From an uncultured Candidatus Saccharibacteria bacterium (GTDB lineage Bacteria > Patescibacteriota > Saccharimonadia > Saccharimonadales > AWTP1-31), in NCBI GenBank assembly GCA_964643545.1, contig CAZXTE010000001.1, forward strand, positions 19,101 to 83,100: DNA of 64,000 bases, given 5' to 3'. The notes under the pieces are model-generated. The model had not been told where the DNA came from and searched no databases. It was given only the letters and a program-made list of their open reading frames with translations. The position numbers and the translations under genes were made by a program. How positions within the stretch are numbered: the first letter of the stretch is position 1; every line of letters starts with the position of its first letter. Shown here piece after piece: positions 1 through 64,000 of the stretch.

Positions 1-1
1 G

Positions 2-145
2 GACAACTACGAAAAATACTGTTTTGTAAATTTAGCAGACACCGACATAAACGCTCAATGGCCAATCGCTCTTGATGAAGCCATCGTTAATGATCGAGAC
101 CGTAACCACCCCTTCCTTAAAGATATAAAGCCCTTGGAGATCTAA
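2..145 (+). CDS. rfbC: dTDP-4-dehydrorhamnose 3,5-epimerase, C-terminal fragment truncated by the window edge
   Basis: The frame translates to DNYEKYCFVNLADTDINAQWPIALDEAIVNDRDRNHPFLKDIKPLEI*, which is the conserved RmlC C-terminus. It lies immediately upstream of rfbD and rfbA. Confidence 0.55.
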   Translation, partial: DNYEKYCFVNLADTDINAQWPIALDEAIVNDRDRNHPFLKDIKPLEI

Positions 146-146
146 C

Positions 147-1010
147 ATGATTATTGATGACTCAAAGGTATTCATTGTCGGTGCAAATGGACAACTCGGT
201 CGCGCCTTAAAAGCTCAATATCCAAATGCGCAGTCTGCCGATATAGATGAGCTTGATATTACAGATGCCGATAGCGTAAAAAAATACGACTGGTCAAAGA
301 TAGACATCATCCTCAATGCAGCTGCCTACACAAATGTAGACGGCGCAGAAACAGCAGAGGGTCGAATAGCCGCCTGGAATGTAAACGCAGCTGCCGTTAA
401 GAACCTTGCGTACGCAGTGTGGGAGCATCAGCTAAAGGCGATTGTTCACATTTCTACTGACTACGTCTTCGACGGAAGTAAAGATAACCATAAAGAGACT
501 GAGTTGTTTAGCCCATTGTCTGTATACGGTAGTAGCAAAGCGGCTGGCGACCTGCTCATTTCTCAAGTAGACAAGCACTATATCTTGCGCACTTCGTGGG
601 TCATTGGTGAGGGTAACAATTTTGTTCGTACCATGCTTGGCCTTGGGGAAAAGGGTGTTAACCCAACGGTTGTCGCAGATCAAATTGGTCGACTAACCTT
701 TACCTCCGAGCTCGTTCGAGCGATCGATCACTTACTCACAGCAGGTGCTCCGTTTGGAACATATAACGTCAGTAACGGCGGTGAACCAGCCAGTTGGGCG
801 AACATAACGAGAGAAATATTTAAAGTAGCGGGCTACAGCTTGCAAGTTACAGACACAACTACTGCCGAATACTACGCAGGAAAAGAAGGCATCGCGCCCA
901 GACCACTGAAGAGTACCCTGGACCTTGAAAAAATCCAGGCAACCGGTTTTGTGTCGCTTGATTGGCAGAAGGAACTTACAAAATATATTGCAAAGGAGCA
1001 GCAGCAATGA
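147..1010 (+). CDS. rfbD: dTDP-4-dehydrorhamnose reductase
   Basis: The N-terminal Rossmann motif VGANGQLG and the STDYVFDG motif fit the RmlD family. Its stop overlaps the rfbA start (ATGA). Confidence 0.9.
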   Translation: MIIDDSKVFIVGANGQLGRALKAQYPNAQSADIDELDITDADSVKKYDWSKIDIILNAAAYTNVDGAETAEGRIAAWNVNAAAVKNLAYAVWEHQLKAIVHISTDYVFDGSKDNHKETELFSPLSVYGSSKAAGDLLISQVDKHYILRTSWVIGEGNNFVRTMLGLGEKGVNPTVVADQIGRLTFTSELVRAIDHLLTAGAPFGTYNVSNGGEPASWANITREIFKVAGYSLQVTDTTTAEYYAGKEGIAPRPLKSTLDLEKIQATGFVSLDWQKELTKYIAKEQQQ

Positions 1011-1870
1011 AAGGCATAGTACTAGCCGGCGGGTCGGGCACACGACTCTACCCAATCACCCAGGGAGTCAGCAAGCAGCTCATACCCATCTTCGACAAAC
1101 CAATGATCTACTACCCGCTCACTACCCTCATCAATGCAGGAATCCGAGAGATACTCATTATTTCAACGCCCCAGGACCTGCCAAGATTTGAACAACTGCT
1201 TGGAGACGGCTCACGTATCGGGTGTAGCTTTACATATAAAGTACAGGAGACGCCACGTGGGCTTGCGGATGCATACATCGTCGGTGCTGATTTTATAGGG
1301 ACTGATGACGTAGCCATGGTGCTTGGAGACAACATATTCTTCGGTAGCGATTTCGACAAAAAGGTTAAGTCGGCGACCAAAGACCTAGATGGTGGAGTTA
1401 TTTTTGGCCAACAAGTTGCCGATCCCGAACGTTATGGAATCGTAGAATTCGACAAAGAAAACAAGGTTGTTTCGATAGAAGAGAAGCCAACGGAACCCAA
1501 GTCAAACTATGCCATCCCAGGATTATACTTTTTCGATAATGACGTTGTTGAGATTGCCAAGCACGTACAACCCAGCAATCGGGGTGAAATAGAGATTACA
1601 GAAATTCATAACGCTTACCTAAAACAAGGTAAATTAAAAGTAAACTTGTTGGACCGTGGTACTGCCTGGCTCGATACAGGAACATTCAAAAGCCTGAACC
1701 AGGCATCACAGTTTGTGCAGGTCATAGAAGAACGCCAAGGCATTAAGATCGGTTGCATAGAAGAGGCAGCCTACCAGCAAGGCTTCATAGACCGTACCCA
1801 GCTTGAAGAACTCGGCAATGAGCTCCTCAAGAGTGGATATGGCAAATACTTATTAGCGTGTCTTGTATAG
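1007..1870 (+). CDS. rfbA: glucose-1-phosphate thymidylyltransferase
   Basis: MKGIVLAGGSGTRLYPIT... is the canonical RmlA N-terminus. The ORF track shows an upstream in-frame extension from 962, but the conserved start is the ATG at 1007 overlapping the rfbD stop. Confidence 0.9.
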   Translation: MKGIVLAGGSGTRLYPITQGVSKQLIPIFDKPMIYYPLTTLINAGIREILIISTPQDLPRFEQLLGDGSRIGCSFTYKVQETPRGLADAYIVGADFIGTDDVAMVLGDNIFFGSDFDKKVKSATKDLDGGVIFGQQVADPERYGIVEFDKENKVVSIEEKPTEPKSNYAIPGLYFFDNDVVEIAKHVQPSNRGEIEITEIHNAYLKQGKLKVNLLDRGTAWLDTGTFKSLNQASQFVQVIEERQGIKIGCIEEAAYQQGFIDRTQLEELGNELLKSGYGKYLLACLV

Positions 1871-2300
1871 CATGGTTAAACTTAAAAACCTGATAACCTT
1901 TCTATACAATCATCATCTTATACGTTATTTATTTGTTGGAGGCACAACCTTCTTCATAGACTTCGGGCTTTTAGTTTTGCTACACGGCAAACTCAATATT
2001 GGTTTAGCAATTGCCGCTTCTACTTCTTACTGGGTATCAATTCTGTACAATTTTAATCTCAACCGAAACTGGACTTTTAGTGCGGCCGAAAGCAAAAAAC
2101 TCCACCAACATATTCTTCCCTACTCTATTCTCTTGTGTTTCAATTATCTCTTCACTGTACTTTTTCTGAGTTTGATTACGAGAGTCATTCATTATCAAGT
2201 GGCTAAAGTTATTGCAGTCGTCGTCCAAGTTGCCTGGACATATCCTATCTATAAATATGTCATATTCGGAACTTCGTCCGACAAAACTAACCCAGCTTAA
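1863..2300 (+). CDS. GtrA-family small polytopic membrane protein (polyprenol-P-sugar flippase-like)
   Basis: 145 aa with four hydrophobic segments and the motifs FVGGTTFFIDFGLL and YNFNLNRNWTF, which are typical of the GtrA family. Confidence 0.75.
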   Translation: MYSMVKLKNLITFLYNHHLIRYLFVGGTTFFIDFGLLVLLHGKLNIGLAIAASTSYWVSILYNFNLNRNWTFSAAESKKLHQHILPYSILLCFNYLFTVLFLSLITRVIHYQVAKVIAVVVQVAWTYPIYKYVIFGTSSDKTNPA

Positions 2301-3243
2301 GAGAATTCCGAAAGTACTCTATGGTTTTATCTAAGCCTTCATCTAGCTCAATGGTCGGCTCCCAATGAAGCCTTCTTTTAGCTAATTCTATAACGGGTTT
2401 TCTCTGAAGTGGGTCGTCACCTGGAAGGGGCATATACACCATTTTTGAGTCACTACCCACCTTTTTTAGAACTTTTTCCGCTAGCTCTAACATAGTGAAC
2501 TCGGCTGGATTGCCAAGATTTATTGGTGTCACTTCTTCAGACTCAATCAACTTTACGATCCCAGCAACAAGATCATCAACGTAGCAGAAGCTTCGAGTTT
2601 GAGTGCCATCACCATAGACAGTAATAGGCTCTCCTCTTAGGGACTGCACGATAAAGTTTGATACTACTCTCCCGTCGTTTGCATCCATACGTGGGCCATA
2701 CGTATTAAAGAATCTGGCAATGCACGCTGATACCTCTGGGTGCTTTTTGGTATAAGAGTATATGAGGGCTTCGGCATACCGCTTAGACTCGTCGTACATG
2801 GCACGTGGGCCATAACAGTTAACGCTGCCTTTATAGGTCTCCGGTTGTGGGTGTACCTCAGGATCACCATAAACTTCGCTTGTACTTGCATGGAAGAAAC
2901 GTGCCTTATTTTTTTTCGCCAGATCTAGCAGCCTGAGCGTACCTTCAGACCCAACCCTTAGTGTTTCGATGGCAAGTCTTTGGTAATGTGGTGGGCTTGC
3001 GGGTGAAGCCATATTAAGAATAATGTCGTAAGATCTGTCGGTGACACTGTCTGGCAATTCTGACACAATGTCTGCCTCGATAAACGTAAATTGCTTGTTA
3101 TCTATAAGGTGCGTTACATTTTTCTTAGTACCCGTTGAAAGGTTATCCAAGCAGATTACGGAGTCTCCCTTGCCAATAAAGTAGTCGCAAAGATGTGATC
3201 CAAGAAACCCAGCACCACCCGCGATTAAAACCGACCTAGACAT
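2287..3243 (-). CDS. UDP-glucuronate decarboxylase (UDP-xylose synthase-like short-chain dehydrogenase/reductase)
   Basis: GGAGFLGSHLCD Rossmann motif, a YxxxK catalytic motif (YDESKRYAE) and strong resemblance to the UXS/ArnA-decarboxylase family. The start is taken at MSRSVLIAGG (3243), whereas the track extends to 3288 into ugd. Confidence 0.8.
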   Translation of the reverse strand: MSRSVLIAGGAGFLGSHLCDYFIGKGDSVICLDNLSTGTKKNVTHLIDNKQFTFIEADIVSELPDSVTDRSYDIILNMASPASPPHYQRLAIETLRVGSEGTLRLLDLAKKNKARFFHASTSEVYGDPEVHPQPETYKGSVNCYGPRAMYDESKRYAEALIYSYTKKHPEVSACIARFFNTYGPRMDANDGRVVSNFIVQSLRGEPITVYGDGTQTRSFCYVDDLVAGIVKLIESEEVTPINLGNPAEFTMLELAEKVLKKVGSDSKMVYMPLPGDDPLQRKPVIELAKRRLHWEPTIELDEGLDKTIEYFRNSLKLG

Positions 3244-4561
3244 ATGGGTCCACCAACCGCCTACCAATACTTTGGTAGTAAATTCCATGTTCTTCCATCG
3301 TTACTAAATCATATAGGTTCCTGCCATCAAAAACGACGGGGGCTTTAAGAAGCTCTTTGATCCTATTAAAGTCAGGGCTAAAAAACTCTTTCCAGTTAGT
3401 TGCAATGATCAGTGCATCAGCCCCATCAAGCACTTCGTACTCATCCTCGCCATAGCTAAGCCTTGGGTTGTCTGCCATCGCCTTCTTTACGTTTCCCATT
3501 GCTTGTGGGTCAAAAGCAACGACATTAGCACCCTGGCTCGTCAGTGATTCAATTATGGCAAGTGCTGGTGACTCACGTATATCGTCCGTATTGTCCTTAA
3601 AAGCAAGACCCCACAATGCAAATGTCTTACCCTCAACATTGCCCTCAAAATACTCCATAACTTTTTCTGGAACAACTAGTTTCTGGCGATCATTTGCCCC
3701 CATAACAGCCTCTAGGATACTAAAATCAAAACCACAATCTTCTGCTGTCTTGCTTAATGCCAAGACATCCTTTGGGAAACAGCTGCCACCGTAGCCTGGG
3801 CCTGCGTAAAGAAATTGATCACCTATCCGACTATCGGTACCCATCCCTGCCCGCACCATATCGACATCTGCACCAAGCAATGAACACATACCAGCAATCT
3901 GATTTATAAAACTAATCTTTGTTGCCAAGAAAGCATTCGATGCATACTTAATCATTTCTGCAGATGCTTCATCGGTTACGATAAGACTTTCTGGCTTCCT
4001 TCTGACAAATGGAGCATAAAGTTCTTTCATGACCCTGATCGCTCTGTCAGATTTACTACCTATAACCACTCTTTCAGGTGCAAGAAAGTCTGCAACTGCC
4101 TGCCCTTCTCTCAAGAACTCTGGGTTAGAGACTACATCAAAGTCGACTTTGGCGTTAACGGCAATTGCTTGCCTAACCTTTTCCGCAGTTCCCACAGGCA
4201 CTGTACTCTTGTCTACAATTACCGAGTAGCCCGCAAGCTTCTGCCCGATGTTGTCTGCAACGCCTAGAATATACGACAAGTCTGCGGAGCCATCTTCATC
4301 AGAAGGTGTTGGAAGTGCTAAGAAGATTGCTGCAGCGCCAAGAGCCTCTTCCAGATCGGTTGTAAAAGTTAAACGGCCTTCTTTGACGTTACGCTGAAAT
4401 ATATCGCCCAATCCTGGCTCAAAAATTGGCACTTCTCCAGCCTGCATTCTATGGACTTTTTCTCTATCAATATCTACACAGGTGACTTCGTTGCCCATCT
4501 CAGCGAAACAGGTACCCGTCACCAAACCAACGTATCCGGTTCCTACAACAGCAACTTTCAT
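3236..4561 (-). CDS. ugd: UDP-glucose 6-dehydrogenase
   Basis: MKVAVVGTGYVGLVTG NAD-binding N-terminus, a catalytic GGSCFPKD cysteine motif, and full UDPGDH length (441 aa). Confidence 0.9.
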   Translation of the reverse strand: MKVAVVGTGYVGLVTGTCFAEMGNEVTCVDIDREKVHRMQAGEVPIFEPGLGDIFQRNVKEGRLTFTTDLEEALGAAAIFLALPTPSDEDGSADLSYILGVADNIGQKLAGYSVIVDKSTVPVGTAEKVRQAIAVNAKVDFDVVSNPEFLREGQAVADFLAPERVVIGSKSDRAIRVMKELYAPFVRRKPESLIVTDEASAEMIKYASNAFLATKISFINQIAGMCSLLGADVDMVRAGMGTDSRIGDQFLYAGPGYGGSCFPKDVLALSKTAEDCGFDFSILEAVMGANDRQKLVVPEKVMEYFEGNVEGKTFALWGLAFKDNTDDIRESPALAIIESLTSQGANVVAFDPQAMGNVKKAMADNPRLSYGEDEYEVLDGADALIIATNWKEFFSPDFNRIKELLKAPVVFDGRNLYDLVTMEEHGIYYQSIGRRLVDPYV

Positions 4562-4712
4562 ATGTTACCAACATTTATACCAAAGATAGTGGCGGTTATA
4601 AAGATGTAAACGATGAATGTTTGAATTCTACAACAACGCCATAGCACTAGTTACAATTCTGTTTTGTGGGGCACATTATGTTAGGATAAATGTACAATTA
4701 AACTTATCCGCG

Positions 4713-5441
4713 ATGGCTAAAACAGTAAAACTTTCAATAATTATTCCTTGTTTCAACGAAAAGGAGACAATCTTAACAATACTTCAAGAGATTGAGGACG
4801 TTCATCTAGGCTCTACTAAAAAAGAGATCATCATTATCGATGATGCCTCAACTGATGGTACACGAGAAATATTAACTCGTGTAGCTAGCAAAAACAAAAA
4901 CATAAAACTTCATTTTCAAAGTGTCAACCAAGGAAAAGGGGCTGCTTTGAAAAAAGGACTCCTATCTAGCACTGGGGATGTTGTGATCATCCAAGATGCA
5001 GATCTCGAATATGACCCCCAGGAATATGTACGCTTGCTCTACCCCATAGAGAGAGGCCACGCCGACGTAGTATACGGCTCACGATTTATTGGGGGTGAAC
5101 CACACAGAATTATTTATTTCCGTAATCAAGTTGCCAATAAGTTCTTAACCTGGCTATCGAATATTTTTACGGGTCTAAATCTAACGGACATGGAGACTTG
5201 TTACAAAATGATAGATGGTGAACTTGCGCGTATGCTCGCAAAAGACTTGAAGTCACAAAGATTCGGGTTTGAACCTGAAATTACTGCTCGCATTGCTAAA
5301 AATGGAGCTCGCGTCTATGAGATCGGCATCAGTTACTATGGGCGCAGTAAAGAGGAGGGCAAGAAGATTGGTTTTCGTGATGGCTTTAAAGCTATCTGGG
5401 AGATTGTTTATTTTAACCTGAGCGTACGCAAAAAACGATAA
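4713..5441 (+). CDS. GT2 polyprenol-phosphate sugar transferase (GtrB/ArnC/DPM1-like)
   Basis: [33 protein letters not shown] and a C-terminal membrane-anchor region. The start is placed at the ATG at 4713 ([12 protein letters not shown]). Confidence 0.8.
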
Positions 5442-7675
5442 ATATACTTTTTCCCCAAGGCCTGTGCTTCTCCAAGATTAAGATAGCCGCCAATCGTTAA
5501 CAATAGACCGGCGGCAAAAAGCCCATAACTTATATTCACATACGGTGGGCTGTACGAAAAATAGGTCTTTGACTTTCCCGCTGGCACAGCGACTGCCTGA
5601 AAGATATCTTTCTCTGTTTGGATGGGCCTACTAATATCGTTTACTTTTACTCGCCAACCCGGAAAAGAAAGCTCGCGTCTTATTATGGTCGTCTCTTTTG
5701 GGCAGTCTGCTTCTACAACATCCCTAGATGTATATGTTAATTTGCAATTTGCAATGCTTTCAAAATAGCCTTTCGAGTTTGGTAGTTCAAAAATCTCAAC
5801 AGTTTCGTCGCGGTGAACAAGTTTTAGCCCAAAACTATTACTAAACTTTTCACTAACCTGACCCCGATCTGTGACTAGATATTTAACGCTCAGATTCTCA
5901 AACTCTTTGATATTCCTTCCAAACTCTTCCAAAGCACTTGGCCCCAATGGATCAACACGTGAATAGCCCGTAAAGACTAGCGCGTTAGCGTTTCGATCTA
6001 ATTTATCTGGTATATATTCTGCCCAGTTCTTGGGTACAGGTAAGTTATTCACGTTGATTGACGCTATCTCATAATATGAACCGTAGTTCGGCGCAATTGG
6101 GTGAAGTGTATAGAATCGACTAACCCCTATGTTTTTTTGCAAAAAACTAACGGGCTTCGTGTTTACTTCTGGGATATTTGGCAACGACAGAAATGGGATC
6201 ATAAACAGTACAGCCGAATCAATCAATAATATGAAACCTATCGATTTACTACGCCATTCTTTTTTCAAGAAACAGGCAACAGCAATGCCCACAATCGTCA
6301 TTCCCCACACCACCGACAATACAGCCCAGGAATGATGAGACGAATAATCACCTAGCTGCCGAACTAGATTTCGCGCATAAAGTGCCAAGGAAGCCAAAAA
6401 AAATACAGCAAAGCCAGTTGCTCCGATTATTCTTTTCTTAGTAATCTCTGCTTTTTTGATTGCCTCTAGCCCAAACATGGCTAGAATAATTAAAGCCAGG
6501 CTTAGTGCAGGTATAGAATATCTGTAAAAAGCTATTAACTTCATTCCGGGCAGGACATTAACCATATACTCAACTGGCTTAAATCCGTATATTTTCAAAA
6601 TTATAACCAGCGAGAATGTAGAAAGGTAAAGTTTGTGAGCCAATCGTCTTCTGGAAAATAAACCAAGGAGTGCGGATGTAATAAGAGGCATGGAGATATA
6701 CCCCCCCACATTTGACCAAAATAGAAATATAGCAAGTGCCTTCCCTGTGTCAGAAAAACCAAAAATTGGGCCATAAATATACGGCATAAATAGAGCCGGC
6801 AACGTCTTTATATTGAGTGATACATGGGCATACCCACTGTCCGAGTGGCCACCAGTAGTTGCGTGAGGCAAATACCCCAGGAATGGAACAAGAATAGGAG
6901 CTGACAATAGCAAGCCCAGAATACTAGCAAATAACAGTTTGTAGATAAAAGGCTTCCAGGCACTCCTCTTTATTTGAATCATACGAACAACACCCCAGCC
7001 ATATGCAAATAGTGCGTTAATGTAAGCTGTTTCTGGGAAACCGGAGTACAACGAAAGACTCAGCGCTAACGCAATAACCAGCCATCCACCCCGTCGTTTT
7101 TTCTCAGCTCGGATAAGTGCTACTTCGATGCCCAGTAGCAGCATAGGTAAAAAAGCTATTGGATTAAAAGCAGCATTGGTTAGCCAGGCAAATGCCCCAT
7201 TCAATGCAAAAAGAATTCCACCAATTATAGCTATACTCGAGCTGAGTTTTATTTTTCTCAGTAATAGATAAGTAGTAAACCCAGCAATAAGTTGCAAAAA
7301 AAAGTGCATAATTATGAATCCATTTCCAAAGTACAGCAATAGTACAAGGGGGAAGAACGCTGCTGACTGCATACCCCCAGCCAGTGGTGAACCAATGCCC
7401 TCATAATGGTTCCAGTAGGGTACATCCCCCTGCAGCCAACTCTGGGCCGCCCTGCGGCCAAGCGCTTGAGAAGTAAAACCGTCGTTTGGGTCAATAGTGC
7501 TCTGGCCCCCAACAGGTCCGGGGGTAATACTTGTTGCCAACCCTGAGCGTTGTAGAATGGGGTTCCTGCTTTTGCCCATTATCAGTGGGGTCAAGTTTAT
7601 TAGAAGGATAGCAAGGAATACTACCAAGAATGGCTTTGTGTGTTCTGATTGAAATAATCGCTTAATTCTTGTCAT
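5408..7675 (-). CDS. large polytopic GT-C-like membrane glycosyltransferase (GtrC/YfhO/ArnT-like candidate)
   Basis: 756 aa with at least 12 predicted TM segments in the N-terminal two thirds and a C-terminal soluble domain. It is convergent with the GtrB-like gene and overlaps its 3' end. The start is placed at MTRIKRLF (7675). Confidence 0.55.
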
Positions 7676-7820
7676 ATTTTCCCCAATATTATGCCACAGG
7701 TACGTCAACATACATTCATTATGAGTCACTTTTGTGCAACGGTGTCGGTATTCGGATATGAAGCTAGTTACGCTATAATGGTCTATGTTATAAAAATGGA
7801 ATGGAGAGGTTTTTTATAAG

Positions 7821-8867
7821 ATGAAGGTTTTAATAACCGGTTCTGCTGGTCTGATTGGCTCAGAAGCTGCAAAATTCTTTGCTGAAAAGGGTTTTGAGGT
7901 TGTGGGCATTGACAACAATATGCGTAGTTACTTCTTTGGTGAGGAAGCAAGTACCGAGTGGAATCGAAAGAAAATTGAAACGCAGCTCAATAAAGCCTAC
8001 ACGCACTATAACGTCGATATCCGTGATAACGATGCGGTGGGCAAGATTTTTAAGAAACATAAATTTGATCTAATTATTCATACCGCCGCTCAACCCTCTC
8101 ACGACTGGGCAGCACGCGAGCCGTTTACTGATTTTACGGTTAACGCTAACGGCACACTTGTAATGTTAGAGAACATGCGGCAATTCTGTCCTGAAGCAGT
8201 GTTTATTTTTACCTCTACCAATAAAGTATACGGGGACACACCCAACAACCTTCCTTTGATCGAACTAGATAAGCGCTGGGAACTCCCCGAAGATCACAAG
8301 TTTTACAAGGGCATAGACGAAACAATGAGTATTGACGATTGTAAGCACTCAATTTTTGGTGCATCTAAAGTTGCGGCTGACATCATGGTTCAGGAGTATG
8401 GGAAATACTTTGGCTTCAAGACTGCAGTCTTCCGTGGTGGCTGCCTAACCGGACCATCCCATTCTGGCGCAGAGCTGCATGGCTTTTTAGCTTATCTAAT
8501 TAAGTGTATTGCGAGTGGCAAAAAGTACACGATCTTCGGCTACAAAGGCAAGCAAGTACGTGACAATATTCACTCTCACGATCTCGTAAATGCCTTTTAC
8601 CATGTGTATAAAAAACCTCGTTCTGGCGAAGTCTACAATATGGGCGGTAGTCGTAACTCCAACATATCCATGCTAGAAGCCATCGAAAAAATAGAGAAGT
8701 TATTGGGGAAAAAGGCAAACTACGAACTTTCAGACGAAAATCGTATCGGTGATCATATCTGGTATATATCAGACGTCTCTAAATTCCAAAAACACTACCC
8801 GAACTGGAAGTTCGAATACGATACAGATGCCATCCTAAAAGAGATGTGCGCAGCGGTGCGAGTCTAA
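7821..8867 (+). CDS. NAD-dependent sugar epimerase/dehydratase (CDP-paratose-2-epimerase-like)
   Basis: [10 protein letters not shown] Rossmann motif, STNKVYGD and YxxxK (FGASKVAAD) motifs. Confidence 0.7.
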
Positions 8868-9934
8868 TGCATTATAAAAACATACTCATTACAGGTGGCG
8901 CTGGGTTTGTAGGCTCTAATTTAGCGCTAAAATTAAAAAGCGACTACCCCGAAGTGCATATTATTGTACTCGACAACTTAAAGCGTCGCGGTTCAGAACT
9001 ATCATTGGCGCGCTTAAAAAGCGCTGGCATCGATTTCGTTCATGGCGACATCCGTAACCGAGAAGATTTAGTGGTTGATAGTATTGATCTACTAATCGAA
9101 TGCTCTGCCGAACCGTCTGTTATGGCCGGGATCGATTCTTCGCCAGACTATTTAATGAACACTAACTTGGTTGGAACGCTCAATTGTTTAGAATTAGCAC
9201 GCCACCATAACGCAGCTAGTTTATTCCTATCTACCAGCCGCGTGTACCCCATAAGCCATATTAATAACCTGCAGTTCAAAGAGTCGAGCACACGATTCGA
9301 AATTCTCGATTCTCAAAAAATTCTTGGCGCTTCATCAAAGGGCATTGCTGAAAATTTTCCGCTCGACAGACCACGCTCTCTCTATGGAACAACAAAACTG
9401 GCTTCTGAGATGGTCGTGGCAGAATATATCGATACGTACGGCATGAAAGCAATTGTTAATCGCTGTGGTGTCATTACTGGTCCGTGGCAAATGGGCAAGA
9501 TCGACCAAGGTGTCTTCGTCCTGTGGGTTGCTAAACACTACTTCAAGCAATCGCTGTCCTATATAGGCTATGGTGGTGAAGGAAAACAGGTCCGTGACTT
9601 TATCCATATTGATGATTTGTATACGGCCATAGACCACCAACTCGCGCACTTCGATGATTACAATGCTGGAGTCTTTAATATTGGTGGTGGTGCAGCCAAT
9701 AGCGTGTCTCTCAAGGAGCTGACTACCTTGTGTCAGGAAATTACAGGAAATACGATCAATATTGCTTCCATCAAAGAAGACCGCCCAGCTGATCTGCGGT
9801 TCTTCATTACAGACAGCACGAAATTTCTGGAGAAATCAGGTTTATCGTGGAACAAAGATGCGCGTCAAACGGTTACTGATATTTACAAATGGATTCGCGA
9901 TAATGAAGCGGCCCTAAGACCAATCTTGGCCTAG
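8867..9934 (+). CDS. NAD-dependent sugar epimerase/dehydratase, paralog of the preceding gene
   Basis: ITGGAGFVGSNL Rossmann motif and a YGTTKLASE catalytic motif. The start is the ATG at 8867 (MHYKNIL), overlapping the upstream stop (TAATG). Confidence 0.7.
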   Translation: MHYKNILITGGAGFVGSNLALKLKSDYPEVHIIVLDNLKRRGSELSLARLKSAGIDFVHGDIRNREDLVVDSIDLLIECSAEPSVMAGIDSSPDYLMNTNLVGTLNCLELARHHNAASLFLSTSRVYPISHINNLQFKESSTRFEILDSQKILGASSKGIAENFPLDRPRSLYGTTKLASEMVVAEYIDTYGMKAIVNRCGVITGPWQMGKIDQGVFVLWVAKHYFKQSLSYIGYGGEGKQVRDFIHIDDLYTAIDHQLAHFDDYNAGVFNIGGGAANSVSLKELTTLCQEITGNTINIASIKEDRPADLRFFITDSTKFLEKSGLSWNKDARQTVTDIYKWIRDNEAALRPILA

Positions 9935-9937
9935 CGC

Positions 9938-10681
9938 ATGAAGTTATCGATTGTCATACCGGCACACAACGAAGAGGGCTCTATTGCAACCACCGTCAAC
10001 GCTTTTCATACGGAACTTACCAAGGCAAAAATCCCGCACGAAATACTTGTGGTTAACGACAACAGCAAAGATAAAACTGAAAAAATATTAAAAAACATCT
10101 GCAAAAAAATACCCGAGGTGCGCTACGTAAACAACGTTCCGCCCAATGGTTTTGGGTTTGCTGTGCGAAAAGGGCTGGAATCATACACCGGTGACTGCGT
10201 GGCGCTGGTCATGGCTGACATGTCCGACCGCCCTATGGATCTCGTTGCTTATTATCGAAAAATGATCGAGGGCAACTACGACGCCGTTTTTGGCTCCCGT
10301 TTTATAAAAGGTGGCAAGACTATTAACTACCCACGTACAAAGCTCCTTATGAATCGCTTGACCAACAATATAATAAAGATCCTGTTCGGCATTCGCTTCA
10401 ATGATGTCACCAATGCCTTTAAGCTCTACAAGAGAGAAACCATAGAAGGCGTAAAGCCATTCCTAAGTCATCACTTTAACCTAACGGTAGAACTCCCCCT
10501 CAAAGCGATTGTTCGTGGATACTCGTACGGTGTGGTGCCTAATTATTGGACCAACCGCACAACCGGCGAGGCAAAGCTTAAACTGAAGGAGATGGGAAGT
10601 CGATATTTCTATATAATTCTATATTGCTTGATAGAGAAGTGGTTATCACGTGGTGATTATAAAAAACCTAACTCACCATAG
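9938..10681 (+). CDS. GT2 polyprenol-phosphate glycosyltransferase (DPM1/GtrB-like), second copy
   Basis: LSIVIPAHNEEGSI, LVVNDNSKDKT and DxD-like MADMSD motifs, with a C-terminal hydrophobic tail. Confidence 0.75.
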   Translation: MKLSIVIPAHNEEGSIATTVNAFHTELTKAKIPHEILVVNDNSKDKTEKILKNICKKIPEVRYVNNVPPNGFGFAVRKGLESYTGDCVALVMADMSDRPMDLVAYYRKMIEGNYDAVFGSRFIKGGKTINYPRTKLLMNRLTNNIIKILFGIRFNDVTNAFKLYKRETIEGVKPFLSHHFNLTVELPLKAIVRGYSYGVVPNYWTNRTTGEAKLKLKEMGSRYFYIILYCLIEKWLSRGDYKKPNSP

Positions 10682-10777
10682 TTTCTGAGTTTATCAACAA
10701 TTCGTTGTATTTCCTTCTATATGCCAGAACGCTTTTTTAAGCTACTATACCTATTAAGATAATTATGGAGATGTTGC

Positions 10778-11443
10778 TTGATGAAAGATTACGTACTTTC
10801 CATTTACGCTGATCGCTTTGATAAGGACGAGCAAAAACGTAAGGTAATGTGGCAGGTTCTCTGCAATGACTACTTTCAAAAGTTCATTGGCAAGAAAGAT
10901 GTCGTTCTTGACCTTGCTGCAGGATACTGTGAGTTTATTAATAATATAAAGTGCGGGAAGAAAATTGCTGTCGACCTAAATATGAAAACCAAGCAGAAGG
11001 CTGCAAAAAATGTAACAGTATACCGAGCGCTCAGTACCGCCCTGCCTAAAAAACTAACCGGTTCGGTGGATGTAGTATTTACCAGTAACTTCTTCGAGCA
11101 TTTAGATAGCAAAAATGAACTAATTGATACTCTAAAAGAGATACACCGAGTACTGAAACCAGGTGGTAAACTTATGGTTTTACAGCCCAATATTCGACTC
11201 GTCGGTAATCAGTATTGGGACTACGTTGACCACACATTGCCATTAACTGAAAAGAGTCTTGAAGAAGCTTTTCACTTAACTGATTTTGAACAATGGTTTC
11301 GTAAAGTAAGGTTTTTGCCATTTACAGCAAACTCACGTATGCCGGCGTATCCATTTCTAATTCGTCTGTATCTTCGACTTCCATTGGCTCAGTTTATTAT
11401 GGGTAAACAAACTTTTGTTATAGCTAAAAAAGTTAAGGCTTAG
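10778..11443 (+). CDS. class I SAM-dependent methyltransferase
   Basis: VLDLAAGYCEF (motif I) and VLKPGGKLMV (post-II motif). Confidence 0.7.
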   Translation: MMKDYVLSIYADRFDKDEQKRKVMWQVLCNDYFQKFIGKKDVVLDLAAGYCEFINNIKCGKKIAVDLNMKTKQKAAKNVTVYRALSTALPKKLTGSVDVVFTSNFFEHLDSKNELIDTLKEIHRVLKPGGKLMVLQPNIRLVGNQYWDYVDHTLPLTEKSLEEAFHLTDFEQWFRKVRFLPFTANSRMPAYPFLIRLYLRLPLAQFIMGKQTFVIAKKVKA

Positions 11444-12681
11444 TGCTTATTTAGACAAGTCAACCAATCACTACTCGGATTTACTTCGAGACAAACTCGC
11501 TCGCCAGAGTGAGCATTGTTGAATTTCTGAACTGAATTTGAAAAGTTTGTATACGATTTTTGTGGATAAGAGAAATCACTCGGTATTCCCAATAGAACCA
11601 TGCACAAGAGCAAGCCAACTGCTAATGACCTTGCATACTTATTAGCATACGAAAAGAGGAATAGTATTGCCGAAAAGAGGCCAATCATTGGAAGCCAAAA
11701 ATAACGATTTCCCCCTCCACTAACCATCGACGTCCACTGGGGTACGGTGTTGCTAGCCTGGGGTTTTATGAGCGCTACAAAGAAAATCAGCCAAGTGAAG
11801 ATTATGATCATCTTATACTTATACGGTGCTTTGATGAGAACAAAGATTAATAATGCTAATGTAACCGCACCAAGCACCGCAAACCAACCTTGATTGGCTA
11901 AAGCGTATTTGTTAATAGTCTCCATGCCTACCAGCAGTCCGCCAGTAATTCTACTACCTATTATAGCCAGAAACTTGACTGGGCTCGCGCCCAATCCCTG
12001 CGTAAATCTGGCTTCGGGCTTAGACAGAAGATACACAATTGTCTGCACGACCGACGTAACAGAATATACAGCCAGGTAGGGAAAGCCGACTTTCCCCCTC
12101 TTCCACAACCAGAAAGCGATTGGCAGGACTATGATGGAAAAAGGACCGGTTAGACCAGATATAAAAAGTACGCTGGTGTCAAAGACTTGCCAAAGTTTCG
12201 ACTCAGTTTTGCCAGAGATTAAAATCATGAACACGATCAACGCTAGGTGCCAGTTCATGTTGGTCAGGTTGGCGTTAACCTCAAAACTATTGGGCATCAG
12301 CAGATAGAAGGCTGCAAATAGTGACGAGTTTCGGGTTGAGCCAGTAAGCTTTTTGAATCGGTCGGTAAACAACAAAACAACAGGTAAAATCTGGACTACT
12401 GTTGCCGATAACACAAAAAATAATGGTGCTAGCTTCAACGGCAAGACCATGGATGTCGATGCGACCAGACGCATGCCGACTTGTAGGCTGCTGGCGTAGG
12501 GTTTAAAGATTGACAGAAGAATACCGTCGTTATAGGCCTGGCCGAACCACTTTATACCATCCTCTCCCCAGAATTGGGCATGCCTAAAAACGCTTGGATC
12601 GCGGAGGTAGACAAGCAAAAAACTGCCCAAAAATACTCCCAGAAGGAGCAGTATCTTGTTCTTAGTTAAATAATTCCGCAT
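11440..12681 (-). CDS. polytopic membrane protein, paralog A (uncharacterized family, possible GT-C)
   Basis: 413 aa with about 10-12 TM segments. It shares N-terminal (AQFWGEDG.../AQFWAEDF...) and C-terminal (NPSSDWLTCLNKH / NPDEAWKTCLKKN) signatures with the ORF at 16561..17853. Confidence 0.6.
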   Translation of the reverse strand: MRNYLTKNKILLLLGVFLGSFLLVYLRDPSVFRHAQFWGEDGIKWFGQAYNDGILLSIFKPYASSLQVGMRLVASTSMVLPLKLAPLFFVLSATVVQILPVVLLFTDRFKKLTGSTRNSSLFAAFYLLMPNSFEVNANLTNMNWHLALIVFMILISGKTESKLWQVFDTSVLFISGLTGPFSIIVLPIAFWLWKRGKVGFPYLAVYSVTSVVQTIVYLLSKPEARFTQGLGASPVKFLAIIGSRITGGLLVGMETINKYALANQGWFAVLGAVTLALLIFVLIKAPYKYKMIIIFTWLIFFVALIKPQASNTVPQWTSMVSGGGNRYFWLPMIGLFSAILFLFSYANKYARSLAVGLLLCMVLLGIPSDFSYPQKSYTNFSNSVQKFNNAHSGERVCLEVNPSSDWLTCLNKH

Positions 12682-12706
12682 TTGTGGATAGTATATAATA
12701 GTTCTC

Positions 12707-14329
12707 GTGCTTACAATAGATTGGTGGCCGCTACTAAGTGTAGCGCTTTATATTTCTTCATTTTTTAGTCTAAGTCTTTTTTTTGGCCTCAAAGCCCATC
12801 AGAAAAAACTCATTCCCGATAACTTTTTGTACATGGGTGGCCTAGCCATTTGTCTAGTCATCTGCTATTCTCAGTTTTACATTTTTGCCATTAGCCCAAA
12901 GCTTGGTCACGTCACGACTATTCTATTTATTCTCGCAGGCTTAGCAGTTTTGCCATTCCTGTTACGAACGCTTCTGATTCAAAAAACGATTTGGCAAATA
13001 ACTAAGAAGTACTTCTTTGTACCTTTTTTGATAATAGTTCTCCTCACTTTTCTGTATTCGTATTTCTTATTCGGCTGCACCACCAGCAAATACACTATTG
13101 ACCAATGGGGTGAAGTTCAAAACCCCGCCTTTTGTCACATATCGAAACTACCTATAGATAATGCTCTGCCCTACATCTACAGCGAGAAGGTTAAGAACAA
13201 TGATGCTAAATCATTGGTGATTGATTGGAGCATAGCCGACCGGCCACCGCTGCAAATTGCTACAACTTTGCCAATTTCTGATTTAGCCAAAACCACTGGC
13301 AGACCACAGCGTTACGCTATGTATTACGTCTTTTCCATCACATTACAGCTAAGCTGGATTGCGGTCATTTGGGGCATTTTAACAAAGCTTCTCCAGCGAA
13401 AATTACATGTCTGGGGTTCTATGTTGGCCCTGTCTGCTACGGGGTTCTTATACATTAACTCCGTTTTTGTGTGGCCAAAACTGATCTCAGCCAGTTTATT
13501 CGTATTTGGCGCCTTCATACTTTTTGAAACTAGCACCAAGAGACGAAACTTATTTACTTACAAGTATCTTACCCTAGCGGCAATCTCGTTCGCGCTGGCA
13601 TTACTCTCGCATACGGGCGTGTTGTTTACGTTAATAGTCCTTGCGCCGCTGGTTGCTTTTGACCTTTGGCGTAGTCAAAAAATAGACCAGAAGTTATTGA
13701 AGAGTCTCATAGTACCGACTGCTGCTGCCCTCATCTTGCTAGTACCATGGCAAATCACCAAAAATCATTTAATTTCTCATGATCGACTCATCAAGTGGCA
13801 CTTCGCAGGTGTAATCTCTGCGGAGGACCAGCGGGGAACTCTCAAAACTATAGTTGACGAGTACAAGAAGTTGCCCCTCGCAGCCTGGGCACACAATAAA
13901 CAGAAAAATATTGAAGCACTCTTTACGGGGGGCGTAGGCAACAGTTGCGACTCTGCAATTCGCAGGACCCTTGACGATTGCCACGTAGCCGTATGGAGAG
14001 ATCGAGAGTTCTTCAGCTCGTTCTATTCTTTAGGATTGTTTTCCATTGGATTCCCCGTAATTATCTGGCTTGGCCTTAAGAAGAAGTTGGACAGGCTTGA
14101 TATTATGCTACTTTTACTTACAGTACTGTACTTTATAGTTTGGGTGCTGTTGATGTTTATCCCGGGAGCAACCGTGATACATCAAGGGTCGTATGCTTCT
14201 GCTCTGTTTCTATTTATTTTGCTCATCAAGAATCTATCGCTAATGCCCGACGCAGCGTTTATAGCTTTTGTCGTTCTACAGCTCACCATATTTGGGTTAG
14301 CCTGGCTTCGACCTTTCGGCTTTTTGTAA
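12707..14329 (+). CDS. polytopic membrane protein (GT-C / PMT-like candidate)
   Basis: 540 aa with 12 or more hydrophobic segments. Family assignment is weak. Confidence 0.55.
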   Translation: MLTIDWWPLLSVALYISSFFSLSLFFGLKAHQKKLIPDNFLYMGGLAICLVICYSQFYIFAISPKLGHVTTILFILAGLAVLPFLLRTLLIQKTIWQITKKYFFVPFLIIVLLTFLYSYFLFGCTTSKYTIDQWGEVQNPAFCHISKLPIDNALPYIYSEKVKNNDAKSLVIDWSIADRPPLQIATTLPISDLAKTTGRPQRYAMYYVFSITLQLSWIAVIWGILTKLLQRKLHVWGSMLALSATGFLYINSVFVWPKLISASLFVFGAFILFETSTKRRNLFTYKYLTLAAISFALALLSHTGVLFTLIVLAPLVAFDLWRSQKIDQKLLKSLIVPTAAALILLVPWQITKNHLISHDRLIKWHFAGVISAEDQRGTLKTIVDEYKKLPLAAWAHNKQKNIEALFTGGVGNSCDSAIRRTLDDCHVAVWRDREFFSSFYSLGLFSIGFPVIIWLGLKKKLDRLDIMLLLLTVLYFIVWVLLMFIPGATVIHQGSYASALFLFILLIKNLSLMPDAAFIAFVVLQLTIFGLAWLRPFGFL

Positions 14330-14367
14330 TTTACAATTCTAGTTTAAAATGGTAAACTATAACTGTT

Positions 14368-14892
14368 ATGGTTAAAAATAAAAAGGTTAGAAAGACTAAG
14401 ATAATTGCACTCACCGCCGCTGTGCTGCTTCTAGCTGGCGGCTCTGCCTTTGCCTACGTAAAAACCAGACATCCAGCAGCCCCGGCGCCTCTGCCGGTCG
14501 GTGGAGTCAACCTTGATAAGCCAACTGCAGAAGAAATAAAAGAAACTGAAGAATTCAAGAAGCAGCAAGCAAAAGCGACGACTAACCCGCCCACCCAAAC
14601 GGCTTCTAACAACAATGCCAACGTTGTCATAACGACCATAACCACAACCGAAGCTAGGGGCTATGTATCGGGCACAGTTGAAGAAGGTGGCACCTGCACG
14701 CTAACGCTCACAAGAGGTACGGCAAAAGTAACAGCGAGCTCAACTGGCATACTCGATGTCAATAAAACGACCTGCTCCCAAATCACAATCGGCCCGGGTC
14801 AACTAAGCTCTGGTGAATGGGATGCAGTACTCAGTTACACTTCTCCAAGCATAAGTGGATCTTCTGCGGTCCAGAAACTAAAGGTACCCTGA
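14368..14892 (+). CDS. secreted/anchored Thr/Ser-rich protein
   Basis: N-terminal K-rich segment plus a hydrophobic signal/anchor (IIALTAAVLLLAGGSAFA), then Pro/Thr-rich linkers (TNPPTQTASNNNANVVITTITTTEA). Confidence 0.55.
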   Translation: MVKNKKVRKTKIIALTAAVLLLAGGSAFAYVKTRHPAAPAPLPVGGVNLDKPTAEEIKETEEFKKQQAKATTNPPTQTASNNNANVVITTITTTEARGYVSGTVEEGGTCTLTLTRGTAKVTASSTGILDVNKTTCSQITIGPGQLSSGEWDAVLSYTSPSISGSSAVQKLKVP

Positions 14893-14895
14893 GCT

Positions 14896-16560
14896 ATGTT
14901 GAGACCATTAAAGAGATTTGGTGCATTTATCAGCTTGCTAACCGCAGCGGTACTAATCGTGTTTGGACTTCAGCCAGCCTACGCAGCATCTGGCAACACC
15001 TTCAAAGCTGATCGTATTATTGATGACGCCATATTTTTTAACACAGCCCAGTTGTCCGTTACAGACATACAGAATTTCCTAAATAGTAAGGTCCCAACGT
15101 GCGACACCAATCATACCGGCAGCGGAAGCAACCAACCGCCGTTTACCTGTCTCAAGGACTACTCACAAACCATCAGCGATAGGGCGGCAGACCAGTATTG
15201 TACTGGTGCCGTAAGCGCTGGCACAAAGTCGTCGGCACAGATTATTAAAGATGTCGCAAATGCCTGTGGAATCAATGCTGCTGTACTAATAGTATTGCTC
15301 CAAAAAGAACAGTCCTTAATTACTGATACGTGGCCATGGGCATCACAGTACGAAAAAGCTACCGGTTACTATTGCCCCGATGACCCATCTAGGCCGGGCT
15401 GGTGTGACCCGGAATATGCAGGCTTTTTCAACCAAGTGTGGTATGCTGCCAGACAATTCCAGAGGTACGTGAAACAGCCGGGTTCTTTTAACTTTGCTGT
15501 TGGAAGAGCAAGCAGTGTACTCTTCCAGGCAAACCGCCCTAGTTGTGGTGGCACAACCCTTACTATGCAAACCCGAGCAACCGCAGCACTTTACAACTAT
15601 ACACCGTACCAGCCTAGTCAGGCTGCTCTAGACTATCTCTACGGCGTAGCCCCTGGTGACCCTAACACACCCGGCACGCCAGCTTATTGTGCAGCTTATG
15701 GGAACAGGAATTTCTGGCGACTCTTCAATGATTGGTTTGGGCCAACTACTTCAGATAACAATACGGATGTTATAAGTTTTGTTCGGCTTAACCATGCATC
15801 AGGGAACGTTGAGGTAGTAGGCTATACCTCAATAAGCGAGTACTCTTACCCCGCTCGGCATAACTTCTCTAGCTATCCCTCCGTACCAGCCGATGGCAAT
15901 GTGATACCCCTATTCTGGCCTAACGGTGACCTCGTATTCGTGAGACTTAATCATGCCTCAGGAAATGTCGAAGTGGTGAGCTATAGTGCGAATAGCGGAT
16001 ATAAACAACTTGTTAATATTGCAATAACTGGCTACCCCTCCGTGCCTGGCGATGGCAATGTTATCCCAATGTTTAAACCTAACGGGGATTTAAGTTTCAT
16101 TCGACTAAACCACAGTTCAGGAAATGTCGAAGTGGTGAGCTATGGCCCCGGAAGTAATTATAGAAGTCTCACCAGAATTCAAAATTCTAGCTATCCCTCC
16201 GTACCAGCCGATGGCAATGTGATACCCCTATTCTGGCCTAACGGTGACCTCGTATTCGTGAGACTTAATCATGCCTCAGGAAATGTCGAAGTGGTGAGCT
16301 ATAGTGCGAATAGCGGATATAAACAACTTGTTAATATTGCAATAACTGGCTACCCCTCCGTGCCTGGCGATGGCAATGTTATCCCAATGTTTAAACCTAA
16401 CGGGGATTTAAGTTTCATTCGACTAAACCACAGTTCAGGAAATGTCGAAGTAGCTACCTACAGCGCCTCTAGCAACTACAAGCAACTTATTGATTTACGC
16501 CTGACTGGTTACCCTAATGTAGCTAATGATGGTGCCGTAATTCCGCTATTCACCAGGTAG
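14896..16560 (+). CDS. secreted protein with a Cys-containing N-terminal domain and five or more ~53-aa beta-propeller/lectin-like repeats
   Basis: Signal peptide (LLTAAVLIVFGLQPAYA). The motif F[VI]RLNH[AS]SGNVEV recurs five times together with DGNVIP[LM]F.PNGDL. The domain between the signal peptide and the repeats contains LLQKEQSLITD. Confidence 0.7.
   Translation: MLRPLKRFGAFISLLTAAVLIVFGLQPAYAASGNTFKADRIIDDAIFFNTAQLSVTDIQNFLNSKVPTCDTNHTGSGSNQPPFTCLKDYSQTISDRAADQYCTGAVSAGTKSSAQIIKDVANACGINAAVLIVLLQKEQSLITDTWPWASQYEKATGYYCPDDPSRPGWCDPEYAGFFNQVWYAARQFQRYVKQPGSFNFAVGRASSVLFQANRPSCGGTTLTMQTRATAALYNYTPYQPSQAALDYLYGVAPGDPNTPGTPAYCAAYGNRNFWRLFNDWFGPTTSDNNTDVISFVRLNHASGNVEVVGYTSISEYSYPARHNFSSYPSVPADGNVIPLFWPNGDLVFVRLNHASGNVEVVSYSANSGYKQLVNIAITGYPSVPGDGNVIPMFKPNGDLSFIRLNHSSGNVEVVSYGPGSNYRSLTRIQNSSYPSVPADGNVIPLFWPNGDLVFVRLNHASGNVEVVSYSANSGYKQLVNIAITGYPSVPGDGNVIPMFKPNGDLSFIRLNHSSGNVEVATYSASSNYKQLIDLRLTGYPNVANDGAVIPLFTR
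15871..16451 (+). repeat. perfect direct tandem duplication, 318-bp unit (copy 1 15871-16188; copy 2 16189-16451, 263 bp, 100 % identical)
   Basis: Direct comparison of the two stretches shows identity at every base until 16452. The duplication is in-frame (106 aa) inside the repeat protein gene. Confidence 0.9.
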
Positions 16561-17853
16561 TTAGTTCTTCTTCAGGCACGTTTTCCACGCTTCGTCGGGA
16601 TTTATATCAAAGCAATATTGTTGCCCAGGACGTAAGGTCGAGAACTCGTTAGCTTGGCCTCTGAAGTTAAACTTCTTCAACTCTTTTACTCTAAAGTAGA
16701 ATGGGAAAAATAGCACGTATAAAGCCACCAAAGCTGAGGCAATCTTGCCCATGTTATTCCTGGTAAGTGCCGCAAAGTAGACCAGTATCAGCAGCCAGCA
16801 GAAGATTGGGATGAAAAAGTATCGTGCGCCGAAGGAATTTAGTTGTAACATATCCCAGAACTGCACAATCGGAACAGTTTGAGCTCGTACGAATGTCGAA
16901 GCATAAATAAGAGACCCGAATAATATCACTGCTCGCATATAGATGTTGGCCTTGATGAAGGCGTAGATCGTCATAATAATAGCGAACATACCCAACATAA
17001 ACATCTGGGGCGACCCTGCTATCTCTTTGGTGATTATTTTCTCGCCTGCGACTGGCAAAGCAAAGAACCTCATACCGGTAATCTTAATCGGTTTACTATA
17101 GTTATTTATTAGTTCTCTTTTCTGAGATACCAGACTGGCAGTTCTTTGTTGGGGGGCCTGTACGTAGACAGCTATCTGAATGAGCGCACAAGCAACTATA
17201 GCAGCAGCCTTAATCCAGTGCATTCTATTTTTGCTCTTTTGAGCAGTAATTAAGTATGCAGCCGTTAGTGCTAGGAAGGGAGCAAACGGCCCACTCAACC
17301 CAGACACAATAAGCACAGTAATATCAAATACCAACCATTTCTTCTGCGTTTTTGGGCCCCTAACTAGTACCAAAATTGCGGCAGCGGCCAAGAACCAAAT
17401 AGTATTTGTAAAATTTCCATAAATCTCAGCAATGCCCGGAATAAGTAGGTATAGAAAAGTGAATGTCATCTTTGATCGCACACTGAATTTTTTTATAAGG
17501 GTGCTATCCGACCAGAATATAAACAATGGTAGGACCATGACCAGAATGGCCACTAAATTTGCCGCCGCTGGGGCGAATCTTAGGGGTACCAACAGCAGCG
17601 GTAGAGCTACCAATCGAGGGAAGAAGGGCAAGATTCCAGAATAAGTCTTGAAGATACTGTAGCCGCCACGCATATAGGCATCTCTATAAAATACGGCGAA
17701 GTCTTCTGCCCAAAACTGAGCATTAAAAAGCAGCTCCGGCCTTCGTAATACGATTACGCCAACGCCAATCAAACACACTACTACCGCTTTTTTCATATCT
17801 GAAAGTACGACAAATTTACGCCAAATGTTAGCTGCCAGCGACTTTATTTCCAT
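16561..17853 (-). CDS. polytopic membrane protein, paralog B (same family as 11440..12681)
   Basis: 430 aa. It shares N- and C-terminal signatures with paralog A. Confidence 0.6.
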   Translation of the reverse strand: MEIKSLAANIWRKFVVLSDMKKAVVVCLIGVGVIVLRRPELLFNAQFWAEDFAVFYRDAYMRGGYSIFKTYSGILPFFPRLVALPLLLVPLRFAPAAANLVAILVMVLPLFIFWSDSTLIKKFSVRSKMTFTFLYLLIPGIAEIYGNFTNTIWFLAAAAILVLVRGPKTQKKWLVFDITVLIVSGLSGPFAPFLALTAAYLITAQKSKNRMHWIKAAAIVACALIQIAVYVQAPQQRTASLVSQKRELINNYSKPIKITGMRFFALPVAGEKIITKEIAGSPQMFMLGMFAIIMTIYAFIKANIYMRAVILFGSLIYASTFVRAQTVPIVQFWDMLQLNSFGARYFFIPIFCWLLILVYFAALTRNNMGKIASALVALYVLFFPFYFRVKELKKFNFRGQANEFSTLRPGQQYCFDINPDEAWKTCLKKN

Positions 17854-17857
17854 ATTC

Positions 17858-19756
17858 CTATTTTAATCTAGCATTAGCGATGTCACGACGAAACTCTGGG
17901 TGATAAAACGGGTCATCTTTAATGAGAGTGCCCCACTTATTTAACATAAGCTTTATCTCTTTATCGAACAGTTCTAGGTCGCGTTGCTTAGAACCAGGCT
18001 GGCCAATAGAGACTGACTCGTGGTGAAACAGATTTACGTGCGGCAGGTACACATTCCTATAACCTTTATCGTATAGCTTTAAACAGAAGTCAACATCGTT
18101 AAAGGCAATCTTAAAGATGGGGTCGAATCCATTAACTTTATTGAACTTGGAGACACCAACCATCACACAGGCTGCAGTTACAGCTGTGAAGTTCCGCGTG
18201 CCACCGACATATAAATTTTGAATGGGGCTCTGGGGTGGTTTATCTATATAAGCCGGGAAGAAATGCCCGGCTATGCCTGGGGTGCCATCCTGGCCACCAA
18301 CACCAAGGATAATGCCTGCATGCTGCAGCCTCTTGTCTGGATAATATAGTTTGCAGCCCACTGCACCAACGTCATCTTGTTGGCTGTAGGCAACCATCCC
18401 TTGGATCCAATCCGGAGATATGACCTCAGTGTCATTGTTGAGGAATAGTAGCTGTGAACCACTTGAGTTATCCGCTCCTAGATTGCAGGCTGCGGCAAAG
18501 TTGAACGGCTTTTCCCACTTCACCACCCTCAGGCCTTTTCCGAGCGATTTGTACCTTTTGTACAGATCCCACACTTTGTCGTCTGTACTGCCCGTGTCTA
18601 CTATTACTACTTCGTAATTATTATAGGTTGTTTTTTCTTTAATTGACCTTAAGCAACGCTCAATATAACCAAATTGATCTTTGGTTGGGATAACGATACT
18701 TACTAACGGATTATCACTTTCATACGCAACCCTCCACATAGAGTATGGAATTTGCCAAGAAATCTCGGCTTTCATGTTACGAGCCTTGACATCATCTTGT
18801 AAGGCTTTCTTCTGATTAACATAGGCGTACTCTTTGGAAGCAGGATTTTCAGCAGTCGAATTTTCAGTTTTCCGCCAACTGTAGAGTACCGTGGGTATGT
18901 GCTGAATTTTGTCAGTCTGGCGAGTAACTCGAAGGAATAGGTCCCAGTCTTGAGCACCTTCGTAACCAGGTCGAAAACCGCCAACTTTCTCAACTAACGA
19001 ACGTCTAATGACCGCAAAGTGAGTTATGTAATTGATTGATCGTAAAAATTCAAAACTCCAATCTGGTTTAAAGAAGGCATCTTCATGCACCTTGCTTTGT
19101 GAATCTATCTTGTCTTCGTCGCTATAAACAAGGTCGGCTTTTTTTTCATTAATAACAGTCGCTGCGTGGAATAAAGCATTTGGCCATAGTACATCATCGT
19201 GATCGAGCAGAGCTATAAATTCACCACTTGCTAGCTTTAATGCTGAGTTTGTGGCATGACAGATATGACCGTTTTCTTGGCGTATGGTGTACTTTATTCT
19301 GGGTTCTTTTTGGGCGTAAGCCTGAATCGCTCCAATTACTTTTTTATCGGTCGAGGCATCATCGGCAATGCAAAGCTCCCAGTTATCGTAAGTCTGGGCT
19401 ATAACGGACTCAATGCACTCTTTTAGGTGCTGAATGTTAGGATTGTAGGTTGGCACTAATACACTGATTAGAGGGCGAGATTTGAAATTCTTTTGGTTTT
19501 TCACTTGCTGCTTCAAAATACCACCCGTTGGGTAATTCTTTTTAAACCACTGTCTGTATTCTTTGTCGATTTGAATCTTTGTGTGAGCCGCTAGGGTTAA
19601 TGAATCTATGCGCGAAATGAGTTTTTTTGCACCCGGTAGACGCCGGGTATAACGATTAATAAAGATGTGTTTGCCGAAGATCTTGATGTGCAGAATTCGG
19701 ATTATAATTGGATATATCCCCTGCTTTACTTTCTTTACTATAGACGTCATTTTCAC
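17858..19756 (-). CDS. tandem double GT2 glycosyltransferase (ABC-pathway polymerising GT candidate)
   Basis: Two GT2 cores: ISVLVPTYNP...CIADDASTD and VSIVIPTKDQ...VIVDTGSTDD, with a DxD (DHDD). Confidence 0.8.
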   Translation of the reverse strand: MKMTSIVKKVKQGIYPIIIRILHIKIFGKHIFINRYTRRLPGAKKLISRIDSLTLAAHTKIQIDKEYRQWFKKNYPTGGILKQQVKNQKNFKSRPLISVLVPTYNPNIQHLKECIESVIAQTYDNWELCIADDASTDKKVIGAIQAYAQKEPRIKYTIRQENGHICHATNSALKLASGEFIALLDHDDVLWPNALFHAATVINEKKADLVYSDEDKIDSQSKVHEDAFFKPDWSFEFLRSINYITHFAVIRRSLVEKVGGFRPGYEGAQDWDLFLRVTRQTDKIQHIPTVLYSWRKTENSTAENPASKEYAYVNQKKALQDDVKARNMKAEISWQIPYSMWRVAYESDNPLVSIVIPTKDQFGYIERCLRSIKEKTTYNNYEVVIVDTGSTDDKVWDLYKRYKSLGKGLRVVKWEKPFNFAAACNLGADNSSGSQLLFLNNDTEVISPDWIQGMVAYSQQDDVGAVGCKLYYPDKRLQHAGIILGVGGQDGTPGIAGHFFPAYIDKPPQSPIQNLYVGGTRNFTAVTAACVMVGVSKFNKVNGFDPIFKIAFNDVDFCLKLYDKGYRNVYLPHVNLFHHESVSIGQPGSKQRDLELFDKEIKLMLNKWGTLIKDDPFYHPEFRRDIANARLK

Positions 19757-20742
19757 TTCTTTCTCTTAATTACCCTCTTGGTTGCTCTAAGTAATTTGGT
19801 GACCTTCCAAGATAATGATCGTTGCATTGCCGTATTAGATGCCTCAAGGGTTTGTACTTGTAATGAAAGGAGGTTTATTGAGTGCTGCATACTATTTTTT
19901 TGATTATCAATTGCGTTCTTTACTATCTCTGTTAGGGCTAGCGGTAGTTTGTTAACAACACTGACAGTTTTAGTGGCAACCTTCGGATAATACTCATCCA
20001 TGGCTTTCGCTACTCTCCTAACTTTACTTTGATTCCCAGAAATAAAGTAGATTACTCTATAAGAATTAAACTCGTCAACATCACTATCTAGCAGCTTGGT
20101 GTTTTCATTATAAAATCGATTAATCTCACCTGCTTTCATCGATGTAGTGTCGAGTACGCTAGATAGAAAAAAGATAGTCTGCATGGTAACCCAATTCTCA
20201 ACTTTATTACTATAGAGTTTACTAAAGTATAGTTTTTTAGAATGAATCACTGACTCTATTTTTTGTTGAGTTGGTAAGACATTGTCTATATGTTCTGCTA
20301 GCCACTGATGTCCTTTTCCTTCAAATGATTTGAAAAGCGCATTTAAATTCTTCTCGGCTTCGGTAACCACACTTGAAGAATTTTCGAACGGACAGCACAA
20401 GAAAAATCCTTCTTTAGAGACACGTATGCATTCTAGAATAAAATCTGCTCGTTTTTCTGTAGATATATGCTCTAAAACATCAAAACTAACCACTACATCA
20501 AATTCCTCATTTTTAAAGGACATTTTTGTTCCATCGCCCTTGACGTAGTTATCTTCCTCTACATCAAAAACATCGAGTACCGTTACTTTATCTTGCCTCG
20601 AAAAATCGTGGGTTTTTCCCTTGTATCCTCCAACGTCAAGTACTTTGAGAGTTTTACCCTTTGGCCTAATTACTCCTACTAAGTCTGCGGTTATATTTTG
20701 ACGAGAATACTGATCGAAAGGTAAGTCTAGGCGTGCGTTCAT
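19753..20742 (-). CDS. class I SAM-dependent methyltransferase (possible glycan chain-terminating modifier)
   Basis: LKVLDVGGYKG and VVSFDVLEHI motifs. The gene is immediately upstream of, and overlaps, wzt. Confidence 0.7.
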   Translation of the reverse strand: MNARLDLPFDQYSRQNITADLVGVIRPKGKTLKVLDVGGYKGKTHDFSRQDKVTVLDVFDVEEDNYVKGDGTKMSFKNEEFDVVVSFDVLEHISTEKRADFILECIRVSKEGFFLCCPFENSSSVVTEAEKNLNALFKSFEGKGHQWLAEHIDNVLPTQQKIESVIHSKKLYFSKLYSNKVENWVTMQTIFFLSSVLDTTSMKAGEINRFYNENTKLLDSDVDEFNSYRVIYFISGNQSKVRRVAKAMDEYYPKVATKTVSVVNKLPLALTEIVKNAIDNQKNSMQHSINLLSLQVQTLEASNTAMQRSLSWKVTKLLRATKRVIKRKK

Positions 20743-21944
20743 GATATACCGCTCTTATCCCATGTGCCAAACAGCTCCACCTTGCTTGCCGGATTGGTTG
20801 TAGTATTAGCGGCAACTACCGTGAACTTAAATCCATTGTAAATATGATCGTGTTCTTGGGTCATATCTTTACTAAACACAGCTACGGTAAGTTTGTACTC
20901 TCCTTCCAGGAACGGCACCCTAGGTATGACGTAGGAAGCCGTCTGATCCGTTTGAAGCTCGTAATTTATGCTATTTGGGCCAGATAGATTTACCCCTTCG
21001 GAATCTTCAAACATTAATCCAAGAATTATTTTCTGTTTTTCTTCAGACTTGAATGAAATCTTAACTTCTAATTCTTCGCCACTGGTAACTCGTTTTTTCT
21101 TAAGCGGTTTGCCATTGCTGTAGAATTCTAGTGAATCAACTTTTACCTTGCTGTCACCCCAGCGTCGAACCTTCTTTTCACTCTGTACTGTTTCGTCGCC
21201 ATAACTACTGGCATTAATTTCCTGGTATACGGCAGCAGCTTCACTTGGTGTATAAATGCCTAGAAGCTTACCGTTATCAATAACAGCAACTCTTTCGCAG
21301 TATTTTTTTATAGCCTGCATATCGTGCGAAACAAGCACGACCGTTCTATTCGATTTCTTGTATTCAGCAAAGACGCTGTTGCACTTTTTCTGGAAGGCCT
21401 CATCTCCAACGGCTAGCACTTCGTCCAGTACCAGTATATCGCTTTTAGCTCGAATGGCGATCGAAAAGGCCAGACGAACCTGCATTCCCGATGAGTAATT
21501 CTTAAGCTTCTGGTCCATAAATTTCTCTATTTCAGCAAAGTCAACAATATCCTGGTACATTAAGTTCATTTCTTTGCGCCCGAAACCCAATAGCGCACCG
21601 TTTAAAAAAACATTTTCGCGACCTGTAAGTTCTGGGTTGAAACCAACACCTAATTCTATGAAGGGAGTAAGCTTACCATTGACAGATATAGCCCCTGTAT
21701 CTGGAGCGTAGATCCCTGCTAACAACTTAAGCAATGTGCTCTTCCCACTTCCATTCCTGCCAACTATCCCAAAGAAATTTCCCTTTTTTATCTCAAATGA
21801 CACATTGTCTAGAACTTTTTGTCTTTCAAACGTCCGATTCCCCCTAAACAGACTTACGAACAAGCCCTTAACAGACCCCTGTTTTTCGTGGGGAAGTTTG
21901 AATGTTTTACTGACAGACTCAATCTTAATAGCAAGATCATCCAT
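20739..21944 (-). CDS. wzt: polysaccharide ABC exporter ATP-binding protein with C-terminal carbohydrate-binding extension
   Basis: Walker A GRNGSGKST, ABC signature YSSGMQVRLAF and Walker B ILVLDE. A ~150-aa C-terminal beta-rich extension resembles the Wzt C domain. Confidence 0.85.
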   Translation of the reverse strand: MDDLAIKIESVSKTFKLPHEKQGSVKGLFVSLFRGNRTFERQKVLDNVSFEIKKGNFFGIVGRNGSGKSTLLKLLAGIYAPDTGAISVNGKLTPFIELGVGFNPELTGRENVFLNGALLGFGRKEMNLMYQDIVDFAEIEKFMDQKLKNYSSGMQVRLAFSIAIRAKSDILVLDEVLAVGDEAFQKKCNSVFAEYKKSNRTVVLVSHDMQAIKKYCERVAVIDNGKLLGIYTPSEAAAVYQEINASSYGDETVQSEKKVRRWGDSKVKVDSLEFYSNGKPLKKKRVTSGEELEVKISFKSEEKQKIILGLMFEDSEGVNLSGPNSINYELQTDQTASYVIPRVPFLEGEYKLTVAVFSKDMTQEHDHIYNGFKFTVVAANTTTNPASKVELFGTWDKSGIS

Positions 21945-22744
21945 TACAGATCCTCGGCAAAGTTTTTTGCTTCTCTCTTAAAGTACAGGACGCCGAATAA
22001 TAATACAGTGAGTGTTATAGAATATGGTACCAGTCGCGACCATTGACTACCGTAGACATGACTAATTGTTAACGAACTATGCGAAACTGCAGCGTACCTC
22101 GCGTCCTGAACGGCAGTAGCGATTGGATTCACCATCAAGATTTTCTGATACAAGGGCTTCGTTATGATCGAGAGTGGATATAGTATGGGCGTTAGATAGA
22201 ACAACCCTTGAAGCGAAACCTCCCATAGGTGCGTAACGTCCCGATACTTTACAAAGGCCGTCGCAAGAATAAGAGATACTCCCAAGGCAAACAAGTAGAG
22301 CTGAACCAGCACTAATGGCAACAGCAAGATACTTCGCATAATATCAACGTGATTGAATAGCAAGAAAATAAACACAATAATAAGATTAAGCGCTAAGTTA
22401 ATCAGTGCGGTAACGCTACTCGAAAGAACTATTATCCATCTTGGGATACGGATCTTGCGAATTAAGTCACCTCTGGAAACAATACTACTAAGACTTATAC
22501 TTGTCATTTCTGCAAAAAAGTTCCATAGTACTATTCCTAATAATAGGTATATGGGGTAGTGTTCTATGCCCTTACCTATCTTTAAGAATTTTACAAAGAC
22601 GACATAGAGTATCAGGAACAGCAACAACGGGCGCAGAAGCGACCATGCGTAGCCGAGAACAGAGCCTTGATAGCGAAGCTTGAAGTCGGTTCTAACCAGT
22701 TCACCAAGAAGAGTCCTGTTCTGTTTTGAAAATATATGTTTCAT
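21944..22744 (-). CDS. wzm: ABC-2 type polysaccharide exporter permease
   Basis: 266 aa with six TM segments. It is adjacent to and translationally coupled with wzt. Confidence 0.85.
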   Translation of the reverse strand: MKHIFSKQNRTLLGELVRTDFKLRYQGSVLGYAWSLLRPLLLFLILYVVFVKFLKIGKGIEHYPIYLLLGIVLWNFFAEMTSISLSSIVSRGDLIRKIRIPRWIIVLSSSVTALINLALNLIIVFIFLLFNHVDIMRSILLLPLVLVQLYLFALGVSLILATAFVKYRDVTHLWEVSLQGLFYLTPILYPLSIITKPLYQKILMVNPIATAVQDARYAAVSHSSLTISHVYGSQWSRLVPYSITLTVLLFGVLYFKREAKNFAEDL

Positions 22745-22783
22745 GGGTTACCAGCCTTTTATTATAAGATAGGTACTAGAAAC

Positions 22784-23794
22784 ATGAAAAAGATATTTGT
22801 CGTAGTCCCAAACTGGAATGGTAAAGATGAGCTAAAGGCCTGTCTTGAGTCGCTTCACGCGCAGACTCAAAGCGCACAGATTTTGGTAGTAGAGAACGGC
22901 TCTAACGATGGCTCCCTAGAATATATCCAAGAGAACTTTAACAACGTGCAACTTGTCATAAATAAAACGAACCTGGGCTTTGCGGGTGGGGTAAATAGCG
23001 GCATTAGGGAAGCAATCGCTAGTGGAGCAGAATATATAGCCCTATTCAATAACGATGCAGTTGCAGATAAAGACTGGCTCAAGCATCTTCTTAAGTCCTT
23101 AGAACAAAACTCGGAAGTCGGAATCACCACCTGTAAACTGTTGAGTGCAGATAAGAAACTGATCGACAGCACGGGTGACCAATATACCACATGGGGACTA
23201 CCCTACCCCAGAGGAAGGGGTGAGATTACCTCCAATAGGTATGATTCCGACACGCATATATTTGGGGCTTCTGGTGGGGCAAGCTTGTACAGAACTAAGA
23301 TGTTTGAAGAAATAGGACTATTTGACGAGGATTTCTTTGCCTACTTTGAAGATGTAGACTTGAGTTTCCGCGCCCAACTTGCTGGCTGGAAAGTACTTTA
23401 CGCTCCCAAAGCTATTGTTTATCACAAAATAGGCGCAACAAGCGGCAAAATAAAGGGCTTTACCACGTATCAAACGTTCAAGAACTATCCATTATTATTC
23501 TGGAAGAACGTTCCCTTTCCGCTTATGTTTAAAATGCTCCCACGATTTACACTCGTTTACGTCAGCATATACATAAGTTCTCTCTTAAAAGGACGTGGTT
23601 TGCCTGCAACAAAAGGCCTTGTGCGCTCACTCACTTTATTACCGAAAAAGACTCTGGAGCGGCGACGCATCCAGAAAAGCCGAATGGTTTCTGCCGAGCA
23701 CATTAATGGCTTGCTCTTGCATGACTTGCCCCCCAATGCCGACAAACTAAGGAAGCTACGTTCTCGTTGGTGGAAAATTATCGGCAAACGGTAA
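22784..23794 (+). CDS. GT2 glycosyltransferase (rhamnosyltransferase-like)
   Basis: IFVVVPNWNGKDEL and FNNDAV motifs, plus a DVDLSFR-like DxD region. The start is the ATG at 22784. Confidence 0.75.
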   Translation: MKKIFVVVPNWNGKDELKACLESLHAQTQSAQILVVENGSNDGSLEYIQENFNNVQLVINKTNLGFAGGVNSGIREAIASGAEYIALFNNDAVADKDWLKHLLKSLEQNSEVGITTCKLLSADKKLIDSTGDQYTTWGLPYPRGRGEITSNRYDSDTHIFGASGGASLYRTKMFEEIGLFDEDFFAYFEDVDLSFRAQLAGWKVLYAPKAIVYHKIGATSGKIKGFTTYQTFKNYPLLFWKNVPFPLMFKMLPRFTLVYVSIYISSLLKGRGLPATKGLVRSLTLLPKKTLERRRIQKSRMVSAEHINGLLLHDLPPNADKLRKLRSRWWKIIGKR

Positions 23795-23818
23795 ACTTTT
23801 GGTACAGTTTTAGACCAG

Positions 23819-24232
23819 TTATATATTAAAGGTCTTCTTGGTCTTGTATGGTTCTAGCTCTAACGAGTCCTGAATTTCAGTATATACAAACGGCATCTCT
23901 TCTCGGGCGAGCGCCTGCATTGTTTTATCAATCATTTCGTATAATTTTGACGTTGGCACATCTTTTAGATCTCGTTTTTCAACTTCTTCTAGCAACTTCT
24001 CAAGTCTCTTGCCAAGAACCTTGATTCGATGTTGTTTACCAATCTTGTATTGTTCTTGCAAATTGTCTAAATACAGACCCTGTTGGTTCTGGATCTCATT
24101 TTCATATTGTTTTGCCCAATTAAACAAAGTTGTCTTACTGACGTCGAGTTTCTTTGCAATATTTGCATAGCTTTCATTGCTCGCACGTAACTCAATAAAT
24201 TTCTCATGTTTCTCTGGCTTACTCATCAACAC
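23819..24232 (-). CDS. small helix-turn-helix protein (IS3-OrfA-like or regulator)
   Basis: SYANIAKKLDVSKTTLFNWAKQY is an HTH, followed by a coiled-coil/leucine-zipper-like region. No partner ORF is present. Confidence 0.45.
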   Translation of the reverse strand: MLMSKPEKHEKFIELRASNESYANIAKKLDVSKTTLFNWAKQYENEIQNQQGLYLDNLQEQYKIGKQHRIKVLGKRLEKLLEEVEKRDLKDVPTSKLYEMIDKTMQALAREEMPFVYTEIQDSLELEPYKTKKTFNI

Positions 24233-24295
24233 TCCCCTTGCAATTTTCCTGTTCCGGTATTATACCACCCCTTACCGCCAGGGGTCACTCACGCA

Positions 24296-25618
24296 CTACT
24301 TCTTAGGCGAGAGTCTGGGTAGTATTTGAGCGCTCAATACCATACCCGTAAGCAGCCACCACTGTGTAGTCACCGCCTCGTTACTCCATACATGGTTGAG
24401 GAGTCCAACAATGATGTACCCCCAGAAACTCGCCTGGAGCGCTCTTTGCAAAACGAACATGTCTTGATTCTTTGTAAGCGTTTTCCTGAAAGACAGATTG
24501 TAGATAAGTAGGGCAAGTAGACCAAGAAAGAGCAGCAACCCCACCACTCCGACCTCGTACCCTATTTGTAGAAAGTAGTTTTCGGTCAATTGCCCGCCAT
24601 TAGTATTACGGATCGATACAATGCCAGCGGTCCCTGGACCATGACCCTGAGGCTCATGAATGATCCCATCTATGGCTTGGCGCTGAAAAGAAACACGCAG
24701 CTCGTTAGGATCAGCCTGGTTGGTGCTCTGGTCACTGTGCAAGAGTAGGTTTTGAGTGACGTAACTATCACGCGTCATCACTGCAACACCACAGAACAAC
24801 AGGACCACGGCGATAAGTACATACTTAAACCGGCCAGCCAGTGCTCGCAACACGCTGCCATAGGTGAGAACAACCGCCAGAACTACAGATAGAACAGCAC
24901 CAATCCACGCGCTACGAGAAAAAGTGAGCAGCAACGCCAACCCTTGCAACCCCAGTAAACCCAACAAGATTAGTCGCTTTTTCGCCTTCAGCACCATGAG
25001 CACCAACATAGTCATAGGAATCATGAGGTACGCACCTAGTGAATTTGGGTCACGAAGAGTGGACATAATACGAGGGAAGTCGGGCTTGTCGTCGATGAAA
25101 AACGCGGGTTTGACCCCCCGAGCGACACTATAGCCAAAGTGCGTCATTACATCTTTTGGCAGGAAGTACTGCAATACTCCAAGAACCGCCACTACCGAAC
25201 TAACAATCAATACTAATCGAATCAAAAAACGCTGTTTCTCTTTGTCTAGCCGCGCACCGGCAACTATGCCAATCAGCAATAGGGCCAAGGGCCGCGTGTT
25301 ATAGGCAGTCGCTTCCAGAGCGACTTGAGAGTATCCTTGAGAGCCAAGGAGCATAAGCAACACATGGGTCGTTACATAAAGCCCGGAAAGGACCGTCAGA
25401 ATGCGAAATAATCTATTACTAAACAACCCCCGCCGATATGCAAGACCCAGAAATATCGGGACTGATAGCATCAAAACAACATCTTTGCCTGCCTTCCACG
25501 CCGACAAGCCCCCGGTGTAGGTGCTTAACCAAATCGACAAGAAGATATGAAGGGGCATATACGTAAGATATGCGTACGCAAACCAGCGCGGGAACCAAGA
25601 CAGCTGCTGTTTGTTCAT
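24296..25618 (-). CDS. Wzy_C-domain membrane protein (O-antigen ligase / PglL-like O-oligosaccharyltransferase family)
   Basis: 440 aa with about 10-12 TM segments and an LLTFSRSAWIGAVL motif typical of Wzy_C. Confidence 0.6.
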   Translation of the reverse strand: MNKQQLSWFPRWFAYAYLTYMPLHIFLSIWLSTYTGGLSAWKAGKDVVLMLSVPIFLGLAYRRGLFSNRLFRILTVLSGLYVTTHVLLMLLGSQGYSQVALEATAYNTRPLALLLIGIVAGARLDKEKQRFLIRLVLIVSSVVAVLGVLQYFLPKDVMTHFGYSVARGVKPAFFIDDKPDFPRIMSTLRDPNSLGAYLMIPMTMLVLMVLKAKKRLILLGLLGLQGLALLLTFSRSAWIGAVLSVVLAVVLTYGSVLRALAGRFKYVLIAVVLLFCGVAVMTRDSYVTQNLLLHSDQSTNQADPNELRVSFQRQAIDGIIHEPQGHGPGTAGIVSIRNTNGGQLTENYFLQIGYEVGVVGLLLFLGLLALLIYNLSFRKTLTKNQDMFVLQRALQASFWGYIIVGLLNHVWSNEAVTTQWWLLTGMVLSAQILPRLSPKK

Positions 25619-25644
25619 TGTGTTTTATTGTATAGACTAATAGG

Positions 25645-26757
25645 ATGAAGAACCAGAAAAAACACATTGTTATTGATGCCCGCATTCGGCCCAGCAGCAC
25701 CGGCCGATATATTGACCGAGTACTCGAGCATCTCCAGACAATAGACACACATAATAAATACACAGTGCTCTTAAGCAAAGGGGACGAATGGAAACCCAAA
25801 GCAAAGAACTTTTCTGCGCAGACGTGCCGATTCAGGTCTTTTTCCTTTAACCCAATTGACCAACTCCTTTTCTCGCGTCAACTATATAAACTCAAGGCAG
25901 ATCTTGTACATTTTGCGATGACTGGATACCAACCATTGTTCTACTTTGGCAACCAAGTAACTACAACAAATGATCTGACAATGTTTAAGTTTACTCGACG
26001 TGGCAGACTACCGATGTGGGCGCACCGTCTGAGAATGTGGGGCTACCATCTACTGATCTGGCAGGCGCATAAAAAAGCAAAGTACATCTTAACCTTCAGT
26101 GAGTATACTCGAGATGCAGTGGCAAAATTCCATACTTTCACAAGTAGAAAAATAGTAATCACCCCCCTAGCAACTGAGCCGCCACTAACCGAAAAATCTA
26201 TGCCTGTTGAGGAAGTAGAAGGTCGTTATATTATGTACACCGGTAGCTCTTTCCCGCATAAAAATTTGAAGCGTTTGGTCAAGGCCTTTGCAAGAGTTAG
26301 CGAAGGTGACCCAAGCCTGCACTTAGTATTAGTGGGCAAGAAAGAATATCATTCAAATCAACTACAGAAATGGGTGAAAGAAAAAGGCATAACTAACGTC
26401 ATCTTTACAGGATTTGTAAGCGATGGTGAGTTAAAGTGGCTATACGAAAACACACTGGCTTATGTCTTCCCTTCTCTTAGTGAGGGCTTTGGTCTTCCTA
26501 GTCTTGAAGCAATGGCTCATGGCGCACCTGTCGCTAGTAGCAATGCATCCTGTCTGCCCGAGGTGAATGGTGAAGCTGCACAGTACTTCGACCCACTAGA
26601 TATTGAAAGCATGGCTCAAGTAATAAAAAGGGTTGTGGGCAGTAGCAGTTTACGCCAAAAACTAGTGACGGCTGGTTATCGACAAGTAAAAAAATACTCA
26701 TGGAAACGAACGGCGCAACAAACTTTAGAGGCCTACAAAAAAGTTCTAGAAAAATAG
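25645..26757 (+). CDS. GT4 (GT-B) glycosyltransferase
   Basis: The C-terminal EGFGLPSLEAMAHGAPV motif is the GT1/GT4 signature. Confidence 0.8.
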   Translation: MKNQKKHIVIDARIRPSSTGRYIDRVLEHLQTIDTHNKYTVLLSKGDEWKPKAKNFSAQTCRFRSFSFNPIDQLLFSRQLYKLKADLVHFAMTGYQPLFYFGNQVTTTNDLTMFKFTRRGRLPMWAHRLRMWGYHLLIWQAHKKAKYILTFSEYTRDAVAKFHTFTSRKIVITPLATEPPLTEKSMPVEEVEGRYIMYTGSSFPHKNLKRLVKAFARVSEGDPSLHLVLVGKKEYHSNQLQKWVKEKGITNVIFTGFVSDGELKWLYENTLAYVFPSLSEGFGLPSLEAMAHGAPVASSNASCLPEVNGEAAQYFDPLDIESMAQVIKRVVGSSSLRQKLVTAGYRQVKKYSWKRTAQQTLEAYKKVLEK

Positions 26758-26875
26758 TTGTTGCTTTTATTACTGCTTTTTCTTTGATCTGTTCCGTGGC
26801 AATTTTTAAGCACGACAATTTTTCTTTTTAGGACTCTGCTACTACGCTTTCTTTACTAAATGTAGAGGGTACATT

Positions 26876-28363
26876 TTGAAAAGTTCTTTTTTGAAGGTGC
26901 GCGTATCGAAAAGTCTGTTCATTGTTATTTCTAGCTCAATTATTTTATCAATCCTGGTTCAACCGCTTATAGCTCTAAAAACCTCTGCGCTGGGCACCTA
27001 CCCTAACGCTTCTATTGCAAACCGAGCCCTCGGCTATACGGGCCAATGGGGCGGTAACGCCTGCAAAGATGTTGGTAGGAGTGGATATACTGGTGGTTAC
27101 CCTGGCGGTCAAACCTACGATGGTCAGTGCCGGGCGTTTGTTAACTGTGTGGTTTGGTCCGTTAGTAATCGTACGCAGTGGTTGGGTGGCGGAGACTACT
27201 TTAGCCCACTCGCAGCCAATGGTCATGAAATCAAAGATATTAATGGTTTAGTAAAAGGTGATGTCATCCAGGTCGGGCAAGGCACGCACACATTCATAAT
27301 TGTTGGTCGTACGGGCGGCAATATATTCAGAGTAGTGGACTCGAACAGCAGGCTAGATGAGGTGGTCCGAACATATGACCGTAAAGTCACCCTCGACAAT
27401 ACAAATCGTGCGTTTCGATTAGGTCTGGCTGATGGGCCTCAACCAACTGTGAACGGAGGGGTCGGGACAAGATTGCTCGGTGATGTAAATGGAGATGGGC
27501 TAGACGATGCGATCGTTATGTTTAAAGACACAGGGACAGCAATGGTCGCTCTTTCGCAAGGCAGCAGCTTCTCTAACCCTTCCGCCTGGAGTTATGGCCA
27601 TTCCATGAACGCAAGTAATTACTTTTTGGCCGATGTAAATGGCGATAAAAAGAAGGACTTGGTCGGATTCTTCGCCCAGGACGGGCGCTGGAAAGTTAGC
27701 CTATCTTCTGGGACCGGGTTTTGGTCACCCGTAGAGTGGGCGTATGGGCAGGGTGTTGGTACGAGTAATCAATGGTTAATGGATGCAAATGGTGACGCGA
27801 AGGCCGACATCATAACTCTAGATAAACAAAACGGCGACTGGTATGTAAGCAGCTCATCCGGGAGTGGGTTCTGGCCACCAAAGCGCTGGATTAGTGGCCA
27901 TGGAGTCGGAAGTGACGATCAAGCAGCAGGAGATTTTAACGGGGACGGCAGAGCTGATGTTGCCATTTGGCTTCGGGATGGCTCGTGGTATGTAGCCCTA
28001 TCTACGGGCAGCACGTTCGGCTATCCTGGCCACTGGTCTGCCGGGCAAGGATTAAATAGCAGCCAACGCCTCGTTGGGGATGCAAACGGCGATGGCAGAG
28101 CTGACACAGCATACTTCTACGCCGATACGGGCAGGTGGTACGTATCTACCTCTTCTGGTTCAGGGTTCTGGACACCAACGGAGTGGGCGTATGGGCAGGG
28201 CGTAGGGACCACGGAGCGTTTCTTGGGCACGACCACAAAAGATTCGCTAGCTGACATGGTTACATTTGACAGAAACACGGGAGATTGGTGGGTTAGTGTA
28301 TCGTCTGGATCAGGCTTTTGGCCACCTTCTCGTTGGATCAGTGGTCACGGTAAGGCTTCTTAG
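26876..28363 (+). CDS. secreted CHAP-like amidase/peptidase domain fused to FG-GAP/integrin-alpha-like repeats
   Basis: Signal peptide, then a Cys...His pair (GQCRAFVNCVVW ... GTHTFIIVG), then seven D-x-N-G-D-G/K-x-x-D loops (DVNGDGLDD, DVNGDKKKD, DANGDAKAD, DFNGDGRAD, DANGDGRAD...). Confidence 0.65.
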   Translation: MKSSFLKVRVSKSLFIVISSSIILSILVQPLIALKTSALGTYPNASIANRALGYTGQWGGNACKDVGRSGYTGGYPGGQTYDGQCRAFVNCVVWSVSNRTQWLGGGDYFSPLAANGHEIKDINGLVKGDVIQVGQGTHTFIIVGRTGGNIFRVVDSNSRLDEVVRTYDRKVTLDNTNRAFRLGLADGPQPTVNGGVGTRLLGDVNGDGLDDAIVMFKDTGTAMVALSQGSSFSNPSAWSYGHSMNASNYFLADVNGDKKKDLVGFFAQDGRWKVSLSSGTGFWSPVEWAYGQGVGTSNQWLMDANGDAKADIITLDKQNGDWYVSSSSGSGFWPPKRWISGHGVGSDDQAAGDFNGDGRADVAIWLRDGSWYVALSTGSTFGYPGHWSAGQGLNSSQRLVGDANGDGRADTAYFYADTGRWYVSTSSGSGFWTPTEWAYGQGVGTTERFLGTTTKDSLADMVTFDRNTGDWWVSVSSGSGFWPPSRWISGHGKAS

Positions 28364-28821
28364 TCTTTGGTTACGGCCTTGAGGACAATGTGGCGGTCTC
28401 GGCCTTCGCCTACTGACTCGGTCTCTAGACCGCTCTCGCCCGCTAGTTTATGTATGGTGCGGCGATCAGCGGCATTCATGGGTTCGAGCGGCATGTCTTT
28501 GCCACTTTCTTTTACGGCAGCAACCCATTCTTCTGCCTTTTGCGACAGACGGTCTGCTCGAGCCTTCTTGTAGTCGGCAACGTCGACACTGACGCGAGAT
28601 ATTTCGTAATCGTTGTTCTTGAGTGCGCTACTCACCATGTACTGGATGGCACGGATGGTGTCGCCATGGCTACCGATAAGAAAGCCGTTGAGGTGCGAGC
28701 TAGGAACATGAAGTTCGATAACCTCATCTTCGCTATTGGTGGCATAAATATCGGTGTTTAAACCAAAAAAAGACAGTAGGTCTTCTAGGTACTTCTTGGC
28801 ATATAAAATTGATTCTTCCAC
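28360..28821 (-). CDS. jag: Jag/KhpB-like RNA-binding protein (KH + R3H)
   Basis: Position downstream of yidC and a C-terminal R3H-like motif. Confidence 0.75.
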   Translation of the reverse strand: MEESILYAKKYLEDLLSFFGLNTDIYATNSEDEVIELHVPSSHLNGFLIGSHGDTIRAIQYMVSSALKNNDYEISRVSVDVADYKKARADRLSQKAEEWVAAVKESGKDMPLEPMNAADRRTIHKLAGESGLETESVGEGRDRHIVLKAVTKD

Positions 28822-29741
28822 TACCGTTTCCTCCGTTTACTTTTTGATTTGGCGGTTTGCTTCTTTTTGTTTTTAGGAGGAAGAACTTCTGCTTCGATTA
28901 CCACTTTCGATTTCTTGTCGGTCGCTGTCGTCAGTTCGGTCTTGTCCCGGCCAAGCACCCTGTCCTGCTGCCAATACGCAACCAGGCCACTGGCAAGCCA
29001 GTACAACGACAGTGCTGATGCTATGTTGACGGTAACGATAAAGATAAAACCAGGCAATAAGAAGCGTGTGCTGCGCCCAACGGCTGCATTGACTTCGGTT
29101 TGGTCAGCCTGCTTGCCACCACCGGCGTCTTTGAGGATGCTACGCAGACTACGCTTGTCTTTGGTGTCTGGTGCAAGCTGTTTGGCTTGGAAGTACTGGA
29201 CCACTGCGCTACCGGCAACAATGGCCATGGCAGGCCAATAGATAGCACCGGCTTTATCAAGGGCGGCCCTGGAAAGGTCAACAACCCCAAAGAGCGTACT
29301 GTCGAAGCGCCCAATATCCGCTGCCAGCGTCTTAACCCAGCTTAGATCCCGTATAAACGGATAGGAAAAGTTAACGATTGCGTGCGGGTCGTCCACAATG
29401 CGCCGCAACCCGCTATACAGACCAATGAAGATTGGGATCTGTACAATGAGCAGACCAATACTGGCGAAGGGATTAATCTCGCGCTCTTTGTAGAGCTCCA
29501 TCATCATGACAGATTCTTTTTGACGATCACCCTTTGCTGCGGCCTTGATCTTCTTAAGCTCTGGCTGCAGTTCTCGCATAGCTTTCGCTTGGTGTAGCTG
29601 CTTCTTGACGAGTGGCCACATAAGCAAGCGAACAAGTATGGTGAAGAGAATGATGCTCAGACCAAAATTATGACCTGGCAACAGAGCATAGATAAGGACT
29701 AGTAAGTTAAATATCGGCTTAACAATGAGCGCTGTAAACAT
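28821..29741 (-). CDS. yidC: membrane protein insertase YidC (short monoderm type)
   Basis: 306 aa with the conserved first TM and the LLMWPL, KMRELQPE and ELYKEREINP motifs. It sits in the rnpA-yidC-jag context. Confidence 0.9.
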   Translation of the reverse strand: MFTALIVKPIFNLLVLIYALLPGHNFGLSIILFTILVRLLMWPLVKKQLHQAKAMRELQPELKKIKAAAKGDRQKESVMMMELYKEREINPFASIGLLIVQIPIFIGLYSGLRRIVDDPHAIVNFSYPFIRDLSWVKTLAADIGRFDSTLFGVVDLSRAALDKAGAIYWPAMAIVAGSAVVQYFQAKQLAPDTKDKRSLRSILKDAGGGKQADQTEVNAAVGRSTRFLLPGFIFIVTVNIASALSLYWLASGLVAYWQQDRVLGRDKTELTTATDKKSKVVIEAEVLPPKNKKKQTAKSKSKRRKR

Positions 29742-29755
29742 CGTTTCTCCTTTGG

Positions 29756-30130
29756 TTATATAGTATCACGGGTCTTGTCTTCAACCTTGACCGCGATGTT
29801 GGTTTTCTTAAGTAGCGCGCGCAGCTGTTCTTGCAGTTGGTCTATCGGAATAGTGGCGGTGCTTTCGTGAAAGACCGTCAGCACGATATCCATAGGCTGA
29901 TCGGGCAGAATTATAGTACGGATAAGTTCGTATAGCCGGCGACGCATCCGATTGCGCTTTACGGCTGACTTGCTGACTTTCTTGCTGACGACCACGGCAC
30001 AGCGCATGTCCGTACGCCGTTGGTTTTGGCCATACTTTAATCCAAATAGGTCACTCCGTACCGTTTGGCCAGTCTTATAGACATAGCGAAGGCTATTGTG
30101 ACCATGGAAGCGATTTGCTCGCCGAAGCAT
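29756..30130 (-). CDS. rnpA: ribonuclease P protein component
   Basis: 124 aa, basic, with an RNR-like (RRANRF) N-terminus. It lies between rpmH and yidC. Confidence 0.85.
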   Translation of the reverse strand: MLRRANRFHGHNSLRYVYKTGQTVRSDLFGLKYGQNQRRTDMRCAVVVSKKVSKSAVKRNRMRRRLYELIRTIILPDQPMDIVLTVFHESTATIPIDQLQEQLRALLKKTNIAVKVEDKTRDTI

Positions 30131-30149
30131 ACGGCTTAAGACCTTCTAT

Positions 30150-30287
30150 CTAGTGCGTTAGACGCACGCGACCTTTGATACGTCGGCTTTTTAGAACTCG
30201 ACGACCGGCTTTACTGGCCATTCGTTTTAGGAATCCGTGCTCGCGTGCGCGGTGGCGTTTTTTTGGTTGGTAGGTTCGTTTTGGCAT
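30150..30287 (-). CDS. rpmH: 50S ribosomal protein L34
   Basis: [45 protein letters not shown] is 45 aa. The track ORF is a spurious 5' extension. Confidence 0.9.
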
Positions 30288-30470
30288 GTGTGCTCCTGTT
30301 GTCGTTTTTAGTAACGTGAAATTAACAATGTTTACCCCACAAATTCTAGCAAGTTTTCCACTGGTCGCCAACTACTTTCCACAGATTTCAAGATGGAGCA
30401 TTGCCCTGTGTACAAATATTCATCTGTTAGGCGCAATTCATTTAGAAATCACCTTTCGCAATTGTTTTCT

Positions 30471-30479
30471 TGTGGAAAA
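30471..30479 (-). promoter_or_regulatory. DnaA box (TTTTCCACA, 8/9 to TTATCCACA) upstream of dnaA
   Basis: TGTGGAAAA on the plus strand. A weaker box, CTTTCCACA, lies at 30375-30383. Confidence 0.45.
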
Positions 30480-30527
30480 CTTTTCTTCAATCCTCTAGAA
30501 TACGACTACGAAACCAAAGGAGAGGGC

Positions 30528-31904
30528 GTGAACGACGGGTTGTGGCAAGCCGTACTTGGTGAGATCGAACTTTCTGTGTCGAGAGCTAGTTTTATTACTT
30601 GGTTCAAAAACACACACCTTGTTCGGTACAAAAAAGGGGTCTTGGTTGTTGGCGTGCCTAATGTTTTTATAAAGAATCAGCTGGAACGCAAGTTTAACCA
30701 ACTGATCGTTGATGCCCTCAAAAACAATGGGGTAACCCCCGACACTATCCAATACAAGGTTTACTCGTCAGGCTTGCAAAGAAAGATTGTGGACGACCCG
30801 ATGGTTATCCAGGCATCACCGCGGGACGACGAGCAAGCAAACCAAACCGGCGGGACGCCACGATCTAGTTCGCTTCGGCATAGTTACCGCCAAGGCCTAA
30901 ACGAACGCTATACGTTCGAAAACTTTATTGTTGGTTCGGGCAACGAACTCGCCTATGCTGCCTGCCAAGCCATAGCCACGAGCCCCGGCACAAAGTACAA
31001 CCCCTTGTTCTTGTATGGTGGTGTTGGTATTGGCAAAACCCACCTTATCCAGGCGGTCGGTAACGCCGTACTAGCCAACAATCCAAAAGCTCACGTTGTC
31101 TATATATCTACCGAGCAGTTTGTCCAAGAATTCTTGGACGCCATCCGCTACAAGAAAAATACCGACTTTGCGGGTTTTTATAGAAGCGCTGATGTGTTGA
31201 TTGTTGATGACATGCAGTTTATTGCCAACAAAGAAAAGACCCAGGAAGAGTTTTTTCACACCTTTAACGCACTCCACCAGGCCAACAAGCAGATCATTAT
31301 TAGCAGCGACAAGCCGCCAAAGGAGATACCCACCTTGGAGGACCGCCTACGATCTCGTTTTGCTTGGGGTATGAGCATTGACATGCAAACTCCGGACTTT
31401 GAGACGCGCTGCGCCATTATCCAAACCAAGGCGATCGTACACAACATCACGTTGCCGCCAGATGTAGTGGAATACCTAGCGACACATATCCAAACAAACA
31501 TCCGCGAACTCGAAGGCGCGCTGAACCAATTGTTGGCCTTTTGCGAGATGCGCGGGCTAGCACCGGACTTACATTTGGCAACCGGCCTTCTTGGAGCAAG
31601 CAAAAACCGTCCGAAACATTTGAATGCTAAGCAAATTGTCGAACGTACCGCTAAGCACTTCCAGGTTTCTTTGGATGATATCTTAGGACCAAAGCGAGAC
31701 AAAGACATTGTGGTGCCCAGGCAAATCGCTATGTATATGCTACGAAGCGAACTCCATTTGAGCTTCCCGAAAATCGCGAAAGAACTTGGTCGAAAAGATC
31801 ACACGACTGCCATCCATTCTGTTGAAAAAATCGAAAAAGAGTCGTCGCTCGATGCGAATATTCGTGCGGCAATTTCCGAAATTAAAGAGCGTTTGTATGC
31901 GTAA
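30528..31904 (+). CDS. dnaA: chromosomal replication initiator DnaA
   Basis: Walker A GGVGIGKTHL, a sensor/box VII region and a C-terminal DNA-binding domain (VPRQIAMYM...HTT). The start is the GTG at 30528, preceded by AAAGGAGAG. An upstream ATG at 30393 is possible but adds a non-conserved Cys-rich leader. Confidence 0.85.
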   Translation: MNDGLWQAVLGEIELSVSRASFITWFKNTHLVRYKKGVLVVGVPNVFIKNQLERKFNQLIVDALKNNGVTPDTIQYKVYSSGLQRKIVDDPMVIQASPRDDEQANQTGGTPRSSSLRHSYRQGLNERYTFENFIVGSGNELAYAACQAIATSPGTKYNPLFLYGGVGIGKTHLIQAVGNAVLANNPKAHVVYISTEQFVQEFLDAIRYKKNTDFAGFYRSADVLIVDDMQFIANKEKTQEEFFHTFNALHQANKQIIISSDKPPKEIPTLEDRLRSRFAWGMSIDMQTPDFETRCAIIQTKAIVHNITLPPDVVEYLATHIQTNIRELEGALNQLLAFCEMRGLAPDLHLATGLLGASKNRPKHLNAKQIVERTAKHFQVSLDDILGPKRDKDIVVPRQIAMYMLRSELHLSFPKIAKELGRKDHTTAIHSVEKIEKESSLDANIRAAISEIKERLYA

Positions 31905-32159
31905 TACATGTGCACAAGTTGTTCATAGTATAGGCACAACTTTGTATAACTTTGGGGGTTACCCACAGCACAAAATTGGTCAGTTTTTTCACACCTCTTT
32001 GTACACTTTTTGTACTCGATTTGTACGTTGTTTATACACGCAATTTTTTGAAGTTCTAAACAGGCATTTTTATCTGTTAGTTACCGCCTTATACCCACAA
32101 TACACAGGGCTTACTATAACTACTACTACCTATTAATTAATAACAATATAAGGAACCAT
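31905..32159. other. putative oriC (dnaA-dnaN intergenic region with DnaA-box-like 9-mers and an AT-rich unwinding element)
   Basis: TTACCCACA (31959-31967, 8/9), TTGTGCACA-like, TTTTTCACA, TTATACACG and ATACCCACA (7/9 each). An AT-rich tract lies at 32110-32150 (tactataactactactacctattaattaataacaatata). Confidence 0.5.
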
Positions 32160-33251
32160 ATGAAGCTCCAAGTAACACAAGAAAACTTATCAAAAGCAGT
32201 CAGCACAGTAGGTCGTGTTGCAAATACAAGAAACACTCTCCCTATACTCTCTAACATTATGTTGAAGACGGTTGGTACACGACTTGCAATCTCTGCAACA
32301 AATTTAGAAATTGGTATAACCCATTACATCGGTTCGAAGGTTGGGGAAAAAGGAAGTATCACCGTACCTGCCCGCCTCATGCAGGATTTTGTAAGTAGCC
32401 TACCAAGTGGTGTTATTGATTTAACACTAGACGAATATAAACTTCACATCACGACTGATAAGTACAACTCAGTGATTAATGGTGTTTCAGCAGAAGAATT
32501 CCCGGTCATGCCAACTATAGAAGGTGGAGAAAAATGGTCACTCCCCTCACATGTTCTAAAACGAGGACTACAACAAATTTTAATAGCCGCGAGTAACGAC
32601 GAAGCAAGACCGGTTTTGACAGGTGTGTACATGCAAACCAACAATGGCAAGTTATTCGCTGCAGCAACAGATAGTTATCGTCTTGCTGAAAAAAACCTGG
32701 GCAAAACAACCGAAAAAGTAAACCTACTTATACCGGCATCTTCCCTGCAAGACCTACTACGAATCCTACCCGATGGTGAAGAATTGGTTGAAATAACAAA
32801 CGATGACCAGCAAATTTTGTTTAAAGTCGGTGAAGTTGAGTTGGTAACCAGGCTTATAGAGGGTGTATACCCGGACTACCAAAAACTTATCCCAAAGACA
32901 TTTGCGAACACTGCAAAAATAAGTAAGACTGACCTCGTAAACATCACAAAAGTTTCTAGTCTGTTTGCTCGAGAAAGTGCCGGCAGTGTAACTGTGCAAC
33001 TAGACGATACACAGAAGCAGATTAGTATACGAGCGGTCGCTTCACAATTGGGCGAGAACACTGCTACCGCTGATGCTGACGTAGTTGGTGACGGTGGTAT
33101 AACGCTGAACAGTAAGTATATATTGGACGCACTTGCTGTTATGAGTAGTGACACAGTCGAACTGTGTTTTAACGGCAAACTAGAACCTTGTGTGCTGCGA
33201 GAATCCGACAAGAACGACTACACGCACGTCATTATGCCATTAAAGAGCTGA
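32160..33251 (+). CDS. dnaN: DNA polymerase III beta sliding clamp
   Basis: 363 aa with three-domain architecture, the MKLQVTQENL start and position after dnaA. Confidence 0.9.
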   Translation: MKLQVTQENLSKAVSTVGRVANTRNTLPILSNIMLKTVGTRLAISATNLEIGITHYIGSKVGEKGSITVPARLMQDFVSSLPSGVIDLTLDEYKLHITTDKYNSVINGVSAEEFPVMPTIEGGEKWSLPSHVLKRGLQQILIAASNDEARPVLTGVYMQTNNGKLFAAATDSYRLAEKNLGKTTEKVNLLIPASSLQDLLRILPDGEELVEITNDDQQILFKVGEVELVTRLIEGVYPDYQKLIPKTFANTAKISKTDLVNITKVSSLFARESAGSVTVQLDDTQKQISIRAVASQLGENTATADADVVGDGGITLNSKYILDALAVMSSDTVELCFNGKLEPCVLRESDKNDYTHVIMPLKS

Positions 33252-33281
33252 GGGAGGCCCTACGATGGCCTACAATACTAG

Positions 33282-34355
33282 GTGATGGCAATCGTTAGTC
33301 TGCAACTAGAAAACTTTCGTACATACTACCGGGATAGTTTCGAATTCTCGGAAGGGGTTAGTATTATTGTTGGTCCAAATGCCAGCGGTAAAACCAATCT
33401 TCTGGAAGCTATACTACTGCTCTGTGAAGGCCAATCGTTTCGCGCCAAAGATCACGAACTTATTAGCCACGAAAAAGACTATGCCCGAATTGAAGGTTTG
33501 GTGGGTATAGATAAGCGCATTGTTTTGATAGAGCACGATGGGATAGAGCGAAGCACAAAAACACACCAGATAAACACCCAAAACCTAAAACGTTTACCAC
33601 CAGCAAAACGAGTGCCGGTGGTGCTGTTCGAGCCGGAAATTTTACAGCTTTTCCAGGGTGGACCCGAAAAACGAAGAGAGTATATAGATAGTCTGATTAG
33701 CCGGACTACCCCAGGATTCAACACAATACTGCGTCAGTACAGGCGGGTCTTAAGCCAACGAAACGCGTTGCTAAAAAGGCAGCAAGCACCAAAGCAGGAA
33801 GAGTTCTTTGCCTGGGATGTCCGACTAAGTGAATTGGGTGGTCAGATTGCCACTGCGCGCAATCAGCTCATCGACAATCTCAACAGCTCAATAAATGAGG
33901 AGTATCAGAAGATAGCTAGCAAGAACAATAATGTGAGCCTTGAGTATCTCTCTAAAATATCGTCATTGTCGTATAACACCAAAATGCTCCACATGCTCGA
34001 GCAGGTATTCCAAACCGATCGGGAACGGGGGTATACAAGTGTCGGGCCTCACAGAGACGACTTGCAAGTGCTTTTTGATGGTAAAGATGCGAAACAGGTA
34101 GCCTCCCGCGGCGAGATGAGATCATTGGTGTTAACACTAAAGATACTTGAGCTAAAGATCGTAGAAGAGGCAGCCCAAAAGCAACCAATACTACTACTCG
34201 ACGATGTGTTTAGCGAACTTGATGGTGCTCGCCGCAAGGCCCTGACAGAATCAATACAACAATACCAAACCTTTATTACGACCACAGACGCAGACCTAAT
34301 CGTGAAGTATTTTATTGGAGCCTGCGAAATAATCCCCACTAACAGAGCAGTCTAA
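33282..34355 (+). CDS. recF: DNA replication/repair protein RecF
   Basis: Walker A GPNASGKTNLLEAI, an ABC-signature-like region and LLLDDV Walker B. Confidence 0.9.
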   Translation: MMAIVSLQLENFRTYYRDSFEFSEGVSIIVGPNASGKTNLLEAILLLCEGQSFRAKDHELISHEKDYARIEGLVGIDKRIVLIEHDGIERSTKTHQINTQNLKRLPPAKRVPVVLFEPEILQLFQGGPEKRREYIDSLISRTTPGFNTILRQYRRVLSQRNALLKRQQAPKQEEFFAWDVRLSELGGQIATARNQLIDNLNSSINEEYQKIASKNNNVSLEYLSKISSLSYNTKMLHMLEQVFQTDRERGYTSVGPHRDDLQVLFDGKDAKQVASRGEMRSLVLTLKILELKIVEEAAQKQPILLLDDVFSELDGARRKALTESIQQYQTFITTTDADLIVKYFIGACEIIPTNRAV

Positions 34356-34987
34356 CGGTTGTTTATATTCCGTATGACTGACTCGGGAACTTTTGGAAAC
34401 TCTTTGATGTACAGAATGATCGTTGGACCTGCGGCAATTGACCAGGTGTTACCACTCTTCTTTAGAACAACCAACAAGATATCATCTTGTTCTGGGTCTA
34501 GCGGGAGGAGCTTCCCGGCATACCAGTCACCTCGCAGATAAAGCTTCCCATCGGAAATAGTGTATTTTGAGATATCATCGAAGTCGCTACGTATAACAGA
34601 CTCCACTGCAGACTTTTGAGGAACGAGCATTTCTTGCAAACGACTGTCGCTATACGAAAGTTCGGGGGTTTGAACGGTAGTTTTAGAGCTAATATTCAGT
34701 TGCTTGGATTCTGTTTTATACACACCACCACTAAAGACTGCGTTGTAATATCCTTTGGAGACTCTGACCGTTGTTTTCTCCTGAGTACGTACGATCTCTT
34801 TGGTGCTGGCTGGGTAGTTGGTGCCAGACTGGGTTAGTGTAATGGTTGTCCCTTGCTCTGGGATCAGAGTGACGCGCTTAAGGCCAAAGAAATATCGAAA
34901 ACCAAACCAGGCAACAAGCCCAAAAACCAACACAATAGCACCGAACGTTACCAGGCGCTTAATTTGAATTCGGGGTGGCTCTTCCAT
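34352..34987 (-). CDS. bitopic membrane protein, last gene of the T4SS-like minus operon (VirB8/PrgL-like candidate)
   Basis: Single N-terminal TM (LVTFGAIVLVFGLVAWFGF) and a ~170-aa extracytoplasmic domain. Confidence 0.5.
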   Translation of the reverse strand: MEEPPRIQIKRLVTFGAIVLVFGLVAWFGFRYFFGLKRVTLIPEQGTTITLTQSGTNYPASTKEIVRTQEKTTVRVSKGYYNAVFSGGVYKTESKQLNISSKTTVQTPELSYSDSRLQEMLVPQKSAVESVIRSDFDDISKYTISDGKLYLRGDWYAGKLLPLDPEQDDILLVVLKKSGNTWSIAAGPTIILYIKEFPKVPESVIRNINNR

Positions 34988-34988
34988 G

Positions 34989-35387
34989 TTAGTCTCCTGA
35001 CTGAAGGTCTCTAAATATTATTTCCAAATCACTAGGGTCATAACCTTGGGAGCGTATCCAGGTTAGTGCTTCTTGCCTGGCCTGTGGATCGGGGGCTTTA
35101 ATGAGAAGCGCTACCGAATCGTTACTGTCGGGTGAGACCAATGACTTCCCGTAATCTATACGGAAGTAGAGGCCGAGTGCAGGGAGTTTATCTACGATGC
35201 TGCTTTTTGCACGGACTGCCGCATCTTTTTCTTGGTAAGACGTACCACCTGCTCTTTCTTTTTCTTGGGTGCTTTTTGTATTGTTTGTTTGGGTCCTTGT
35301 CGTCACCCCAAGAATAAGTAGCCCGAACATGACGATGCCAATAAGTACGGCTATGACAATGATTTTGCTGCGTGGGTTTTCCTGCAT
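34989..35387 (-). CDS. small bitopic membrane protein
   Basis: N-terminal TM (IIVIAVLIGIVMFGLLILGV). It is co-oriented and tightly spaced with its neighbours. Confidence 0.5.
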   Translation of the reverse strand: MQENPRSKIIVIAVLIGIVMFGLLILGVTTRTQTNNTKSTQEKERAGGTSYQEKDAAVRAKSSIVDKLPALGLYFRIDYGKSLVSPDSNDSVALLIKAPDPQARQEALTWIRSQGYDPSDLEIIFRDLQSGD

Positions 35388-35400
35388 TACTTCGTCTCCC

Positions 35401-37821
35401 TTATTTAATTCTCGCTACCGAGAAGTGATGGCCACGATCTTCCAGGTAGGCGTTACCAGCTTGTGGCGCCTGGGAGCCGAGTGAAGCCTGGCGCATGTTA
35501 TACGTGCCTCCCTGTGTCCCGACGTAGATGAATGTGTGTCCCTGGTCACCCGCTGCATAGATCAGTATGTCACCCGGCAACAGCTTGCTTGTGTCGTTTA
35601 TATCGTCAAAAACGGTGTACTTTTCGGGATGACTTCGGAGATACTCAAGTTGTGTTCCGGTGTCGACTTTCGGGTAACTCGTGTCCACCCCGCTACTGAG
35701 CATAACCGTAGCCACAAACCCACCACAGTCAGTTACGTCGGGTGTCGGATTGAATTGTTTCTTGGTATCGAGGAATTTTTGTGTTGCCGTTGCCCCATGG
35801 CCTTTGTCCGGCCACGCGAGGCTTATTGCGGTAGCCACAACATCACCCGCAACAGCAGCATTCCCCCCGGCATCAGGAGACCCTGTGCAGGTACCTGCAC
35901 TAGACCCACCACCACCCCCAACATAGTCTGCACCAATTGCAACCTTGTCGTAGTCACCCTCAGTGTCGCCAGGCCAAGCGATTTGTGGGGCGCCCGGTTT
36001 CTCATCGAGGCCGCCTAAATAGGCAAAGATAGCTCCCGCCCCCATGCGTCCGCTGTTGTCCAAGCCGTAATTACCGTATCCATAGGCGGCAGAGCCCAGA
36101 TATGCACTCCAGGTATTGAGCCATTCGTTGGCCCCAAAAGTTCCATCCTGAATGGCTGCAATAACCTCGGCACCAGTCTTCTGTGGGTTTCTTCTTGTTG
36201 CATGAAGGATAAGAACCCAGGTCGAGTAGTCGATATCTTGCACATTAGACCCATAACCACGTCTAGCTGGGGCACGTCCAGGGACTTGCTCGGGAGTATC
36301 AAAGAATCCGGGCACGCCCACATCGGCGGAATGCCACTTGTACTGCTTGCCGCCCAACTCAGCAGCAGTCGGAAGCTTCCGGCCATTAATCATAGATTGT
36401 TCTGGGTTCGAACTGCCTTCACGCCAGTGCGTTGCTGCTAGTGCCTGCCACGGCACGCCCCAACGCGCCCCAATAGACTTGTAGACAGGGATCTCCCTCA
36501 CGATATCACTTTTTATAAGTGCATCGAGTTTTGACTCTAACCCCTTGCCTTTAATCATTACATTATCGGGGTAGGTCTTGTAGCTGGCGTCAGCGGGTGT
36601 CCCTGGGTTACCGCCACCCCCGCCAGGAGCTGGCGCCCCGGGTTGGCGGATTGCATTAATACGATCCAAAGACTGCTGGATGCGCTGATTCGTTATTTTT
36701 CCTGCCTTATAGTCGGATTCAAGCCGGTCAAGCACCTTCCCAACCGATGATTCATTCACAAAAACAGCCATGTCTGCGCCTGCCGCGATCGCCATAGACG
36801 TTGCCTCCTCTACGCCGTATTTAGACTTAATGGCTTCCATGGTGCCTATGTCGTCTGTCATTGCGACACCGTTAAAGCCGTATTTATCGCGCAATAGTTT
36901 ATAGGTCTCGGGGCTCAAACTCGTTGGTATGCCACCAGTTGTTAGTCCGGGCACATTAAGGTGGCCCAGCATAACAGCAGACCTCGGGTTCTTTAGTAGT
37001 TTTTCGTAAGGCTTTAAATCCCTACCCTCCAGAGTTGCTAAGTCACTGGTTGTCACAACCTGTTTGTGCGAATCGCCATTGGCATAACCATGACCTGGGA
37101 AGTGCTTAAACACGGGCGTAAGGTTGCCTTGGCGGAGTCCTTCGGCAAACGCGCCAGACTTTTTTTCTACAACCGCAGGATCTTTCGAGAATGCCCTGTC
37201 CAAGGGGCTAATAACGGCAGAGCCACCATCGAGGTCTGCCACAGGCGCAAAATCCATGGTTAGTCCAACGGCTGCAAGCTTGTCCGCTTGGCCCTTCGCA
37301 ATGCTCTGAACTTCTGTGTCTGTTTTCGTACCCATTTCCCGAGCACTGGGCACAACGCCGAGCGGACGAAAGCGCTGTACTTTACCGCCTTCTTCGTCGG
37401 CAGCCACCAACATGGGTACAGGACCGGCTTTGAACTTATCGATCCACGTTTTATCTTTCTGCTCAAATTGTCGTCCCATCAAGAAGACTCCCCCCACATG
37501 GCTATCAATCAAGGCTTGAGCTTCTGACTCATTTGTCACAGAGACCATCAACAGTTGGGCGAGCTTCCCGCGGATGCCCCACTCAGCTGGAATTTCATAG
37601 CTGGCGCCAGTTGTTGGGCCTGTTGTTTCGCACTTCTCTTTGGCGTAGTTTGTCTTGTGGTGTTCCGTGTTTAGGAGGATGTGGTACAGATCGTCCTCGG
37701 GTATTTTTGCAGCCATTCCAAGTGGGATGATTGCTTGGAAATACAGCATGGTGAGAATGAACGACGCGCAAAAGAGGCGGAACAGGTGCTTTTTCTTCAC
37801 TATAGACATAGACATAGGCAT
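35401..37821 (-). CDS. multidomain secreted cell-wall hydrolase: GH3 (NagZ-like beta-N-acetylhexosaminidase) + central unknown domain + C-terminal CHAP/NlpC-P60-like domain
   Basis: GH3 N-domain motifs (VGGVFLMGRQ, AADEEGG, KHFPGHG). C-terminal Cys...His pair (CGGFVATVML ... GHTFIYVG). The start is chosen at MPMSMSIVKKK (37821) to avoid overlapping the upstream stop. Confidence 0.7.
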   Translation of the reverse strand: MPMSMSIVKKKHLFRLFCASFILTMLYFQAIIPLGMAAKIPEDDLYHILLNTEHHKTNYAKEKCETTGPTTGASYEIPAEWGIRGKLAQLLMVSVTNESEAQALIDSHVGGVFLMGRQFEQKDKTWIDKFKAGPVPMLVAADEEGGKVQRFRPLGVVPSAREMGTKTDTEVQSIAKGQADKLAAVGLTMDFAPVADLDGGSAVISPLDRAFSKDPAVVEKKSGAFAEGLRQGNLTPVFKHFPGHGYANGDSHKQVVTTSDLATLEGRDLKPYEKLLKNPRSAVMLGHLNVPGLTTGGIPTSLSPETYKLLRDKYGFNGVAMTDDIGTMEAIKSKYGVEEATSMAIAAGADMAVFVNESSVGKVLDRLESDYKAGKITNQRIQQSLDRINAIRQPGAPAPGGGGGNPGTPADASYKTYPDNVMIKGKGLESKLDALIKSDIVREIPVYKSIGARWGVPWQALAATHWREGSSNPEQSMINGRKLPTAAELGGKQYKWHSADVGVPGFFDTPEQVPGRAPARRGYGSNVQDIDYSTWVLILHATRRNPQKTGAEVIAAIQDGTFGANEWLNTWSAYLGSAAYGYGNYGLDNSGRMGAGAIFAYLGGLDEKPGAPQIAWPGDTEGDYDKVAIGADYVGGGGGSSAGTCTGSPDAGGNAAVAGDVVATAISLAWPDKGHGATATQKFLDTKKQFNPTPDVTDCGGFVATVMLSSGVDTSYPKVDTGTQLEYLRSHPEKYTVFDDINDTSKLLPGDILIYAAGDQGHTFIYVGTQGGTYNMRQASLGSQAPQAGNAYLEDRGHHFSVARIK

Positions 37822-37828
37822 GGTGTTA

Positions 37829-40800
37829 TTAGCTCCCAGTATGAGACCAATGCCATGGCTCATTCCAGTACTGCTTTAGATTATACTTTCCGGCGTTATC
37901 TATGAGCCAGTCCCACATCGGCATGCCGGGGGCAACACGAGGGTTGCTGGGGCTAGCTTTCCCACCATTTTTTGTGCCAAACTCCTCAGGGTGACCAACT
38001 CGAGTAAGCGCAAAATCTACGGCATCACCAGACTGATGTCTAGATGTTCCAGGCTTTGCGACATCGGAGTAGACGCCGTTAGGGCACTTATCATCTTTTG
38101 CGCACAGCTCTTGTTGGTGCTTCATGGTGCGAAAACTACTGGAGGCTTTGGGTGAGACGCCATCGCTCTTCATGGCGTTAAACATGTTCACCCAATCATT
38201 TGATTTGTCTGCTGCCACGAGTACGTTACCATCTGCCCCATTTACGTAATATTGACTACGCGGATTACTCTCCTCGCTTGAACTTGGGAAGCCAAGGATC
38301 GCACACAGGGTTATCTTCTTTAGAACGCCACCTTCATACCCATCGGCAAGCCCCACGTTCTTGGTGCCACTTGCACAGGTTCCGTCGCCCGTACCTCCCG
38401 TAGAGGCGGGGGGTGGTCCAAGACTCGCCACAAGAAAGTCGCTCTTTGCCAGGTATCCTGCAGCAGTATGGTGAATTTTATCTGGCGCAAACGGATACTT
38501 AGCTGGATTTTTAGCCACCTCGGCACGCCAGTCAATGGGTGTATATTTCAGGGCAGCCGCCTGGCTCGAAACTGCCGCCGCGACAGCATCGTAATTGGAA
38601 ATTTGGGTTTTTGCATTCATCCAGAATATCTTCGCCGAGGGGTTGTATTCGTGGATTTTGTCGACCATGAGTTTTATTTTGCTCGCGAACTGGGGGCTGT
38701 CTGGTCCTGGGTTTGTGCCCAGCATGACCGCTATTGTCCCGGCACGGCTAACTTCGTTTCTATCGAGGTCGATCTTTTCTAGAGATCGGTCAACGTCTAT
38801 ACCGTCGGTTGCCTGGACCTTGGTAACTTCCCACCCAGCAGTTTGCAGCTTGTTCGTTAATGAGCCTAAGTCTTTCATGCCGTTTGTCAACGAGTCGCCA
38901 ACGACGTAGACTGCATTATTGCCACCCCCACTATTTGAACCTCCGCCCCCGCTGGTGGTTTCAGATTCATAATCTTCCGGGTCGAGCACATCAGTTGTAT
39001 ATCGGCCACCAGCTGCCGCCACAGCCTTCTTATTTAGCAAGCAAGGGTTTTCCTTGGTGTGCACGTCGGTGCCCGTCTCCTTGTCCTCTATAAGCGTACC
39101 TGCAAATTCACCGCGCCCATTCGCCCAGTCTTTATCCATCTTTTCACAGACGGCGTCGGTAAGCGTGTCTGGGTCAACATCAAGTGCTGACGAATTCTTT
39201 GGAAAGCCATATTGGACGACACCAAATGGGTCAGGCTTTGCATCTGCTGCAAAGGTCTTTTTGGTGGCAAGTAAACTGCCAAAACTTTTTGACAGGCTTG
39301 TGAATGGATTTGCGAGAAGACCGGTGACGCCTGTATTGGCGGTTCTAGTCACACTGCTGGGTGTAGCCATCGCCATTTGGCTGACAAGTGATTTTGGACT
39401 CTCTGTGCTGAACATACGAGCAAAGAATGGTTGACGTTGGAATTCCTCGTTGCGCTGATTCTCTTGGTCGGCGCGAATCTCGGCTACCTGGGCGTCGGTG
39501 AGGCGTATGCCCCCCAGGCCATAGTGTGCATCATTATTCCCTGCTACATCGGCACCGCCTGCGAGCATATCGAATGTGCGGGCCCCGCTCATGTCTGCAG
39601 ACACTGGTGACGGGATTAGCCACTTCGCAATTGTTTCGAATATCTTGCCGATTTGTTCCTCAATCATCTTCTTTAGGTCAGCGTATTGAGGAAAGATCTT
39701 GCTAATTGCTGCCTCGACAGCACCTACGCCCAGATCAATGAGCTTATTGATCAAGTTAAGGATTTGTCCGATTGTGGCGTTCCATGCATCTGCCGTCTGC
39801 CCGAGCAGACTAAGTGGGGGTTGATTAAAGATGTCAGATATTTTCTGGATGACCCCATTGGTAAGCAGACTTTCCTCTGGGCAAATAAGCTTACCGGTGT
39901 CTGGCTTATTCTTATCGTCACATGTGTATTTTGGCTCTGACGCAGTGCTGCCCGTTTCTGCTGCGTATGCTTTTTGCGGCGACAGGACATCCAAAAAGGA
40001 GCTTTTTTGTATTGGTTCGCCTAGGATGTCCCCGTAGAGTGGTGCTAATTCAGCGGGTTGATTTTTGTGGTCTTTATCACCGGCGCTGTCACCCACACCA
40101 TTCGTCATGCTACCGAGCAACTCGACGTTACAATGCATGCCTTTGCACTCGTCTGCAGTTGTTCTATACAGCATGTAGGTTGCCACCATTTGCGTGCCAA
40201 TAATTTCGTATTTCCAGCGTTTCAATGCCGGCCCAGCTGACTTAGCTTTCGCGGTAATTCTGGCTGCTAGGTCAATCCAGCCAATAACAGGCAAGCCTTT
40301 CGAGGCGGCTGACCCTGCAGCCTCTCCGGCAATCTTCGCAACAACCTCTTCAACAATAAAAGCAGTTAAGCTCTTGTCTGCGAGTTTAATTGTCTTCTCA
40401 ACAATTTTTTCTACGGTCTCCTCGGTGAATTCTTTGCCAGACTTCTCAAGTGCCTCACGAATTTGTTTCTCTATTTTGTCTCTCCTCACTCCGTCATTGT
40501 CAGCTTCACCCTTCGATGCTTTGTCCGAATCACAGGCAGGATCGATGATACACTCTAATACAAAACCCAGATGTTGAGTGTAGGGTATGATGACCCGGCG
40601 ATTAATGACGAGCCTGAAGGCTCCCTTCTTTTTGTCTTTCCAGTCGTCTATGCGATCTTTTGATTTGCACGCAAAAACACACCTCCGGATGCCGTATTTT
40701 TCTTCCAGAAGTCGCCCCACCTTGAATCGGTACATAACACGCTTCCACAATGTCTCTTCTTTGAAAGACTCACGTACTTTTATGCGAACATCATTTCTGC

Positions 40801-41575
40801 CACCTGCTGCCTTCCACATACCCTGGTTTGGGTCTTTTCGCCAGCCTTCTACGTCAAGGTTACTCACTTTGTCATTGACCTTAATCTTGTAGTCGCTTGC
40901 CCCGCCACTAAAACCATCCCGGGTTATTTCTATGCCGTATTTCTCGGATAGTTTATTCTCGAGGCGTGCATCGCGCCAACCCCTAAACAAGCGGGCAGCC
41001 GGCGAATCGCCTTCTAGATTGGCAATACAATTTTTGTCTATTGTCCCAGACGAACGACTACAGGTTCCCTTGCCTAGGTTTGGGATCACCTTATCTCGGA
41101 GGTACTTGTCTAGTAGCCTTTCTGCTCTCGTTTGCACAGCACTCTCCGAGCTGGCAAAAAAGCGACTCTGCAAATTTTCCATGATGTGGTTAATCTTCAA
41201 GGGCAAAAACGCCATGAATGCGGCCAGAATCAAACCGCCAATGCCACCCCCAATAAGCCCAGCACCAATCAATTTCTTTTTTTTGCCGCCCGTGGCACCT
41301 GCTAAAAATTTCTTAAGGCTTTGAAGGTCTTTTACATCCTCAGTATTGTAGCCGCTCCCAACCCTATCGCCGAGCGCATCTGCTTCTCTTGATGCGGCTC
41401 CGCCAACACCATCCGCTGCCTCTCCCTGAGCCTCTTGCTCTGAGATATTTGGTGTTTCTGTCGAAGCGTCACCACTGGCCTCGTTTGTTAGTTTGGGGTC
41501 CTCATCTCCGCCCCCCACACTTCCTGATGCTCTTCGAGGCGAGTCATCGTCATATATTTTTGATGGTTCACCCAT
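37829..41575 (-). CDS. giant (1248 aa) T4SS-associated membrane-anchored protein with SGNH/GDSL hydrolase-like and peptidase M15 (VanY-like) C-terminal domains
   Basis: N-terminal TM after a K-rich segment (LIGAGLIGGGIGGLILAAFMAF). GDSL-like VYVVGDSLTNG block. M15 motifs SRHQSGDAVDF (S-x-H-x-x-G-x-A-x-D) and terminal EPWHW. Confidence 0.7.
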   Translation of the reverse strand: MGEPSKIYDDDSPRRASGSVGGGDEDPKLTNEASGDASTETPNISEQEAQGEAADGVGGAASREADALGDRVGSGYNTEDVKDLQSLKKFLAGATGGKKKKLIGAGLIGGGIGGLILAAFMAFLPLKINHIMENLQSRFFASSESAVQTRAERLLDKYLRDKVIPNLGKGTCSRSSGTIDKNCIANLEGDSPAARLFRGWRDARLENKLSEKYGIEITRDGFSGGASDYKIKVNDKVSNLDVEGWRKDPNQGMWKAAGGRNDVRIKVRESFKEETLWKRVMYRFKVGRLLEEKYGIRRCVFACKSKDRIDDWKDKKKGAFRLVINRRVIIPYTQHLGFVLECIIDPACDSDKASKGEADNDGVRRDKIEKQIREALEKSGKEFTEETVEKIVEKTIKLADKSLTAFIVEEVVAKIAGEAAGSAASKGLPVIGWIDLAARITAKAKSAGPALKRWKYEIIGTQMVATYMLYRTTADECKGMHCNVELLGSMTNGVGDSAGDKDHKNQPAELAPLYGDILGEPIQKSSFLDVLSPQKAYAAETGSTASEPKYTCDDKNKPDTGKLICPEESLLTNGVIQKISDIFNQPPLSLLGQTADAWNATIGQILNLINKLIDLGVGAVEAAISKIFPQYADLKKMIEEQIGKIFETIAKWLIPSPVSADMSGARTFDMLAGGADVAGNNDAHYGLGGIRLTDAQVAEIRADQENQRNEEFQRQPFFARMFSTESPKSLVSQMAMATPSSVTRTANTGVTGLLANPFTSLSKSFGSLLATKKTFAADAKPDPFGVVQYGFPKNSSALDVDPDTLTDAVCEKMDKDWANGRGEFAGTLIEDKETGTDVHTKENPCLLNKKAVAAAGGRYTTDVLDPEDYESETTSGGGGSNSGGGNNAVYVVGDSLTNGMKDLGSLTNKLQTAGWEVTKVQATDGIDVDRSLEKIDLDRNEVSRAGTIAVMLGTNPGPDSPQFASKIKLMVDKIHEYNPSAKIFWMNAKTQISNYDAVAAAVSSQAAALKYTPIDWRAEVAKNPAKYPFAPDKIHHTAAGYLAKSDFLVASLGPPPASTGGTGDGTCASGTKNVGLADGYEGGVLKKITLCAILGFPSSSEESNPRSQYYVNGADGNVLVAADKSNDWVNMFNAMKSDGVSPKASSSFRTMKHQQELCAKDDKCPNGVYSDVAKPGTSRHQSGDAVDFALTRVGHPEEFGTKNGGKASPSNPRVAPGMPMWDWLIDNAGKYNLKQYWNEPWHWSHTGS

Positions 41576-41601
41576 GGTTGTTTATACGGCTCCGACCATA
41601 G

Positions 41602-43515
41602 TTAAACTCCAGGCGTCAATCTATTGTTAAGGTCAATGGTGCCTTGTGGCTGATTGATTTCGCCCTGTCTCATTTGTTGAACCTGCTGCGGATTCGTTGT
41701 GATAAGCCCGGTTTCTGTAGGGCTGGCTGTAATCTGGATATGAACGTGGCTTTGCCCAGCGAAGAACAGGCCCTGGCCAACAGGAAATTGACTGAGGCGC
41801 TTCTTCTCCTCGCTGGTAAGCTTGAATATATCAGCCAATACATCAACGGCAGACGTCGACTGCTTCAGCAGTATCTGCATGCTTGCGTTGGCAACGATCG
41901 CGCGACCCATGCGTGATCCCATAAAGTCCTCCACATCCTGGCTAATGGTGGTAATGCCGAGGTTGTACTTTCGAGCACGTTTTGCAAGCGAAAACAAGAA
42001 GTTAGCAGAGTCTTCGTACTTCATAAGCTGCCAAGCTTCATCGACAATCAGAATGCGACGTTTTACGTCACTCTTCGTTTTGTTCCAGATGTAGTTCAGT
42101 ACAATGTACATAGCAACGGGGCGTAATTCGTCCTCGAGGTCACGTATGTTAAACACAACCAGGGGATTATTGACGTTAGTATTCGATTGCTGACTAAAAA
42201 TGCCCGCAAATGTACCGGTGGTATATTTTCTTAGACGCTGTGCGAGCTGTGGTCCTGTGCCGCCCATATGTAGCAGCGTGTCGTACAGATCGGCAATTGT
42301 TGGCGGAACCCCATTGTGCGTGAGTGGATCGTTGGTTATGCCGGCCTTGGCATATGTTTCGATGAGTGCTGCGTCGAGGTCGGATTCTTCTACGGGGGAT
42401 AAAGCAGGAACAGCGGCTACACCGCCACTTGCTGCCATTTGTGCTTGTGCGCCACCCATCATCAGTCGGAAGAGCCCGTGCAAAGTAATAATATTACTAC
42501 GCAAGGCGTTGTCGGCTTCTTCGGCATCTACAACCTTCGGAAGGTCAAAGGGGTTAATGCGTGTTGCTGAGCTCAAACTTAGTCGTACATATGCACCACC
42601 GACTGCATCACACATTCGCTGGTATTCGTTTTCTGGGTCAATAATAAAGATTTCGGTGCCGAACATAAGACTACGCAACGCTTCTAGCTTAACGGTAAAC
42701 GACTTACCAGCACCCGACTTGGCAAAGACAACTGAGTTGCCATTTTCTAGGCTAAACCGATCAAATATAACAAGACCAGAGTTGTGCATGTTGATGCCGT
42801 ACAATATGCCATTCTCTTGGCTCAGGTCGGCCGAAGTAAACGGGAAGCTCGTGCTAATCGCGCCCGTGTTCATATTGCGACGAATCTGAAGCTGGTCCAT
42901 AAATTGCGGTATGCAACTATTAAAGCCCTGCTCTTGCTGTGAGGTAGCTGCTTTGGAGTAGGTTAGCTGTTGGCCCAGCATAGACTCGATCTTGTGGGTT
43001 ACAAACTCCAGTTCGTCCATGTCGCCTGCGTAGACAGTAAAATATAATCCAAAACGGAAGAAACGTTCCTCGCCAACCTGTAACTTATCGCGCATTTCCT
43101 CAGCATCTGTAATGGCGGCCTGCTTGCCTGGGTCTCGCACGCGTCCCTTCTCTGCGTCAATCTGTAGACCGGCCTCTAACTGCGTTACTTTTTTGCGCAA
43201 GTTCTCCAAAACCACTTGGCTTTCCACGGGGTATATATACATAGAAAGATCCATAACCTCGTCGATGTTTACCAGGCTACTTGCCCAGCCTGTAAAAACC
43301 TGGCGGGGGTATCCGTAGACATAAAATGTTCTGGCTATCCTGGTCCCAATATGGAACAGACTATTCTCGAACACAAGTGAACTGGGGGCGATAAAGTCAC
43401 GAAGTGCAGTGATGCCCTTTTGGAACGCTGCGCTTACCTCTTGCTCTTCTCGTGCTCGTTGCGCTTGTGCGATTGCAACCGGGTCAACGGGTTGGTTCTT
43501 TCTGCCAAAAGCCAT
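41602..43515 (-). CDS. virB4: type IV secretion ATPase VirB4/TrbE family (Gram-positive PrgJ/TraE-like)
   Basis: Walker A FAKSGAGKSF, Walker B RILIVDEAWQ, and an N-terminal APSS..F...ARTFYV..YP signature typical of monoderm VirB4. Confidence 0.85.
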   Translation of the reverse strand: MAFGRKNQPVDPVAIAQAQRAREEQEVSAAFQKGITALRDFIAPSSLVFENSLFHIGTRIARTFYVYGYPRQVFTGWASSLVNIDEVMDLSMYIYPVESQVVLENLRKKVTQLEAGLQIDAEKGRVRDPGKQAAITDAEEMRDKLQVGEERFFRFGLYFTVYAGDMDELEFVTHKIESMLGQQLTYSKAATSQQEQGFNSCIPQFMDQLQIRRNMNTGAISTSFPFTSADLSQENGILYGINMHNSGLVIFDRFSLENGNSVVFAKSGAGKSFTVKLEALRSLMFGTEIFIIDPENEYQRMCDAVGGAYVRLSLSSATRINPFDLPKVVDAEEADNALRSNIITLHGLFRLMMGGAQAQMAASGGVAAVPALSPVEESDLDAALIETYAKAGITNDPLTHNGVPPTIADLYDTLLHMGGTGPQLAQRLRKYTTGTFAGIFSQQSNTNVNNPLVVFNIRDLEDELRPVAMYIVLNYIWNKTKSDVKRRILIVDEAWQLMKYEDSANFLFSLAKRARKYNLGITTISQDVEDFMGSRMGRAIVANASMQILLKQSTSAVDVLADIFKLTSEEKKRLSQFPVGQGLFFAGQSHVHIQITASPTETGLITTNPQQVQQMRQGEINQPQGTIDLNNRLTPGV

Positions 43516-44387
43516 TACAGTAGCTCCCTGTCTAAGTTTGGTTGTGGAGCCTGTCCTTGCCCTCTTGTGACAACAGGTGTTGAAAGATCACCGAAGTTAC
43601 GAAGTTGCTGCCTTGTTGCAGTATCTGGGTTGTAGGCATCGTAGTAGAGCTCGATAAGTTCCTGGGTATCGAGTGGTAACCCTTGGATGCCGCACTGCAT
43701 CAATCCAGAGAGTACAGCTTGTACGCGGTTTCTCAGCTCGTCTTTTGCCTTGGCGAGATCAGTCTCATTGATAACCACTTGCTTCTCAGGCTTCTTGCTG
43801 AACAGTGCCCCAATGCCACCAACAAGTTTCTTGCTTTCATCCAGTGTTTTCTGCAGGTCTGCTACGGGGAAATAGGGTATGACCACGTAAAAACGTTTAT
43901 CCATAATGTTGGTTTGTTGGCTCAACTGATCCATGAAATTTATGTAATCGTCCATGAGTAGCGCCAACAGCATGTTGTCGTGCTCGCTACGAATTTTGAC
44001 AAGCTTATCCAAGTAAGGTCCAAGGTCTACCTTCTCGGAACGGATCATAATTTGTATAGGGAAATAGAGAGAATTTAGAAAACCCTGGTAGCTAAACTCA
44101 ACAGCCTCTCGTTCTTGCGGGCTCATTAGGTCAAAGTTAATAGATTTTGTCATGATGACGGAACGGAAAGAGCCATCGTTCATGATCACAATACCATCTC
44201 GGATTTCCGCTATTTGCAGGGCATTTTGTGTGCTGTTTGGGTTTGATGGTGGTGCAAGAGGTTGTGGTTTGGCCCCAGCGGTACGAGGTGCATTAAAGCT
44301 AGCAGGTGGCGGTCCAGCGGGGGTTGGGTATGCCATCCCGGGCTGGTTTTGTACGGGGTTCATCTGAGGATTTGATGCCGGATTCAT
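43515..44387 (-). CDS. T4SS-associated protein with Pro/Gln/Asn-rich N-terminus, translationally coupled to virB4
   Basis: 290 aa. The N-terminal ~65 aa are low-complexity and Pro-rich. Its stop overlaps the virB4 ATG (TAATG). There is no TM segment. Confidence 0.55.
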   Translation of the reverse strand: MNPASNPQMNPVQNQPGMAYPTPAGPPPASFNAPRTAGAKPQPLAPPSNPNSTQNALQIAEIRDGIVIMNDGSFRSVIMTKSINFDLMSPQEREAVEFSYQGFLNSLYFPIQIMIRSEKVDLGPYLDKLVKIRSEHDNMLLALLMDDYINFMDQLSQQTNIMDKRFYVVIPYFPVADLQKTLDESKKLVGGIGALFSKKPEKQVVINETDLAKAKDELRNRVQAVLSGLMQCGIQGLPLDTQELIELYYDAYNPDTATRQQLRNFGDLSTPVVTRGQGQAPQPNLDRELL

Positions 44388-44427
44388 GCTACCTGTCTAC
44401 CCACTCCCTTGGTGCTCAATTGATAAT

Positions 44428-45471
44428 TTAACGCAGCGATATTATTACTTCACCATCGTCAGTCTTTGATTGACTGGGGTGGTTCTTCTCTGCCTCTCGT
44501 GCCAAACTATCAATCGGGCGATTATTCTCGATTGCTAGGTTCAGTATATCAGGCGCAGGTGCTGCTGTCACCCCTGGTGATTTTGGTTGTGCTTGCGGGG
44601 GCTGACTCGAAAGCGGCTGGAGCTTTCTGTGGTTACGAAACGACTCATCTGGGTGGCTTTTTTGCTCGTGTATCTTGTTTAGTAGCGCCTGCTCATTTGC
44701 GTCTGGTATTGCTGGCTTGGCAAAAGTCGGAGCAGGTGTTGACCCTCCCTGTGATTGCACGAACCAGCCTCCTGGGGGTGCGATATTGGTGCTCGGTGCT
44801 TGTTGCTCCCGAGCAACTTCACGCATGTGAGAGACTGCCTCTTGTTGGTGCACTTCCTTCGACTGGGCAATTTGGGCATCGAGCCGAGCGGCCGTTTGAT
44901 TATCAAAAATATCATCCTCTGCTCGAACATCTATGGTCGAGACCTGCTTTGGCAATTCCTCGACCGCTACAAGCCTGTCCGAGCTTGGCGCCATAGCTAA
45001 CGAACCGTAAGAGGGCTGTGCAAATAAGTTCACGTCCACGTTCTTAATAACCCAACCACGGCTGTCTATGGTTGTTGCCAGCGCCTTAAGGCGGCTTTTG
45101 ACTTCGTTCTGGCTAAGGTTATCAGAGAAGTTCTGTTCAATATGTTTTGGAACAGTTATCTTGACCAGTTCCTTCATGCCCGACTGGTCCCAAATGCGTT
45201 TACGTGGCTTAAAGTAAAAACGGAGCTTAGCGAGGAGCCATACCTCAGTGGGCTGATCTCGACCCCACGGGAACGCCAAAAACCCAAAGACAATCTCTAT
45301 AGGCAACAAAATAACCGCCACAAACCATACATTGTGTGTAAGGCCCAAGAAACTTATGTAAAGACTGGTTACAACAATCGCCCCAAAGATAAATTGTTTC
45401 AGCGTTAAGGGGCCAAGGAACTTATCCTCTGCCTCAATATCCTGGAGAACTTTATACGTAGCCACTAGCAT
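44428..45471 (-). CDS. VirB3/PrgI-like membrane protein with a long Pro-rich C-terminal tail
   Basis: Two N-terminal TM helices (FIFGAIVVTSLYISFLGL; WFVAVILLPIEIVFGFLAF) within the first 70 aa, as in VirB3/TrbD. The tail is Q/P-rich. Confidence 0.5.
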   Translation of the reverse strand: MLVATYKVLQDIEAEDKFLGPLTLKQFIFGAIVVTSLYISFLGLTHNVWFVAVILLPIEIVFGFLAFPWGRDQPTEVWLLAKLRFYFKPRKRIWDQSGMKELVKITVPKHIEQNFSDNLSQNEVKSRLKALATTIDSRGWVIKNVDVNLFAQPSYGSLAMAPSSDRLVAVEELPKQVSTIDVRAEDDIFDNQTAARLDAQIAQSKEVHQQEAVSHMREVAREQQAPSTNIAPPGGWFVQSQGGSTPAPTFAKPAIPDANEQALLNKIHEQKSHPDESFRNHRKLQPLSSQPPQAQPKSPGVTAAPAPDILNLAIENNRPIDSLAREAEKNHPSQSKTDDGEVIISLR

Positions 45472-45523
45472 TTAGTATCTGATATTCATCAGAAGCATGC
45501 AAGTTTTATAGAGGAAACTTGTA

Positions 45524-46495
45524 CTAAAGAGCTGGAGGTCCGGCAGGTGGTGCTGGAGGTGCAGCGGGCGGAGGCGGCAGTGCAGCTATGCGGGCAGCCT
45601 CTGCCGTAGCAGCTGCCTGGGCATCCAGATTGGCAGTTGCAAGTGCGGCAGTAGTTTGTATCTCGTTTAAGACCGCCCGCTCTGCATCGTATCTACCGAC
45701 GGCTGCATCAAGCAGGTTCACTCTCGTTTCTTTGGGGGTAGAAGCGCGTTTGTATTGAGGGCTAAATTCACCCAGAATTTTAAAAGCATCAAATCCACCA
45801 CCCTCCTTGTCGGGTCGCCTAGGGCGTTCCCGGGCAATGGGCATGTTGCTCTCGAATGGACCAAGGTCAGGCGTTGGGGAATAGGAGGTATCCTCTCCTA
45901 GGAGTGCTGGCCCCCGTGATGGAACGTGGCCTTCAAAGAATTCAAGCCCTGTCCCCACAATCCTACCAAGCGCTCCTGGATCGTCAGAGACGTGTTTTCT
46001 GCGACCCGTTGGGATGACTTCACGCCTAATGCTAAACACGGCAAATATTGGAGAGCCGCCGTCTCGGGCAACTTCCACCGGTGTGCTATAGGTTGTTTCA
46101 ACGCGTCCTATCGGCTGCTCTTCTCGCGAAATTCTGCCAGGTATGCGACTTCGCCGGTCTATACCAGGCCCTCTTGTTCGCAGGGCGTTTTGTCGCATGC
46201 GATCGGGCTCGCTTCTTTGGGTACGCTCTGCATCAACACCAATTCGCTGGATTAAGTCATCAACGTCTGCGGCTACTCGCTCTTGTTCTCCGTAGAATTC
46301 AAGCACAGCTTCCGCACCCCTGTGAATGTCCTGTGTTGCCTCAACGTGCGCTTCCCTTGTAGCCTCTTCATCATCACGTCGATCGTGTCTGGCCGTCTGT
46401 AATCTACGACGGAGGTCTTCTTGGTAGGCTGCTTGTTCTGGGCTAGGGATATCGCTCATAGTGTATTTTTGTTTTAATAGTGAGTAACAAATCAA
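45524..46495 (-). CDS. hypothetical charged protein with a C-terminal poly-Pro/Ala tail (VirB10-like linker candidate)
   Basis: The track start is a TTG. An ATG is possible at 46459 (MSDIPSP). The protein is Arg/Asp/Glu-rich and ends PPPPAAPPAPPAGPPAL. GC is higher than its surroundings. Confidence 0.5.
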   Translation of the reverse strand: MICYSLLKQKYTMSDIPSPEQAAYQEDLRRRLQTARHDRRDDEEATREAHVEATQDIHRGAEAVLEFYGEQERVAADVDDLIQRIGVDAERTQRSEPDRMRQNALRTRGPGIDRRSRIPGRISREEQPIGRVETTYSTPVEVARDGGSPIFAVFSIRREVIPTGRRKHVSDDPGALGRIVGTGLEFFEGHVPSRGPALLGEDTSYSPTPDLGPFESNMPIARERPRRPDKEGGGFDAFKILGEFSPQYKRASTPKETRVNLLDAAVGRYDAERAVLNEIQTTAALATANLDAQAAATAEAARIAALPPPPAAPPAPPAGPPAL

Positions 46496-46547
46496 CAGTA
46501 CACTATTTTGGTTAATAAGTCAACAAGGTTGTGTAAAGTCATCTATA

Positions 46548-49500
46548 CTATTGGCGCTTGGTGGGGTCGTTGCCAACATCTATTGGGATATCCTCTCCAG
46601 GAAGTGGGGTACCGGACCGTCCCGCTGGACCACCCGGTACAGTTGAGCGTGTTGGAGTACCGGCTATGGGGTCTGCTCTGCCTGTGGTGCCTACCTCGCG
46701 GCTCCACTCGACGGGGTCAGTTGCGGCGTGCCCTGTAGCTGGGTCGATCCTAGAACTAGTTTCAAATAATGCGTAAAAGTTCTCCATTTCTTCTTTGGTG
46801 CGTCCGCTAGCACCACCACCAACTTGGGTGATCATTCTTCCAGTTGGGGTACCGCTTGCCGTCATTTCCGGTACTGTCTGGCCGATGCTGCGTGCAATTC
46901 GAGCACCACGTTGGATAACTTCATTTGCGGCTGCCTGTTCATCGGCTGTTGCAGCTGGGTTAGCGAGTGTGGTACGAGCACGAACGACTTCTTCTGACAT
47001 TGTAGTCCAGGTGTCCGGATGCTGTTGTGTCATCTGGTATGTGCCTTGGCGTTCATCGATCTCTTGCATAAGGGCTGTGGCATTCATGGTTAGTCCATTC
47101 TCGCCGTATTGGTAATGCTTCCACTCGCGGTCGGTATTCTGGTTGGCGAAGGCCGCACCCGTCCATATGCCACCCATTTGGCCTGTAGTAGCATTTTCGG
47201 CAGCACCACCACGTGTTGCTAGGCGACCAACGTTCTGGTACAGGTAATCATGTTGTTCTTGGGTGGTGGCTTTGCGCATTTCGTAACTAAGAGCGTACTG
47301 TGCAGCATCTTGGTCCCCACGCCAGCGATTGTGTGCCGCATCCACGGCACTTTCGTCGACCCATTTCCCACCAAGTGTTTTATATTGACGTGTATTATTG
47401 TGGATTCGAACATGACCATTCCCGTCCGGGTCGTAGAGGTTGCCGGCTATAGCATCGGCCTCCGCCTTGTTTACAGTCAGTGCTCGTACCTCAGTATCAT
47501 CCCCGGTAGAGGTCAGCTGCTCCATTCGTTTTTGTGTTTCGCCACGCATTGCTGTAATACCCTCCTCGAGGTTATAGCCACCAACACGCCCCTGCAAGAA
47601 TCGCGCGCTTCTGCCAAACCGACCGCCCCTGCTGGCGTAGGTGCCAAGGGCACGGTATTGACGATCTCGTGCTGTTAGCATGCGGCGCTGCACATCTTGT
47701 TTGGCCTGTTCTTTGCGACTTTTGGTGAGCCCTCCAACCTTTGCGGTGCCCCCAGCAACGGCTGCATAGAGTTTGCCCATGGCTCCCCCGGCAAACTTGA
47801 AAGCAAAAGGAATCAGGAATAATGGGATAATTTGCAGCGAGAATGCGATGAGACCCGCAAGTCCCGCGGAAACAGGGTTGGGACTTCCGGAAGTCCCTAC
47901 GGCGTCATTTGCTACGAGTATTGTTGCGCTCAATATGCTGGCAGTCGAGAATATAACAACAACAATTGGGAACACTAGTAATGTCTCGAATAATAAGTTC
48001 CACCACTTTTTAAAATATTGTTCGGTATTTGGGAGGCAGTACAAAGCAAATGCAACGGGGCTGACCATAATGAGGGCTAATATAATGCCGCGCCGAATAA
48101 CGAGCGTTGCAAAGACCGCAAGGATGGCTAACATTGCCGGAACGACAATGCCGATAAGAATAAAAACTGCCGCCTTCCCCAGGAACCCTGCCGTTAAAAA
48201 CCCACCCAGGAACCCTGCAATACCTGCAGCCCCAAGAAACAATGCGAGAACAGTAGTTAGTACTGCGCCAAGTTGCGCCCCTGGGCTGGGAGCTGCATGA
48301 AGCAAATCGGCCACTGGGGCCATCATGAGCTGGGCAATTCCCTTGCCAAGAACGTTGGTGATGTCCACGAGCAAAGCCACAATGTAGACAGATAAGTTTA
48401 TGAGTATGGCCGCTATTAATATGCGTGGCATCACTTTCTTGGCTGTATACGCATCGATAATGCCTCCACCGATAGTTTGCCCAAAAACAATGACCAGCAT
48501 GGCTATGATGAGGAATATATTGCCATAAACGCGAAATGCCGACCACGCCTTGAAGCTCGGGTCTGATGGGTCGGTAGAAACAGGGCTGGTATATAAAAGA
48601 GGGGATACAAGATTCTTAAAAAGCCAGTCAGTTGTTTCGGCAAACATATTAAAGACAGGGCAAAGTATCCAGTTTAGGCTAAAACCAGATGCTTCGCAGG
48701 TGGCGTTTGTGTCGTCCGATGTGCCGTCCGTGTTCCCACCCCCAGACGGGTTACTGCCCCCACTATTATCTCCCTGATTTCCTTTAGAATCTTCAATTTG
48801 TTTCTGGTAATCGCCATCAAGATCCTTCATGAGCTTAGATAGGTCTGGGGTAAAGCCGTCATCTTCCAAAATATGGAAACATTTTTTATTCTTGTCGCCG
48901 CCACACTGCTGAGAGTTACTGTTCGTATCTAGATTATAGACGAGACTACTCCCGACCATCTGCACTGCGTAATTATCTGCCGTGATTGCGGCACTGGACC
49001 ATGTTACGTCATCTTGGTCTACTTCAAAGTCTTGATTGATGGTGAGTGCAATTGTTATCTCTTTGCCATCCTTGTCCTTTATGACGGATGCTGCACCACT
49101 ATTGTTGTTGCCAGGCAGCTTAATGAGACGAAAGCGAAAATTACCCGACTTTTTTAGAAAGGCGAGCTTGTCTGCCTGGGCACTAGCTTGTATGTAGTCT
49201 TTATCGCCAGCTTTAATTTTAAAGTGGACGCTTACTTTTCTTTGATTAAGTGGGCTGATATCGATACGTGACGTACATGTCTTGTCTCGATACGATTTGT
49301 CGGCAAACTTTTGGTGTTCCTCCCAGACCCCTGAGCTCTTAAGCTTTGAGTAGAGCTTTTCGGCTTGATCTGCATAAAACCTCTTGGTGCTCGCGTCGCC
49401 GCCATTACGAATGTCCCACAAGTGGTCCTGATCTTTGGGGTTGCCTTTCTGGTAGGTAAATGTGCCAGGAAAGCACAGGTCCATGGTAAGCCGTGCATCT

Positions 49501-49844
49501 CCATTAACAAATGTGGCAATACGGGGCGCAGCTACTGTAGAAAACTCAGCCGAGGCAGTCTTATAGGTATAGTCACCATTATCCGGGATAGATTCTGCTT
49601 TGTTATCGGCGCGAATGTAAGGCAAGTCTCGATCCGTGCGGGTTGTAAAGACATCCTTTCCCGGAACACGATTATAATTTGAGTTCACATCGTCATCATA
49701 AGGACTGGTAGCGTATGCTATTTGTGGCGTGAAAATAATAACGCCAGCAAGAAGCTGCAGGATGATAAATGATATAAAAGCAAATGGAATAAGCTTGCGG
49801 TTAGATCTCACAACTGAAGTATAGATTAACGGAATTAAATACAC
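46548..49844 (-). CDS. VirB6/TrbL/PrgH-like polytopic T4SS channel protein with large N-terminal extracytoplasmic and C-terminal soluble domains
   Basis: 1098 aa with a signal/TM at the N-terminus and a central block of about 7 TM helices (residues ~420-650). Both termini are hydrophilic. Confidence 0.6.
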   Translation of the reverse strand: MYLIPLIYTSVVRSNRKLIPFAFISFIILQLLAGVIIFTPQIAYATSPYDDDVNSNYNRVPGKDVFTTRTDRDLPYIRADNKAESIPDNGDYTYKTASAEFSTVAAPRIATFVNGDARLTMDLCFPGTFTYQKGNPKDQDHLWDIRNGGDASTKRFYADQAEKLYSKLKSSGVWEEHQKFADKSYRDKTCTSRIDISPLNQRKVSVHFKIKAGDKDYIQASAQADKLAFLKKSGNFRFRLIKLPGNNNSGAASVIKDKDGKEITIALTINQDFEVDQDDVTWSSAAITADNYAVQMVGSSLVYNLDTNSNSQQCGGDKNKKCFHILEDDGFTPDLSKLMKDLDGDYQKQIEDSKGNQGDNSGGSNPSGGGNTDGTSDDTNATCEASGFSLNWILCPVFNMFAETTDWLFKNLVSPLLYTSPVSTDPSDPSFKAWSAFRVYGNIFLIIAMLVIVFGQTIGGGIIDAYTAKKVMPRILIAAILINLSVYIVALLVDITNVLGKGIAQLMMAPVADLLHAAPSPGAQLGAVLTTVLALFLGAAGIAGFLGGFLTAGFLGKAAVFILIGIVVPAMLAILAVFATLVIRRGIILALIMVSPVAFALYCLPNTEQYFKKWWNLLFETLLVFPIVVVIFSTASILSATILVANDAVGTSGSPNPVSAGLAGLIAFSLQIIPLFLIPFAFKFAGGAMGKLYAAVAGGTAKVGGLTKSRKEQAKQDVQRRMLTARDRQYRALGTYASRGGRFGRSARFLQGRVGGYNLEEGITAMRGETQKRMEQLTSTGDDTEVRALTVNKAEADAIAGNLYDPDGNGHVRIHNNTRQYKTLGGKWVDESAVDAAHNRWRGDQDAAQYALSYEMRKATTQEQHDYLYQNVGRLATRGGAAENATTGQMGGIWTGAAFANQNTDREWKHYQYGENGLTMNATALMQEIDERQGTYQMTQQHPDTWTTMSEEVVRARTTLANPAATADEQAAANEVIQRGARIARSIGQTVPEMTASGTPTGRMITQVGGGASGRTKEEMENFYALFETSSRIDPATGHAATDPVEWSREVGTTGRADPIAGTPTRSTVPGGPAGRSGTPLPGEDIPIDVGNDPTKRQ

Positions 49845-49931
49845 AAAACTAACTACAGTCGTTAAGGTGATTGCGCAAAATAATGACTTTTATGGTTAAA
49901 TAAAGAGTACTAACGCAACACGTAATAAAAA

Positions 49932-50450
49932 ATGAACGAAAACAATAATCAAACACCAGCAGAAACCGTAGACTACAGTTTCATAACGGATCAACCCACG
50001 GCATCTCCAAAAAAGAAACCTAATAAAATGATCGCCATATTTCTCGGGTTGACGTTGCTCGTTATTTTGGCGGCGGGCTTACTGTTGTTAGTACAGTCCA
50101 AAAAAAGCACAACCAAAAGTAACATCGACGCAGAACAGGTCGTCCGACAACTTTTTGTAGATATGGGGAACGGGGATAATATCGCCGCCCTAAACGCATT
50201 TACGGGGCCAAATAAGCCGGATGCTGCGTACCTTGAGGGCTACTTAATAGCTCCGCTGAAGAATGATTACTTGGTAGATTCATGCACATTTACCTCTTCA
50301 GAAACAAAAGTAGCTAGCTATTACCAGGTCAAGGCATCTTGCCCACAAAAGCAAGCAAGTAACATCAGAATTCGTGTAGACTTTACAGTTATGAGACAAG
50401 AGCTATCATCGAAAATTGTTGCATACTCTCTTGGCGGGGTAGATACGTGA
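49932..50450 (+). CDS. bitopic membrane protein with NTF2/SnoaL-like ectodomain (VirB8-like candidate)
   Basis: TM (IAIFLGLTLLVILAAGLLLLV), then QLFVDMGNGDNIAALNAFTG, typical of the NTF2-like fold that VirB8 adopts. Confidence 0.5.
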   Translation: MNENNNQTPAETVDYSFITDQPTASPKKKPNKMIAIFLGLTLLVILAAGLLLLVQSKKSTTKSNIDAEQVVRQLFVDMGNGDNIAALNAFTGPNKPDAAYLEGYLIAPLKNDYLVDSCTFTSSETKVASYYQVKASCPQKQASNIRIRVDFTVMRQELSSKIVAYSLGGVDT

Positions 50451-51433
50451 AATTGGTAAAGCGGGTTCACACCGCCGGATTAGTTATCCTATCTGTCGCT
50501 GGTCTACTTAGTGCAACATTATTCGTACATCCAAAATCGGTCCAAGCAGCCGCGCCAATATGCTATGAGCTACTCGGCAGCTCTGGTAATGATGTCCGAG
50601 TGGCTGACTGTAATAATCCCACAGTAGTTACTTTAAGAGACCAAAAGTACCCTGCTGACAAAAAATTTCTTGACGATCACTGTTACCTATATGGTGGATT
50701 TGGATTTTTCATAAAACGAGGTTTAACAGAAGTGCCGCCTGCGAGCGATGCAAATAAGAAATACACCTGTGAGTGGGCAAGAAAAGCGGCGGCTGCAGGT
50801 CAGGCAGCCGCTCCAAAATGTTACTTATTCTCTCGTGCGACGTTGGACGATTACTTTTCATTTAAATTTGCCGCTACAGATATCAAGGAAACTGCGTGCA
50901 CGCAAGAATTAAAGAATTACTACAGGTTTGTTCACAATCCTAAAGAAATAGAAAGCGGGTGGTGCTACCTATTCAGCCAAGATCATAACAACATCCAGAC
51001 ATCATGTGCAGACCTTCTTTCCAATATTGCAACTGCAGATAGTAGCGGAGGCGGGGGCGGCGGCACCTCCAGTTGCGCAAGCGATCCAACGCTTTCTTTC
51101 TGTGTGGACCTGCCGGTTAAGACCAATGATACGTGCGGCGAAGCTGGTAGCGGTACGGAAGTCCAGATATCGATCAATGTGGGATGTGTGGGCAAAGGTA
51201 ATGGCATTCTTGATCTGACCTTTGCGCTCATTCGATTTCTCTCTTATGGTGTGGGCATTGCCATGGTGGCCTCTTTAGTTGTTGCTGGCATACAGTACAG
51301 CTCCTCTAGAGGTGATCCACAGGCTACCAGCAAGGCAATAGGTCGTGCGCAGAGCACTGTTGGGGCGTTACTTCTGTTCTTGTTTATATATGCTATATTG
51401 AACTGGATAATACCCGCAGGACTCTTGAAATGA
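50447..51433 (+). CDS. secreted Cys-rich protein with C-terminal VirB2/TrbC-like pilin domain (tip/adhesin pilin candidate)
   Basis: Signal peptide. About 16 Cys with internal CY[EL]L/CYLFS repeats and a Gly6 linker. The C-terminus has two hydrophobic helices separated by SSSRGDPQ, as in the downstream pilins. Confidence 0.6.
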   Translation: MKLVKRVHTAGLVILSVAGLLSATLFVHPKSVQAAAPICYELLGSSGNDVRVADCNNPTVVTLRDQKYPADKKFLDDHCYLYGGFGFFIKRGLTEVPPASDANKKYTCEWARKAAAAGQAAAPKCYLFSRATLDDYFSFKFAATDIKETACTQELKNYYRFVHNPKEIESGWCYLFSQDHNNIQTSCADLLSNIATADSSGGGGGGTSSCASDPTLSFCVDLPVKTNDTCGEAGSGTEVQISINVGCVGKGNGILDLTFALIRFLSYGVGIAMVASLVVAGIQYSSSRGDPQATSKAIGRAQSTVGALLLFLFIYAILNWIIPAGLLK

Positions 51434-51819
51434 CACTCCCCCTAACCTATTTTGCAGCAGCTTGTGAAGCTGGGAAAGACACCGCCGGGCAGGTGTTAAA
51501 CTTCTTTGCATTTCCTACGTGGTACAAATATCTTGAAGGGCAGACTATCACAAGTAACGGTGCCGCAGAATGTGCCCCTAAAATCACTAAGATTGGTGAT
51601 GCCTGGTTGGTGTTGGCGGCTGTTATAGAAATAATGCTACGAGTCGGTGCACTCATTGCGATAGCATTTGTTATCTATGGGGGCATATCGTTTATTACCA
51701 GCGAAGGACAGCCAGATAAAGCATCAAAAGCCAGGAGCACAGTAATAAATGCAGTTATTGGGCTGGCACTTTCGATTTCGGCATCGGCGGTAATCTCTTT
51801 CATAGCAAGGAGCTTTTAA
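51430..51819 (+). CDS. VirB2/TrbC-like pilin paralog 2
   Basis: 129 aa with two hydrophobic helices flanking TSEGQPDK and a Cys pair near the N-terminus. It overlaps the upstream gene (ATGA). Confidence 0.6.
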   Translation: MTLPLTYFAAACEAGKDTAGQVLNFFAFPTWYKYLEGQTITSNGAAECAPKITKIGDAWLVLAAVIEIMLRVGALIAIAFVIYGGISFITSEGQPDKASKARSTVINAVIGLALSISASAVISFIARSF

Positions 51820-52140
51820 GTGACATTCAACGTATTTGCACAAACACAGCCCCCACCTACTTCACAGGTTGGTGTTTGTACTACAGATTTGTGCAACACA
51901 AATCTGCCCGCAGTGAGTGCAGGAAGCACGCAAGTGACTACGGTTTTGCAGATCTTGTTTGGAGTGGTAGCAGTGCTGGCGCTTATTTATGTCATTTTGG
52001 CAGGTTTGAAGCTCATCACTTCCAGCGGTGATCCTCAGTCAGTAGCAAAAGGACGACAACAGATACTCTTTGCAGTTATTGGCCTGACAGTTGCACTCAG
52101 CGCCGAACTAATCATTTCATTTGTAATCAACAGGCTATAA
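51820..52140 (+). CDS. VirB2/TrbC-like pilin paralog 3
   Basis: 106 aa with a CTTDLC pair and two hydrophobic helices flanking TSSGDPQS. Confidence 0.6.
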   Translation: MTFNVFAQTQPPPTSQVGVCTTDLCNTNLPAVSAGSTQVTTVLQILFGVVAVLALIYVILAGLKLITSSGDPQSVAKGRQQILFAVIGLTVALSAELIISFVINRL

Positions 52141-52142
52141 TC

Positions 52143-52550
52143 ATGAGAAAATTAACACTAGTTATGGCAACCGTACTAGGCAGCATGCTTTTTGCGCTGC
52201 CGAATACAGTATTTGCGGTAGATGTTTTTGGGGGGTCGGACGGTGCTTGTACACAAGCAAATACCACGGGCGAAGTTCCGGAAATATGTAAGGACACCGT
52301 GAACGCAACGGGCGAGAACCCTATAGTAGGGCCGAGTGGTATTGTCACCAAGGGTTTACAAGTACTCGTCATTGTAATCGGCATCATTGCGGTTGTGATG
52401 TTAGTAATCTCTGGGCTACGACTTATTATGTCGGGCGGTGATCCAAAAAATGCGGCCAGCGCACGAGATGGCATACTGTACGCCGGTATTGGTATAGTAG
52501 TAGTAGTGACTGCACAACTGCTGATCAACTTTGTATTAACAAAACTGTAA
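52143..52550 (+). CDS. VirB2/TrbC-like pilin paralog 4
   Basis: 135 aa with a signal peptide, a C..C pair, and helices flanking MSGGDPKN. Confidence 0.65.
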   Translation: MRKLTLVMATVLGSMLFALPNTVFAVDVFGGSDGACTQANTTGEVPEICKDTVNATGENPIVGPSGIVTKGLQVLVIVIGIIAVVMLVISGLRLIMSGGDPKNAASARDGILYAGIGIVVVVTAQLLINFVLTKL

Positions 52551-52558
52551 AGGAAAAA

Positions 52559-52969
52559 ATGAAAAAAATTGCCCGTTTCAGGAAAAACTTGGTAGTAGCA
52601 CTGGCGTCTGTGTTCTTCTTAGTACCGCTCTCGCCTGTTCTGGTGCATGCAGGACCATTCGACAGCGCCAAAGACGCAGCATGTAAGGGTTTAAATTTTG
52701 ACGACCCTACGGCCACGTGTGCTGCAGGCTCTAAGGACGCAGAAACAAATGCCAAGCTAAAGACGGCCGTGAATCTTTTGTCGGCTATTGTGGGTGTAAT
52801 TGCAGTAGTTATGATTATCATTGCAGGCATGAATTTTATAACTGCAGGAGGAGATTCGGGCAAAGTTTCAACTGCCAGGAATATGATTCTGTACGCTGCA
52901 ATTGGTATTGTAGTTGTAGCCCTCGCACAACTGATCGTCCGCTTTGTCTTGCAACGATTCGGGAAGTAG
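52559..52969 (+). CDS. VirB2/TrbC-like pilin paralog 5
   Basis: 136 aa with a signal peptide, a C..C pair, and helices flanking TAGGDSGK. The C-terminus is ALAQLIVRFVLQRFG. Confidence 0.65.
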   Translation: MKKIARFRKNLVVALASVFFLVPLSPVLVHAGPFDSAKDAACKGLNFDDPTATCAAGSKDAETNAKLKTAVNLLSAIVGVIAVVMIIIAGMNFITAGGDSGKVSTARNMILYAAIGIVVVALAQLIVRFVLQRFGK

Positions 52970-53031
52970 CTGTTGTAACTTCCCTCAAAGTTGTGATATA
53001 AACATAAGTAGCAATATAGAAAGGTAAAAGA

Positions 53032-53460
53032 ATGATTAAAAAATTAAAACGTTTAGTAGTTGGCTTCACCGCTTCGGCTGCACTGTTAATGCCTTTGGCT
53101 ATACCTGTGGCTGTTCACGCGCAAACGACTGAAGACATTGGAAAGAACTTTTGTCAGGGGGCAGACATAACACTCGGTACTGGTACGGGTAGCTCTGCAA
53201 CCTGTGATACCAAAGATGCAGAAAGCAAAGTGAATACTACCGTAAAGAACTCGCTCAATCTTTTTTCGGCAATAGTTGGTATTTTGTCTGTAGTCATGAT
53301 CATTATTGGTGGTGTTAAGTACATCACCTCTGGTGGTGAATCTGGCAAGGTTACCTCAGCCAAAGACAGCATTTTGTTTGCGGTCGTCGGATTGATTGTC
53401 GTGGCTCTTGCACAACTGATCGTCCGCTTCGTCTTGCAACGATTCGGTAACCCCACCTAA
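53032..53460 (+). CDS. VirB2/TrbC-like pilin paralog 6
   Basis: 142 aa with a signal peptide, a C..C pair, and helices flanking TSGGESGK. Its 3' 38 nt are near-identical to those of paralog 5 (52925-52962 versus 53410-53447, one mismatch). Confidence 0.65.
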   Translation: MIKKLKRLVVGFTASAALLMPLAIPVAVHAQTTEDIGKNFCQGADITLGTGTGSSATCDTKDAESKVNTTVKNSLNLFSAIVGILSVVMIIIGGVKYITSGGESGKVTSAKDSILFAVVGLIVVALAQLIVRFVLQRFGNPT

Positions 53461-53481
53461 GAAAGTTAGACGTATTAAAAA

Positions 53482-53506
53482 AGCTCCGGGTAACCGGAGC
53501 TTTTTA
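53482..53506. terminator. bidirectional rho-independent terminator between the pilin array and convergent hsp20
   Basis: AAAAA-AGCTCCGG-gtaa-CCGGAGCT-TTTTT: an 8-bp perfect stem with a GTAA loop, an A-run upstream and a T-run downstream. Confidence 0.7.
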
Positions 53507-53521
53507 TTTGGTCGAGGTATT

Positions 53522-54004
53522 CTAAAGAACCTGGATCTTCTTGACGGTGTCTTGCTTGAGCTTAGTAAAGCTAATGGTTAGAACGCCATCTTTCAAGACT
53601 GCTTCGATCTCTTCTTCTTTAACGGGAACAGGTAATGTGATGCTGCGAGAGAATTCTCCCCAGTAGCATTCTTGAACAAAATAGTTCTCTACGTCATCTT
53701 CGTTGCCGGCAGATAGCGTGCCACGAATGCTAAGCGTGTTGTCGGCAATGCTCACATCGAGTTCTTGCTTGTTGACTCCCGCGGTACGTGCCTTTACGAC
53801 TAGTTTTTCCTTGGTCTCGTATACATCAACTGCTAATTGGCCAGGAACTGCTTCTTCCTCGTCCCATTCTTCTGCGGCCACAACTGCTGTGTTTGCGGCG
53901 ACAGGCGCAGTAGTCGCTGTTTCTGGAGCATCGTCTTCACCCAAAAAGGCAGCCGTCAGCTCATCTTCCATCAATAAATCTTCATCACGATTACGTCGTG
54001 CCAT
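53522..54004 (-). CDS. Hsp20/alpha-crystallin family small heat-shock protein
   Basis: Alpha-crystallin domain (VDVYETKEKLVVKARTAGVNKQELDVSIADNTLSIRG). Confidence 0.8.
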   Translation of the reverse strand: MARRNRDEDLLMEDELTAAFLGEDDAPETATTAPVAANTAVVAAEEWDEEEAVPGQLAVDVYETKEKLVVKARTAGVNKQELDVSIADNTLSIRGTLSAGNEDDVENYFVQECYWGEFSRSITLPVPVKEEEIEAVLKDGVLTISFTKLKQDTVKKIQVL

Positions 54005-54123
54005 GTATGTTACCCTCCACTTGCAATAGTTTTTTGTGGTATTTTTATCTTACTTAGCAGTATAACCTAGGTAAAACCACCCAGCAACCTAAGACGGTAT
54101 ATTTACAACACAATAATAACAAC

Positions 54124-54792
54124 ATGCCAGTACTAGAGATAATTTTATCGGTCGTTGCTCCGCACACCTGTGTGGGTTGCGGTGTCGAGGGCTCACTTCT
54201 CTGCTGCGGGTGTAGCGTCGAGATTACTCCTGTGCCCTCGCGTTGCTACCACTGTAGAAAGCGAACAGAGTCTTTTAGAACGTGCCAAAGTTGCAGAGGC
54301 TCGAGCAAGCTGCGTCGAGTCTTCGTGCGGGCACAATACTGCGACGTTCCTAAGGAGCTGGTGCATAAGCTGAAGTTTGAACGTGCTCGAGCTGCTGCTG
54401 CAACGCTAGCAAGTTTGATGAGCGAGAAGTGGGGTGATGTTTCGACAGATACGCTGATCGTTCATGTGCCGACGGCAACATCGAGAAGGCGCCAGCGGGG
54501 TTATGACCAAGCTGAACTCCTTGCAAAGGAGCTGAAGAGATTAACTGGTGCTAAGCGAGCATCGTTGCTTTGTCGTCTTGGGCAGCAACGCCAAGTTGGT
54601 CATACTAGAAAACAACGCCTTGAACAGCTGAGTAATGCTTTCTATATATTAAACCCAAAAGAAGTAATAGGGAGAGATGTTCTTCTTGTTGACGATGTGT
54701 TGACGACAGGCGCTACCCTGGAGGCAGCCGCAAATGTGCTTCGCAGAGCGGGTGCACGACACGTTGATGCAATAGTTTTTGCACAGGCATAA
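54124..54792 (+). CDS. comFC: ComF family phosphoribosyltransferase-domain protein
   Basis: N-terminal double zinc-ribbon Cys pairs (CVGCG...CCGC; CYHC...CQSC) and a C-terminal PRTase motif VLLVDDVLTTGATL. Confidence 0.75.
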   Translation: MPVLEIILSVVAPHTCVGCGVEGSLLCCGCSVEITPVPSRCYHCRKRTESFRTCQSCRGSSKLRRVFVRAQYCDVPKELVHKLKFERARAAAATLASLMSEKWGDVSTDTLIVHVPTATSRRRQRGYDQAELLAKELKRLTGAKRASLLCRLGQQRQVGHTRKQRLEQLSNAFYILNPKEVIGRDVLLVDDVLTTGATLEAAANVLRRAGARHVDAIVFAQA

Positions 54793-54829
54793 AAAAAGAG
54801 CCTACAATTTTGGCTCAGTACTCTTCTCA

Positions 54830-54919
<90 letters not shown>

Positions 54920-54940
54920 AGACTAGCTTTTCGTGTTACG

Positions 54941-55033
54941 TGGCGGAGGAGGAGGGATTCGAACCCTCGCGGGAGATTGCTCCCCCCTAACGATTTAGCA
55001 AACCGTCCCCTTCAGCCTCTTGGGTACTCCTCC
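54941..55033 (-). tRNA. tRNA-Ser (anticodon GCU), type II
   Basis: Minus-strand read: GGAGGAG acceptor, anticodon arm ACGGT-TTGCTAA-ATCGT, long variable arm, GAGGGTTCGAATCCCTC T-arm, and CCA. Confidence 0.85.
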
Positions 55034-55118
55034 GTAACAGGTTGCAATTATAGCAACTTCCCTGTTATTCATAAAGAACAGTTTTAGTAATTTGTTGTAA
55101 ATACGGTACAATACGCTT

Positions 55119-55691
55119 ATGCAAGAGGGTCAACAAAGTCAGACGGTGGCGCCTGTGCCGCAACAAACTGCACCGCAGTCGAGCTGGCAATTCACGAATA
55201 ACGAGCCGGCCCTACCTCAAACTTCAAAAGACATAAACCCCATACAATGGTCTGCCTCTGAGTTTATACGTCACGATAAAGGGATTGGCTGGTATCTTGC
55301 ACTTATGGGTGCTTCTTTGCTCGTAGCAGCGGGCATCTACTTAATAACACGCGACAAAATAACTGCCGCAACCATTATTGTTGCTACGATTCTACTAGGT
55401 GTTGTCGCTGCGCGAAAACCCCGAGAATTACAGTATGGAGTGGATGAGCACGGCGTACAGATTGGCAAGAAGCTTTACCCGTACACGAGCTTTAAGTCGT
55501 TTTCTATTATGCAAGAGGGTGGGATTGAATCTATTTGGTTTATGCCCATGCAACGATTTATGCCCGGGCTTAGTATCTACTTTGCGCCCGAAGATGGGCC
55601 GAAGATTGTTGATGCACTTTCACAGTTCTTGCCTGCCGAGACTCGCTCGCTTGATCCTGTTGACAAATTCATGCATCGCATCCGCTTCTAG
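55119..55691 (+). CDS. hypothetical membrane protein (2 TM)
   Basis: Gln/Pro-rich N-terminus, then two adjacent TM helices (WYLALMGASLLVAAGIYLI; AATIIVATILLGVVAA). Confidence 0.5.
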   Translation: MQEGQQSQTVAPVPQQTAPQSSWQFTNNEPALPQTSKDINPIQWSASEFIRHDKGIGWYLALMGASLLVAAGIYLITRDKITAATIIVATILLGVVAARKPRELQYGVDEHGVQIGKKLYPYTSFKSFSIMQEGGIESIWFMPMQRFMPGLSIYFAPEDGPKIVDALSQFLPAETRSLDPVDKFMHRIRF

Positions 55692-55740
55692 CTAGCAATA
55701 ACAGATACGCTGTGCTAGAATTACCCCTGTTCATCATTGA

Positions 55741-55817
55741 GCACCCGTAGCTCAGCTGGATAGAGCGTTGGCTTGCGGAGCCAAAGGTCGTAGGTTCGAA
55801 TCCTGTCGGGTGTACCA
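55741..55817 (+). tRNA. tRNA-Arg (anticodon read as GCG), 77 nt with encoded CCA
   Basis: GCACCCG acceptor, GCTCAGCTGGATAGAGC D-arm (Arg-like, A20), anticodon arm TTGGC-TTGCGGA-GCCAA, GTAGGTTCGAATCCTGT T-arm, and CGGGTGT-A-CCA. It is closely similar to E. coli tRNA-Arg(ACG) outside the anticodon. Confidence 0.8.
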
Positions 55818-55824
55818 ATGAAAG

Positions 55825-55849
55825 GGCCGGTCGAAAGACCGGTTTTTTC
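55825..55849 (+). terminator. rho-independent terminator after tRNA-Arg
   Basis: GGCCGGTC-gaaa-GACCGG followed by TTTTTT. Confidence 0.6.
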
Positions 55850-55894
55850 ATTTGTTATGTCTGTGAGCTCGGACCTACGACCCGAGCTTTGCTC

Positions 55895-55921
55895 GGCAGT
55901 CTTCGAATCCTGTCGGGTATA
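55895..55921 (+). repeat. duplicated tRNA-Arg 3'-end fragment (17/17 nt identical to 55795-55811; att-site-like scar)
   Basis: TTCGAATCCTGTCGGGT occurs both in the tRNA T-arm/acceptor region and again about 85 bp downstream. It is preceded there by a GAGCTCGG...CCGAGC hairpin. Confidence 0.7.
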
Positions 55922-56276
55922 CTGCTTGGCGTTCAGCTTGAATGCACAAGGCGCAGCATCTGTCTGCTTGTGGCAAGAACGGGGTTTGGCGGCCGCAGTT
56001 GGTAGACTGGAGCAAAGTACTCATCGTGTAACCGAGCAGCTTTGGCTGGTGGTGCATCTGGGTGTGGCACGCGCGGCTCAAAATCTCCCGCCAAACCATC
56101 ATCACCAAATAGCTCTTCTACGGTTGATATGCCCCCAAGGAACTCTGCAAACTGTTGTATGCGATGTTCGTTTGGTTTTGGTGCTTCTGGGTTATCTATT
56201 TGTTCCATGGCTGTAGTCTAGATTCGTTTGTGTGTACAATCTAGTTAGTACATTTTGTGTCAAAAAAATTAGACCT

Positions 56277-56945
56277 ATGCTTACACATAATATCCAGAGA
56301 AAAATTATTCGCGGGCTTGCACTCCATAAATCCTTGTCTTTTGCTGAGCTTCGTCCCGCCGGCACAGAGAGTAATGTATTTACGTATCATTTGAATACGC
56401 TTATAAAAGAGGGCTATGTAGATAAGGTTGGCAAAGGAAATTACGAACTCACTGCTCTTGGCAAGATGCTTGGTATAAATTCTCATCTGACACCGAAAGA
56501 ATGGTTATCGCAGGCGCATGCAGTAGTGTTCGTGACGGTGTTTGACCCCAAAAAAGGATGGTTGGTGCGACGGCGTAAAGCGCAGCCAATGTACGACTAT
56601 GTGGGCTTTTTGCACTTTGAACCAGTTGCAGCAGTGCCTATGTTGGAGACCGCTCAAAACATAGTGAATGATAAAGTCGGCATTCACGCGGTTTTTGAAC
56701 CAAGAGGTTTTGGCTATGCGCGCTTTTTTAAAGATGGTGATCTACAGAGCTTTACGACCTACACCATTGTTGGTGCTACATCGTTCGAGGGAGACATAAC
56801 GAAGCAGACCGAAACTGGCGAGAGTTATTGGGCCAGCTATGATGAGATAAAGAAAGAGAAATTATTGCTCCCAACGATGCTTCCTATTATGGATAACCTT
56901 CTCAAGGAAAAGCTGTTCTTTTTAGATATGAATTTTGAAGTTTAG
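56277..56945 (+). CDS. winged-helix DNA-binding protein with C-terminal uncharacterized (Nudix-like?) domain
   Basis: N-terminal wHTH (IQRKIIRGLALHKSLSFAELRP...NVFTYHLNTLIKEGYVDK). The start is placed at the ATG at 56277. Confidence 0.5.
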   Translation: MLTHNIQRKIIRGLALHKSLSFAELRPAGTESNVFTYHLNTLIKEGYVDKVGKGNYELTALGKMLGINSHLTPKEWLSQAHAVVFVTVFDPKKGWLVRRRKAQPMYDYVGFLHFEPVAAVPMLETAQNIVNDKVGIHAVFEPRGFGYARFFKDGDLQSFTTYTIVGATSFEGDITKQTETGESYWASYDEIKKEKLLLPTMLPIMDNLLKEKLFFLDMNFEV

Positions 56946-57020
56946 AAGCGCACGAGGTAGCATATCTTGGGTTGGGCGTACTTTCTATTGATCTCGACGT
57001 TTGCTATATTGAACCGACTG

Positions 57021-57755
57021 ATGAAAGTATGCTATTGGAATGTCTGCAATGAGACTTCGCCAGAAGATATTGCTGCACACTGTAGTGATATGCCCGGTGT
57101 TGACGTATTCTGCCTACAAGAAGTGCCATATGCACAACATGGGTATACAAGGTTGCCTGCAACAAGGCTTTTGGCTCGTGAGCTGGGCATGGACGGGGTA
57201 TTCCAGCATACCCGCACGTTAAGAAGATCACCGGGCAAATATAAGGCGTATGGTACCGCTATCCTTAGTAAGTCCACAATTATCGGCTCAAGAACCGCTG
57301 TGCTCAGAGATGACATCTTTGCATATATGACTCCCGGCGCACAAAATCAACGCATTGCACTGTCTGCAGCAACTGAAGCTGAACCTGGTGTAACTGTTGC
57401 TGTGGCTCACCTTTCCTATCGCCTACCGCTTGGTCTGGGCAGCGTTGGGCTTTTAGAAGAACGTCGCGTACTTCAAAGACAACTTTCCACAATGCGCGAC
57501 ACTTCAGAAGTGATCTTTGGTGGCGATATGAATGCTGAACCGGGTGGGGGCTTAGATGCTATGATTGGCGAGCTTGGTCTGTCGAGAGTGCCTACCGATG
57601 GTGCTACATTTCGTTCTCGGCATTGGTTTGCTGGCCATGCGACGCGGGAACTAGACAGGGCATTTGTTACACAGGGCTTGGTTGCAACTGCTGAACTGGG
57701 TGCGTTTGGCGCATCTGACCACCGTCCTGTGATTGTGGATGTTCACACCAGATGA
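57021..57755 (+). CDS. endonuclease/exonuclease/phosphatase (EEP) family protein
   Basis: MKVCYWNV start typical of EEP, with CLQEV, GGDMNAEP and SDHRPV motifs. The track ORF begins at a TTG at 56967. Confidence 0.7.
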   Translation: MKVCYWNVCNETSPEDIAAHCSDMPGVDVFCLQEVPYAQHGYTRLPATRLLARELGMDGVFQHTRTLRRSPGKYKAYGTAILSKSTIIGSRTAVLRDDIFAYMTPGAQNQRIALSAATEAEPGVTVAVAHLSYRLPLGLGSVGLLEERRVLQRQLSTMRDTSEVIFGGDMNAEPGGGLDAMIGELGLSRVPTDGATFRSRHWFAGHATRELDRAFVTQGLVATAELGAFGASDHRPVIVDVHTR

Positions 57756-57823
57756 ATCTATAGACAAAACGAATGAACAGGAATATCCTAAAAGCATTAA
57801 CAGTTTTAAGGAGGGTTCAAACA

Positions 57824-58039
57824 ATGAAAATGAACGCAGTAGATAAAGTTGCATACCTGCTCCTCGTAGTGGGTGGCCTCAACTGGGGCCTCGTGGGAGT
57901 TTTTGAATGGAATCTAGTAACAAAACTTTTTGGGGTTGATTCTGGTTTGACCAGAGTTGTATATGCGCTTGTTGGTGTCGCAGCGGTGTACGGTTTGTAT
58001 ACTATCGTCAGCATGCTTGCAAAGGGCGAAGACGCGTAG
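57824..58039 (+). CDS. DUF378-like small membrane protein
   Basis: 71 aa with a strong RBS AAGGAGGG 7 nt upstream. Two TM helices (LLLVVGGLNWGLVGVF; VVYALVGVAAVYGLY). Confidence 0.6.
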   Translation: MKMNAVDKVAYLLLVVGGLNWGLVGVFEWNLVTKLFGVDSGLTRVVYALVGVAAVYGLYTIVSMLAKGEDA

Positions 58040-58124
58040 AGCGTCAACCGGGCAGTCACAGAAAATCGGGGCAACGCCCCGATTTTTATTTGGTTGGCAT
58101 GATGAGCGAGGGTATATACTGTAT

Positions 58125-58700
58125 ATGATGAGTAAAAGCCAAAAGAAGTTATATGGCGTGATCCTATTCGGGGCACTTGTTGGTTTTATTGCTTCTTTTT
58201 GGCAACTACTCGAAAAACTAACATTGCTAAAAAACAGTGCTGCTCCCTTAAGTTGTAATCTGAACACCGTCTTTAGTTGCACGAATGTATTGAATGCTCC
58301 TCAGAGCTCAGTGTTTGGCTTCCCGAACTCGCTACTGTGCATTATTTTATTCACCATTGCCATTGTTGCAGCTATAGTTGGATTAACGGGTACAAAAATA
58401 GCTCGTGGGGTGCGTTTTTCGTTTCAATTCCTAGCTCTCTTTACCGTATTCTTTGGCCTTTGGTACCTATGGCAGAGCATATTTAATCTAGGGGCAATGT
58501 GTATTTTCTGTGTTTTTTGTTTCGGGGGCGTGCTAACGATAAATGCCGCTTGGTTCAGGCTGAATTATTCGGATTACCCGATTTCAAAGTCACTTAAGCG
58601 AAAGATCGATGTAGCGGTCGCTAACGGCGCCGATATTTTCTTCTGGTGCCTCATCGGCTTGATTGTTGTAGCAGAAGCAGTTATCAAATTCACTCGCTAG
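58125..58700 (+). CDS. vitamin K epoxide reductase (VKOR) family thiol-disulfide oxidoreductase
   Basis: Four or five TM helices with the active-site CxxC arrangement (C...CNLNTVFSC). The start is placed at MMSKSQKK. Confidence 0.65.
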   Translation: MMSKSQKKLYGVILFGALVGFIASFWQLLEKLTLLKNSAAPLSCNLNTVFSCTNVLNAPQSSVFGFPNSLLCIILFTIAIVAAIVGLTGTKIARGVRFSFQFLALFTVFFGLWYLWQSIFNLGAMCIFCVFCFGGVLTINAAWFRLNYSDYPISKSLKRKIDVAVANGADIFFWCLIGLIVVAEAVIKFTR

Positions 58701-58969
58701 ATACGGCGTTGCGAGCGGTTCACTTTGGGGGAGATGGAGACCTTCTCTATTTGTTCTTGCCTATGCTTGCAAAAACGCACGCAACCGATAATAGTATCTG
58801 CAGATGAAGTTATTTTTCTTGGGGGTATTATTTTTGGCTATACCGTACGTACTGCTGAACTCATTCGTAATGCCGCAGCTTCGGGGTCTTGAGAAAATGT
58901 ACAGCAATGCTGACGTAATTGCCGAGAATGTGGCCAAAGGAAAGCCGGTAAGCCCAGAGACAAACGGGG

Positions 58970-60439
58970 TTAGGTGTGTACTACAACCGGCGTGCCAATA
59001 GTGGCCCATGAGTAGATCCAGGCTGCGTCATCATTGGTAATGCCAACGCAACCATGTGAGCTATTGACGTTGCCAAAATAGGAAGACGGCCGCCAGTAGT
59101 TGCCATGAACGGCATAATCTCTATAGAAATAGTTTACATACTGTACGTTAGGCTGAAAATATTCGCTACCATCTGCATTGAACCCGCGCATATCTTGCTG
59201 ACGAACTTTTGAATAGATAGCAAATTGTCCGGTTACCGTTGGCGTTGCCGCGGCACCTGCGGTTATGAGGAACGTGCGAATAAGTACATTGTTCTGGTAC
59301 GCGTACATACGTTTACTGCCCGTGTCTACCTCGAGTAGTTTTGGCCCATTGGCGACGTTGACCGTCTTGAATGGCGTATAGCCAACTGTCATCGTGGCTT
59401 GCACCGAATTCTCCGTTGCGAGCCCGGCAACTATTTGTGATGTAACCTCATCCTTGTTCGTTACATCGGTTCCATTACTGCCGGTCACCAGGATTGTTTT
59501 GGCGCCATTAGCTTGTGTAATCTCTACCTGATCTCGGGGCCGGTGGACAATAGATGCTGTTAGCTTTTGCAAATACTCCCCTACTTTGCCGTTATCTACG
59601 GCTATGTCGTAGCTGCTTGCCTTTTCGTTTGGTGTTAATACTAACCATGAGCCAATCGTGTGCGCATCCGCAGTGGTTTGATCCTGATTAAGCGTTATCT
59701 GAACACTTCTTTTTAGCATACTCTCGAGCTTGGCTTTGCTTTTCGCAATACTCCCGGTTGTTATTGCTGGTCGAACTGTTTGCAACGTTAGCGACAAAGC
59801 TGGTTGTTGCAGAGCACGCACAGCACTCAAAACCGTGTTGCGACCACCGACGATGGCGTACTCTTGCCCGTCCGACTCATCCGTTGTCTGGATGGATCCA
59901 TCGGAATTGACCGCCAGAAGCGCATTTTTAACGGGCCGTACTTCTACCCTGGCATGCTGCGCAAGAAATGTAGAAAATTGTTGTTCGTTTATATTCAAAG
60001 CGACACTTGCTGGTTTTTCTTGCCACCAAAGCAGCGTAGACGAAACGCTGTTTGCCTGACTCTTGGTCGCCTGAATACTTTTGTCGACATCCAGCGCTAA
60101 CCCCATCTGCAAGAGAGAGTAGCTGTTTAACTTGCCGGCATCATCCTTAATGGTCAGTCTATAATCTGTTTGCTGTTTATTGAGTGCACTTCTGAGTTCG
60201 GTTTTTAGATTCTGTCTGGGGATGGTTTGTGCACCGACACTAAAGTGCGCAAAGAATGTTGCACCAACAATCCAGCTAGACAACAGCACTCCCAGTACAA
60301 GGGCGCTGACCAAGTAGGCGTGCTTGTGAAGTTTAGGAAAGCGTACATGACTAGGGTGCTCTTTCGTACCCTTCTCGTCTGAATCATCACGAAGTCGCTT
60401 TGTCGCTACACGCCCCACATTGCTCTGTTTCTTATGCAT
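58970..60439 (-). CDS. L,D-transpeptidase (YkuD family) with N-terminal TM and large linker domains
   Basis: C-terminal catalytic motif SSHGCVGITNDDAAW (His...Cys). The N-terminus is membrane-anchored. Confidence 0.75.
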   Translation of the reverse strand: MHKKQSNVGRVATKRLRDDSDEKGTKEHPSHVRFPKLHKHAYLVSALVLGVLLSSWIVGATFFAHFSVGAQTIPRQNLKTELRSALNKQQTDYRLTIKDDAGKLNSYSLLQMGLALDVDKSIQATKSQANSVSSTLLWWQEKPASVALNINEQQFSTFLAQHARVEVRPVKNALLAVNSDGSIQTTDESDGQEYAIVGGRNTVLSAVRALQQPALSLTLQTVRPAITTGSIAKSKAKLESMLKRSVQITLNQDQTTADAHTIGSWLVLTPNEKASSYDIAVDNGKVGEYLQKLTASIVHRPRDQVEITQANGAKTILVTGSNGTDVTNKDEVTSQIVAGLATENSVQATMTVGYTPFKTVNVANGPKLLEVDTGSKRMYAYQNNVLIRTFLITAGAAATPTVTGQFAIYSKVRQQDMRGFNADGSEYFQPNVQYVNYFYRDYAVHGNYWRPSSYFGNVNSSHGCVGITNDDAAWIYSWATIGTPVVVHT

Positions 60440-60569
60440 TTCTTTTTAACTCTTTTGATCAGTATAACACTGAAAGCACAAGCGAATACCTACGTGTTTC
60501 GTAAGCAAAACGTAGTAATTTAGTACCGTTTTTTGCTTTTTACGCAAATGCTTATCTATACTGTAGTTA

Positions 60570-62180
60570 ATGGGGGAAATAGTTGGGGAGTTAGCTGTTG
60601 AGATAGATCAACCCGCACAAGAGGCCTGCGGGTTGTTTATGGTCCACTTGCGCCCAGATGCCGTTGTTGGTCCAGCTGCAACAGAGCTTGCAGCCATGGG
60701 CATCGGTCAGCTTGGGCATCGTGGCAATGAAGGAACCGGAGTAGCCGTGCAAGACCAGGCCCGTGTTCTGGTTATTCACGGCAAGGGTGATGCGAAAGAG
60801 GCTTTTGGCGGCAACCAGTTACTCGGGCAAGATGCACAAAGTGCGATGGCACATGGGAGGTATGCAACTTCGAACATGGATGCGTCGGCCGAGGACGAGA
60901 GTGGAGAAATAAAGAAAAGTATCTACGATACGATACAACCAATGATCGAACAGGCCGAGGTACGCGAAGGCAGGCTAGTGTCGATTGTACAAGGACACAA
61001 TGGCGACATAGCAAATGCCAAGGAACTGACCGAGTTGTTTGGCTATAAACATGAAGAAATAAAGAGCGACAGTCACCTTGCCTTGCTAATGCTAAAAGAT
61101 GCGCTAGAGGCAGGCCTCAGCGAAGTAGAAGCCATACGGCATATCAGTCATCTGATGGTTGGTGCGTACTCGATGACAACCATGATCGGCGACAAACGGT
61201 TTGCATGGAGGGACCCGTGGGGGTTTCGGCCACTATTTTTAGGCGAAATCAAGAACGACGAAGGTGGTGTAGAGGGCTGGGCTGTTGCCTCTGAGCAACC
61301 TGCTTTTGAGGCAATTGGCGCCCGAGAGCTTGGGCCTGTTGGGCGGGGGGAGCTGGTTGAAATAGGGGACGACGGACCGATAGTACATCAATTATTTACC
61401 GAAGAAGAGTTGGCTCAGATCCCCGAGAGCTTGTGCATATTTGAATTCGTGTACTTTGCTCGCCCAGATACAGTTTTAAACGGCGTTAATGTGGGTGCGG
61501 CTCGCGTGAAAGCTGGTGAAATTCTAAGAAAAGAAGAGAATGCAGCGCTACCCTTTCCAAGGCGTCTTGGTAGGTATGCATTAGATCGGTTACGTCTCCA
61601 CAAAAATTCAATTGTAGTCGGTTCGCCAAATTCGGGTATGTTGGGAGCGGAGGGCTATGCACATGAATCTGGTATGCGAATGGTGCCTGGACTCGTCAAA
61701 AACCCGTCCGATGGGCGCCGTTCATTTATGCAGCCCGGCCAGAATGGTAGGATTGCCACGGCCTTGAACAAAATGAATGTGGTCCGATCAATCGTTGTTG
61801 GCAATAAGGTTTACAATGGCGACGACTCAAGGGTGCGCGGCCACACCAGCAGGAGGGTTAATGATCAAATGAGGGCGGCAGGCGCTGCGGAGTTGCACGG
61901 CAGAATTTTTTCGCCGCCCTATAAACACCCTTGTCACTTTGGGATGGACACAAAAGACCCTAGTCAGCTAAAGGCAAACCGAATGAGTGTCGAAGAAATG
62001 CGCAAAGACGCGGGTGATGATTCGCTGGTTTTCTTGTCGCTGGCGGGGCTCTTGAAGTCTGTTGGGAGCAAAGACGGTAGAGGGTTCTGTACTCACTGCA
62101 TGACCGGCGTAGATCCTACCCAAACTCCCGTTCAGATTCGGACAAGACGTGAGTATCTAGAAAGAACACTAGCAGCCTAG
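60570..62180 (+). CDS. purF: amidophosphoribosyltransferase (glutamine PRPP amidotransferase) with a 19-aa propeptide
   Basis: Collinear with B. subtilis PurF: nucleophile CGLF after the propeptide, then HRGNEGTGV, RYATSN, GHNGDIAN, RDPWGFRPL and a PRTase motif NGDDSRVRGHTSRR. Fe-S ligand cysteines are present (HPCHFGMDT ... CTHC). Confidence 0.8.
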   Translation: MGEIVGELAVEIDQPAQEACGLFMVHLRPDAVVGPAATELAAMGIGQLGHRGNEGTGVAVQDQARVLVIHGKGDAKEAFGGNQLLGQDAQSAMAHGRYATSNMDASAEDESGEIKKSIYDTIQPMIEQAEVREGRLVSIVQGHNGDIANAKELTELFGYKHEEIKSDSHLALLMLKDALEAGLSEVEAIRHISHLMVGAYSMTTMIGDKRFAWRDPWGFRPLFLGEIKNDEGGVEGWAVASEQPAFEAIGARELGPVGRGELVEIGDDGPIVHQLFTEEELAQIPESLCIFEFVYFARPDTVLNGVNVGAARVKAGEILRKEENAALPFPRRLGRYALDRLRLHKNSIVVGSPNSGMLGAEGYAHESGMRMVPGLVKNPSDGRRSFMQPGQNGRIATALNKMNVVRSIVVGNKVYNGDDSRVRGHTSRRVNDQMRAAGAAELHGRIFSPPYKHPCHFGMDTKDPSQLKANRMSVEEMRKDAGDDSLVFLSLAGLLKSVGSKDGRGFCTHCMTGVDPTQTPVQIRTRREYLERTLAA

Positions 62181-62218
62181 ACTTCTGTAGGCATGCGCTT
62201 GTAGAATACATTGGTTAC

Positions 62219-62308
62219 GGAGAGGTGTCCGAGTGGTTGAAGGAGCTGCTCTCGAAAAGCAGTATGCCGGCAACGGTATCGAGGGTTCGAATCCCTCTCT
62301 CTCCGCCA
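62219..62308 (+). tRNA. tRNA-Ser (anticodon CGA), type II
   Basis: GGAGAGG acceptor, TCCGAGTGGTTGAAGGA D-arm, anticodon arm CTGCT-CTCGAAA-AGCAG, long variable arm, GAGGGTTCGAATCCCTC, and CCA. Confidence 0.85.
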
Positions 62309-62325
62309 CGATTCATATGGAGTGT

Positions 62326-63366
62326 CTAGCTTTGGCTCTGAGGCGTCTCTGGCGCAGAAGCTCTAACTACCGGTCTTCTACTAATTACTTGCAGCGACAA
62401 TAGTACCAGTGCCCCACACAGAGTAATTAAGCCAGAGGCAATAAATCCTTGTTTTGTGAGGTCGTGAATAAATGCATCGATCCCCTTCTCTAGTGCTGTT
62501 CTTATGGTTGTATCCAGATTACCCTTTGCTACGTTGGTTTTAATGAATGGGGCTATGAAGCGTTCGAGTGCCGCGCCAACACCAAGCAGCAGACCGCTCA
62601 TCACCAGCGTAACGCCAATTTTTTTTGCAGCGCGACGGTGATCATGGAGCCCAAGCATAATAATTGTGATCAGTAGTATGGACATGAAGCCAAGCGCAAC
62701 GGGCACTAAGCGAACATATGAGTACACTCTTTTGACTTGCTGAAAGCGCTGATACACTGGTTCTTTTGTGCCATCATTTGCCTGCGCCTGAAACGTGTCG
62801 GCGCTTAATGTTACTTGGGGCAAGAAGTTATCGCTTGATACGATTGTACTGGTGAGTTTTGCGATCTCGGCGTCTACGTCAAACCCAAATGCTGGCCGAC
62901 AGGTAATCTTTAGCAGTTCCGTGCTGGTTGGTATGGATCTTGGTGGGCATGCCGGTAGACTTAGGTACCGCGTTTTTAAGTACGAAGACAAACCCGAGGC
63001 GAACGCCACCTTTTGCGGCTGCAAATCTATAGAAAAACTTGGCTTTTCGGTTTTACCATCTAGCCACTGAAAAGACCCATCGATTATTTGCCCGCCTGTC
63101 TGCTCCAAAAAAACGGGCGTTACGGCTTGTTTTGCCGCTGCTTGAACCCCCGGATCCCCAAAAAAGGCACTGTCAGCACCAGACGATGCCTTGCTGGCCT
63201 GGCCGACAAGATAGTCGGGCAGTGTGGCATAAATGCCACTGCTGCGGAGCCAGCTCTTTATGTGTGGCGGCCGAAACTGCAGAACCAAGATGCTTGTTAT
63301 TGCGAGAAGTATTACACAAACTGCCAGCATGCTGCTGGATAACCCAGAAAAGAATTTTTTAACCAT
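62326..63366 (-). CDS. hypothetical membrane protein (N-terminal TM, large ectodomain, C-terminal TMs)
   Basis: 346 aa. No recognizable catalytic motif. Confidence 0.45.
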   Translation of the reverse strand: MVKKFFSGLSSSMLAVCVILLAITSILVLQFRPPHIKSWLRSSGIYATLPDYLVGQASKASSGADSAFFGDPGVQAAAKQAVTPVFLEQTGGQIIDGSFQWLDGKTEKPSFSIDLQPQKVAFASGLSSYLKTRYLSLPACPPRSIPTSTELLKITCRPAFGFDVDAEIAKLTSTIVSSDNFLPQVTLSADTFQAQANDGTKEPVYQRFQQVKRVYSYVRLVPVALGFMSILLITIIMLGLHDHRRAAKKIGVTLVMSGLLLGVGAALERFIAPFIKTNVAKGNLDTTIRTALEKGIDAFIHDLTKQGFIASGLITLCGALVLLSLQVISRRPVVRASAPETPQSQS

Positions 63367-63425
63367 AAACCTATTCTAGAGACGCACACCAAATTAACCA
63401 AGAAAAATACGATACAATAGAGAAT

Positions 63426-63824
63426 ATGAACGAAGAATCAATTTTTACGAAGATCATAAAGGGCGAAATACCATGCCACAAGGTGTACGAGGACGAACGC
63501 ACCCTTGCCTTTATGGACATCCACCCCATTCAGCCGGGGCACGTTCTGGTGGTTTCTAAGACACAGGTACCTACATTTGTAGATTTGAACGAAGAGGATG
63601 CAGGTGCATTCTGGGCTACGCTTCGAAAAGTGGGGAGGCGTCTGCAAGAAGTCTATCCTAATAAGAAGCGGATAGGCCTTATGATAGAAGGTTTAGATGT
63701 TCCCCATGTGCATGCCAAGTTGTTCCCTATTGATAGTGGCACGCAATTCCGCAGCGAGCCAGATCTTGCTGCCGAACCTGATCACGCTGCTTTGGCAGAA
63801 TTGGCTAAGCGGATTGCCTTTTAA
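63426..63824 (+). CDS. HIT-family (HINT-like) nucleotide-binding protein
   Basis: IFTKIIKGEIPCHKVYEDERTLAFMDIHPIQPGHVLVVSK is a classic HINT N-terminus. The histidine-triad region reads PHVHAK, so the third His is replaced. Confidence 0.7.
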   Translation: MNEESIFTKIIKGEIPCHKVYEDERTLAFMDIHPIQPGHVLVVSKTQVPTFVDLNEEDAGAFWATLRKVGRRLQEVYPNKKRIGLMIEGLDVPHVHAKLFPIDSGTQFRSEPDLAAEPDHAALAELAKRIAF

Positions 63825-63841
63825 GGTGCTACAATACGAAT

Positions 63842-64000
63842 ATGAGTGAAGGTGCAGTAGCATTCGTTTTTAGTATCGGTGTCGGGGCGTGGGTGTATAG
63901 TAAATTTCAACGACGAACTGGCAATCAGACACAGAAATCATTAACGGCAGCCGCCGTTGTTGGTGTGTTTGCTTTCATCGTCTTCTTTTCCCTGGCCAAA
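63842..64000 (+). CDS. N-terminal fragment of a membrane protein, truncated by the window end
   Basis: ATG at 63842 gives MSEGAVAFVFSIGVGAWVYSKF...AAAVVGVFAFIVFFSLAK, an open frame running to the end of the window. Confidence 0.35.
   Translation, partial: MSEGAVAFVFSIGVGAWVYSKFQRRTGNQTQKSLTAAAVVGVFAFIVFFSLAK

Follow-up and report, generated by a model that had tools for sequence, protein, structure and literature searches.

What does a type IV secretion system (T4SS) do beside the recF-dnaN-dnaA genes of a Candidatus Saccharibacteria genome when neither a relaxase nor a coupling protein (T4CP) is in view? The question is raised by a 64-kb stretch of such a genome, referred to here as the window. 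In the T4SS locus, the VirB4 motor is split between the ATPase and a TrsD-like protein that supplies the N-terminal part. Further genes encode a PrgI/VirB3 anchor, an extended VirB6/TrbL-like channel protein, a pair of large cell-wall hydrolases with several domains each, two small exported proteins with predicted beta-sandwich folds, and six divergent VirB2-like pilins. Very probably (about 0.85), the locus is a Saccharibacteria-type chromosomal T4SS, descended from the conjugation machinery of monoderms (MPF-FATA) and now put to use in the epibiotic lifestyle.

Locus organization

The minus-strand operon consists of nine tightly packed ORFs that run from 49844 down to 34352, with spacings of -35 to +52 bp. 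A divergent intergenic region of 87 bp (49845..49931) separates it from the plus-strand operon. The initial annotation of this DNA had given exactly these coordinates for the nine genes and the same 87-bp gap; it counted eight genes on the plus strand, where the ORF list gives seven (49932-53460). Coding-type excess of third-codon-position substitutions was present in 16/16 ORFs when compared with a relative of approximately 89% identity (L001). The gene arrangement suggests that the 87-bp gap holds the promoters of both operons, as we presume. The sigma-70 consensus had zero matches within this gap, and a promoter scan of the locus was not above chance.

On one side, the locus abuts recF (33282-34355), which follows dnaA (30393-31904) and dnaN (32160-33251) on the plus strand, while rnpA, yidC, and jag (28360-30130, minus strand) lie upstream of dnaA. 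The last gene of the minus-strand operon overlaps the recF stop codon convergently by 4 bp, which agrees with the annotated position immediately beside recF. On the other side, the pilin array is followed by hsp20 (53522-54004, minus strand), a gene for a ComF-like phosphoribosyltransferase (54124-54792, plus strand), both identified by Pfam like the genes on the recF side, and two tRNA-Ser genes (54830-55033, minus strand). This order is kept in relatives and is also found in Southlakia epibionticum (SEML1_0020-0022; PMC10633639).

Motor and channel components

The initial annotation named VirB4, VirB3-like, and VirB6-like proteins, two very large peptidoglycan hydrolases, and six VirB2-like pilins. 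Profile and motif searches uphold these assignments, that of VirB6 by way of its orthologues. The VirB4-family ATPase (637 aa, 41602..43515, minus strand) is of the Gram-positive (MPF-FATA, CD1110) type. It passes the NF045971 cutoff (346.8 against 325 bits) over profile positions 182-734 of 752, lacking the N-terminal ~180 positions. It also matches P-loop_TraG (1.5e-26), AAA_10, and DUF87 in Pfam as well as PDB 4ag5 (7.8e-47), and Walker A (AKSGAGKS) and Walker B (ILIVDE) motifs can be read from its sequence. At least 580 VirB4 relatives were found in species-representative genomes. The N-terminal domain that is absent from VirB4 has its homologue in the adjacent TrsD-like protein (290 aa, 43515..44387, minus strand; NCBIfam TrsD, 1e-5), which aligns with the N-terminal part of VirB4 models (CD1110 positions 4-118, Mbov_0397 positions 100-250) and whose gene shares 1 nt of its stop codon with the VirB4 start (TAATG). 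This gene had gone unrecognised earlier.

The PrgI/VirB3-like protein (347 aa, 44428..45471, minus strand) combines a two-TM PrgI domain (aa 7-93; PF12666, 3.4e-11, 44 bits against a cutoff of 27) with a C-terminal extension of ~250 aa that is kept across relatives, and full-length coverage extends to 70+ loci. The 1098-aa polytopic membrane protein (46548..49844, minus strand) opens with a signal or TM segment, continues with an ectodomain of ~390 aa that is particular to this lineage, and then has a core of 6-7 hydrophobic segments (aa ~433-686) and a hydrophilic C-terminal domain of ~400 aa. Its own match to Pfam TrbL has an E-value of 2.2 but is near full length (aa 445-666 on profile positions 5-203 of 215). 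TrbL was detected at E<=0.01 in 7 of 60 orthologues (best 1.6e-5), and there were no competing families. Judged by these orthologues, it is called an extended VirB6/TrbL-like protein. Conservation extends to ~60 loci for the core and to 0-2 for the ectodomain.

Between the VirB6-like and PrgI genes lies an orphan of 323 aa (45524..46495, minus strand), which the codon-position test marks as coding (24/23/89 substitutions per codon position against L001). It has no TM segment, is abundant in Ala, Arg, Pro, and Glu, matches no Pfam or NCBIfam family, and has a homologue in L001 alone. This protein is a lineage-specific occupant of a variable slot: 33 of 58 loci hold one to four ORFs there, and the 45 ORFs of the slot fall into 41 BLAST clusters.

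Pilin operon

A single-pass membrane protein of 172 aa (49932..50450, plus strand), whose C-terminal domain is alpha3-beta4 with an NTF2-like topology, is the candidate for what had been annotated as an 'NTF2/VirB8-like' protein. Five VirB2-like pilins (51430-51819, 51820-52140, 52143-52550, 52559-52969, and 53032-53460, plus strand) all exceed the gathering score of PF18895 (T4SS_pilin; 27.7-51.2 bits against 26.6), and two of them also match TrbC/VirB2 (PF04956) weakly. The sixth pilin-like protein (328 aa, 50447..51433, plus strand) carries a signal peptide, a lineage-specific Cys-rich ectodomain of ~225 aa, and a C-terminal VirB2-like pilin hairpin. Its T4SS_pilin match (E=0.0062, aa 268-321) is below cutoff; it aligns with the five pilins over the TM-loop-TM core, and its conservation is confined to the C-terminus (47-49 loci). 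Pairwise identity among the six sequences (five genes and this C-terminus) is 16-48%. Six is the modal array size, found in 22 of 36 relatives.

Cell-wall hydrolases and small membrane proteins

The first large protein after VirB4 (1248 aa, 37829..41575, minus strand) is TM-anchored and comprises ~770 aa without a recognisable family, then an SGNH/GDSL esterase domain, and at its C-terminus a DD-peptidase domain of the VanY/M15 type. VanY matches at 3.9e-15 and Lipase_GDSL_2 is borderline (1.6e-7; 32.4 against a cutoff of 32.9), with the motifs GDSL (aa 893), DKIHH, SRHQSGDAVD, and EPWH. The N-terminal region had zero Pfam matches in 59 orthologues and zero PDB matches. The other hydrolase (820 aa, 35401..37863, minus strand), exported or anchored, contains at aa ~94-408 a beta-N-acetylglucosaminidase domain of the GH3 LpqI/NagZ type (PF00933, 1e-63). 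A middle region without family assignment follows, and the C-terminal domain is a cysteine peptidase of the NlpC/P60 type. It matches PDB 4yyf (1.9e-70) and LpqI (6gfv, 1.1e-64), its GH3 domain is closest to actinobacterial enzymes, and it carries the motif KHFPGHGYANGDSH. The NlpC/P60 motifs DCGGF and GHTFIY are present, and Pfam NLPC_P60 is below cutoff (0.0023).

Hydrolase domains are shuffled between species. In 59 species, the position of the 820-aa gene holds Phage_lysozyme2 (32), GDSL (15), M23 (9), C39_2 (9), Glucosaminidase (6), Amidase_3 (6), CHAP (6), NlpC/P60 (5), SLT_2 (4), and GH3, which is rare (3/59). At the position of the 1248-aa gene, VanY occurs in 20 of 59 species.

The operon ends with two single-pass membrane proteins of 132 aa (34989..35387, minus strand; TM aa 5-33) and 211 aa (34352..34987, minus strand; TM aa 7-36). 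Jackhmmer places the former in a family of 27 loci that shares members with the 211-aa family, and the two are paralogous. The 211-aa family occurs in 40 loci, invariably directly before recF, and the protein is predicted to form a beta-sandwich and then a small alpha/beta domain (AF2 model of low confidence, pLDDT 44.8).

These components might form an adhesive pilus that only holds the host and translocates nothing, with hydrolases that could act solely in remodelling the cell's own wall. We consider this unlikely. It would accord with the six pilin genes, whose array is conserved in relatives, with the absence of a substrate-recruiting T4CP from the window, and with the variable ectodomain of the 328-aa protein, which could be an adhesin. 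However, Saccharibacteria already adhere via type IV pili (PMC10633639, PMC11623550). Moreover, such extreme shuffling of lytic domains is hard to explain if the conserved own wall is the sole target, and the actinobacterial-like LpqI-type GH3 domain suggests that host-wall chemistry matters.

Helicobacter ComB and the archaeal Ced system are T4SS-derived importers without coupling protein or relaxase. That the locus is an analogous DNA-uptake machine is quite improbable. T4CP and relaxase are absent here as in ComB, VirB4 is weakly similar to the CedB (1.4e-12) and CedD (8.6e-6) models, the ComF-like phosphoribosyltransferase (K02242) lies just past the pilin array, and nucleotide synthesis is absent in these organisms (PMC10633639). 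The CedB similarity, however, is limited to the generic P-loop region, and deletion of comEC in S. epibionticum abolishes transformation with viability unaffected, whereas the T4SS is essential (PMC12857230).

Synteny and conservation

As the initial annotation had noted for relaxase and T4CP, a Pfam screen of the window, which covered its ~60 ORFs of 80 aa or more except ORF 22736-23794 (plus strand), found no relaxase, T4CP, or integrase. There are no att repeats in the window and no direct repeats flanking the locus, and on its recF side no tRNA gene adjoins it. Among related loci whose sequence continues for 9 kb or more downstream of VirB4, the locus abuts recF-dnaN-dnaA with identical neighbours and orientation in 58/58 species, which argues for vertical inheritance and not for an ICE, in line with the initial placement outside a mobile element. 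Pilin-side synteny is identical in 50 of 54 loci.

Median identity across related loci is 85.5% for VirB4 (80 species), 72.6% for DnaA, 71% for TrsD (76 loci), 65.4% for DnaN, 48.7% for RecF, 42.5% for PrgI, and 36-45% for the pilins; the ectodomains are lineage-unique. VirB4 is more conserved than DnaA and under stronger constraint. The fast-evolving parts are surface-exposed modules (ectodomains, hydrolase catalytic domains, pilins), and the cytoplasmic motor is nearly frozen.

A conjugative element or decayed ICE remnant, with relaxase, coupling protein, and integrase outside the window, is largely refuted and has a negligible chance of being correct: VirB4, TrsD, PrgI, and VirB6 are homologous to Gram-positive conjugation proteins, the GC content of the T4SS operon (0.49-0.53) is slightly above that of the flanks (0.42-0.47), and a few Patescibacteria carry relaxases (PMC12102498), but the fixed position and orientation, the lack of flanking repeats and of mobility genes in 64 kb, a VirB4 constraint exceeding that of DnaA, and the essentiality of the orthologous cluster for growth (PMC10633639) all speak against it.

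Comparison with known systems

The window matches SEML1_0001-0022 of S. epibionticum ML1 gene for gene and in equal orientation, from dnaA-dnaN-recF, two small exported beta-sandwich proteins, two large hydrolases, and VirB4, through a 290-aa TrsD-like protein with the 1-nt VirB4 overlap, PrgI, and a VirB6/TrbL-like protein, to the divergent six-pilin array, hsp20, ComF-like phosphoribosyltransferase, and tRNA-Ser. Counterparts are SEML1_0013 (TrbL/VirB6) for the 1098-aa protein (Wang 2023 Table S2, PMC10633639) and, from the same source, SEML1_0010 for PrgI, SEML1_0009 for the TrsD-like protein, SEML1_0007 (C-terminal Hedgehog/DD-peptidase fold) for the 1248-aa protein, SEML1_0006 for the 820-aa hydrolase, and SEML1_0014-0019 for the six pilins. 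The positional counterparts of the 132-aa and 211-aa proteins, SEML1_0005 (exported, PEGA/Ig-like) and SEML1_0004 (prealbumin-like and BT0923-like), are both essential (PMC10633639). Tn-seq revealed that the cluster SEML1_0004-0019, every gene except the NTF2-like one, is essential for epibiotic growth on the Actinomyces host, and the cluster has no recognisable coupling protein or relaxase (Wang 2023, Cell; PMC10633639). In contrast to the single large VirB6-like protein of the window, S. epibionticum has two (0011, 0013). The orphan 323-aa gene stands in the place of its NTF2-like 0012, and the candidate NTF2-like 172-aa gene heads the pilin operon instead. Its second hydrolase has lysozyme-like domains rather than GH3, and the first hydrolase of the window has an extra GDSL domain.

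In a survey of T4SS across Patescibacteria (Quinonero-Coronel 2025, Microb Genom; PMC12102498), the relaxase is missing, the systems lie near dnaA, dnaN, and rnpA, and VirB2 arrays comprise 2-11 genes with 25% mean identity. The window shares the MPF-FATA-related VirB4, adjacent TrsD, PrgI, VirB6, and VirB2 array; it shows no difference in kind from the surveyed systems and is one more Saccharimonadia instance.

With MPF-FATA systems (pGO1/pSK41 Trs, pCF10 Prg/Pcf, C. difficile CTn2 CD1110 family, pIP501 Tra), the locus has in common a VirB4 that passes the CD1110-family cutoff, PrgI, a VirB6-like channel, and the absence of an outer-membrane core. A separate TrsD protein also exists in pGO1, and PrgK and TraG are likewise membrane-anchored multi-domain wall hydrolases after VirB4. 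Unlike these systems, the locus is without relaxase, T4CP, or oriT, has a fixed place on the chromosome, and is inherited vertically; a PrgB-type adhesin was not seen in the window, and the hydrolase domain content differs and varies. To our knowledge, Gram-positive conjugative systems otherwise have no VirB2-like pilins, which are present here. The TM-loop-TM pilins (PF18895, weak PF04956) are of the VirB2/TrbC type of Gram-negative, pilus-forming VirB/VirD4 (MPF-T) systems, and the window also has homologues of their VirB3, VirB4, and VirB6. However, VirB5, VirB7, VirB9, VirB10, VirB11, and VirD4 were not detected in the window, the envelope is monoderm, and there are six pilin paralogues rather than one.

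Proposed function

In an epibiotic T4SS, PrgI would dock VirB4/TrsD to the VirB6-like channel, and VirB4/TrsD would power the extraction of pilins from the membrane and the assembly of a pilus-like conduit. Local cutting of peptidoglycan by the hydrolases would let the structure pass through the wall of the epibiont itself and breach that of the host. With no DNA processing involved, the assembled machine may then move proteins or molecules of another kind between the two partners. A T4CP homologue may be present elsewhere in the genome; that of S. epibionticum is far from virB4 and non-essential (PMC12102498). The fixed synteny, the lack of mobility genes and att repeats in the window, PMC10633639, and PMC12102498 support the initial suggestion of a chromosomal, non-mobile, monoderm-type T4SS that probably serves host interaction and not conjugation.

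This system of the ultrasmall Saccharibacteria was already described in 2020-2025, and a review covers a pilus-bearing, essential monoderm T4SS (PMC12857230). The initial remark that the system might be poorly described has been overtaken, since every listed peculiarity is already in print. Our additions, namely VirB4 conservation relative to DnaA, hydrolase domain shuffling, and the orphan-gene slot, are incremental; the conservation gradient, the domain census, and the slot add detail beyond the available part of PMC12102498. The combination of a fast-evolving surface and a nearly frozen motor fits adaptation to differing host envelopes.

Gene organization and chromosomal context

The ORF map reproduced the gene coordinates of the initial annotation. 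Nine co-directional genes were confirmed on the minus strand, from 49844 down to 34352, and the 87-bp divergent gap between the two operons lies at 49845-49931. The plus-strand operon (49932 to 53460) was found to hold seven genes, not the eight first counted. Spacing ranges from -35 to +52 bp between the minus-strand ORFs and from -4 to +62 bp between the plus-strand ORFs. The third-codon-position excess seen in real genes was detected in 16 of 16 ORFs by comparison with L001, the closest available relative, which shares 88.8% nucleotide identity over window positions 31596-53482. The two most doubtful ORFs, p323 (45524-46495, minus strand) and p172 (49932-50450, plus strand), also passed, with third-position fractions of 0.65 and 0.55, respectively. 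A sigma-70 promoter scan performed at chance level and returned nothing in the 87-bp gap, and an Rfam search detected tRNAs only.

At least 580 relatives of the VirB4 protein are present among species-representative genomes. The best 80 of these all belong to Candidatus Saccharibacteria/Saccharimonadales MAGs, with 81-100% identity. Across those 80 loci the gene order is invariant: a PRTase gene, hsp20, the pilin array, the VirB6-like gene, a variable slot, PrgI, TrsD, VirB4, large protein 1, large protein 2, one or two small transmembrane (TM) proteins, and then the convergent block recF-dnaN-dnaA-rnpA-yidC. Where the sequence downstream of VirB4 reached 9 kb or more (58 loci), both recF and dnaN were present without exception, and recF was convergent with the T4SS operon wherever it was found (62/62). 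Upstream, 54 loci had 9 kb or more of sequence, and the pilin array was recovered in 50 of them; for the remaining four it apparently lies beyond the fetched flank. This invariance indicates a vertically inherited core chromosomal locus rather than a mobile element. The initial annotation had placed the locus beside recF and outside any obviously mobile element, and had proposed a comparison of synteny with Saccharibacteria genomes. That placement is borne out by the 4-bp overlap of recF with the last T4SS gene in the window, by the same context in 58 of 58 relatives and by the lack of direct repeats bracketing the locus.

The window has about 60 ORFs of 80 aa or longer; Pfam searches of these, with the exception of 22736-23794 (+), identified no relaxase, coupling protein or integrase, as had been anticipated for the first two, and the sole P-loop TraG/AAA_10-type protein among the screened ORFs is VirB4. 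The hallmarks of a conjugative T4SS or ICE, namely a relaxase, a VirD4/TcpA-type coupling protein, and an integrase with att repeats and a variable location, were thus not found in the window. An ICE or a conjugative remnant was rejected as an explanation, and is very improbable, given the lack of mobility genes and att repeats in the window and the invariant synteny.

Elsewhere in the window, a glycan-biosynthesis cluster occupies 1-23 kb; the locus is flanked by rnpA-yidC-jag and dnaA-dnaN-recF to one side and by hsp20, a ComF-like PRTase gene and tRNAs to the other. DnaA boxes (TTATCCACA, at most one mismatch) are not enriched (19 in the window vs 15 expected), and no consensus cluster of them adjoins dnaA (30131-30392 and 31905-32159). 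Placement of oriC therefore rests only on gene context and on a broad turn in GC skew between about 26 and 44 kb. Positions 1-28363 form a large surface-glycan biosynthesis region encoding RmlD, RmlA, GtrA-like, UDP-glucose dehydrogenase and YfhO-like proteins, several epimerases, GT2 and GT4 transferases, a Wzm/Wzt ABC exporter, and Wzy_C-domain and FG-GAP repeat proteins. No family could be assigned to five ORFs at 11440-17853. An isolated 137-aa ORF (23819-24232, minus strand), 10 kb from the T4SS locus and next to a Wzy_C ligase-like gene, carries a transposase-type HTH domain only (HTH_Tnp_1, HTH_23) and is probably an IS remnant. On the other side, the last 21 nt of tRNA-Arg (55795-55815) recur 107 bp downstream as a 95%-identical copy (55902-55922), inside the ORF 55818-56216, and the region 55741-55922 looks like an att-type remnant. 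The ORFs that follow, up to 57755, encode an unknown 132-aa protein, a DUF7347 HTH protein and an Exo_endo_phos nuclease; they have no counterpart in the related loci fetched, an absence that flank limits may explain. A 102-aa ORF (54779-55087, plus strand) overlies two opposite-strand tRNA-Ser genes (54830-54919 and 54941-55033) and is almost certainly spurious.

Membership of a known secretion system

The T4SS of Southlakia epibionticum (SEML1_0006-0019) is essential by Tn-seq (Wang et al. 2023, PMC10633639). It resembles Gram-positive conjugative systems, includes an essential pilin series and has no recognisable coupling or relaxase proteins; a requirement for epibiotic growth is known only in this species, by Tn-seq (PMC10633639). 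The window maps gene for gene onto SEML1_0001-0022 (supplementary tables of PMC10633639). The likeness extends to the 4-nt recF overlap, a 1-nt overlap between the TrsD-like and VirB4 genes, the DD-peptidase fold in which the largest protein ends, six pilins, and the genes for hsp20, a ComF-like protein and tRNA-Ser. A survey of 2,474 virB4 genes in Patescibacteria describes MPF-FATA affinity, the components TrsD, PrgI and VirB6, arrays of 2-11 pilin genes, a lack of relaxases and a location near dnaA, dnaN and rnpA (Quinonero-Coronel et al. 2025, PMC12102498).

The window locus has an MPF-FATA-type VirB4, an adjacent TrsD-like gene, a PrgI/VirB3 protein, a VirB6/TrbL-like protein and a divergent pilin array, has no relaxase or coupling protein in the window, and keeps the conserved position near dnaA/dnaN. 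It is another member of the already known Saccharibacteria-type T4SS. The impression that the system may be poorly described has to be withdrawn, as each listed peculiarity has been published (PMC10633639, PMC12102498). The incremental additions made here are a conservation gradient, the shuffling of hydrolase domains, a variable slot and families of small TM proteins.

Motor, anchor and channel

The assignment of VirB4 (41602-43515) survived profile searches, passing the curated cutoff of NCBIfam NF045971 (conju_CD1110) with 346.8 vs 325 bits. The protein also matches the Pfam families P-loop_TraG, AAA_10 and DUF87, and its closest solved structure is the C-terminal domain of Thermoanaerobacter VirB4 (PDB 4ag5, 7.8e-47). 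Judged by sequence, this ATPase is of the Gram-positive type, in an MPF-FATA-related clade. It spans only positions 182-734 of the 752 in the NF045971 profile. A 290-aa ORF immediately upstream (43515-44387, minus strand), which the initial annotation did not recognise, matches TrsD (NCBIfam, 1e-5) and also the N-terminal positions of two VirB4 models, and its stop codon shares 1 nt with the VirB4 start (TAATG). This ORF supplies the N-terminal part absent from VirB4.

The VirB3-like protein (44428-45471) was confirmed as PrgI/VirB3 (PF12666, 3.4e-11, 44 bits vs a cutoff of 27) and carries a long, conserved C-terminal extension. The proposed VirB6-like channel protein (46548-49844; 1098 aa) has six to seven hydrophobic segments between aa 433 and 686. 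Taken alone it gave a near-full-length alignment to the TrbL/VirB6 profile that was not significant (E=2.2). TrbL was matched at E<=0.01 by 7 of 60 orthologous cores, with a best value of 1.6e-5 and no rival family, so the VirB6-like call holds for the orthologous group. A profile of the core gave only chance-level matches to PDB sequences.

Conservation differs strongly among these components. Across the related loci, median identity is 85.5% for VirB4 and 71% for TrsD, compared with 42.5% for PrgI and 36-45% for the pilins. VirB4 even outranks the replication genes a few kb away (DnaA, encoded at 30393-31904, 72.6%; DnaN 65.4%; RecF 48.7%).

Cell wall hydrolases

Two very large peptidoglycan hydrolases had been proposed, and GH3, NlpC/P60 and VanY domains, whose catalytic motifs are intact, substantiate both. 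These peptidoglycan-cleaving domains, encoded within the T4SS operon, make the proteins VirB1-like; no SLT or lysozyme domain was found in the window, in contrast to most relatives. Large protein 2 (35401-37863, minus strand; 820 aa) carries a NagZ/LpqI-type GH3 domain at aa ~94-408 (36652-37584, minus strand; 1e-63; motif KHFPGHG...DSH) and a C-terminal NlpC/P60 domain with the motifs DCGGF and GHTFIY. Large protein 1 (37829-41575, minus strand; 1248 aa) ends in SGNH/GDSL and VanY (M15) domains, also with intact motifs. Its TM-anchored N-terminal ~770 aa (aa 1-768; 39272-41575, minus strand) match no Pfam family in any of the 59 orthologues and no PDB sequence, and aa ~600-800 form the segment of the protein that is matched in the largest number of related loci (31-33/52).

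The position after VirB4 and the size of both proteins are conserved (800-1700 aa and 390-1080 aa), and the lytic domains are shuffled. Among 59 species, the domains of large protein 2 include Phage_lysozyme2 (32), GDSL (15), M23 (9), C39_2 (9), Glucosaminidase (6), Amidase_3 (6), CHAP (6), NlpC/P60 (5), Amidase_2 (4), SLT_2 (4) and GH3 (3). The C-terminus of large protein 1 carries VanY in 20/59, GDSL in 7 and M23 in 3, plus others. With three occurrences among 59 species, the GH3 domain of the window is therefore a rare variant.

The nearest solved relatives of this GH3 domain are 4yyf, LpqI (6gfv) and 5iob (1e-57 to 1e-70), at about 50% identity on visual inspection of the alignments; the scores of other bacterial NagZ enzymes are near 1e-33. 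We take 4yyf and 5iob to be actinobacterial in origin. The domain may represent a recent capture from the host phylum, Actinobacteria. LpqI is a mycobacterial enzyme (PMC6572805).

Pilins, small membrane proteins and the variable slot

Six VirB2-like pilins had been reported. Five plus-strand genes exceed the PF18895 (T4SS_pilin) gathering score, and a 328-aa protein (50447-51433, plus strand), whose PF18895 match is weak, ends in a TM-loop-TM hairpin like theirs; the figure of six pilin-like genes therefore stands. Their pairwise identity is 16-48%. The Cys-rich head of the 328-aa protein and the VirB6 ectodomain (aa 1-390) occur only in the window and its closest relative.

Three small TM proteins, p211 (34352-34987, minus strand), p132 (34989-35387, minus strand) and p172, represent diverged families with a conserved position, found in 40, 27 and 19 loci, respectively. 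The p211 and p132 families are paralogous to each other. Unassigned proteins that are conserved by position are likely structural parts. In the predicted model of p172, a TM helix leads into a domain of three helices and a four-stranded sheet; model confidence is 55.7 for the whole chain and 57-81 within the domain, and the fold matches are non-decisive. p172 is the best candidate for the NTF2/VirB8-like protein, and the assignment is plausible. S. epibionticum has an NTF2-like protein, SEML1_0012, which was matched to TraM and is non-essential, but its position differs from that of p172. A check of p211 for a VirB8-like fold gave an unusable model (pLDDT 44.8). Its alignment comprised just 4 sequences, as a word-indexed search for homologues gave 1-3 matches even with a 15-sequence profile.

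The slot between the VirB6-like gene and prgI holds 1-4 ORFs of 129-771 aa in 33 of 58 loci (including L004, L007, L012, L014, L033, L043, L047 and L075, among others). The 45 ORFs fall into 41 clusters, almost none of them interrelated, and those checked for hydrophobic segments have none. They may encode cargo or effectors, or else adaptors that evolve rapidly. As an orphan in this slot, p323 was rejected as a conserved component.

Proposed mechanism and significance

The overall interpretation first offered, a chromosomal T4SS used for something other than conjugation, is supported by the parts list, the fixed place on the chromosome and the absence of DNA-processing genes from its surroundings, all of which, like the operon organisation, were directly observed. 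In the mechanism that we infer, the split VirB4 motor, held by PrgI on the VirB6-like channel, would assemble the pilins into a conduit. Anchored hydrolases would open the peptidoglycan of the epibiont, and probably that of the host. The conduit would then pass cargo other than relaxase-bound DNA. A review has speculated that the pilus serves as a channel for signals or for uptake from the host (PMC12857230).

That the motor is frozen while the surface parts change quickly suggests that the system is tuned to different hosts. Carried further, the outward parts might form a host-range cassette on an almost invariant motor. Its elements would be the ectodomain peculiar to this VirB6-like protein, the Cys-rich head of the 328-aa protein, six pilins that differ widely in sequence, a combination of lytic domains that varies by species (in the window with an LpqI-type GH3 whose nearest relatives are actinobacterial enzymes) and the slot for orphan genes. 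The apparatus would then be a feeding or injection tube with wall-cutting enzymes matched to the peptidoglycan chemistry of the host, the slot would encode translocated effectors, and p172 with p211/p132 would be the missing VirB8-like scaffold. This elaborate proposal is speculative, and we regard it as doubtful. That the pilins build a pilus for adhesion alone seems to us improbable. A role in DNA uptake is distinctly unlikely: deletion of comEC abolishes competence and leaves viability intact, which argues against uptake as the essential function (PMC12857230).

The window is one more environmental example and not the first discovery of the system. Together with the 80 related loci, it gives a comparative picture that separates frozen parts (VirB4, TrsD) from swapped ones (lytic domains, ectodomains, pilins, the orphan-gene slot) and could guide experiments. 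No T4SS before that of the Saccharibacteria had been shown to be essential to the survival of its owner, and no other monoderm T4SS is known to have VirB2-type pilins. The system is probably the basis on which a very large and mostly uncultured bacterial radiation lives at the expense of other bacteria.

What the first reader, a model, noticed from the sequence alone, without database searches (positions are those of the whole stretch)
37829..41575. 1248-aa membrane-anchored giant combining SGNH/GDSL hydrolase-like and peptidase-M15 (VanY-like) domains inside the T4SS operon
The C-terminal 400 aa contain a GDSL-type block (VYVVGDSLTNG) followed by unmistakable LAS/M15 zinc-peptidase motifs (SRHQSGDAVDF and terminal EPWHW). 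The N-terminal ~800 aa carry a single TM and long charged, coiled-coil-like regions. Monoderm conjugation systems use multidomain wall hydrolases such as PrgK and TraG. An esterase/deacetylase-like SGNH domain combined with an M15 peptidase, at this size, is an unusual combination. It could act on a host wall instead of the producer's own wall.
Basis: partly seen in the sequence, partly recalled or inferred. Interest (0 to 1): 0.65.

Follow-up and report, generated by a model that had tools for sequence, protein, structure and literature searches.

The report
Saccharibacterial T4SS stalk protein with swappable wall-cutting heads
This is a real, membrane-anchored 1248-residue protein of the type IV secretion gene cluster of a Saccharibacterium (an ultrasmall bacterium that lives on other bacteria), built from a conserved 870-residue stalk of unknown fold plus two cell-wall enzymes, and it belongs to a large family in which the enzyme heads are exchanged between lineages, which suggests they are matched to the host's envelope.

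Summary
The ORF at 37829-41575 (- strand) is 1248 aa, with one TM helix (101-125). It carries an SGNH esterase-like domain (S895, G925, N955, D1032/H1035) and a VanY/LdcB-type M15B zinc peptidase (H1180, D1187, E1239, H1242). It lies between virB4 and a second multidomain hydrolase, next to recF-dnaN-dnaA, in a Candidatus Saccharibacteria genome.

It matches by position and architecture SEML1_0007 of Southlakia epibionticum. That gene is an uncharacterised 'hypothetical protein' scored essential for epibiotic growth (Wang 2023).

The family is large: 731 clusters at 50% identity with E<=1e-30. All members share the ~870-aa N-terminal module, which matches nothing in Pfam, NCBIfam, PHROGs or PDB. 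A fixed junction motif and a Gly/Ser linker follow, then an exchangeable head. Heads include divergent LAS peptidase, VanY, M23, SGNH, GH5, phosphoesterase, EEP, beta-helix, or none.

The SGNH+VanY tandem recurs in three clusters, so it is uncommon but not unique. The same modules also shuffle into the adjacent gene.

Best reading: a T4SS-docked, outward-facing scaffold that presents wall-processing enzymes at the epibiont-host contact. Whether the target is host wall or own wall is unresolved. I rate it a new variant of a known kind, of moderate interest.

The parts
37829..41575 (-). Whole ORF, 1248 aa (stop codon 37829-37831)
   Evidence: 49 homologues; dN/dS 0.043 against L001
41276..41575 (-). 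Residues 1-100: Gly/Ala/Asp/Ser/Glu-rich N-terminal tail, inferred cytoplasmic. A KKKK run sits just before the TM helix. The family consensus shows a moderately conserved 'M-x-x-P-x4-Y-D' start.
   Evidence: composition, sequence; consensus; topology inferred from the positive-inside rule
41201..41275 (-). Residues 101-125: the only transmembrane helix (LIGAGLIGGGIGGLILAAFMAFLPL)
   Evidence: Kyte-Doolittle scan; helix in the AF2 model
38966..41200 (-). Residues 126-870: conserved family ectodomain ('N-module'). It is almost all helical, with 12 Cys in this protein, 10 of them invariant or >=90% conserved across the family (8 invariant). It ends in the junction motif NPCLL...GG..T.DVL.PED. 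No match to any known family.
   Evidence: negative searches
38912..38965 (-). Residues 871-888: Gly/Ser-rich linker 1 (ESETTSGGGGSNSGGGNN). This is the point at which heads differ between relatives.
38426..38911 (-). Residues 889-1050: SGNH/GDSL hydrolase-like domain. Block I G893-D894-S895, block II G925, block III G953-T954-N955, block V D1032-x-x-H1035.
   Evidence: Pfam; family alignment; residue numbers; AF2 pLDDT ~70-89; Foldseek hits to SGNH structures (OafB 6se1, TesA, OatA C-domain)
38351..38425 (-). Residues 1051-1075: Pro/Gly/Thr-rich linker 2
37832..38350 (-). Residues 1076-1248: VanY/LdcB-type M15B zinc peptidase. Motifs S1178-x-H1180-x-x-G-x-A-x-D1187 and E1239-x-W-H1242; R1149 is invariant in the A3 alignment.
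   Evidence: Pfam 56.2 bits; PDB sequence hits to 4mph/4jid/5zhf/4ox3; invariant columns; AF2 pLDDT 86.5; Foldseek VanYB 5hnm E=3.3e-7 and LdcB
41602..43515 (-). VirB4-like T4SS ATPase, immediately upstream (26-nt gap)
35401..37863 (-). Second multidomain hydrolase: GH3 LpqI/NagZ-like beta-N-acetylglucosaminidase plus a weak NlpC/P60 match. The mechanical ORF overlaps the target by 35 nt. The more likely start is ATG 37821, 7 nt after the target's stop, with GGGAG 11 nt upstream.
43515..44387 (-). 290-aa protein; its homologues in related loci carry the precomputed Pfam hit TraC-like (PF26593)
44428..45471 (-). PrgI (VirB3-like) family protein, 347 aa
50447..53460 (+). Divergently placed array of one 328-aa ORF and five ORFs of 106-142 aa with two hydrophobic helices each. 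Likely the VirB2-like pilin array described for Saccharibacterial T4SS clusters.
   Evidence: literature

Best explanation
The gene encodes the bitopic (N-in, C-out) envelope-processing subunit of the chromosomal, origin-proximal T4SS of a Saccharibacterium. It belongs to the family that includes the essential S. epibionticum gene SEML1_0007.

Proposed mechanism:
1. A short cytoplasmic tail and one TM helix anchor the protein beside the VirB4/PrgI/VirB6-like membrane complex.
2. A conserved, helical, probably disulfide-stabilised ~745-aa ectodomain acts as a stalk or scaffold. This is the constant, indispensable part of the family.
3. A flexible Gly/Ser linker carries exchangeable enzyme heads. 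In this genome there are two. The first is an SGNH esterase, most plausibly a glycan/peptidoglycan O-acetyl esterase. The second is a VanY/LdcB-type zinc peptidase that acts on D-Ala-terminated stem peptides.
4. With the translationally coupled next gene (GH3 LpqI/NagZ-like glucosaminidase + NlpC/P60), these heads process peptidoglycan where the T4SS and its pilus meet a wall.

Heads are swapped often between lineages and include enzymes for non-peptidoglycan polymers and phospholipids. I therefore infer that the main substrate is the variable envelope of the bacterial host at the contact site. Both breaching and harvesting of wall fragments are possible, rather than only the producer's own wall.

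Shown: the domains, their catalytic residues, topology signals, operon position, family architecture, head swapping and purifying selection.

Inferred: docking to the T4SS, the substrates, and host versus self targeting.
For: Gene reality and constraint.

Domains and catalytic residues: VanY; SGNH.

Topology: single TM at 101-125 preceded by KKKK; all 16 Cys lie C-terminal to the TM.

Conserved synteny in 20+ loci: PrgI, TraC-like, VirB4, family member, second hydrolase, 1-2 small genes, then recF/dnaN/dnaA. Gene spacing is tight.

Family size: 731 representatives at E<=1e-30.

Head census of 178 representatives:
- 56 divergent LAS-motif
- 27 VanY
- about 27 M23-like
- 11 SGNH only
- 2 beta-lactamase-like
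- 2 phosphoesterase (PF04185)
- 2 GH5
- 1 beta-helix
- 1 EEP+M23
- 3 SGNH+VanY
- 35 with no head

Of the 35 head-less members, 31 stop 0-18 aa after the module end.

Head class matches the nearest N-module neighbour in only 50 of 143 cases, against a random expectation of 31.8 +/- 5.7. The junction motif plus linker is sharp.

The closest SGNH relatives outside the family (46-49% identity) sit in the adjacent second gene of other operons. Second-gene mosaics include Amidase_2/3, SLT, M23, CHAP, NlpC/P60, phage tail lysozyme, M15_4, GH75 and GH43.

VirB4 is 79-88% identical across loci where the N-module is only 30-46% identical, as expected for a surface-exposed part.

Literature:
- SEML1_0007 sits directly after VirB4, has a C-terminal Hedgehog/DD-peptidase fold, and is scored essential.
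- TM7x cannot make UDP-GlcNAc.
Against: - No experiment here shows activity, localisation or interaction with the T4SS.
- About three quarters of the heads are peptidoglycan peptidases, which an own-wall VirB1-like role would also explain.
- VanY/LdcB relatives are carboxypeptidases that trim stem peptides and do not open holes in a sacculus.
- The SGNH Pfam score is 0.5 bit below the gathering cutoff. Its structural matches are weak (best E=4.5e-3). Four of 15 SGNH heads in the family lack the catalytic His in my alignment, so some may be non-catalytic.
- One fifth of the family has no head at all, so the enzymatic activity is not the family's core function.
- The head-swapping statistic comes from 50%-identity cluster representatives. 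That sampling favours pairs that differ in their heads.
- Correspondence with SEML1_0007 rests on synteny, gene lengths and architecture. I could not align the two sequences.
Confidence: 0.6

Rival explanations
1. Own-wall VirB1 analogue only. Like PrgK, TraG(pIP501) or CwlT, the protein locally remodels the Saccharibacterium's own peptidoglycan so that the T4SS channel and VirB2-like pilus can be assembled. Head diversity would then reflect drift among interchangeable wall enzymes.
For: Same operon position and the same N-in/one-TM/C-out layout as monoderm VirB1-like hydrolases (review text). Most heads are peptidoglycan peptidases. The literature already suggests that the enzymes downstream of virB4 may replace VirB1.
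Against: Heads and second-gene domains with no obvious role on a producer's own peptidoglycan occur in the same slots: GH5, PF04185 phosphoesterase, EEP, beta-helix, GH43 and GH75. Heads turn over much faster than the N-module. This protein has no glycan-cleaving domain. Head-less members exist.
Confidence: 0.25
2. Polymorphic toxin or effector. The conserved N-terminal part is a trafficking module. The C-terminal heads are released or translocated by the T4SS to damage or kill the host or competitors, as in bacteria-killing T4SSs.
For: The form is that of a polymorphic toxin: a conserved N-terminal region, a fixed junction motif, a linker and an exchangeable C-terminal enzyme. The heads include typical antibacterial effector activities such as M23, M15, lipase/esterase-like, phosphoesterase and EEP. 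The function of the Saccharibacterial T4SS is described as completely unknown, with effector delivery only speculated.
Against: An N-terminal TM anchor argues for retention in the producer's membrane. No known trafficking or toxin-junction domain was detected. The downstream gene is another large hydrolase, not a small immunity gene. The small genes after it show only weak Ig-like or beta-propeller hints. No coupling protein is encoded nearby (literature). One fifth of members have no head.
Confidence: 0.1
3. Salvage enzymes. The heads and the next gene mainly harvest wall-derived nutrients (GlcNAc, D-Ala, muropeptides) for an organism that cannot make them. The link to the T4SS would be only genomic.
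For: In this genome the set looks like recycling or trimming enzymes. The VanY domain is nearest to LdcB/VanY carboxypeptidases. The GH3 domain is nearest to LpqI/NagZ exo-glucosaminidases (6gfv 1.1e-64). TM7x cannot synthesise UDP-GlcNAc.
Against: Strict conservation of the gene's place directly after virB4 and its tight coupling within the cluster. In other lineages the heads are endopeptidase-type (M23) or act on other polymers. Head-less members keep the 870-aa module.
Confidence: 0.15

Closest known systems
SEML1_0007 of Candidatus Southlakia epibionticum ML1 (Wang et al. 2023, Cell; PMC10633639)
   Same: It sits in the same place: directly downstream of the VirB4 gene SEML1_0008, followed by a multidomain lysozyme/cysteine-peptidase gene, then a 211-aa exported protein, then recF/dnaN/dnaA. 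It has a similar size (1113 aa). Its only recognisable domain is a C-terminal Hedgehog/DD-peptidase fold at 951-1105. Its best Foldseek matches were proteins named for M15B or M23 domains, which fits a shared N-module with different heads.
   Different: SEML1_0007 has one head; the window protein has two (SGNH + VanY). Correspondence is inferred from synteny and architecture. I could not obtain the sequence to align it. SEML1_0007 itself is annotated only as 'hypothetical protein', and its mechanism is unknown.
PrgK (pCF10), TraG (pIP501), CwlT (ICEBs1): VirB1-like hydrolases of monoderm conjugative T4SSs
   Same: They are encoded in a T4SS cluster with PrgI/VirB3 and VirB4. They have an N-terminal cytoplasmic segment, one TM helix and extracellular multidomain wall hydrolases. 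PrgK also carries a LytM (M23) domain.
   Different: Those proteins combine a glycan-cleaving domain (SLT or muramidase) with CHAP or NlpC/P60. The window protein has neither. Instead it has an esterase-like and an M15B domain, behind an ~745-aa orphan helical ectodomain that those proteins lack.
VanY / LdcB (MEROPS M15B) D,D- and L,D-carboxypeptidases
   Same: Pfam VanY scores above its cutoff. The zinc ligands and catalytic Glu motifs are present. The fold matches VanYB (5hnm, E=3.3e-7), BaLdcB (4jid/4mph) and LdcB (4ox3).
   Different: Sequence identity is only 20-25%. The domain is fused to a 1075-residue T4SS-associated protein and has an extra N-terminal beta-hairpin. Bond specificity is unknown.
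SGNH domains that act on acetylated glycans (OatA C-terminal domain, OafB SGNH domain, sialate and xylan O-acetylesterases)
   Same: The four SGNH blocks are present. The best structural matches are 6se1 (OafB), TesA, 6vjp/6wn9 (OatA-C) and sialate O-acetylesterases.
   Different: All matches are weak (E>=4.5e-3, 13-20% identity). There is no sequence-level PDB hit. The Pfam score is 0.5 bit below the cutoff. The substrate is a guess.
Polymorphic toxin systems and effectors of bacteria-killing T4SSs (X-Tfe with XVIPCD)
   Same: A conserved module plus exchangeable enzymatic domains that include wall hydrolases and lipases/phosphoesterases.
   Different: No known trafficking domain and no evident immunity gene. 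The protein is TM-anchored. The conserved part is N-terminal, whereas XVIPCD is C-terminal (from my own knowledge). No VirD4 is nearby.

Membership tests
Peptidase M15B / Pfam VanY (PF02557) | Profile score above the curated cutoff | tested here: met
   56.2 bits against a cutoff of 25, residues 1122-1247
Peptidase M15B / Pfam VanY (PF02557) | Zinc ligands His-x6-Asp and a C-terminal His, plus the catalytic Glu in E-x-x-H | tested here: met
   H1180, D1187, E1239 and H1242. They align to the same motifs in 4mph/5zhf and are invariant in the 8-sequence alignment A3.
Peptidase M15B / Pfam VanY (PF02557) | Hedgehog/DD-peptidase fold | tested here: met
   AF2 model pLDDT 86.5. Foldseek: VanYB 5hnm E=3.3e-7, LdcB 4jid/4mph/4ox3 about 1e-5. 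I could not measure ligand geometry because model coordinates are not exposed.
Peptidase M15B / Pfam VanY (PF02557) | Carboxypeptidase activity on D-Ala-terminated stem peptides | not testable with these tools
   Needs a muropeptide assay
SGNH/GDSL hydrolase (Pfam Lipase_GDSL_2, PF13472) | Profile score above the curated cutoff | tested here: not met
   32.4 bits against a cutoff of 32.9 (E=1.6e-7), a miss of 0.5 bit. Relatives P0088 and P0128 score above the cutoff.
SGNH/GDSL hydrolase (Pfam Lipase_GDSL_2, PF13472) | Blocks I (GDS), II (G), III (GxN) and V (DxxH) | tested here: met
   S895, G925, N955, D1032/H1035
SGNH/GDSL hydrolase (Pfam Lipase_GDSL_2, PF13472) | Three-layer alpha/beta/alpha SGNH fold | tested here: inconclusive
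   AF2 pLDDT about 70-89 for this segment. The top Foldseek PDB and BFVD hits are all SGNH proteins with probability 1.00 but weak E-values (>=4.5e-3).
VirB1-like hydrolases of monoderm T4SSs (PrgK/TraG/CwlT type) | Encoded within a T4SS cluster beside VirB3/VirB4 | tested here: met
VirB1-like hydrolases of monoderm T4SSs (PrgK/TraG/CwlT type) | N-in single TM with extracellular hydrolase domains | tested here: met
   One hydrophobic segment at 101-125 preceded by KKKK; the enzymes lie C-terminal to it. This is a prediction only.
VirB1-like hydrolases of monoderm T4SSs (PrgK/TraG/CwlT type) | A glycan-strand-cleaving domain (SLT/muramidase/glucosaminidase) together with CHAP or NlpC/P60 | tested here: not met
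   No such Pfam or NCBIfam hit in this protein. GH3 and weak NlpC/P60 matches are in the next gene.
Saccharibacterial SEML1_0007-type family (defined here by the N-module) | Full-length match to the ~869-position N-module profile, ending in the junction motif and a Gly/Ser linker | tested here: met
Saccharibacterial SEML1_0007-type family (defined here by the N-module) | Position directly after virB4 in the origin-proximal T4SS cluster | tested here: met
   SEML1 gene table
Saccharibacterial SEML1_0007-type family (defined here by the N-module) | Essential for epibiotic growth | not testable with these tools
   Shown only for SEML1_0007 by Tn-seq
Polymorphic toxin systems | Conserved N-terminal region with variable C-terminal enzymatic domain after a fixed junction | tested here: met
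Polymorphic toxin systems | Cognate immunity gene immediately downstream | tested here: not met
   The next gene is a 358-983-aa multidomain hydrolase in every locus examined. The following small genes give no immunity-like hit.
Polymorphic toxin systems | A known trafficking or pre-toxin domain (LXG, Rhs, PT-VENN, XVIPCD and the like) | tested here: not met
   No Pfam or NCBIfam hit in residues 1-870

The most novel reading that the evidence does not exclude
The SEML1_0007-type family may be the host-envelope 'drill bit' of the Saccharibacterial T4SS. A conserved stalk would project from the secretion machine and carry interchangeable lytic heads, shuffled with those of the adjacent gene. The set of heads would be matched to the wall chemistry of the host, so that it both opens the host envelope for the T4SS/pilus and sets host range. 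In this genome the esterase + carboxypeptidase + LpqI-like glucosaminidase set would also feed wall-derived sugars and amino acids to an epibiont that cannot make them.
Probability: 0.35. Interest if true: 0.8.

Novelty: new variant of a known kind. Interest (0 to 1): 0.55.

Why it matters
The T4SS of Saccharibacteria is essential for growth on the host, yet a 2024 perspective calls its role 'completely unknown'.

The protein examined here is one of its least understood subunits. It belongs to a family of many hundreds of sequence clusters. That family pairs an invariant orphan stalk with enzyme heads that are exchanged between lineages and with the neighbouring gene. This pattern is typical of molecules that face a variable target.

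It turns a vague idea ('the T4SS may act on the host') into concrete experiments. Heads can be swapped or inactivated in the genetically tractable S. epibionticum, and one can ask whether attachment, feeding or host range changes. It also supplies a catalogue of candidate lysins aimed at Actinobacteria.

If the heads prove to serve only the producer's own wall, the finding reduces to an unusual VirB1 substitute.

Tried and rejected
Unavailable or empty:
- The look-up of encoding contigs had no record for the exact protein.

Negative searches on the N-module:
- Foldseek of the 1159-residue model against PDB and BFVD returned only SGNH-domain matches. Nothing matched the N-module among the 50 listed hits (E up to about 0.2 for PDB and about 1 for BFVD).
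- Pfam, NCBIfam, PHROGs and a family profile against PDB sequences all gave nothing for residues 1-870.
- This argues against a tape-measure-like protein or an SLT-like all-alpha lysozyme fold. I also saw no ES/GLMQ/AYNxG-type motifs by eye.

Structure prediction:
- The first AF2 run left the VanY domain unresolved (pLDDT about 30). The global alignment mixed unrelated heads. A second run with a VanY-only alignment fixed this.

Immunity-gene hypothesis:
- Downstream small ORFs were scanned in the window and 8 loci. They gave only weak Ig-like, beta-propeller or carboxypeptidase-regulatory-like hints.

Other:
- Promoter and terminator scans were uninformative. Counts were close to those from shuffled sequence (15 vs 17.3±4.1 promoter-like; 27 vs 18.5±4.1 terminator-like) and no site marked a gene boundary.
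- The homologue search with the C-terminal 360 aa returned only 5 hits, too few to trace the origin of the heads outside Saccharibacteria.
- hhalign of the divergent 'LAS' heads against VanY heads gave only moderate support: probability 67%, E=5e-5, over the zinc-motif region. Their M15-like assignment therefore rests on the H..D..HxH motif (25 of 41 tails against about 1 in shuffles) and on the ECOD call for SEML1_0007.
- Literature searches found no description of the family's exchangeable heads. The library is incomplete.

Full report
**Observation.** The quoted motifs are at residues 891-899 (VVGDSLTNG), 1178-1188 (SRHQSGDAVDF) and 1239-1243 (EPWHW). Pfam finds VanY at 1122-1247 (56.2 bits, cutoff 25). 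It finds Lipase_GDSL_2 at 891-1041 (32.4 bits, 0.5 bit under the cutoff, E=1.6e-7).

A hydropathy scan shows a single membrane-spanning segment at 101-125, preceded by KKKK. All 16 cysteines lie after it. This fits an N-in, C-out orientation with an oxidised ectodomain; that orientation is an inference. The start codon is supported by a nearly invariant M1 and a shared N-terminal consensus in homologues.

The gene is under strong purifying selection. Against a 94%-identical relative (L001), dN/dS is 0.043 overall. By segment it is 0.030 for the N-terminal module, 0.016 for SGNH and 0.067 for VanY.

**The two heads.** The SGNH domain keeps all four diagnostic blocks: G-D-S895, G925, G-T-N955 and D1032-x-x-H1035. 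It is modelled at pLDDT about 70-89. Its only structural neighbours are SGNH proteins: the OafB periplasmic domain 6se1, TesA, the OatA C-terminal domain, and sialate and xylan O-acetylesterases. All are weak matches (E>=4.5e-3). No PDB sequence matches it.

The VanY domain aligns at sequence level to BaLdcB (4mph/4jid), VanYB (5zhf/6a6a) and YodJ/LdcB (4ox3), with both zinc and catalytic motifs in register. S1178, H1180, D1187, E1239, H1242 and R1149 are invariant in an 8-sequence alignment. With that alignment AlphaFold2 gives pLDDT 86.5. Foldseek then returns VanYB 5hnm (E=3.3e-7), LdcB enzymes and VanXYc, followed by the phage endolysin Ply500.

At the level I could check, they are present. 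I could not measure geometry because model coordinates are not exposed.

**Context and organism.** The minus-strand genes are tightly packed. In order:
- a 1098-aa protein
- a 323-aa protein
- PrgI/VirB3-like (Pfam E=3.4e-11)
- a 290-aa protein (TraC-like in homologous loci)
- VirB4 (NCBIfam CD1110 family, 346.8 bits, cutoff 325)
- the target
- an 820-aa GH3 + NlpC/P60 protein
- two small membrane or exported proteins

These converge on recF, with dnaN and dnaA beyond. A divergent array of small two-helix ORFs at 50447-53460 looks like the VirB2-like pilin array reported for these systems.

A scan of species-representative genomes found 26 related loci. They are titled Candidatus Saccharibacteria/Saccharimonadales or are evidently mis-binned contigs of that group. 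One carries a 94%-identical full-length copy.

The gene order PrgI, TraC-like, VirB4, family member, second hydrolase, one or two further genes, recF/dnaN/dnaA is conserved in essentially all loci long enough to show it. VirB4 is 79-88% identical across these loci, whereas the target's N-module is only 30-46% identical.

**What is already known.** Wang et al. 2023 defined the S. epibionticum T4SS as SEML1_0006-0019 and found it essential for growth on the host. Their tables list SEML1_0007 as 1113 aa and 'hypothetical protein'. It lies directly after the VirB4 gene SEML1_0008. Its only assigned domain is a Hedgehog/DD-peptidase fold at 951-1105, and it is scored growth-defective/essential. It is followed by SEML1_0006 (two lysozyme-like domains plus a cysteine peptidase) and a 211-aa exported protein. 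The window's last small gene is also 211 aa.

Quinonero-Coronel et al. [quoted passage not shown] A 2024 perspective calls the role of this T4SS 'completely unknown'. NCBI names a >=90%-identical protein 'D-alanyl-D-alanine carboxypeptidase family protein'.

So the gene's existence, place and importance are on record. Its architecture and mechanism are not.

**The family.** All 49 first-round homologues (28-44% identity) align over residues 1-870 and then diverge. A profile search of 1.84 billion cluster representatives gives 2378 hits at E<=1e-3 and 731 at E<=1e-30.

The N-module ends in a fixed motif with consensus ...NPCLLI.A..GSAGG.FD..LLT.DDL. A 10-25-residue Gly/Ser/Thr/Pro linker follows, then the head.

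Among 178 representatives with a complete N-module, I classified heads by BLAST clustering, motifs and Pfam:

| Head class | Count |
|---|---|
| Divergent H..D..HxH (LAS-type) heads, no Pfam hit | 56 |
| VanY | 27 |
| M23-like (11 of 32 scanned reach Pfam M23) | about 27 |
| SGNH only | 11 |
| SGNH+VanY | 3 |
| Beta-lactamase-like | 2 |
| PF04185 phosphoesterase | 2 |
| GH5 | 2 |
| Beta-helix | 1 |
| EEP + M23 | 1 |
| Weak NlpC/P60-like, or unknown | a few |
| No head | 35 |

Of the 35 head-less members, 31 stop 0-18 residues after the module boundary. These are natural ends, not truncations.

**Head exchange.** The nearest neighbour by N-module has the same head class in only 50 of 143 cases. 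Label shuffling gives 31.8 +/- 5.7. The sample is of 50%-identity representatives, which favours pairs with different heads, so this overstates the swap rate.

The window's SGNH is closest to SGNH-only heads (P0103, 54%). Its VanY is closest to VanY-only heads (P0069 and P0025, 43%). The other two tandem proteins are only 27-32% identical to it. This suggests assembly from modules.

Outside the family, the closest SGNH relatives (46-49% identity) are in the adjacent second gene of other Saccharibacterial T4SS operons. There the SGNH is fused to a glucosaminidase or to M23.

That second gene is itself a mosaic. Across loci it carries Amidase_2 or Amidase_3, SLT, M23, CHAP, NlpC/P60, phage tail lysozyme, M15_4, GDSL, GH75, GH43, and here GH3. 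The two genes therefore behave as one shuffling cassette of envelope-degrading domains behind a constant stalk.

Ten cysteines are conserved across the family (eight invariant, two at >=90%), as are motifs such as VMYRFKVGRLLEEKYGI.RC. Because one fifth of the family consists of the stalk alone, the stalk must carry the core function. I infer that it is a structural, outward-facing T4SS subunit.

**Mechanism and rivals.**

*Best reading (confidence 0.6).* The protein is a T4SS-docked scaffold that presents wall-processing enzymes at the epibiont-host contact. Here these are an esterase, most plausibly removing O-acetyl groups from glycan, and a VanY/LdcB-type peptidase acting on D-Ala-terminated stems. 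They work together with the next gene's LpqI/NagZ-like glucosaminidase (best PDB hits 4yyf 1.9e-70 and LpqI 6gfv 1.1e-64) and its NlpC/P60 domain.

The argument for the host wall as target is indirect. Heads turn over quickly. Domains for non-peptidoglycan polymers and phospholipids occupy the same slots. The exposed parts evolve fast.

*Own-wall VirB1-like role (0.25).* This explains the position, the topology and the predominance of peptidases. It does not explain the odd heads.

*Polymorphic toxin (0.1).* This fits the form of the family. It is opposed by the TM anchor, the lack of an immunity gene and the head-less members.

*Salvage role (0.15).* This overlaps with the best reading. It is suggested by the carboxypeptidase and exo-glucosaminidase character of this genome's set, and by the inability of TM7x to make UDP-GlcNAc.

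**Comparison and novelty.** The protein works like a monoderm VirB1-type hydrolase in place and topology. It fails the defining domain test, having no glycan-cleaving or CHAP domain. It is a member of the VanY/M15B family by every test I could run. It is an SGNH hydrolase by motifs, though marginal by profile score.

It belongs to the SEML1_0007-type family, whose constant-stalk and variable-head design I did not find described in the searchable literature. I rate it a new variant of a known kind, with interest 0.55.

The family-level pattern is the more interesting result.

Noticed in passing
window 35401-37863 (-): The gene after the target is a second multidomain hydrolase. Its GH3 domain is most similar to LpqI-type exo-beta-N-acetylglucosaminidases (PDB 4yyf 1.9e-70, LpqI 6gfv 1.1e-64, 5iob 2.5e-57), followed by a weak NlpC/P60 match. 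LpqI is a mycobacterial peptidoglycan-recycling enzyme (from my own knowledge), so the domain may have come from Actinobacteria. The likely true start is ATG 37821, with GGGAG 11 nt upstream and 7 nt after the target's stop, rather than the mechanical ORF start at 37863.
   Followed up: partly
window 50447-53460 (+): One 328-aa ORF and five consecutive ORFs of 106-142 aa, each ending in two hydrophobic helices with a conserved GGD/GGE-type turn. This looks like the array of divergent VirB2-like pilins reported for Saccharibacterial T4SS clusters.
   Followed up: no
L003, L005, L008, L009, L010, L012, L013, L019, L023 (gene directly after the family member): The second gene of the cassette is a different mosaic in almost every genome. 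Examples: Amidase_2+SLT, Amidase_2+M23, GDSL+SLT_2+M23, Amidase_3+NlpC/P60, phage tail lysozyme+CHAP, lysozyme+M15_4, GH75+Amidase_3+lysozyme, GH43+lysozyme+M23. GH43 and GH75 are not peptidoglycan enzymes.
   Followed up: partly
window 37832-38350 versus L001 13229-13744: Between the window and its 94%-identical relative, the VanY segment has dS 1.39 and 86% amino-acid identity. The rest of the gene has dS 0.67-0.82 and 95-98% identity. This may mean the head was replaced by recombination from a somewhat more distant lineage.
   Followed up: no
window 45524-46495 (-): The 323-aa T4SS-cluster protein is only 79% identical to its L001 counterpart over 287 residues, while its neighbours are 94-99.5% identical. 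It is a local hot spot of divergence with no recognisable domain.
   Followed up: no
L007, L014, L022 (record titles Limnocylindrales, Verrucomicrobiia, Sulfotelmatobacter): These contigs carry the Saccharibacterial T4SS cluster, with VirB4 80-85% identical to the window where VirB4 is present (L007, L022) and dnaA/dnaN 60-70% identical where those genes are present (L014, L022). They are probably mis-binned Saccharibacterial contigs.
   Followed up: no
L024 10001-12373: A family member with no VirB4 detectable within 10 kb upstream; only a relative of the 1098-aa protein is present. This may be a rearranged cluster or a second copy.
   Followed up: no
family heads P0020, P0041, P0092, P0122: Four of 15 SGNH heads lack the block V histidine in my alignment. 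Some SGNH heads may therefore be non-catalytic binding modules, or the alignment may be wrong at that point.
   Followed up: no
window 43515-44387 (-): The 290-aa protein between PrgI and VirB4 gives a weak PHROG hit to terminase large subunit (E=9.4e-5). This is consistent with the reported remote similarity of TrsD/TraC-like proteins to the N-terminal part of VirB4-type ATPases.
   Followed up: no

Follow-up and report, generated by a model that had tools for sequence, protein, structure and literature searches.

Is a tandem array of six pilin-like genes a collection of alternative antigenic versions, or do its members encode complementary parts of one structure? The locus that raises this question lies in a 64,000-nucleotide stretch of a Candidatus Saccharibacteria genome, analysed as a whole and hereafter called the window. 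Saccharibacteria are monoderm CPR epibionts. The six genes probably, though far from certainly, represent the VirB2-like pilin set of a chromosomal, origin-proximal T4SS, and encode complementary subunits rather than antigenic versions. The array (50447-53460) consists of six consecutive, co-oriented ORFs on the + strand, as the sequence-only reading had described it, and is preceded by a further gene:

49932..50450, + strand: g0, 172 aa, a single membrane helix predicted; non-pilin
50447..51433, + strand: g1, position-1 pilin, 328 aa; PF18895 17 bits, hhalign
51430..51819, + strand: g2, position-2 pilin, 129 aa; PF18895 27.7 bits
51820..52140, + strand: g3, position-3 pilin, 106 aa, shortest of the six; PF18895 39.3 bits
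52143..52550, + strand: g4, position-4 pilin, 135 aa, with predicted signal peptide, Cys pair and two helices; PF18895 42.9 bits
52559..52969, + strand: g5, position-5 pilin, 136 aa; PF18895 50.8 bits
53032..53460, + strand: g6, position-6 pilin, 142 aa; PF18895 51.2 bits

Hydropathy and alignment place two hydrophobic segments separated by a short loop in a domain of about 70 residues at the C-terminal end of each protein, and the common two-helix architecture proposed earlier thus holds for 6/6. The AF2 model of g6 (pLDDT 75.6) is a helical hairpin formed by residues 60-99 and 107-139. Other elements of the earlier description apply to part of the set. Four members (g1, g4, g5 and g6) have an N-terminal hydrophobic segment of Sec type, and the signal peptide attributed to every member is missing, by hydropathy, from g2 and g3. 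Upstream extension of these two ORFs is impossible, and the segment is also missing from most orthologues at positions 2 and 3. The GTG start of g3 directly follows the g2 stop without a change of frame. Exactly two Cys are found in the N-terminal part of each of g2–g6, in agreement with the claimed Cys pair, and g2 additionally carries a conserved FPxWYKYL motif. The description as small, Cys-pair proteins does not extend to g1, in which a predicted signal peptide is followed by a Cys-rich ectodomain of about 215 aa (12 Cys, four 'CY' repeats and a Gly6 linker) and the C-terminal two-helix pilin module. This ectodomain is unalignable across genomes and has only three full-length relatives among 5.8 billion proteins. 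The loops (SRGDPQATSK, SEGQPDKASK, SSGDPQSVAK, SGGDPKNAAS, AGGDSGKVST and SGGESGKVTS) share a single invariant Gly, a looser motif than the S/T-G-G-D/E-P/S-x-K consensus first put forward. The N-terminal ectodomains differ strongly among the six; g5 is the closest paralogue of g6, with 55% identity over the full length and 64% in the pilin domain. No further pilin-like ORF was found outside g1–g6 in the 64 kb window. The stop of g0 overlaps the g1 start (GTGA). Rather than a pilin, g0 is an accessory gene specific to its lineage: it belongs to no family in Pfam, NCBIfam or PHROGs, and of 83 fetched related loci about 12 carry a homologue upstream of the array.

The array adjoins VirB4-, VirB3/PrgI-, TrsD- and VirB6-like genes in a cluster next to dnaA. 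The VirB4-like, PrgI and TrsD/TraC-like genes are situated 5–9 kb upstream of the array, within a T4SS core at 41602..46495, and the VirB6-like gene is adjacent:

35401..41575, - strand: GH3 + NlpC/P60 (820 aa) and GDSL + VanY (1248 aa), two large cell-wall hydrolase fusions closing the T4SS cluster
41602-43515, - strand: VirB4-like ATPase (Pfam TraG P-loop 1.5e-26, AAA_10)
43515-44387, - strand: TrsD/TraC-like protein (PF26593 TraC-like; NCBIfam TrsD 1e-5, sub-cutoff)
44428-45471, - strand: PrgI/VirB3-like protein (Pfam PrgI 3.4e-11)
45524-46495, - strand: 323-aa protein in the T4SS core cluster
46548..49844, - strand: polytopic membrane protein of 1098 aa, divergent from the array, VirB6-like by position and synteny
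53478..53509, no single strand: bidirectional intrinsic terminator, 12-bp stem and U-run, -22.6 kcal/mol, z = -4.86

The order of the locus is dnaA-dnaN-recF, T4SS genes, VirB6-like gene, six pilins, hsp20, a ComF-like gene and tRNA-Ser, with the terminator common to the array and the convergent hsp20 gene. The 1098-aa protein has no match in Pfam or NCBIfam. We infer that it is VirB6-like from synteny, as it has the place and size of SEML1_0013 (3267 nt) of Candidatus Southlakia epibionticum ML1, for which the best structure-based match is a TrbL/VirB6 protein with a low score (Table S2, PMC10633639). The two hydrolase fusions occupy the place of SEML1_0006-0007, lysozyme/peptidase genes that are essential in ML1. 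The window has 95 ORFs of 100 aa or more; 31 of these were scanned, and none was recognised as encoding a relaxase or coupling protein.

Assignment to a VirB2/TrbC-like family was weighed against membership of an unrelated two-helix membrane family (holin-like proteins, immunity proteins or small transporter subunits) that neighbours a T4SS by chance. Five of the proteins (g2–g6, 27.7-51.2 bits) pass the Pfam gathering threshold of 26.6 bits for PF18895, T4SS_pilin, which is the best and the only above-threshold profile. The family name is a computational annotation and, to our knowledge, filament formation has not been demonstrated experimentally for any PF18895 protein. The score of g1 (17 bits) is below the threshold, yet profile-profile comparison identifies it as a family member: the position-1 family matches those of the other positions with hhalign probabilities of 98.6-99.4% and E of 1e-16 to 1e-21, and all position families are mutually homologous (probability 98.6-100%). 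The second match is Pfam TrbC/VirB2, PF04956, for which the best scores of the window proteins (22.0 bits for g5, 20.7 for g6 and 16.3 for g3) are below the gathering threshold of 27.9 bits; however, the TrbC profile is matched at E<0.01 by 47 of 52 g6 orthologues (best 4.8e-9), which places the relationship at the superfamily level. The Mycoplasma ICE pilin-like family Mbov_0395 of NCBIfam follows (39 bits for g3 versus a cutoff of 40), and NF045849 gives sub-threshold matches to g2–g6. Consistent with an unrelated family are weak, sub-threshold matches to DctQ, cytochrome bd subunit II and Vma12, and also the non-specific matches returned by fold searches with the g6 model. Such matches are expected of a helical hairpin, and sequence searches found no solved pilin structure. 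Against this stands the absence of any holin (including phage holin) or immunity family among the profile matches of the window proteins (Pfam, PHROGs). Moreover, the linkage of the array to the T4SS is conserved in the related loci examined and in ML1, and a pilin gene lies near virB4 in 1135 surveyed assemblies (PMC12102498). The profile scores and the T4SS context bear out the family assignment, and an unrelated family is very improbable.

A six-pilin Saccharibacteria T4SS array is already known (PMC10633639, PMC12102498, PMC12857230), and the novelty implied for a six-member cassette does not hold. The ML1 array, originally reported by Wang et al. 2023 (PMC10633639) and reviewed in PMC12857230, resembles that of the window in order, lengths and Pfam annotations. 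Six tandem PF18895 pilins are divergent from a VirB6-like gene and are followed by convergent hsp20, a ComF-like phosphoribosyltransferase and tRNA-Ser, in a cluster beside dnaA-dnaN-recF. The ML1 pilins, of 132, 185, 103, 126, 127 and 138 aa, show a similar pattern, in which the third gene is short and the last is set off by a larger gap, of 83 nt at the place equivalent to the g5-g6 spacer (PMC10633639). The window differs in its first pilin, which at 328 aa far exceeds the ML1 counterpart in length and carries the Cys-repeat ectodomain, and in the coupled g0 that precedes the array, whereas no gene of equal size is listed between SEML1_0013 and 0014. Conversely, ML1 has two genes not found in the window: the approximately 3-kb SEML1_0011, in the cluster, and SEML1_0024, a seventh pilin that is unlinked and non-essential. 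By Tn-seq, each of SEML1_0014-0019 was scored GD/ES/ES, with 11-15 insertions in input DNA and 0-2 at outgrowth T1-T2 (PMC10633639); for the upstream pilin genes this essentiality could reflect a polar effect on the last gene. In a survey of Patescibacteria, Quinonero-Coronel et al. 2025 (PMC12102498) counted 441 arrays, each with 2-11 VirB2-like genes, across 383 assemblies; Saccharimonadia and Microgenomatia carried them most often. Identity within those arrays has a mean of 25% and a maximum of 54%, compared with a mean of 34% and a maximum of 55% among g1–g6. The survey describes variable arrays and suggests antigenic or host adaptation, whereas position-specific orthology, purifying selection and a promoter-like element before the last gene are seen here, among the Saccharibacteria related to this genome.

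A comparison of copy number and sequence across genomes, as suggested by the sequence-only reading, was made with loci related to the window. Homologues of g6 number 487 and are mostly 45-60% identical across about 97% of the length. At least 524 g6-like matches were obtained, and the best 80 of them supplied the loci; the sample therefore comprises relatives of this genome rather than all Patescibacteria. With the window itself and three copies of its array added to the 80 related genomes, 84 sequences were compared, of which 54 contain exactly six contiguous pilin ORFs. For each of the six array positions, 52 other Saccharibacteria genomes contain orthologues, with the gene order fixed throughout, and the best cross-genome match is at the same array position in 300/312 cases. 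The median same-position score exceeds that of any own-array paralogue in 51/52, 51/52, 45/52 and 51/52 genomes for positions 1, 2, 3 and 6, respectively, and no lineage-specific recent amplification is seen. Positions 4-6 are separated less cleanly than 1-3, and the position-5 protein best-matches a position-6 protein in 7/52 genomes. The most conserved of the six positions is that of g6. Versus the closest genome, dN/dS is 0.03-0.14 for all six genes as gene-wide averages. For the N-terminal parts of g1, g2, g4, g5 and g6, averages rather than site-level values are 0.03-0.09 versus the related genome L004 (dS is saturated for that of g3), and these averages show no diversifying selection on the exposed parts. 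Judged by these comparisons, the six genes are ancient positional orthologues in fixed order and under purifying selection.

Two features are located around the junction of the last two genes:

52925-52962 (g5) and 53410-53447 (g6), + strand: gene-conversion tract pair, 37/38 nt identical
52973..53024, + strand: promoter-like element and RBS, comprising TTGTAA (52973-52978), TG-n-TATAAA (52994-53002) and AGAAAGG (53018-53024)

The near-identical 38-nt 3' ends reported for these genes were confirmed, with one base different. Divergence is much greater over the rest of g5 and g6, and a common run of more than 16 nt with at most one mismatch occurs in none of the other paralogue pairs. Synonymous variants in the stretch co-vary within genomes, the two copies in the window both reading CGATTCGG and those in L004 both CGGTTTGG, and short conversion tracts between positions 5 and 6 are seen in several genomes. 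Of the two origins suggested earlier, the co-varying variants point to gene conversion; recent duplication is contradicted by the same-position orthologues that each paralogue has in many genomes. The identity is a gene-conversion tract.

Positions 1-5 are joined by stop-start overlaps or gaps of at most 10 nt; among the 52 genomes such junctions are nearly always found for positions 1-4, and in 65% for the 4-5 junction. The spacer before the last gene is 62 nt in the window and 65-76 nt (interquartile range) in the 52 genomes. It contains a conserved element, TTGAAA-N17-TGnTATAA plus AGAAAGG, and the last gene is the only one of the six with a conserved promoter-like element of its own. The extended -10 motif precedes position 6 in 38/52 genomes, versus 0-6/52 for other positions and 3/52 for shuffled sequences. 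The motif match suggests that the element functions as a promoter.

These observations favour non-redundant subunits that form a fixed set, with g6 as candidate major pilin and g1–g5 as minor pilins, and the heteropolymeric pilus, offered as an alternative by the sequence-only reading, fits best. In the proposed model g1–g6 would be inserted in the cytoplasmic membrane with the N-terminal part, disulfide-bonded, facing outward and the short charged loop facing inward, a topology that draws on hydropathy, the Cys counts and a VKOR homologue 4.5 kb downstream of the array. A VirB4/VirB6 machine would extract the subunits and polymerise one filament, or a wall-spanning conduit, toward the host cell. 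On account of its own conserved promoter-like element and highest conservation, g6 would be the bulk subunit, and g1–g5 would be translationally coupled, low-copy minor subunits. The leaderless g2 and g3 may be initiator or adaptor subunits, and g1, with its large, fast-changing Cys-rich ectodomain, a distal or host-contact subunit. Ancient orthologue groups in fixed order, each with such a role, would make the paralogues complementary parts and not alternative antigenic versions. A more specific arrangement is offered tentatively: an ordered heteromeric filament with g6 as shaft, g2/g3 as base or initiator, g4/g5 as adaptors and g1 as tip, in which the g1 ectodomain sets the host and gene order is assembly order. 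We know of no characterised T4SS with such a filament. If it exists, the g1 Cys-repeat ectodomain would decide which host bacterium the epibiont attaches to or feeds from, and the system would carry over to a T4SS the major/minor pilin logic seen in type IV and chaperone-usher pili.

In a different account, the pilins would be interchangeable, used singly or in varying combinations, and would evade host defences or bind different host strains. This antigenic or host-range reading, also offered in PMC12102498, draws on the strong differences between the N-terminal ectodomains, a g1 ectodomain almost unique to this lineage, and the conversion tracts shared by positions 5 and 6; the VirB2 paralogue families of Anaplasma and Bartonella are so interpreted in work cited in PMC12102498. 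However, variation between lineages is concentrated in the ectodomain of a single subunit rather than spread over paralogue copies, and the genes are intact and tightly coupled, with no silent cassettes or invertible elements. The one-to-one positional orthology in fixed order, the strong purifying selection on all six genes at short range and the essentiality scored for each gene of the orthologous ML1 array also speak against it, and we consider antigenic variation improbable here. Unlikely, though less so, is a T4SS-associated role with no extended filament, in which the proteins would be membrane-resident translocon subunits lining or gating the VirB6 channel, or would form a short wall stalk. 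No VirB2-type filament has been reported in the literature for Saccharibacteria, and filaments isolated from another Saccharibacterium are of a different, Ig-fold type, in a paper that does not mention T4SS or VirB2 (10.64898/2026.03.03.709456). The proteins are also very hydrophobic, two lack a leader peptide, and a monoderm system has the wall alone to span. A polymer is nevertheless suggested by homology to pilus-forming TrbC/VirB2 profiles, by conserved disulfide-capable ectodomains that include the large external domain of g1, and by PrgF of the Gram-positive Enterococcus pCF10 system. This account overlaps with that of a heteropolymeric pilus, since a short conduit amounts to a short pilus.

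Comparison with other T4SS pilins places the heteropolymeric set in context. Like the TrbC/VirB2/TraA pilins of Gram-negative bacteria (PF04956), the window proteins have two hydrophobic helices and a short charged loop, are mostly small, are encoded with VirB4, VirB3 and VirB6 homologues, and show family-level profile similarity. Those systems usually have one pilin gene; the window differs in its six genes, monoderm host, Cys-pair ectodomains, two leaderless members and sub-threshold PF04956 scores. Several tandem virB2-like genes with divergent exposed regions are likewise found in Anaplasma, Ehrlichia and Bartonella. Those copies are interpreted as lineage-specific amplification for antigenic variation, whereas the window copies, fixed in order, are older than the split between many Saccharibacteria genomes. 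PrgF is VirB2-like and essential for conjugation, has been modelled as a pilus on a VirB6 pentamer, and acts as a lumen-forming polymer in labelling experiments (bioRxiv 10.64898/2025.12.18.695078). With PrgF and the Mbov_0395-type Mycoplasma ICE proteins the array shares a monoderm MPF-FATA T4SS and a gene near virB6 whose two-helix product has a charged loop. Their systems are conjugative, with one functional VirB2-like gene; in contrast, the window array is chromosomal, has no recognised relaxase and encodes six distinct subunits, and the relative ML1, as scored by Tn-seq, requires its array for epibiotic growth.

Six ORFs on the forward strand, g1–g6, occupy positions 50447–53460 of the window, and their family match and linkage to a type IV secretion system (T4SS) bear out the sequence-only reading, which had placed six consecutive VirB2/TrbC-like pilin genes here. 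Start codons were assigned mechanically, the ORF listing using the earliest possible start. The array and its surroundings are as follows.

Features of the T4SS locus and pilin array
30393–34355: dnaA, dnaN and recF
35401–37863, minus strand: GH3 + NlpC/P60 fusion, 820 aa, cell-wall hydrolase
37829–41575, minus strand: GDSL lipase/esterase + VanY carboxypeptidase fusion, 1248 aa, cell-wall hydrolase
41602–43515, minus strand: VirB4-like ATPase, T4SS cluster
43515–44387, minus strand: TrsD/TraC-like protein, T4SS cluster
44428–45471, minus strand: PrgI/VirB3-like protein, T4SS cluster
45524–46495, minus strand: 323-aa protein, T4SS cluster
46548–49844, minus strand: 1098-aa polytopic protein, VirB6-like by position, T4SS cluster
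49932–50450: g0, single-pass membrane protein, 172 aa, GTGA overlap with the g1 start
50447–51433, plus strand: g1, 328 aa
51430–51819, plus strand: g2, 129 aa
51820–52140, plus strand: g3, 106 aa
52143–52550, plus strand: g4, 135 aa
52559–52969, plus strand: g5, 136 aa
52973–53024: promoter-like element by motif match (TTGTAA, TGATATAAA, AGAAAGG)
53032–53460, plus strand: g6, 142 aa
53478–53509: hairpin 3′ of g6, 12-bp stem and U-run, −22.6 kcal/mol, z = −4.86

The g1/g2 junction is an ATGA overlap, g2 and g3 abut (TAA-GTG), and the remaining gaps measure 2 nt (g3–g4), 8 nt (g4–g5) and 62 nt (g5–g6). On average two of the six proteins are 34% identical, and the most similar pair, g5/g6, reaches 55%. 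No seventh pilin was found in the 64-kb window using an HMM for each array position. The extra upstream gene g0, which is translationally coupled to g1, is carried by a minority of related loci and received no family assignment in Pfam, NCBIfam and PHROGs scans.

The best Pfam match of all six proteins is PF18895 (T4SS_pilin), with scores of 27.7–51.2 bits for g2–g6 against a gathering threshold of 26.6 and a sub-threshold 17 bits for g1. The second pilin-type match, PF04956 (TrbC/VirB2), lies below its threshold in every window protein. The g6 family comprises 51 orthologues plus the window protein. Every one of these 52 matches PF18895, and 47 match TrbC at E<0.01 (best 4.8e-9). In profile-profile comparison of the hhalign type, every pair of the six position families, position 1 included, was related with 98.6–100% probability. 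NCBIfam NF045849, a Mycoplasma ICE pilin-like conjugal transfer protein, was matched by g2–g6, in all cases below threshold (39 bits for g3, where the cutoff is 40); this similarity hints at a possible arrival of the pilins together with the monoderm-type T4SS, rather than from a Gram-negative one. A PHROGs scan gave no matches to phage holin-like families, and no pilin was found in PDB sequence searches with the array and g6-family profiles.

Because dnaA-dnaN-recF directly adjoin the T4SS cluster, the whole system is origin-proximal, as has been reported from other Patescibacteria (PMC12102498). The two very large multi-domain enzymes at the end of the T4SS cluster, GDSL + VanY and GH3 + NlpC/P60, may target the host envelope rather than the cell's own wall. 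On the 3′ side of the array lie a convergent hsp20, a ComF-like phosphoribosyltransferase and two tRNA-Ser genes. The latter (anticodons TGA and GCT) are in tandem at 54830–55033 on the minus strand, with long spurious plus-strand ORFs across both. The g6 protein recurs unchanged in metagenome contigs whose genes and gene order agree with those here; among reference genomes the closest is a Candidatus Saccharibacteria MAG (g6 identity 96%).

The six-pilin array is an already published feature which the sequence-only reading rediscovered, since such arrays are described in PMC10633639 and PMC12102498, and the window is one further example. Quinonero-Coronel et al. (2025, PMC12102498) reported 441 arrays of 2–11 VirB2-like genes in 383 Patescibacteria assemblies. 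In Candidatus Southlakia epibionticum ML1 the T4SS comprises SEML1_0006–0019 (Wang et al. 2023, PMC10633639), the array being SEML1_0014–0019, and the available part of Table S2 lists SEML1_0014–0016, 0018 and 0019 as PF18895. Gene order from dnaA to tRNA-Ser is the same in ML1 as in the window (PMC10633639, Table S1), with an 83-nt gap before the last pilin gene where the window has its 62-nt spacer. All six ML1 pilin genes are classed in Table S1 as growth-defective and then essential, possibly with a contribution from Tn-seq polarity; insertions per gene numbered 11–15 in the input DNA and were nearly absent once the cells had grown out (PMC10633639). In the accessible portion of a proteomics table from another Saccharibacterium (10.64898/2026.03.03.709456), no T4SS pilin was found. 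The Saccharibacteria T4SS is the only one reported to be essential for growth of its own bacterium.

Related loci were taken as the best 80 of at least 524 g6-like matches to the g6-family profile, a sample biased to relatives of the window genome; ORF calling on them was mechanical, followed by a screen with HMMs specific to each position and with the proteins of the window. In 54 of 84 sequences the pilin ORFs were contiguous and numbered exactly six; the 84 are these 80 loci, the window itself and three metagenome contigs that bear a copy of its array. With two window-identical copies dropped, a protein's best match in another genome occupied the same slot of the array in 300 of 312 comparisons (positions 1 to 6: 51, 51, 51, 50, 45 and 52 of 52). 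For positions 1, 2, 3 and 6, the median score against other genomes' same-position proteins exceeded that against any paralogue from the protein's own array in 45–51 of 52 genomes. By these comparisons each of the six positions holds an old orthologue group of its own, and their order is fixed. All six genes are under purifying selection, with dN/dS of 0.03–0.14 against the closest genome (L004).

The near-identical 3′ ends of g5 and g6 (52925–52962 and 53410–53447), which differ by one base over 38 nt, had been ascribed to recent duplication or gene conversion. The second explanation holds, as the synonymous differences follow genome, not gene: in L004 the tract is 50 nt long and both copies read CGGTTTGG, and both window copies read CGATTCGG. 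Recent duplication was rejected, each gene having separate orthologues and the patch behaving as a conversion tract. On this sequence evidence the identity reflects conversion of a short tract between g5 and g6, the most similar pair of paralogues. Patches of 38–54 nt occur elsewhere in the position 5/6 pair of other genomes. Independent near-identical patches of 43–54 nt were seen at various sites of the helix-coding region in L035, L047, L070, L026 and L053, a pattern that suggests repeated conversion of short tracts in several lineages.

Two hydrophobic helices form the C-terminal end of each of the six proteins, and the short loop between them contains Gly-Asp/Glu/Gln-Pro/Ser. In the AF2 model of g6 (pLDDT 75.6) a leader helix precedes a long helical hairpin. 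A signal peptide had been assigned to every member; an N-terminal hydrophobic segment that could serve as one is present in g1, g4, g5 and g6, and is missing from the earliest-start ORFs of g2 and g3. Across genomes such a segment occurs in 37% of position 2 and 22% of position 3 proteins, and in 89–100% at other positions. Position 2 is further marked by an FPxWYKYL motif, position 3 by a length of about 100 aa and position 1 by a range of 133–425 aa. Likewise, the proposed Cys pair applies to g2–g6, each with exactly two Cys before the first helix, and not to g1, which has twelve. The C-terminal pilin module of g1 is widely conserved, unlike its ectodomain, for which three full-length relatives only were found among 5.8 billion proteins. 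The ectodomain (50447–51200) contains four repeats of about 45 residues, each with a 'CY' start and a second Cys, after which come a Gly6 linker and a further four Cys. The AF2 model of g1, from 12 homologues, was too poor for a fold search (pLDDT 41.5).

Neighbouring genes from position 1 to position 4 overlap or lie no more than 10 nt apart in 98–100% of genomes, and the genes at positions 4 and 5 do so in 65%. Ahead of position 6 the median spacing is 73 nt (52 genomes), and only this spacer carries a conserved TTGAAA-N17-TGnTATAA with an AGAAAGG ribosome-binding site. The extended −10 motif was found there in 38 of 52 genomes, against 0–6 before the other genes and 3 in shuffled sequence. 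These patterns lead us to infer a promoter before the last pilin gene. The element emerged from cross-genome comparison and the terminator hairpin at 53478–53509 from folding; a generic sigma-70 scan of the region gave sites not above shuffle expectation and missed both.

Antigenic or host-range variation, proposed by Quinonero-Coronel et al. (2025, PMC12102498) and raised also by the sequence-only reading, would have the paralogues used alternatively. This is disfavoured, as fixed orthologue slots and purifying selection speak otherwise, and the comparative results favour the other suggestion of that reading, a heteropolymeric pilus or, more generally, a heteromeric machine. The pilins would build one filament or wall-spanning conduit on the VirB6-like platform, with g6 as the putative major subunit, g1–g5 as minor subunits and g1 as a possible host-contact subunit. 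The array is the chief hint of a conduit from the monoderm CPR cell to its host, on which a review has speculated (PMC12857230). The VirB2-like PrgF of pCF10 is essential for Gram-positive conjugation (2025 preprint, bioRxiv 10.64898/2025.12.18.695078). The fixed slots, the putative last-gene-specific promoter and the two leaderless members bear on the choice between variation and a heteromeric machine, and give predictions for cultured model strains. PF18895 is a computational annotation, and we know of no filament containing any of its members. A role confined to the membrane, or as no more than a very short stalk, is a less probable alternative.

A read-through fusion of g2 and g3, which share a frame with a single TAA between them, was rejected as a general mechanism because overlaps of −4 or −1 in other genomes put the two genes in different frames; the in-frame arrangement of the window genome is not kept elsewhere. 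The Cys pairs are probably joined in disulfides outside the cytoplasm. A VKOR-family protein is encoded at 57957–58700, 4.5 kb 3′ of the array (Pfam E = 9.5e-24), and is a candidate oxidase for such bonds in this monoderm cell.
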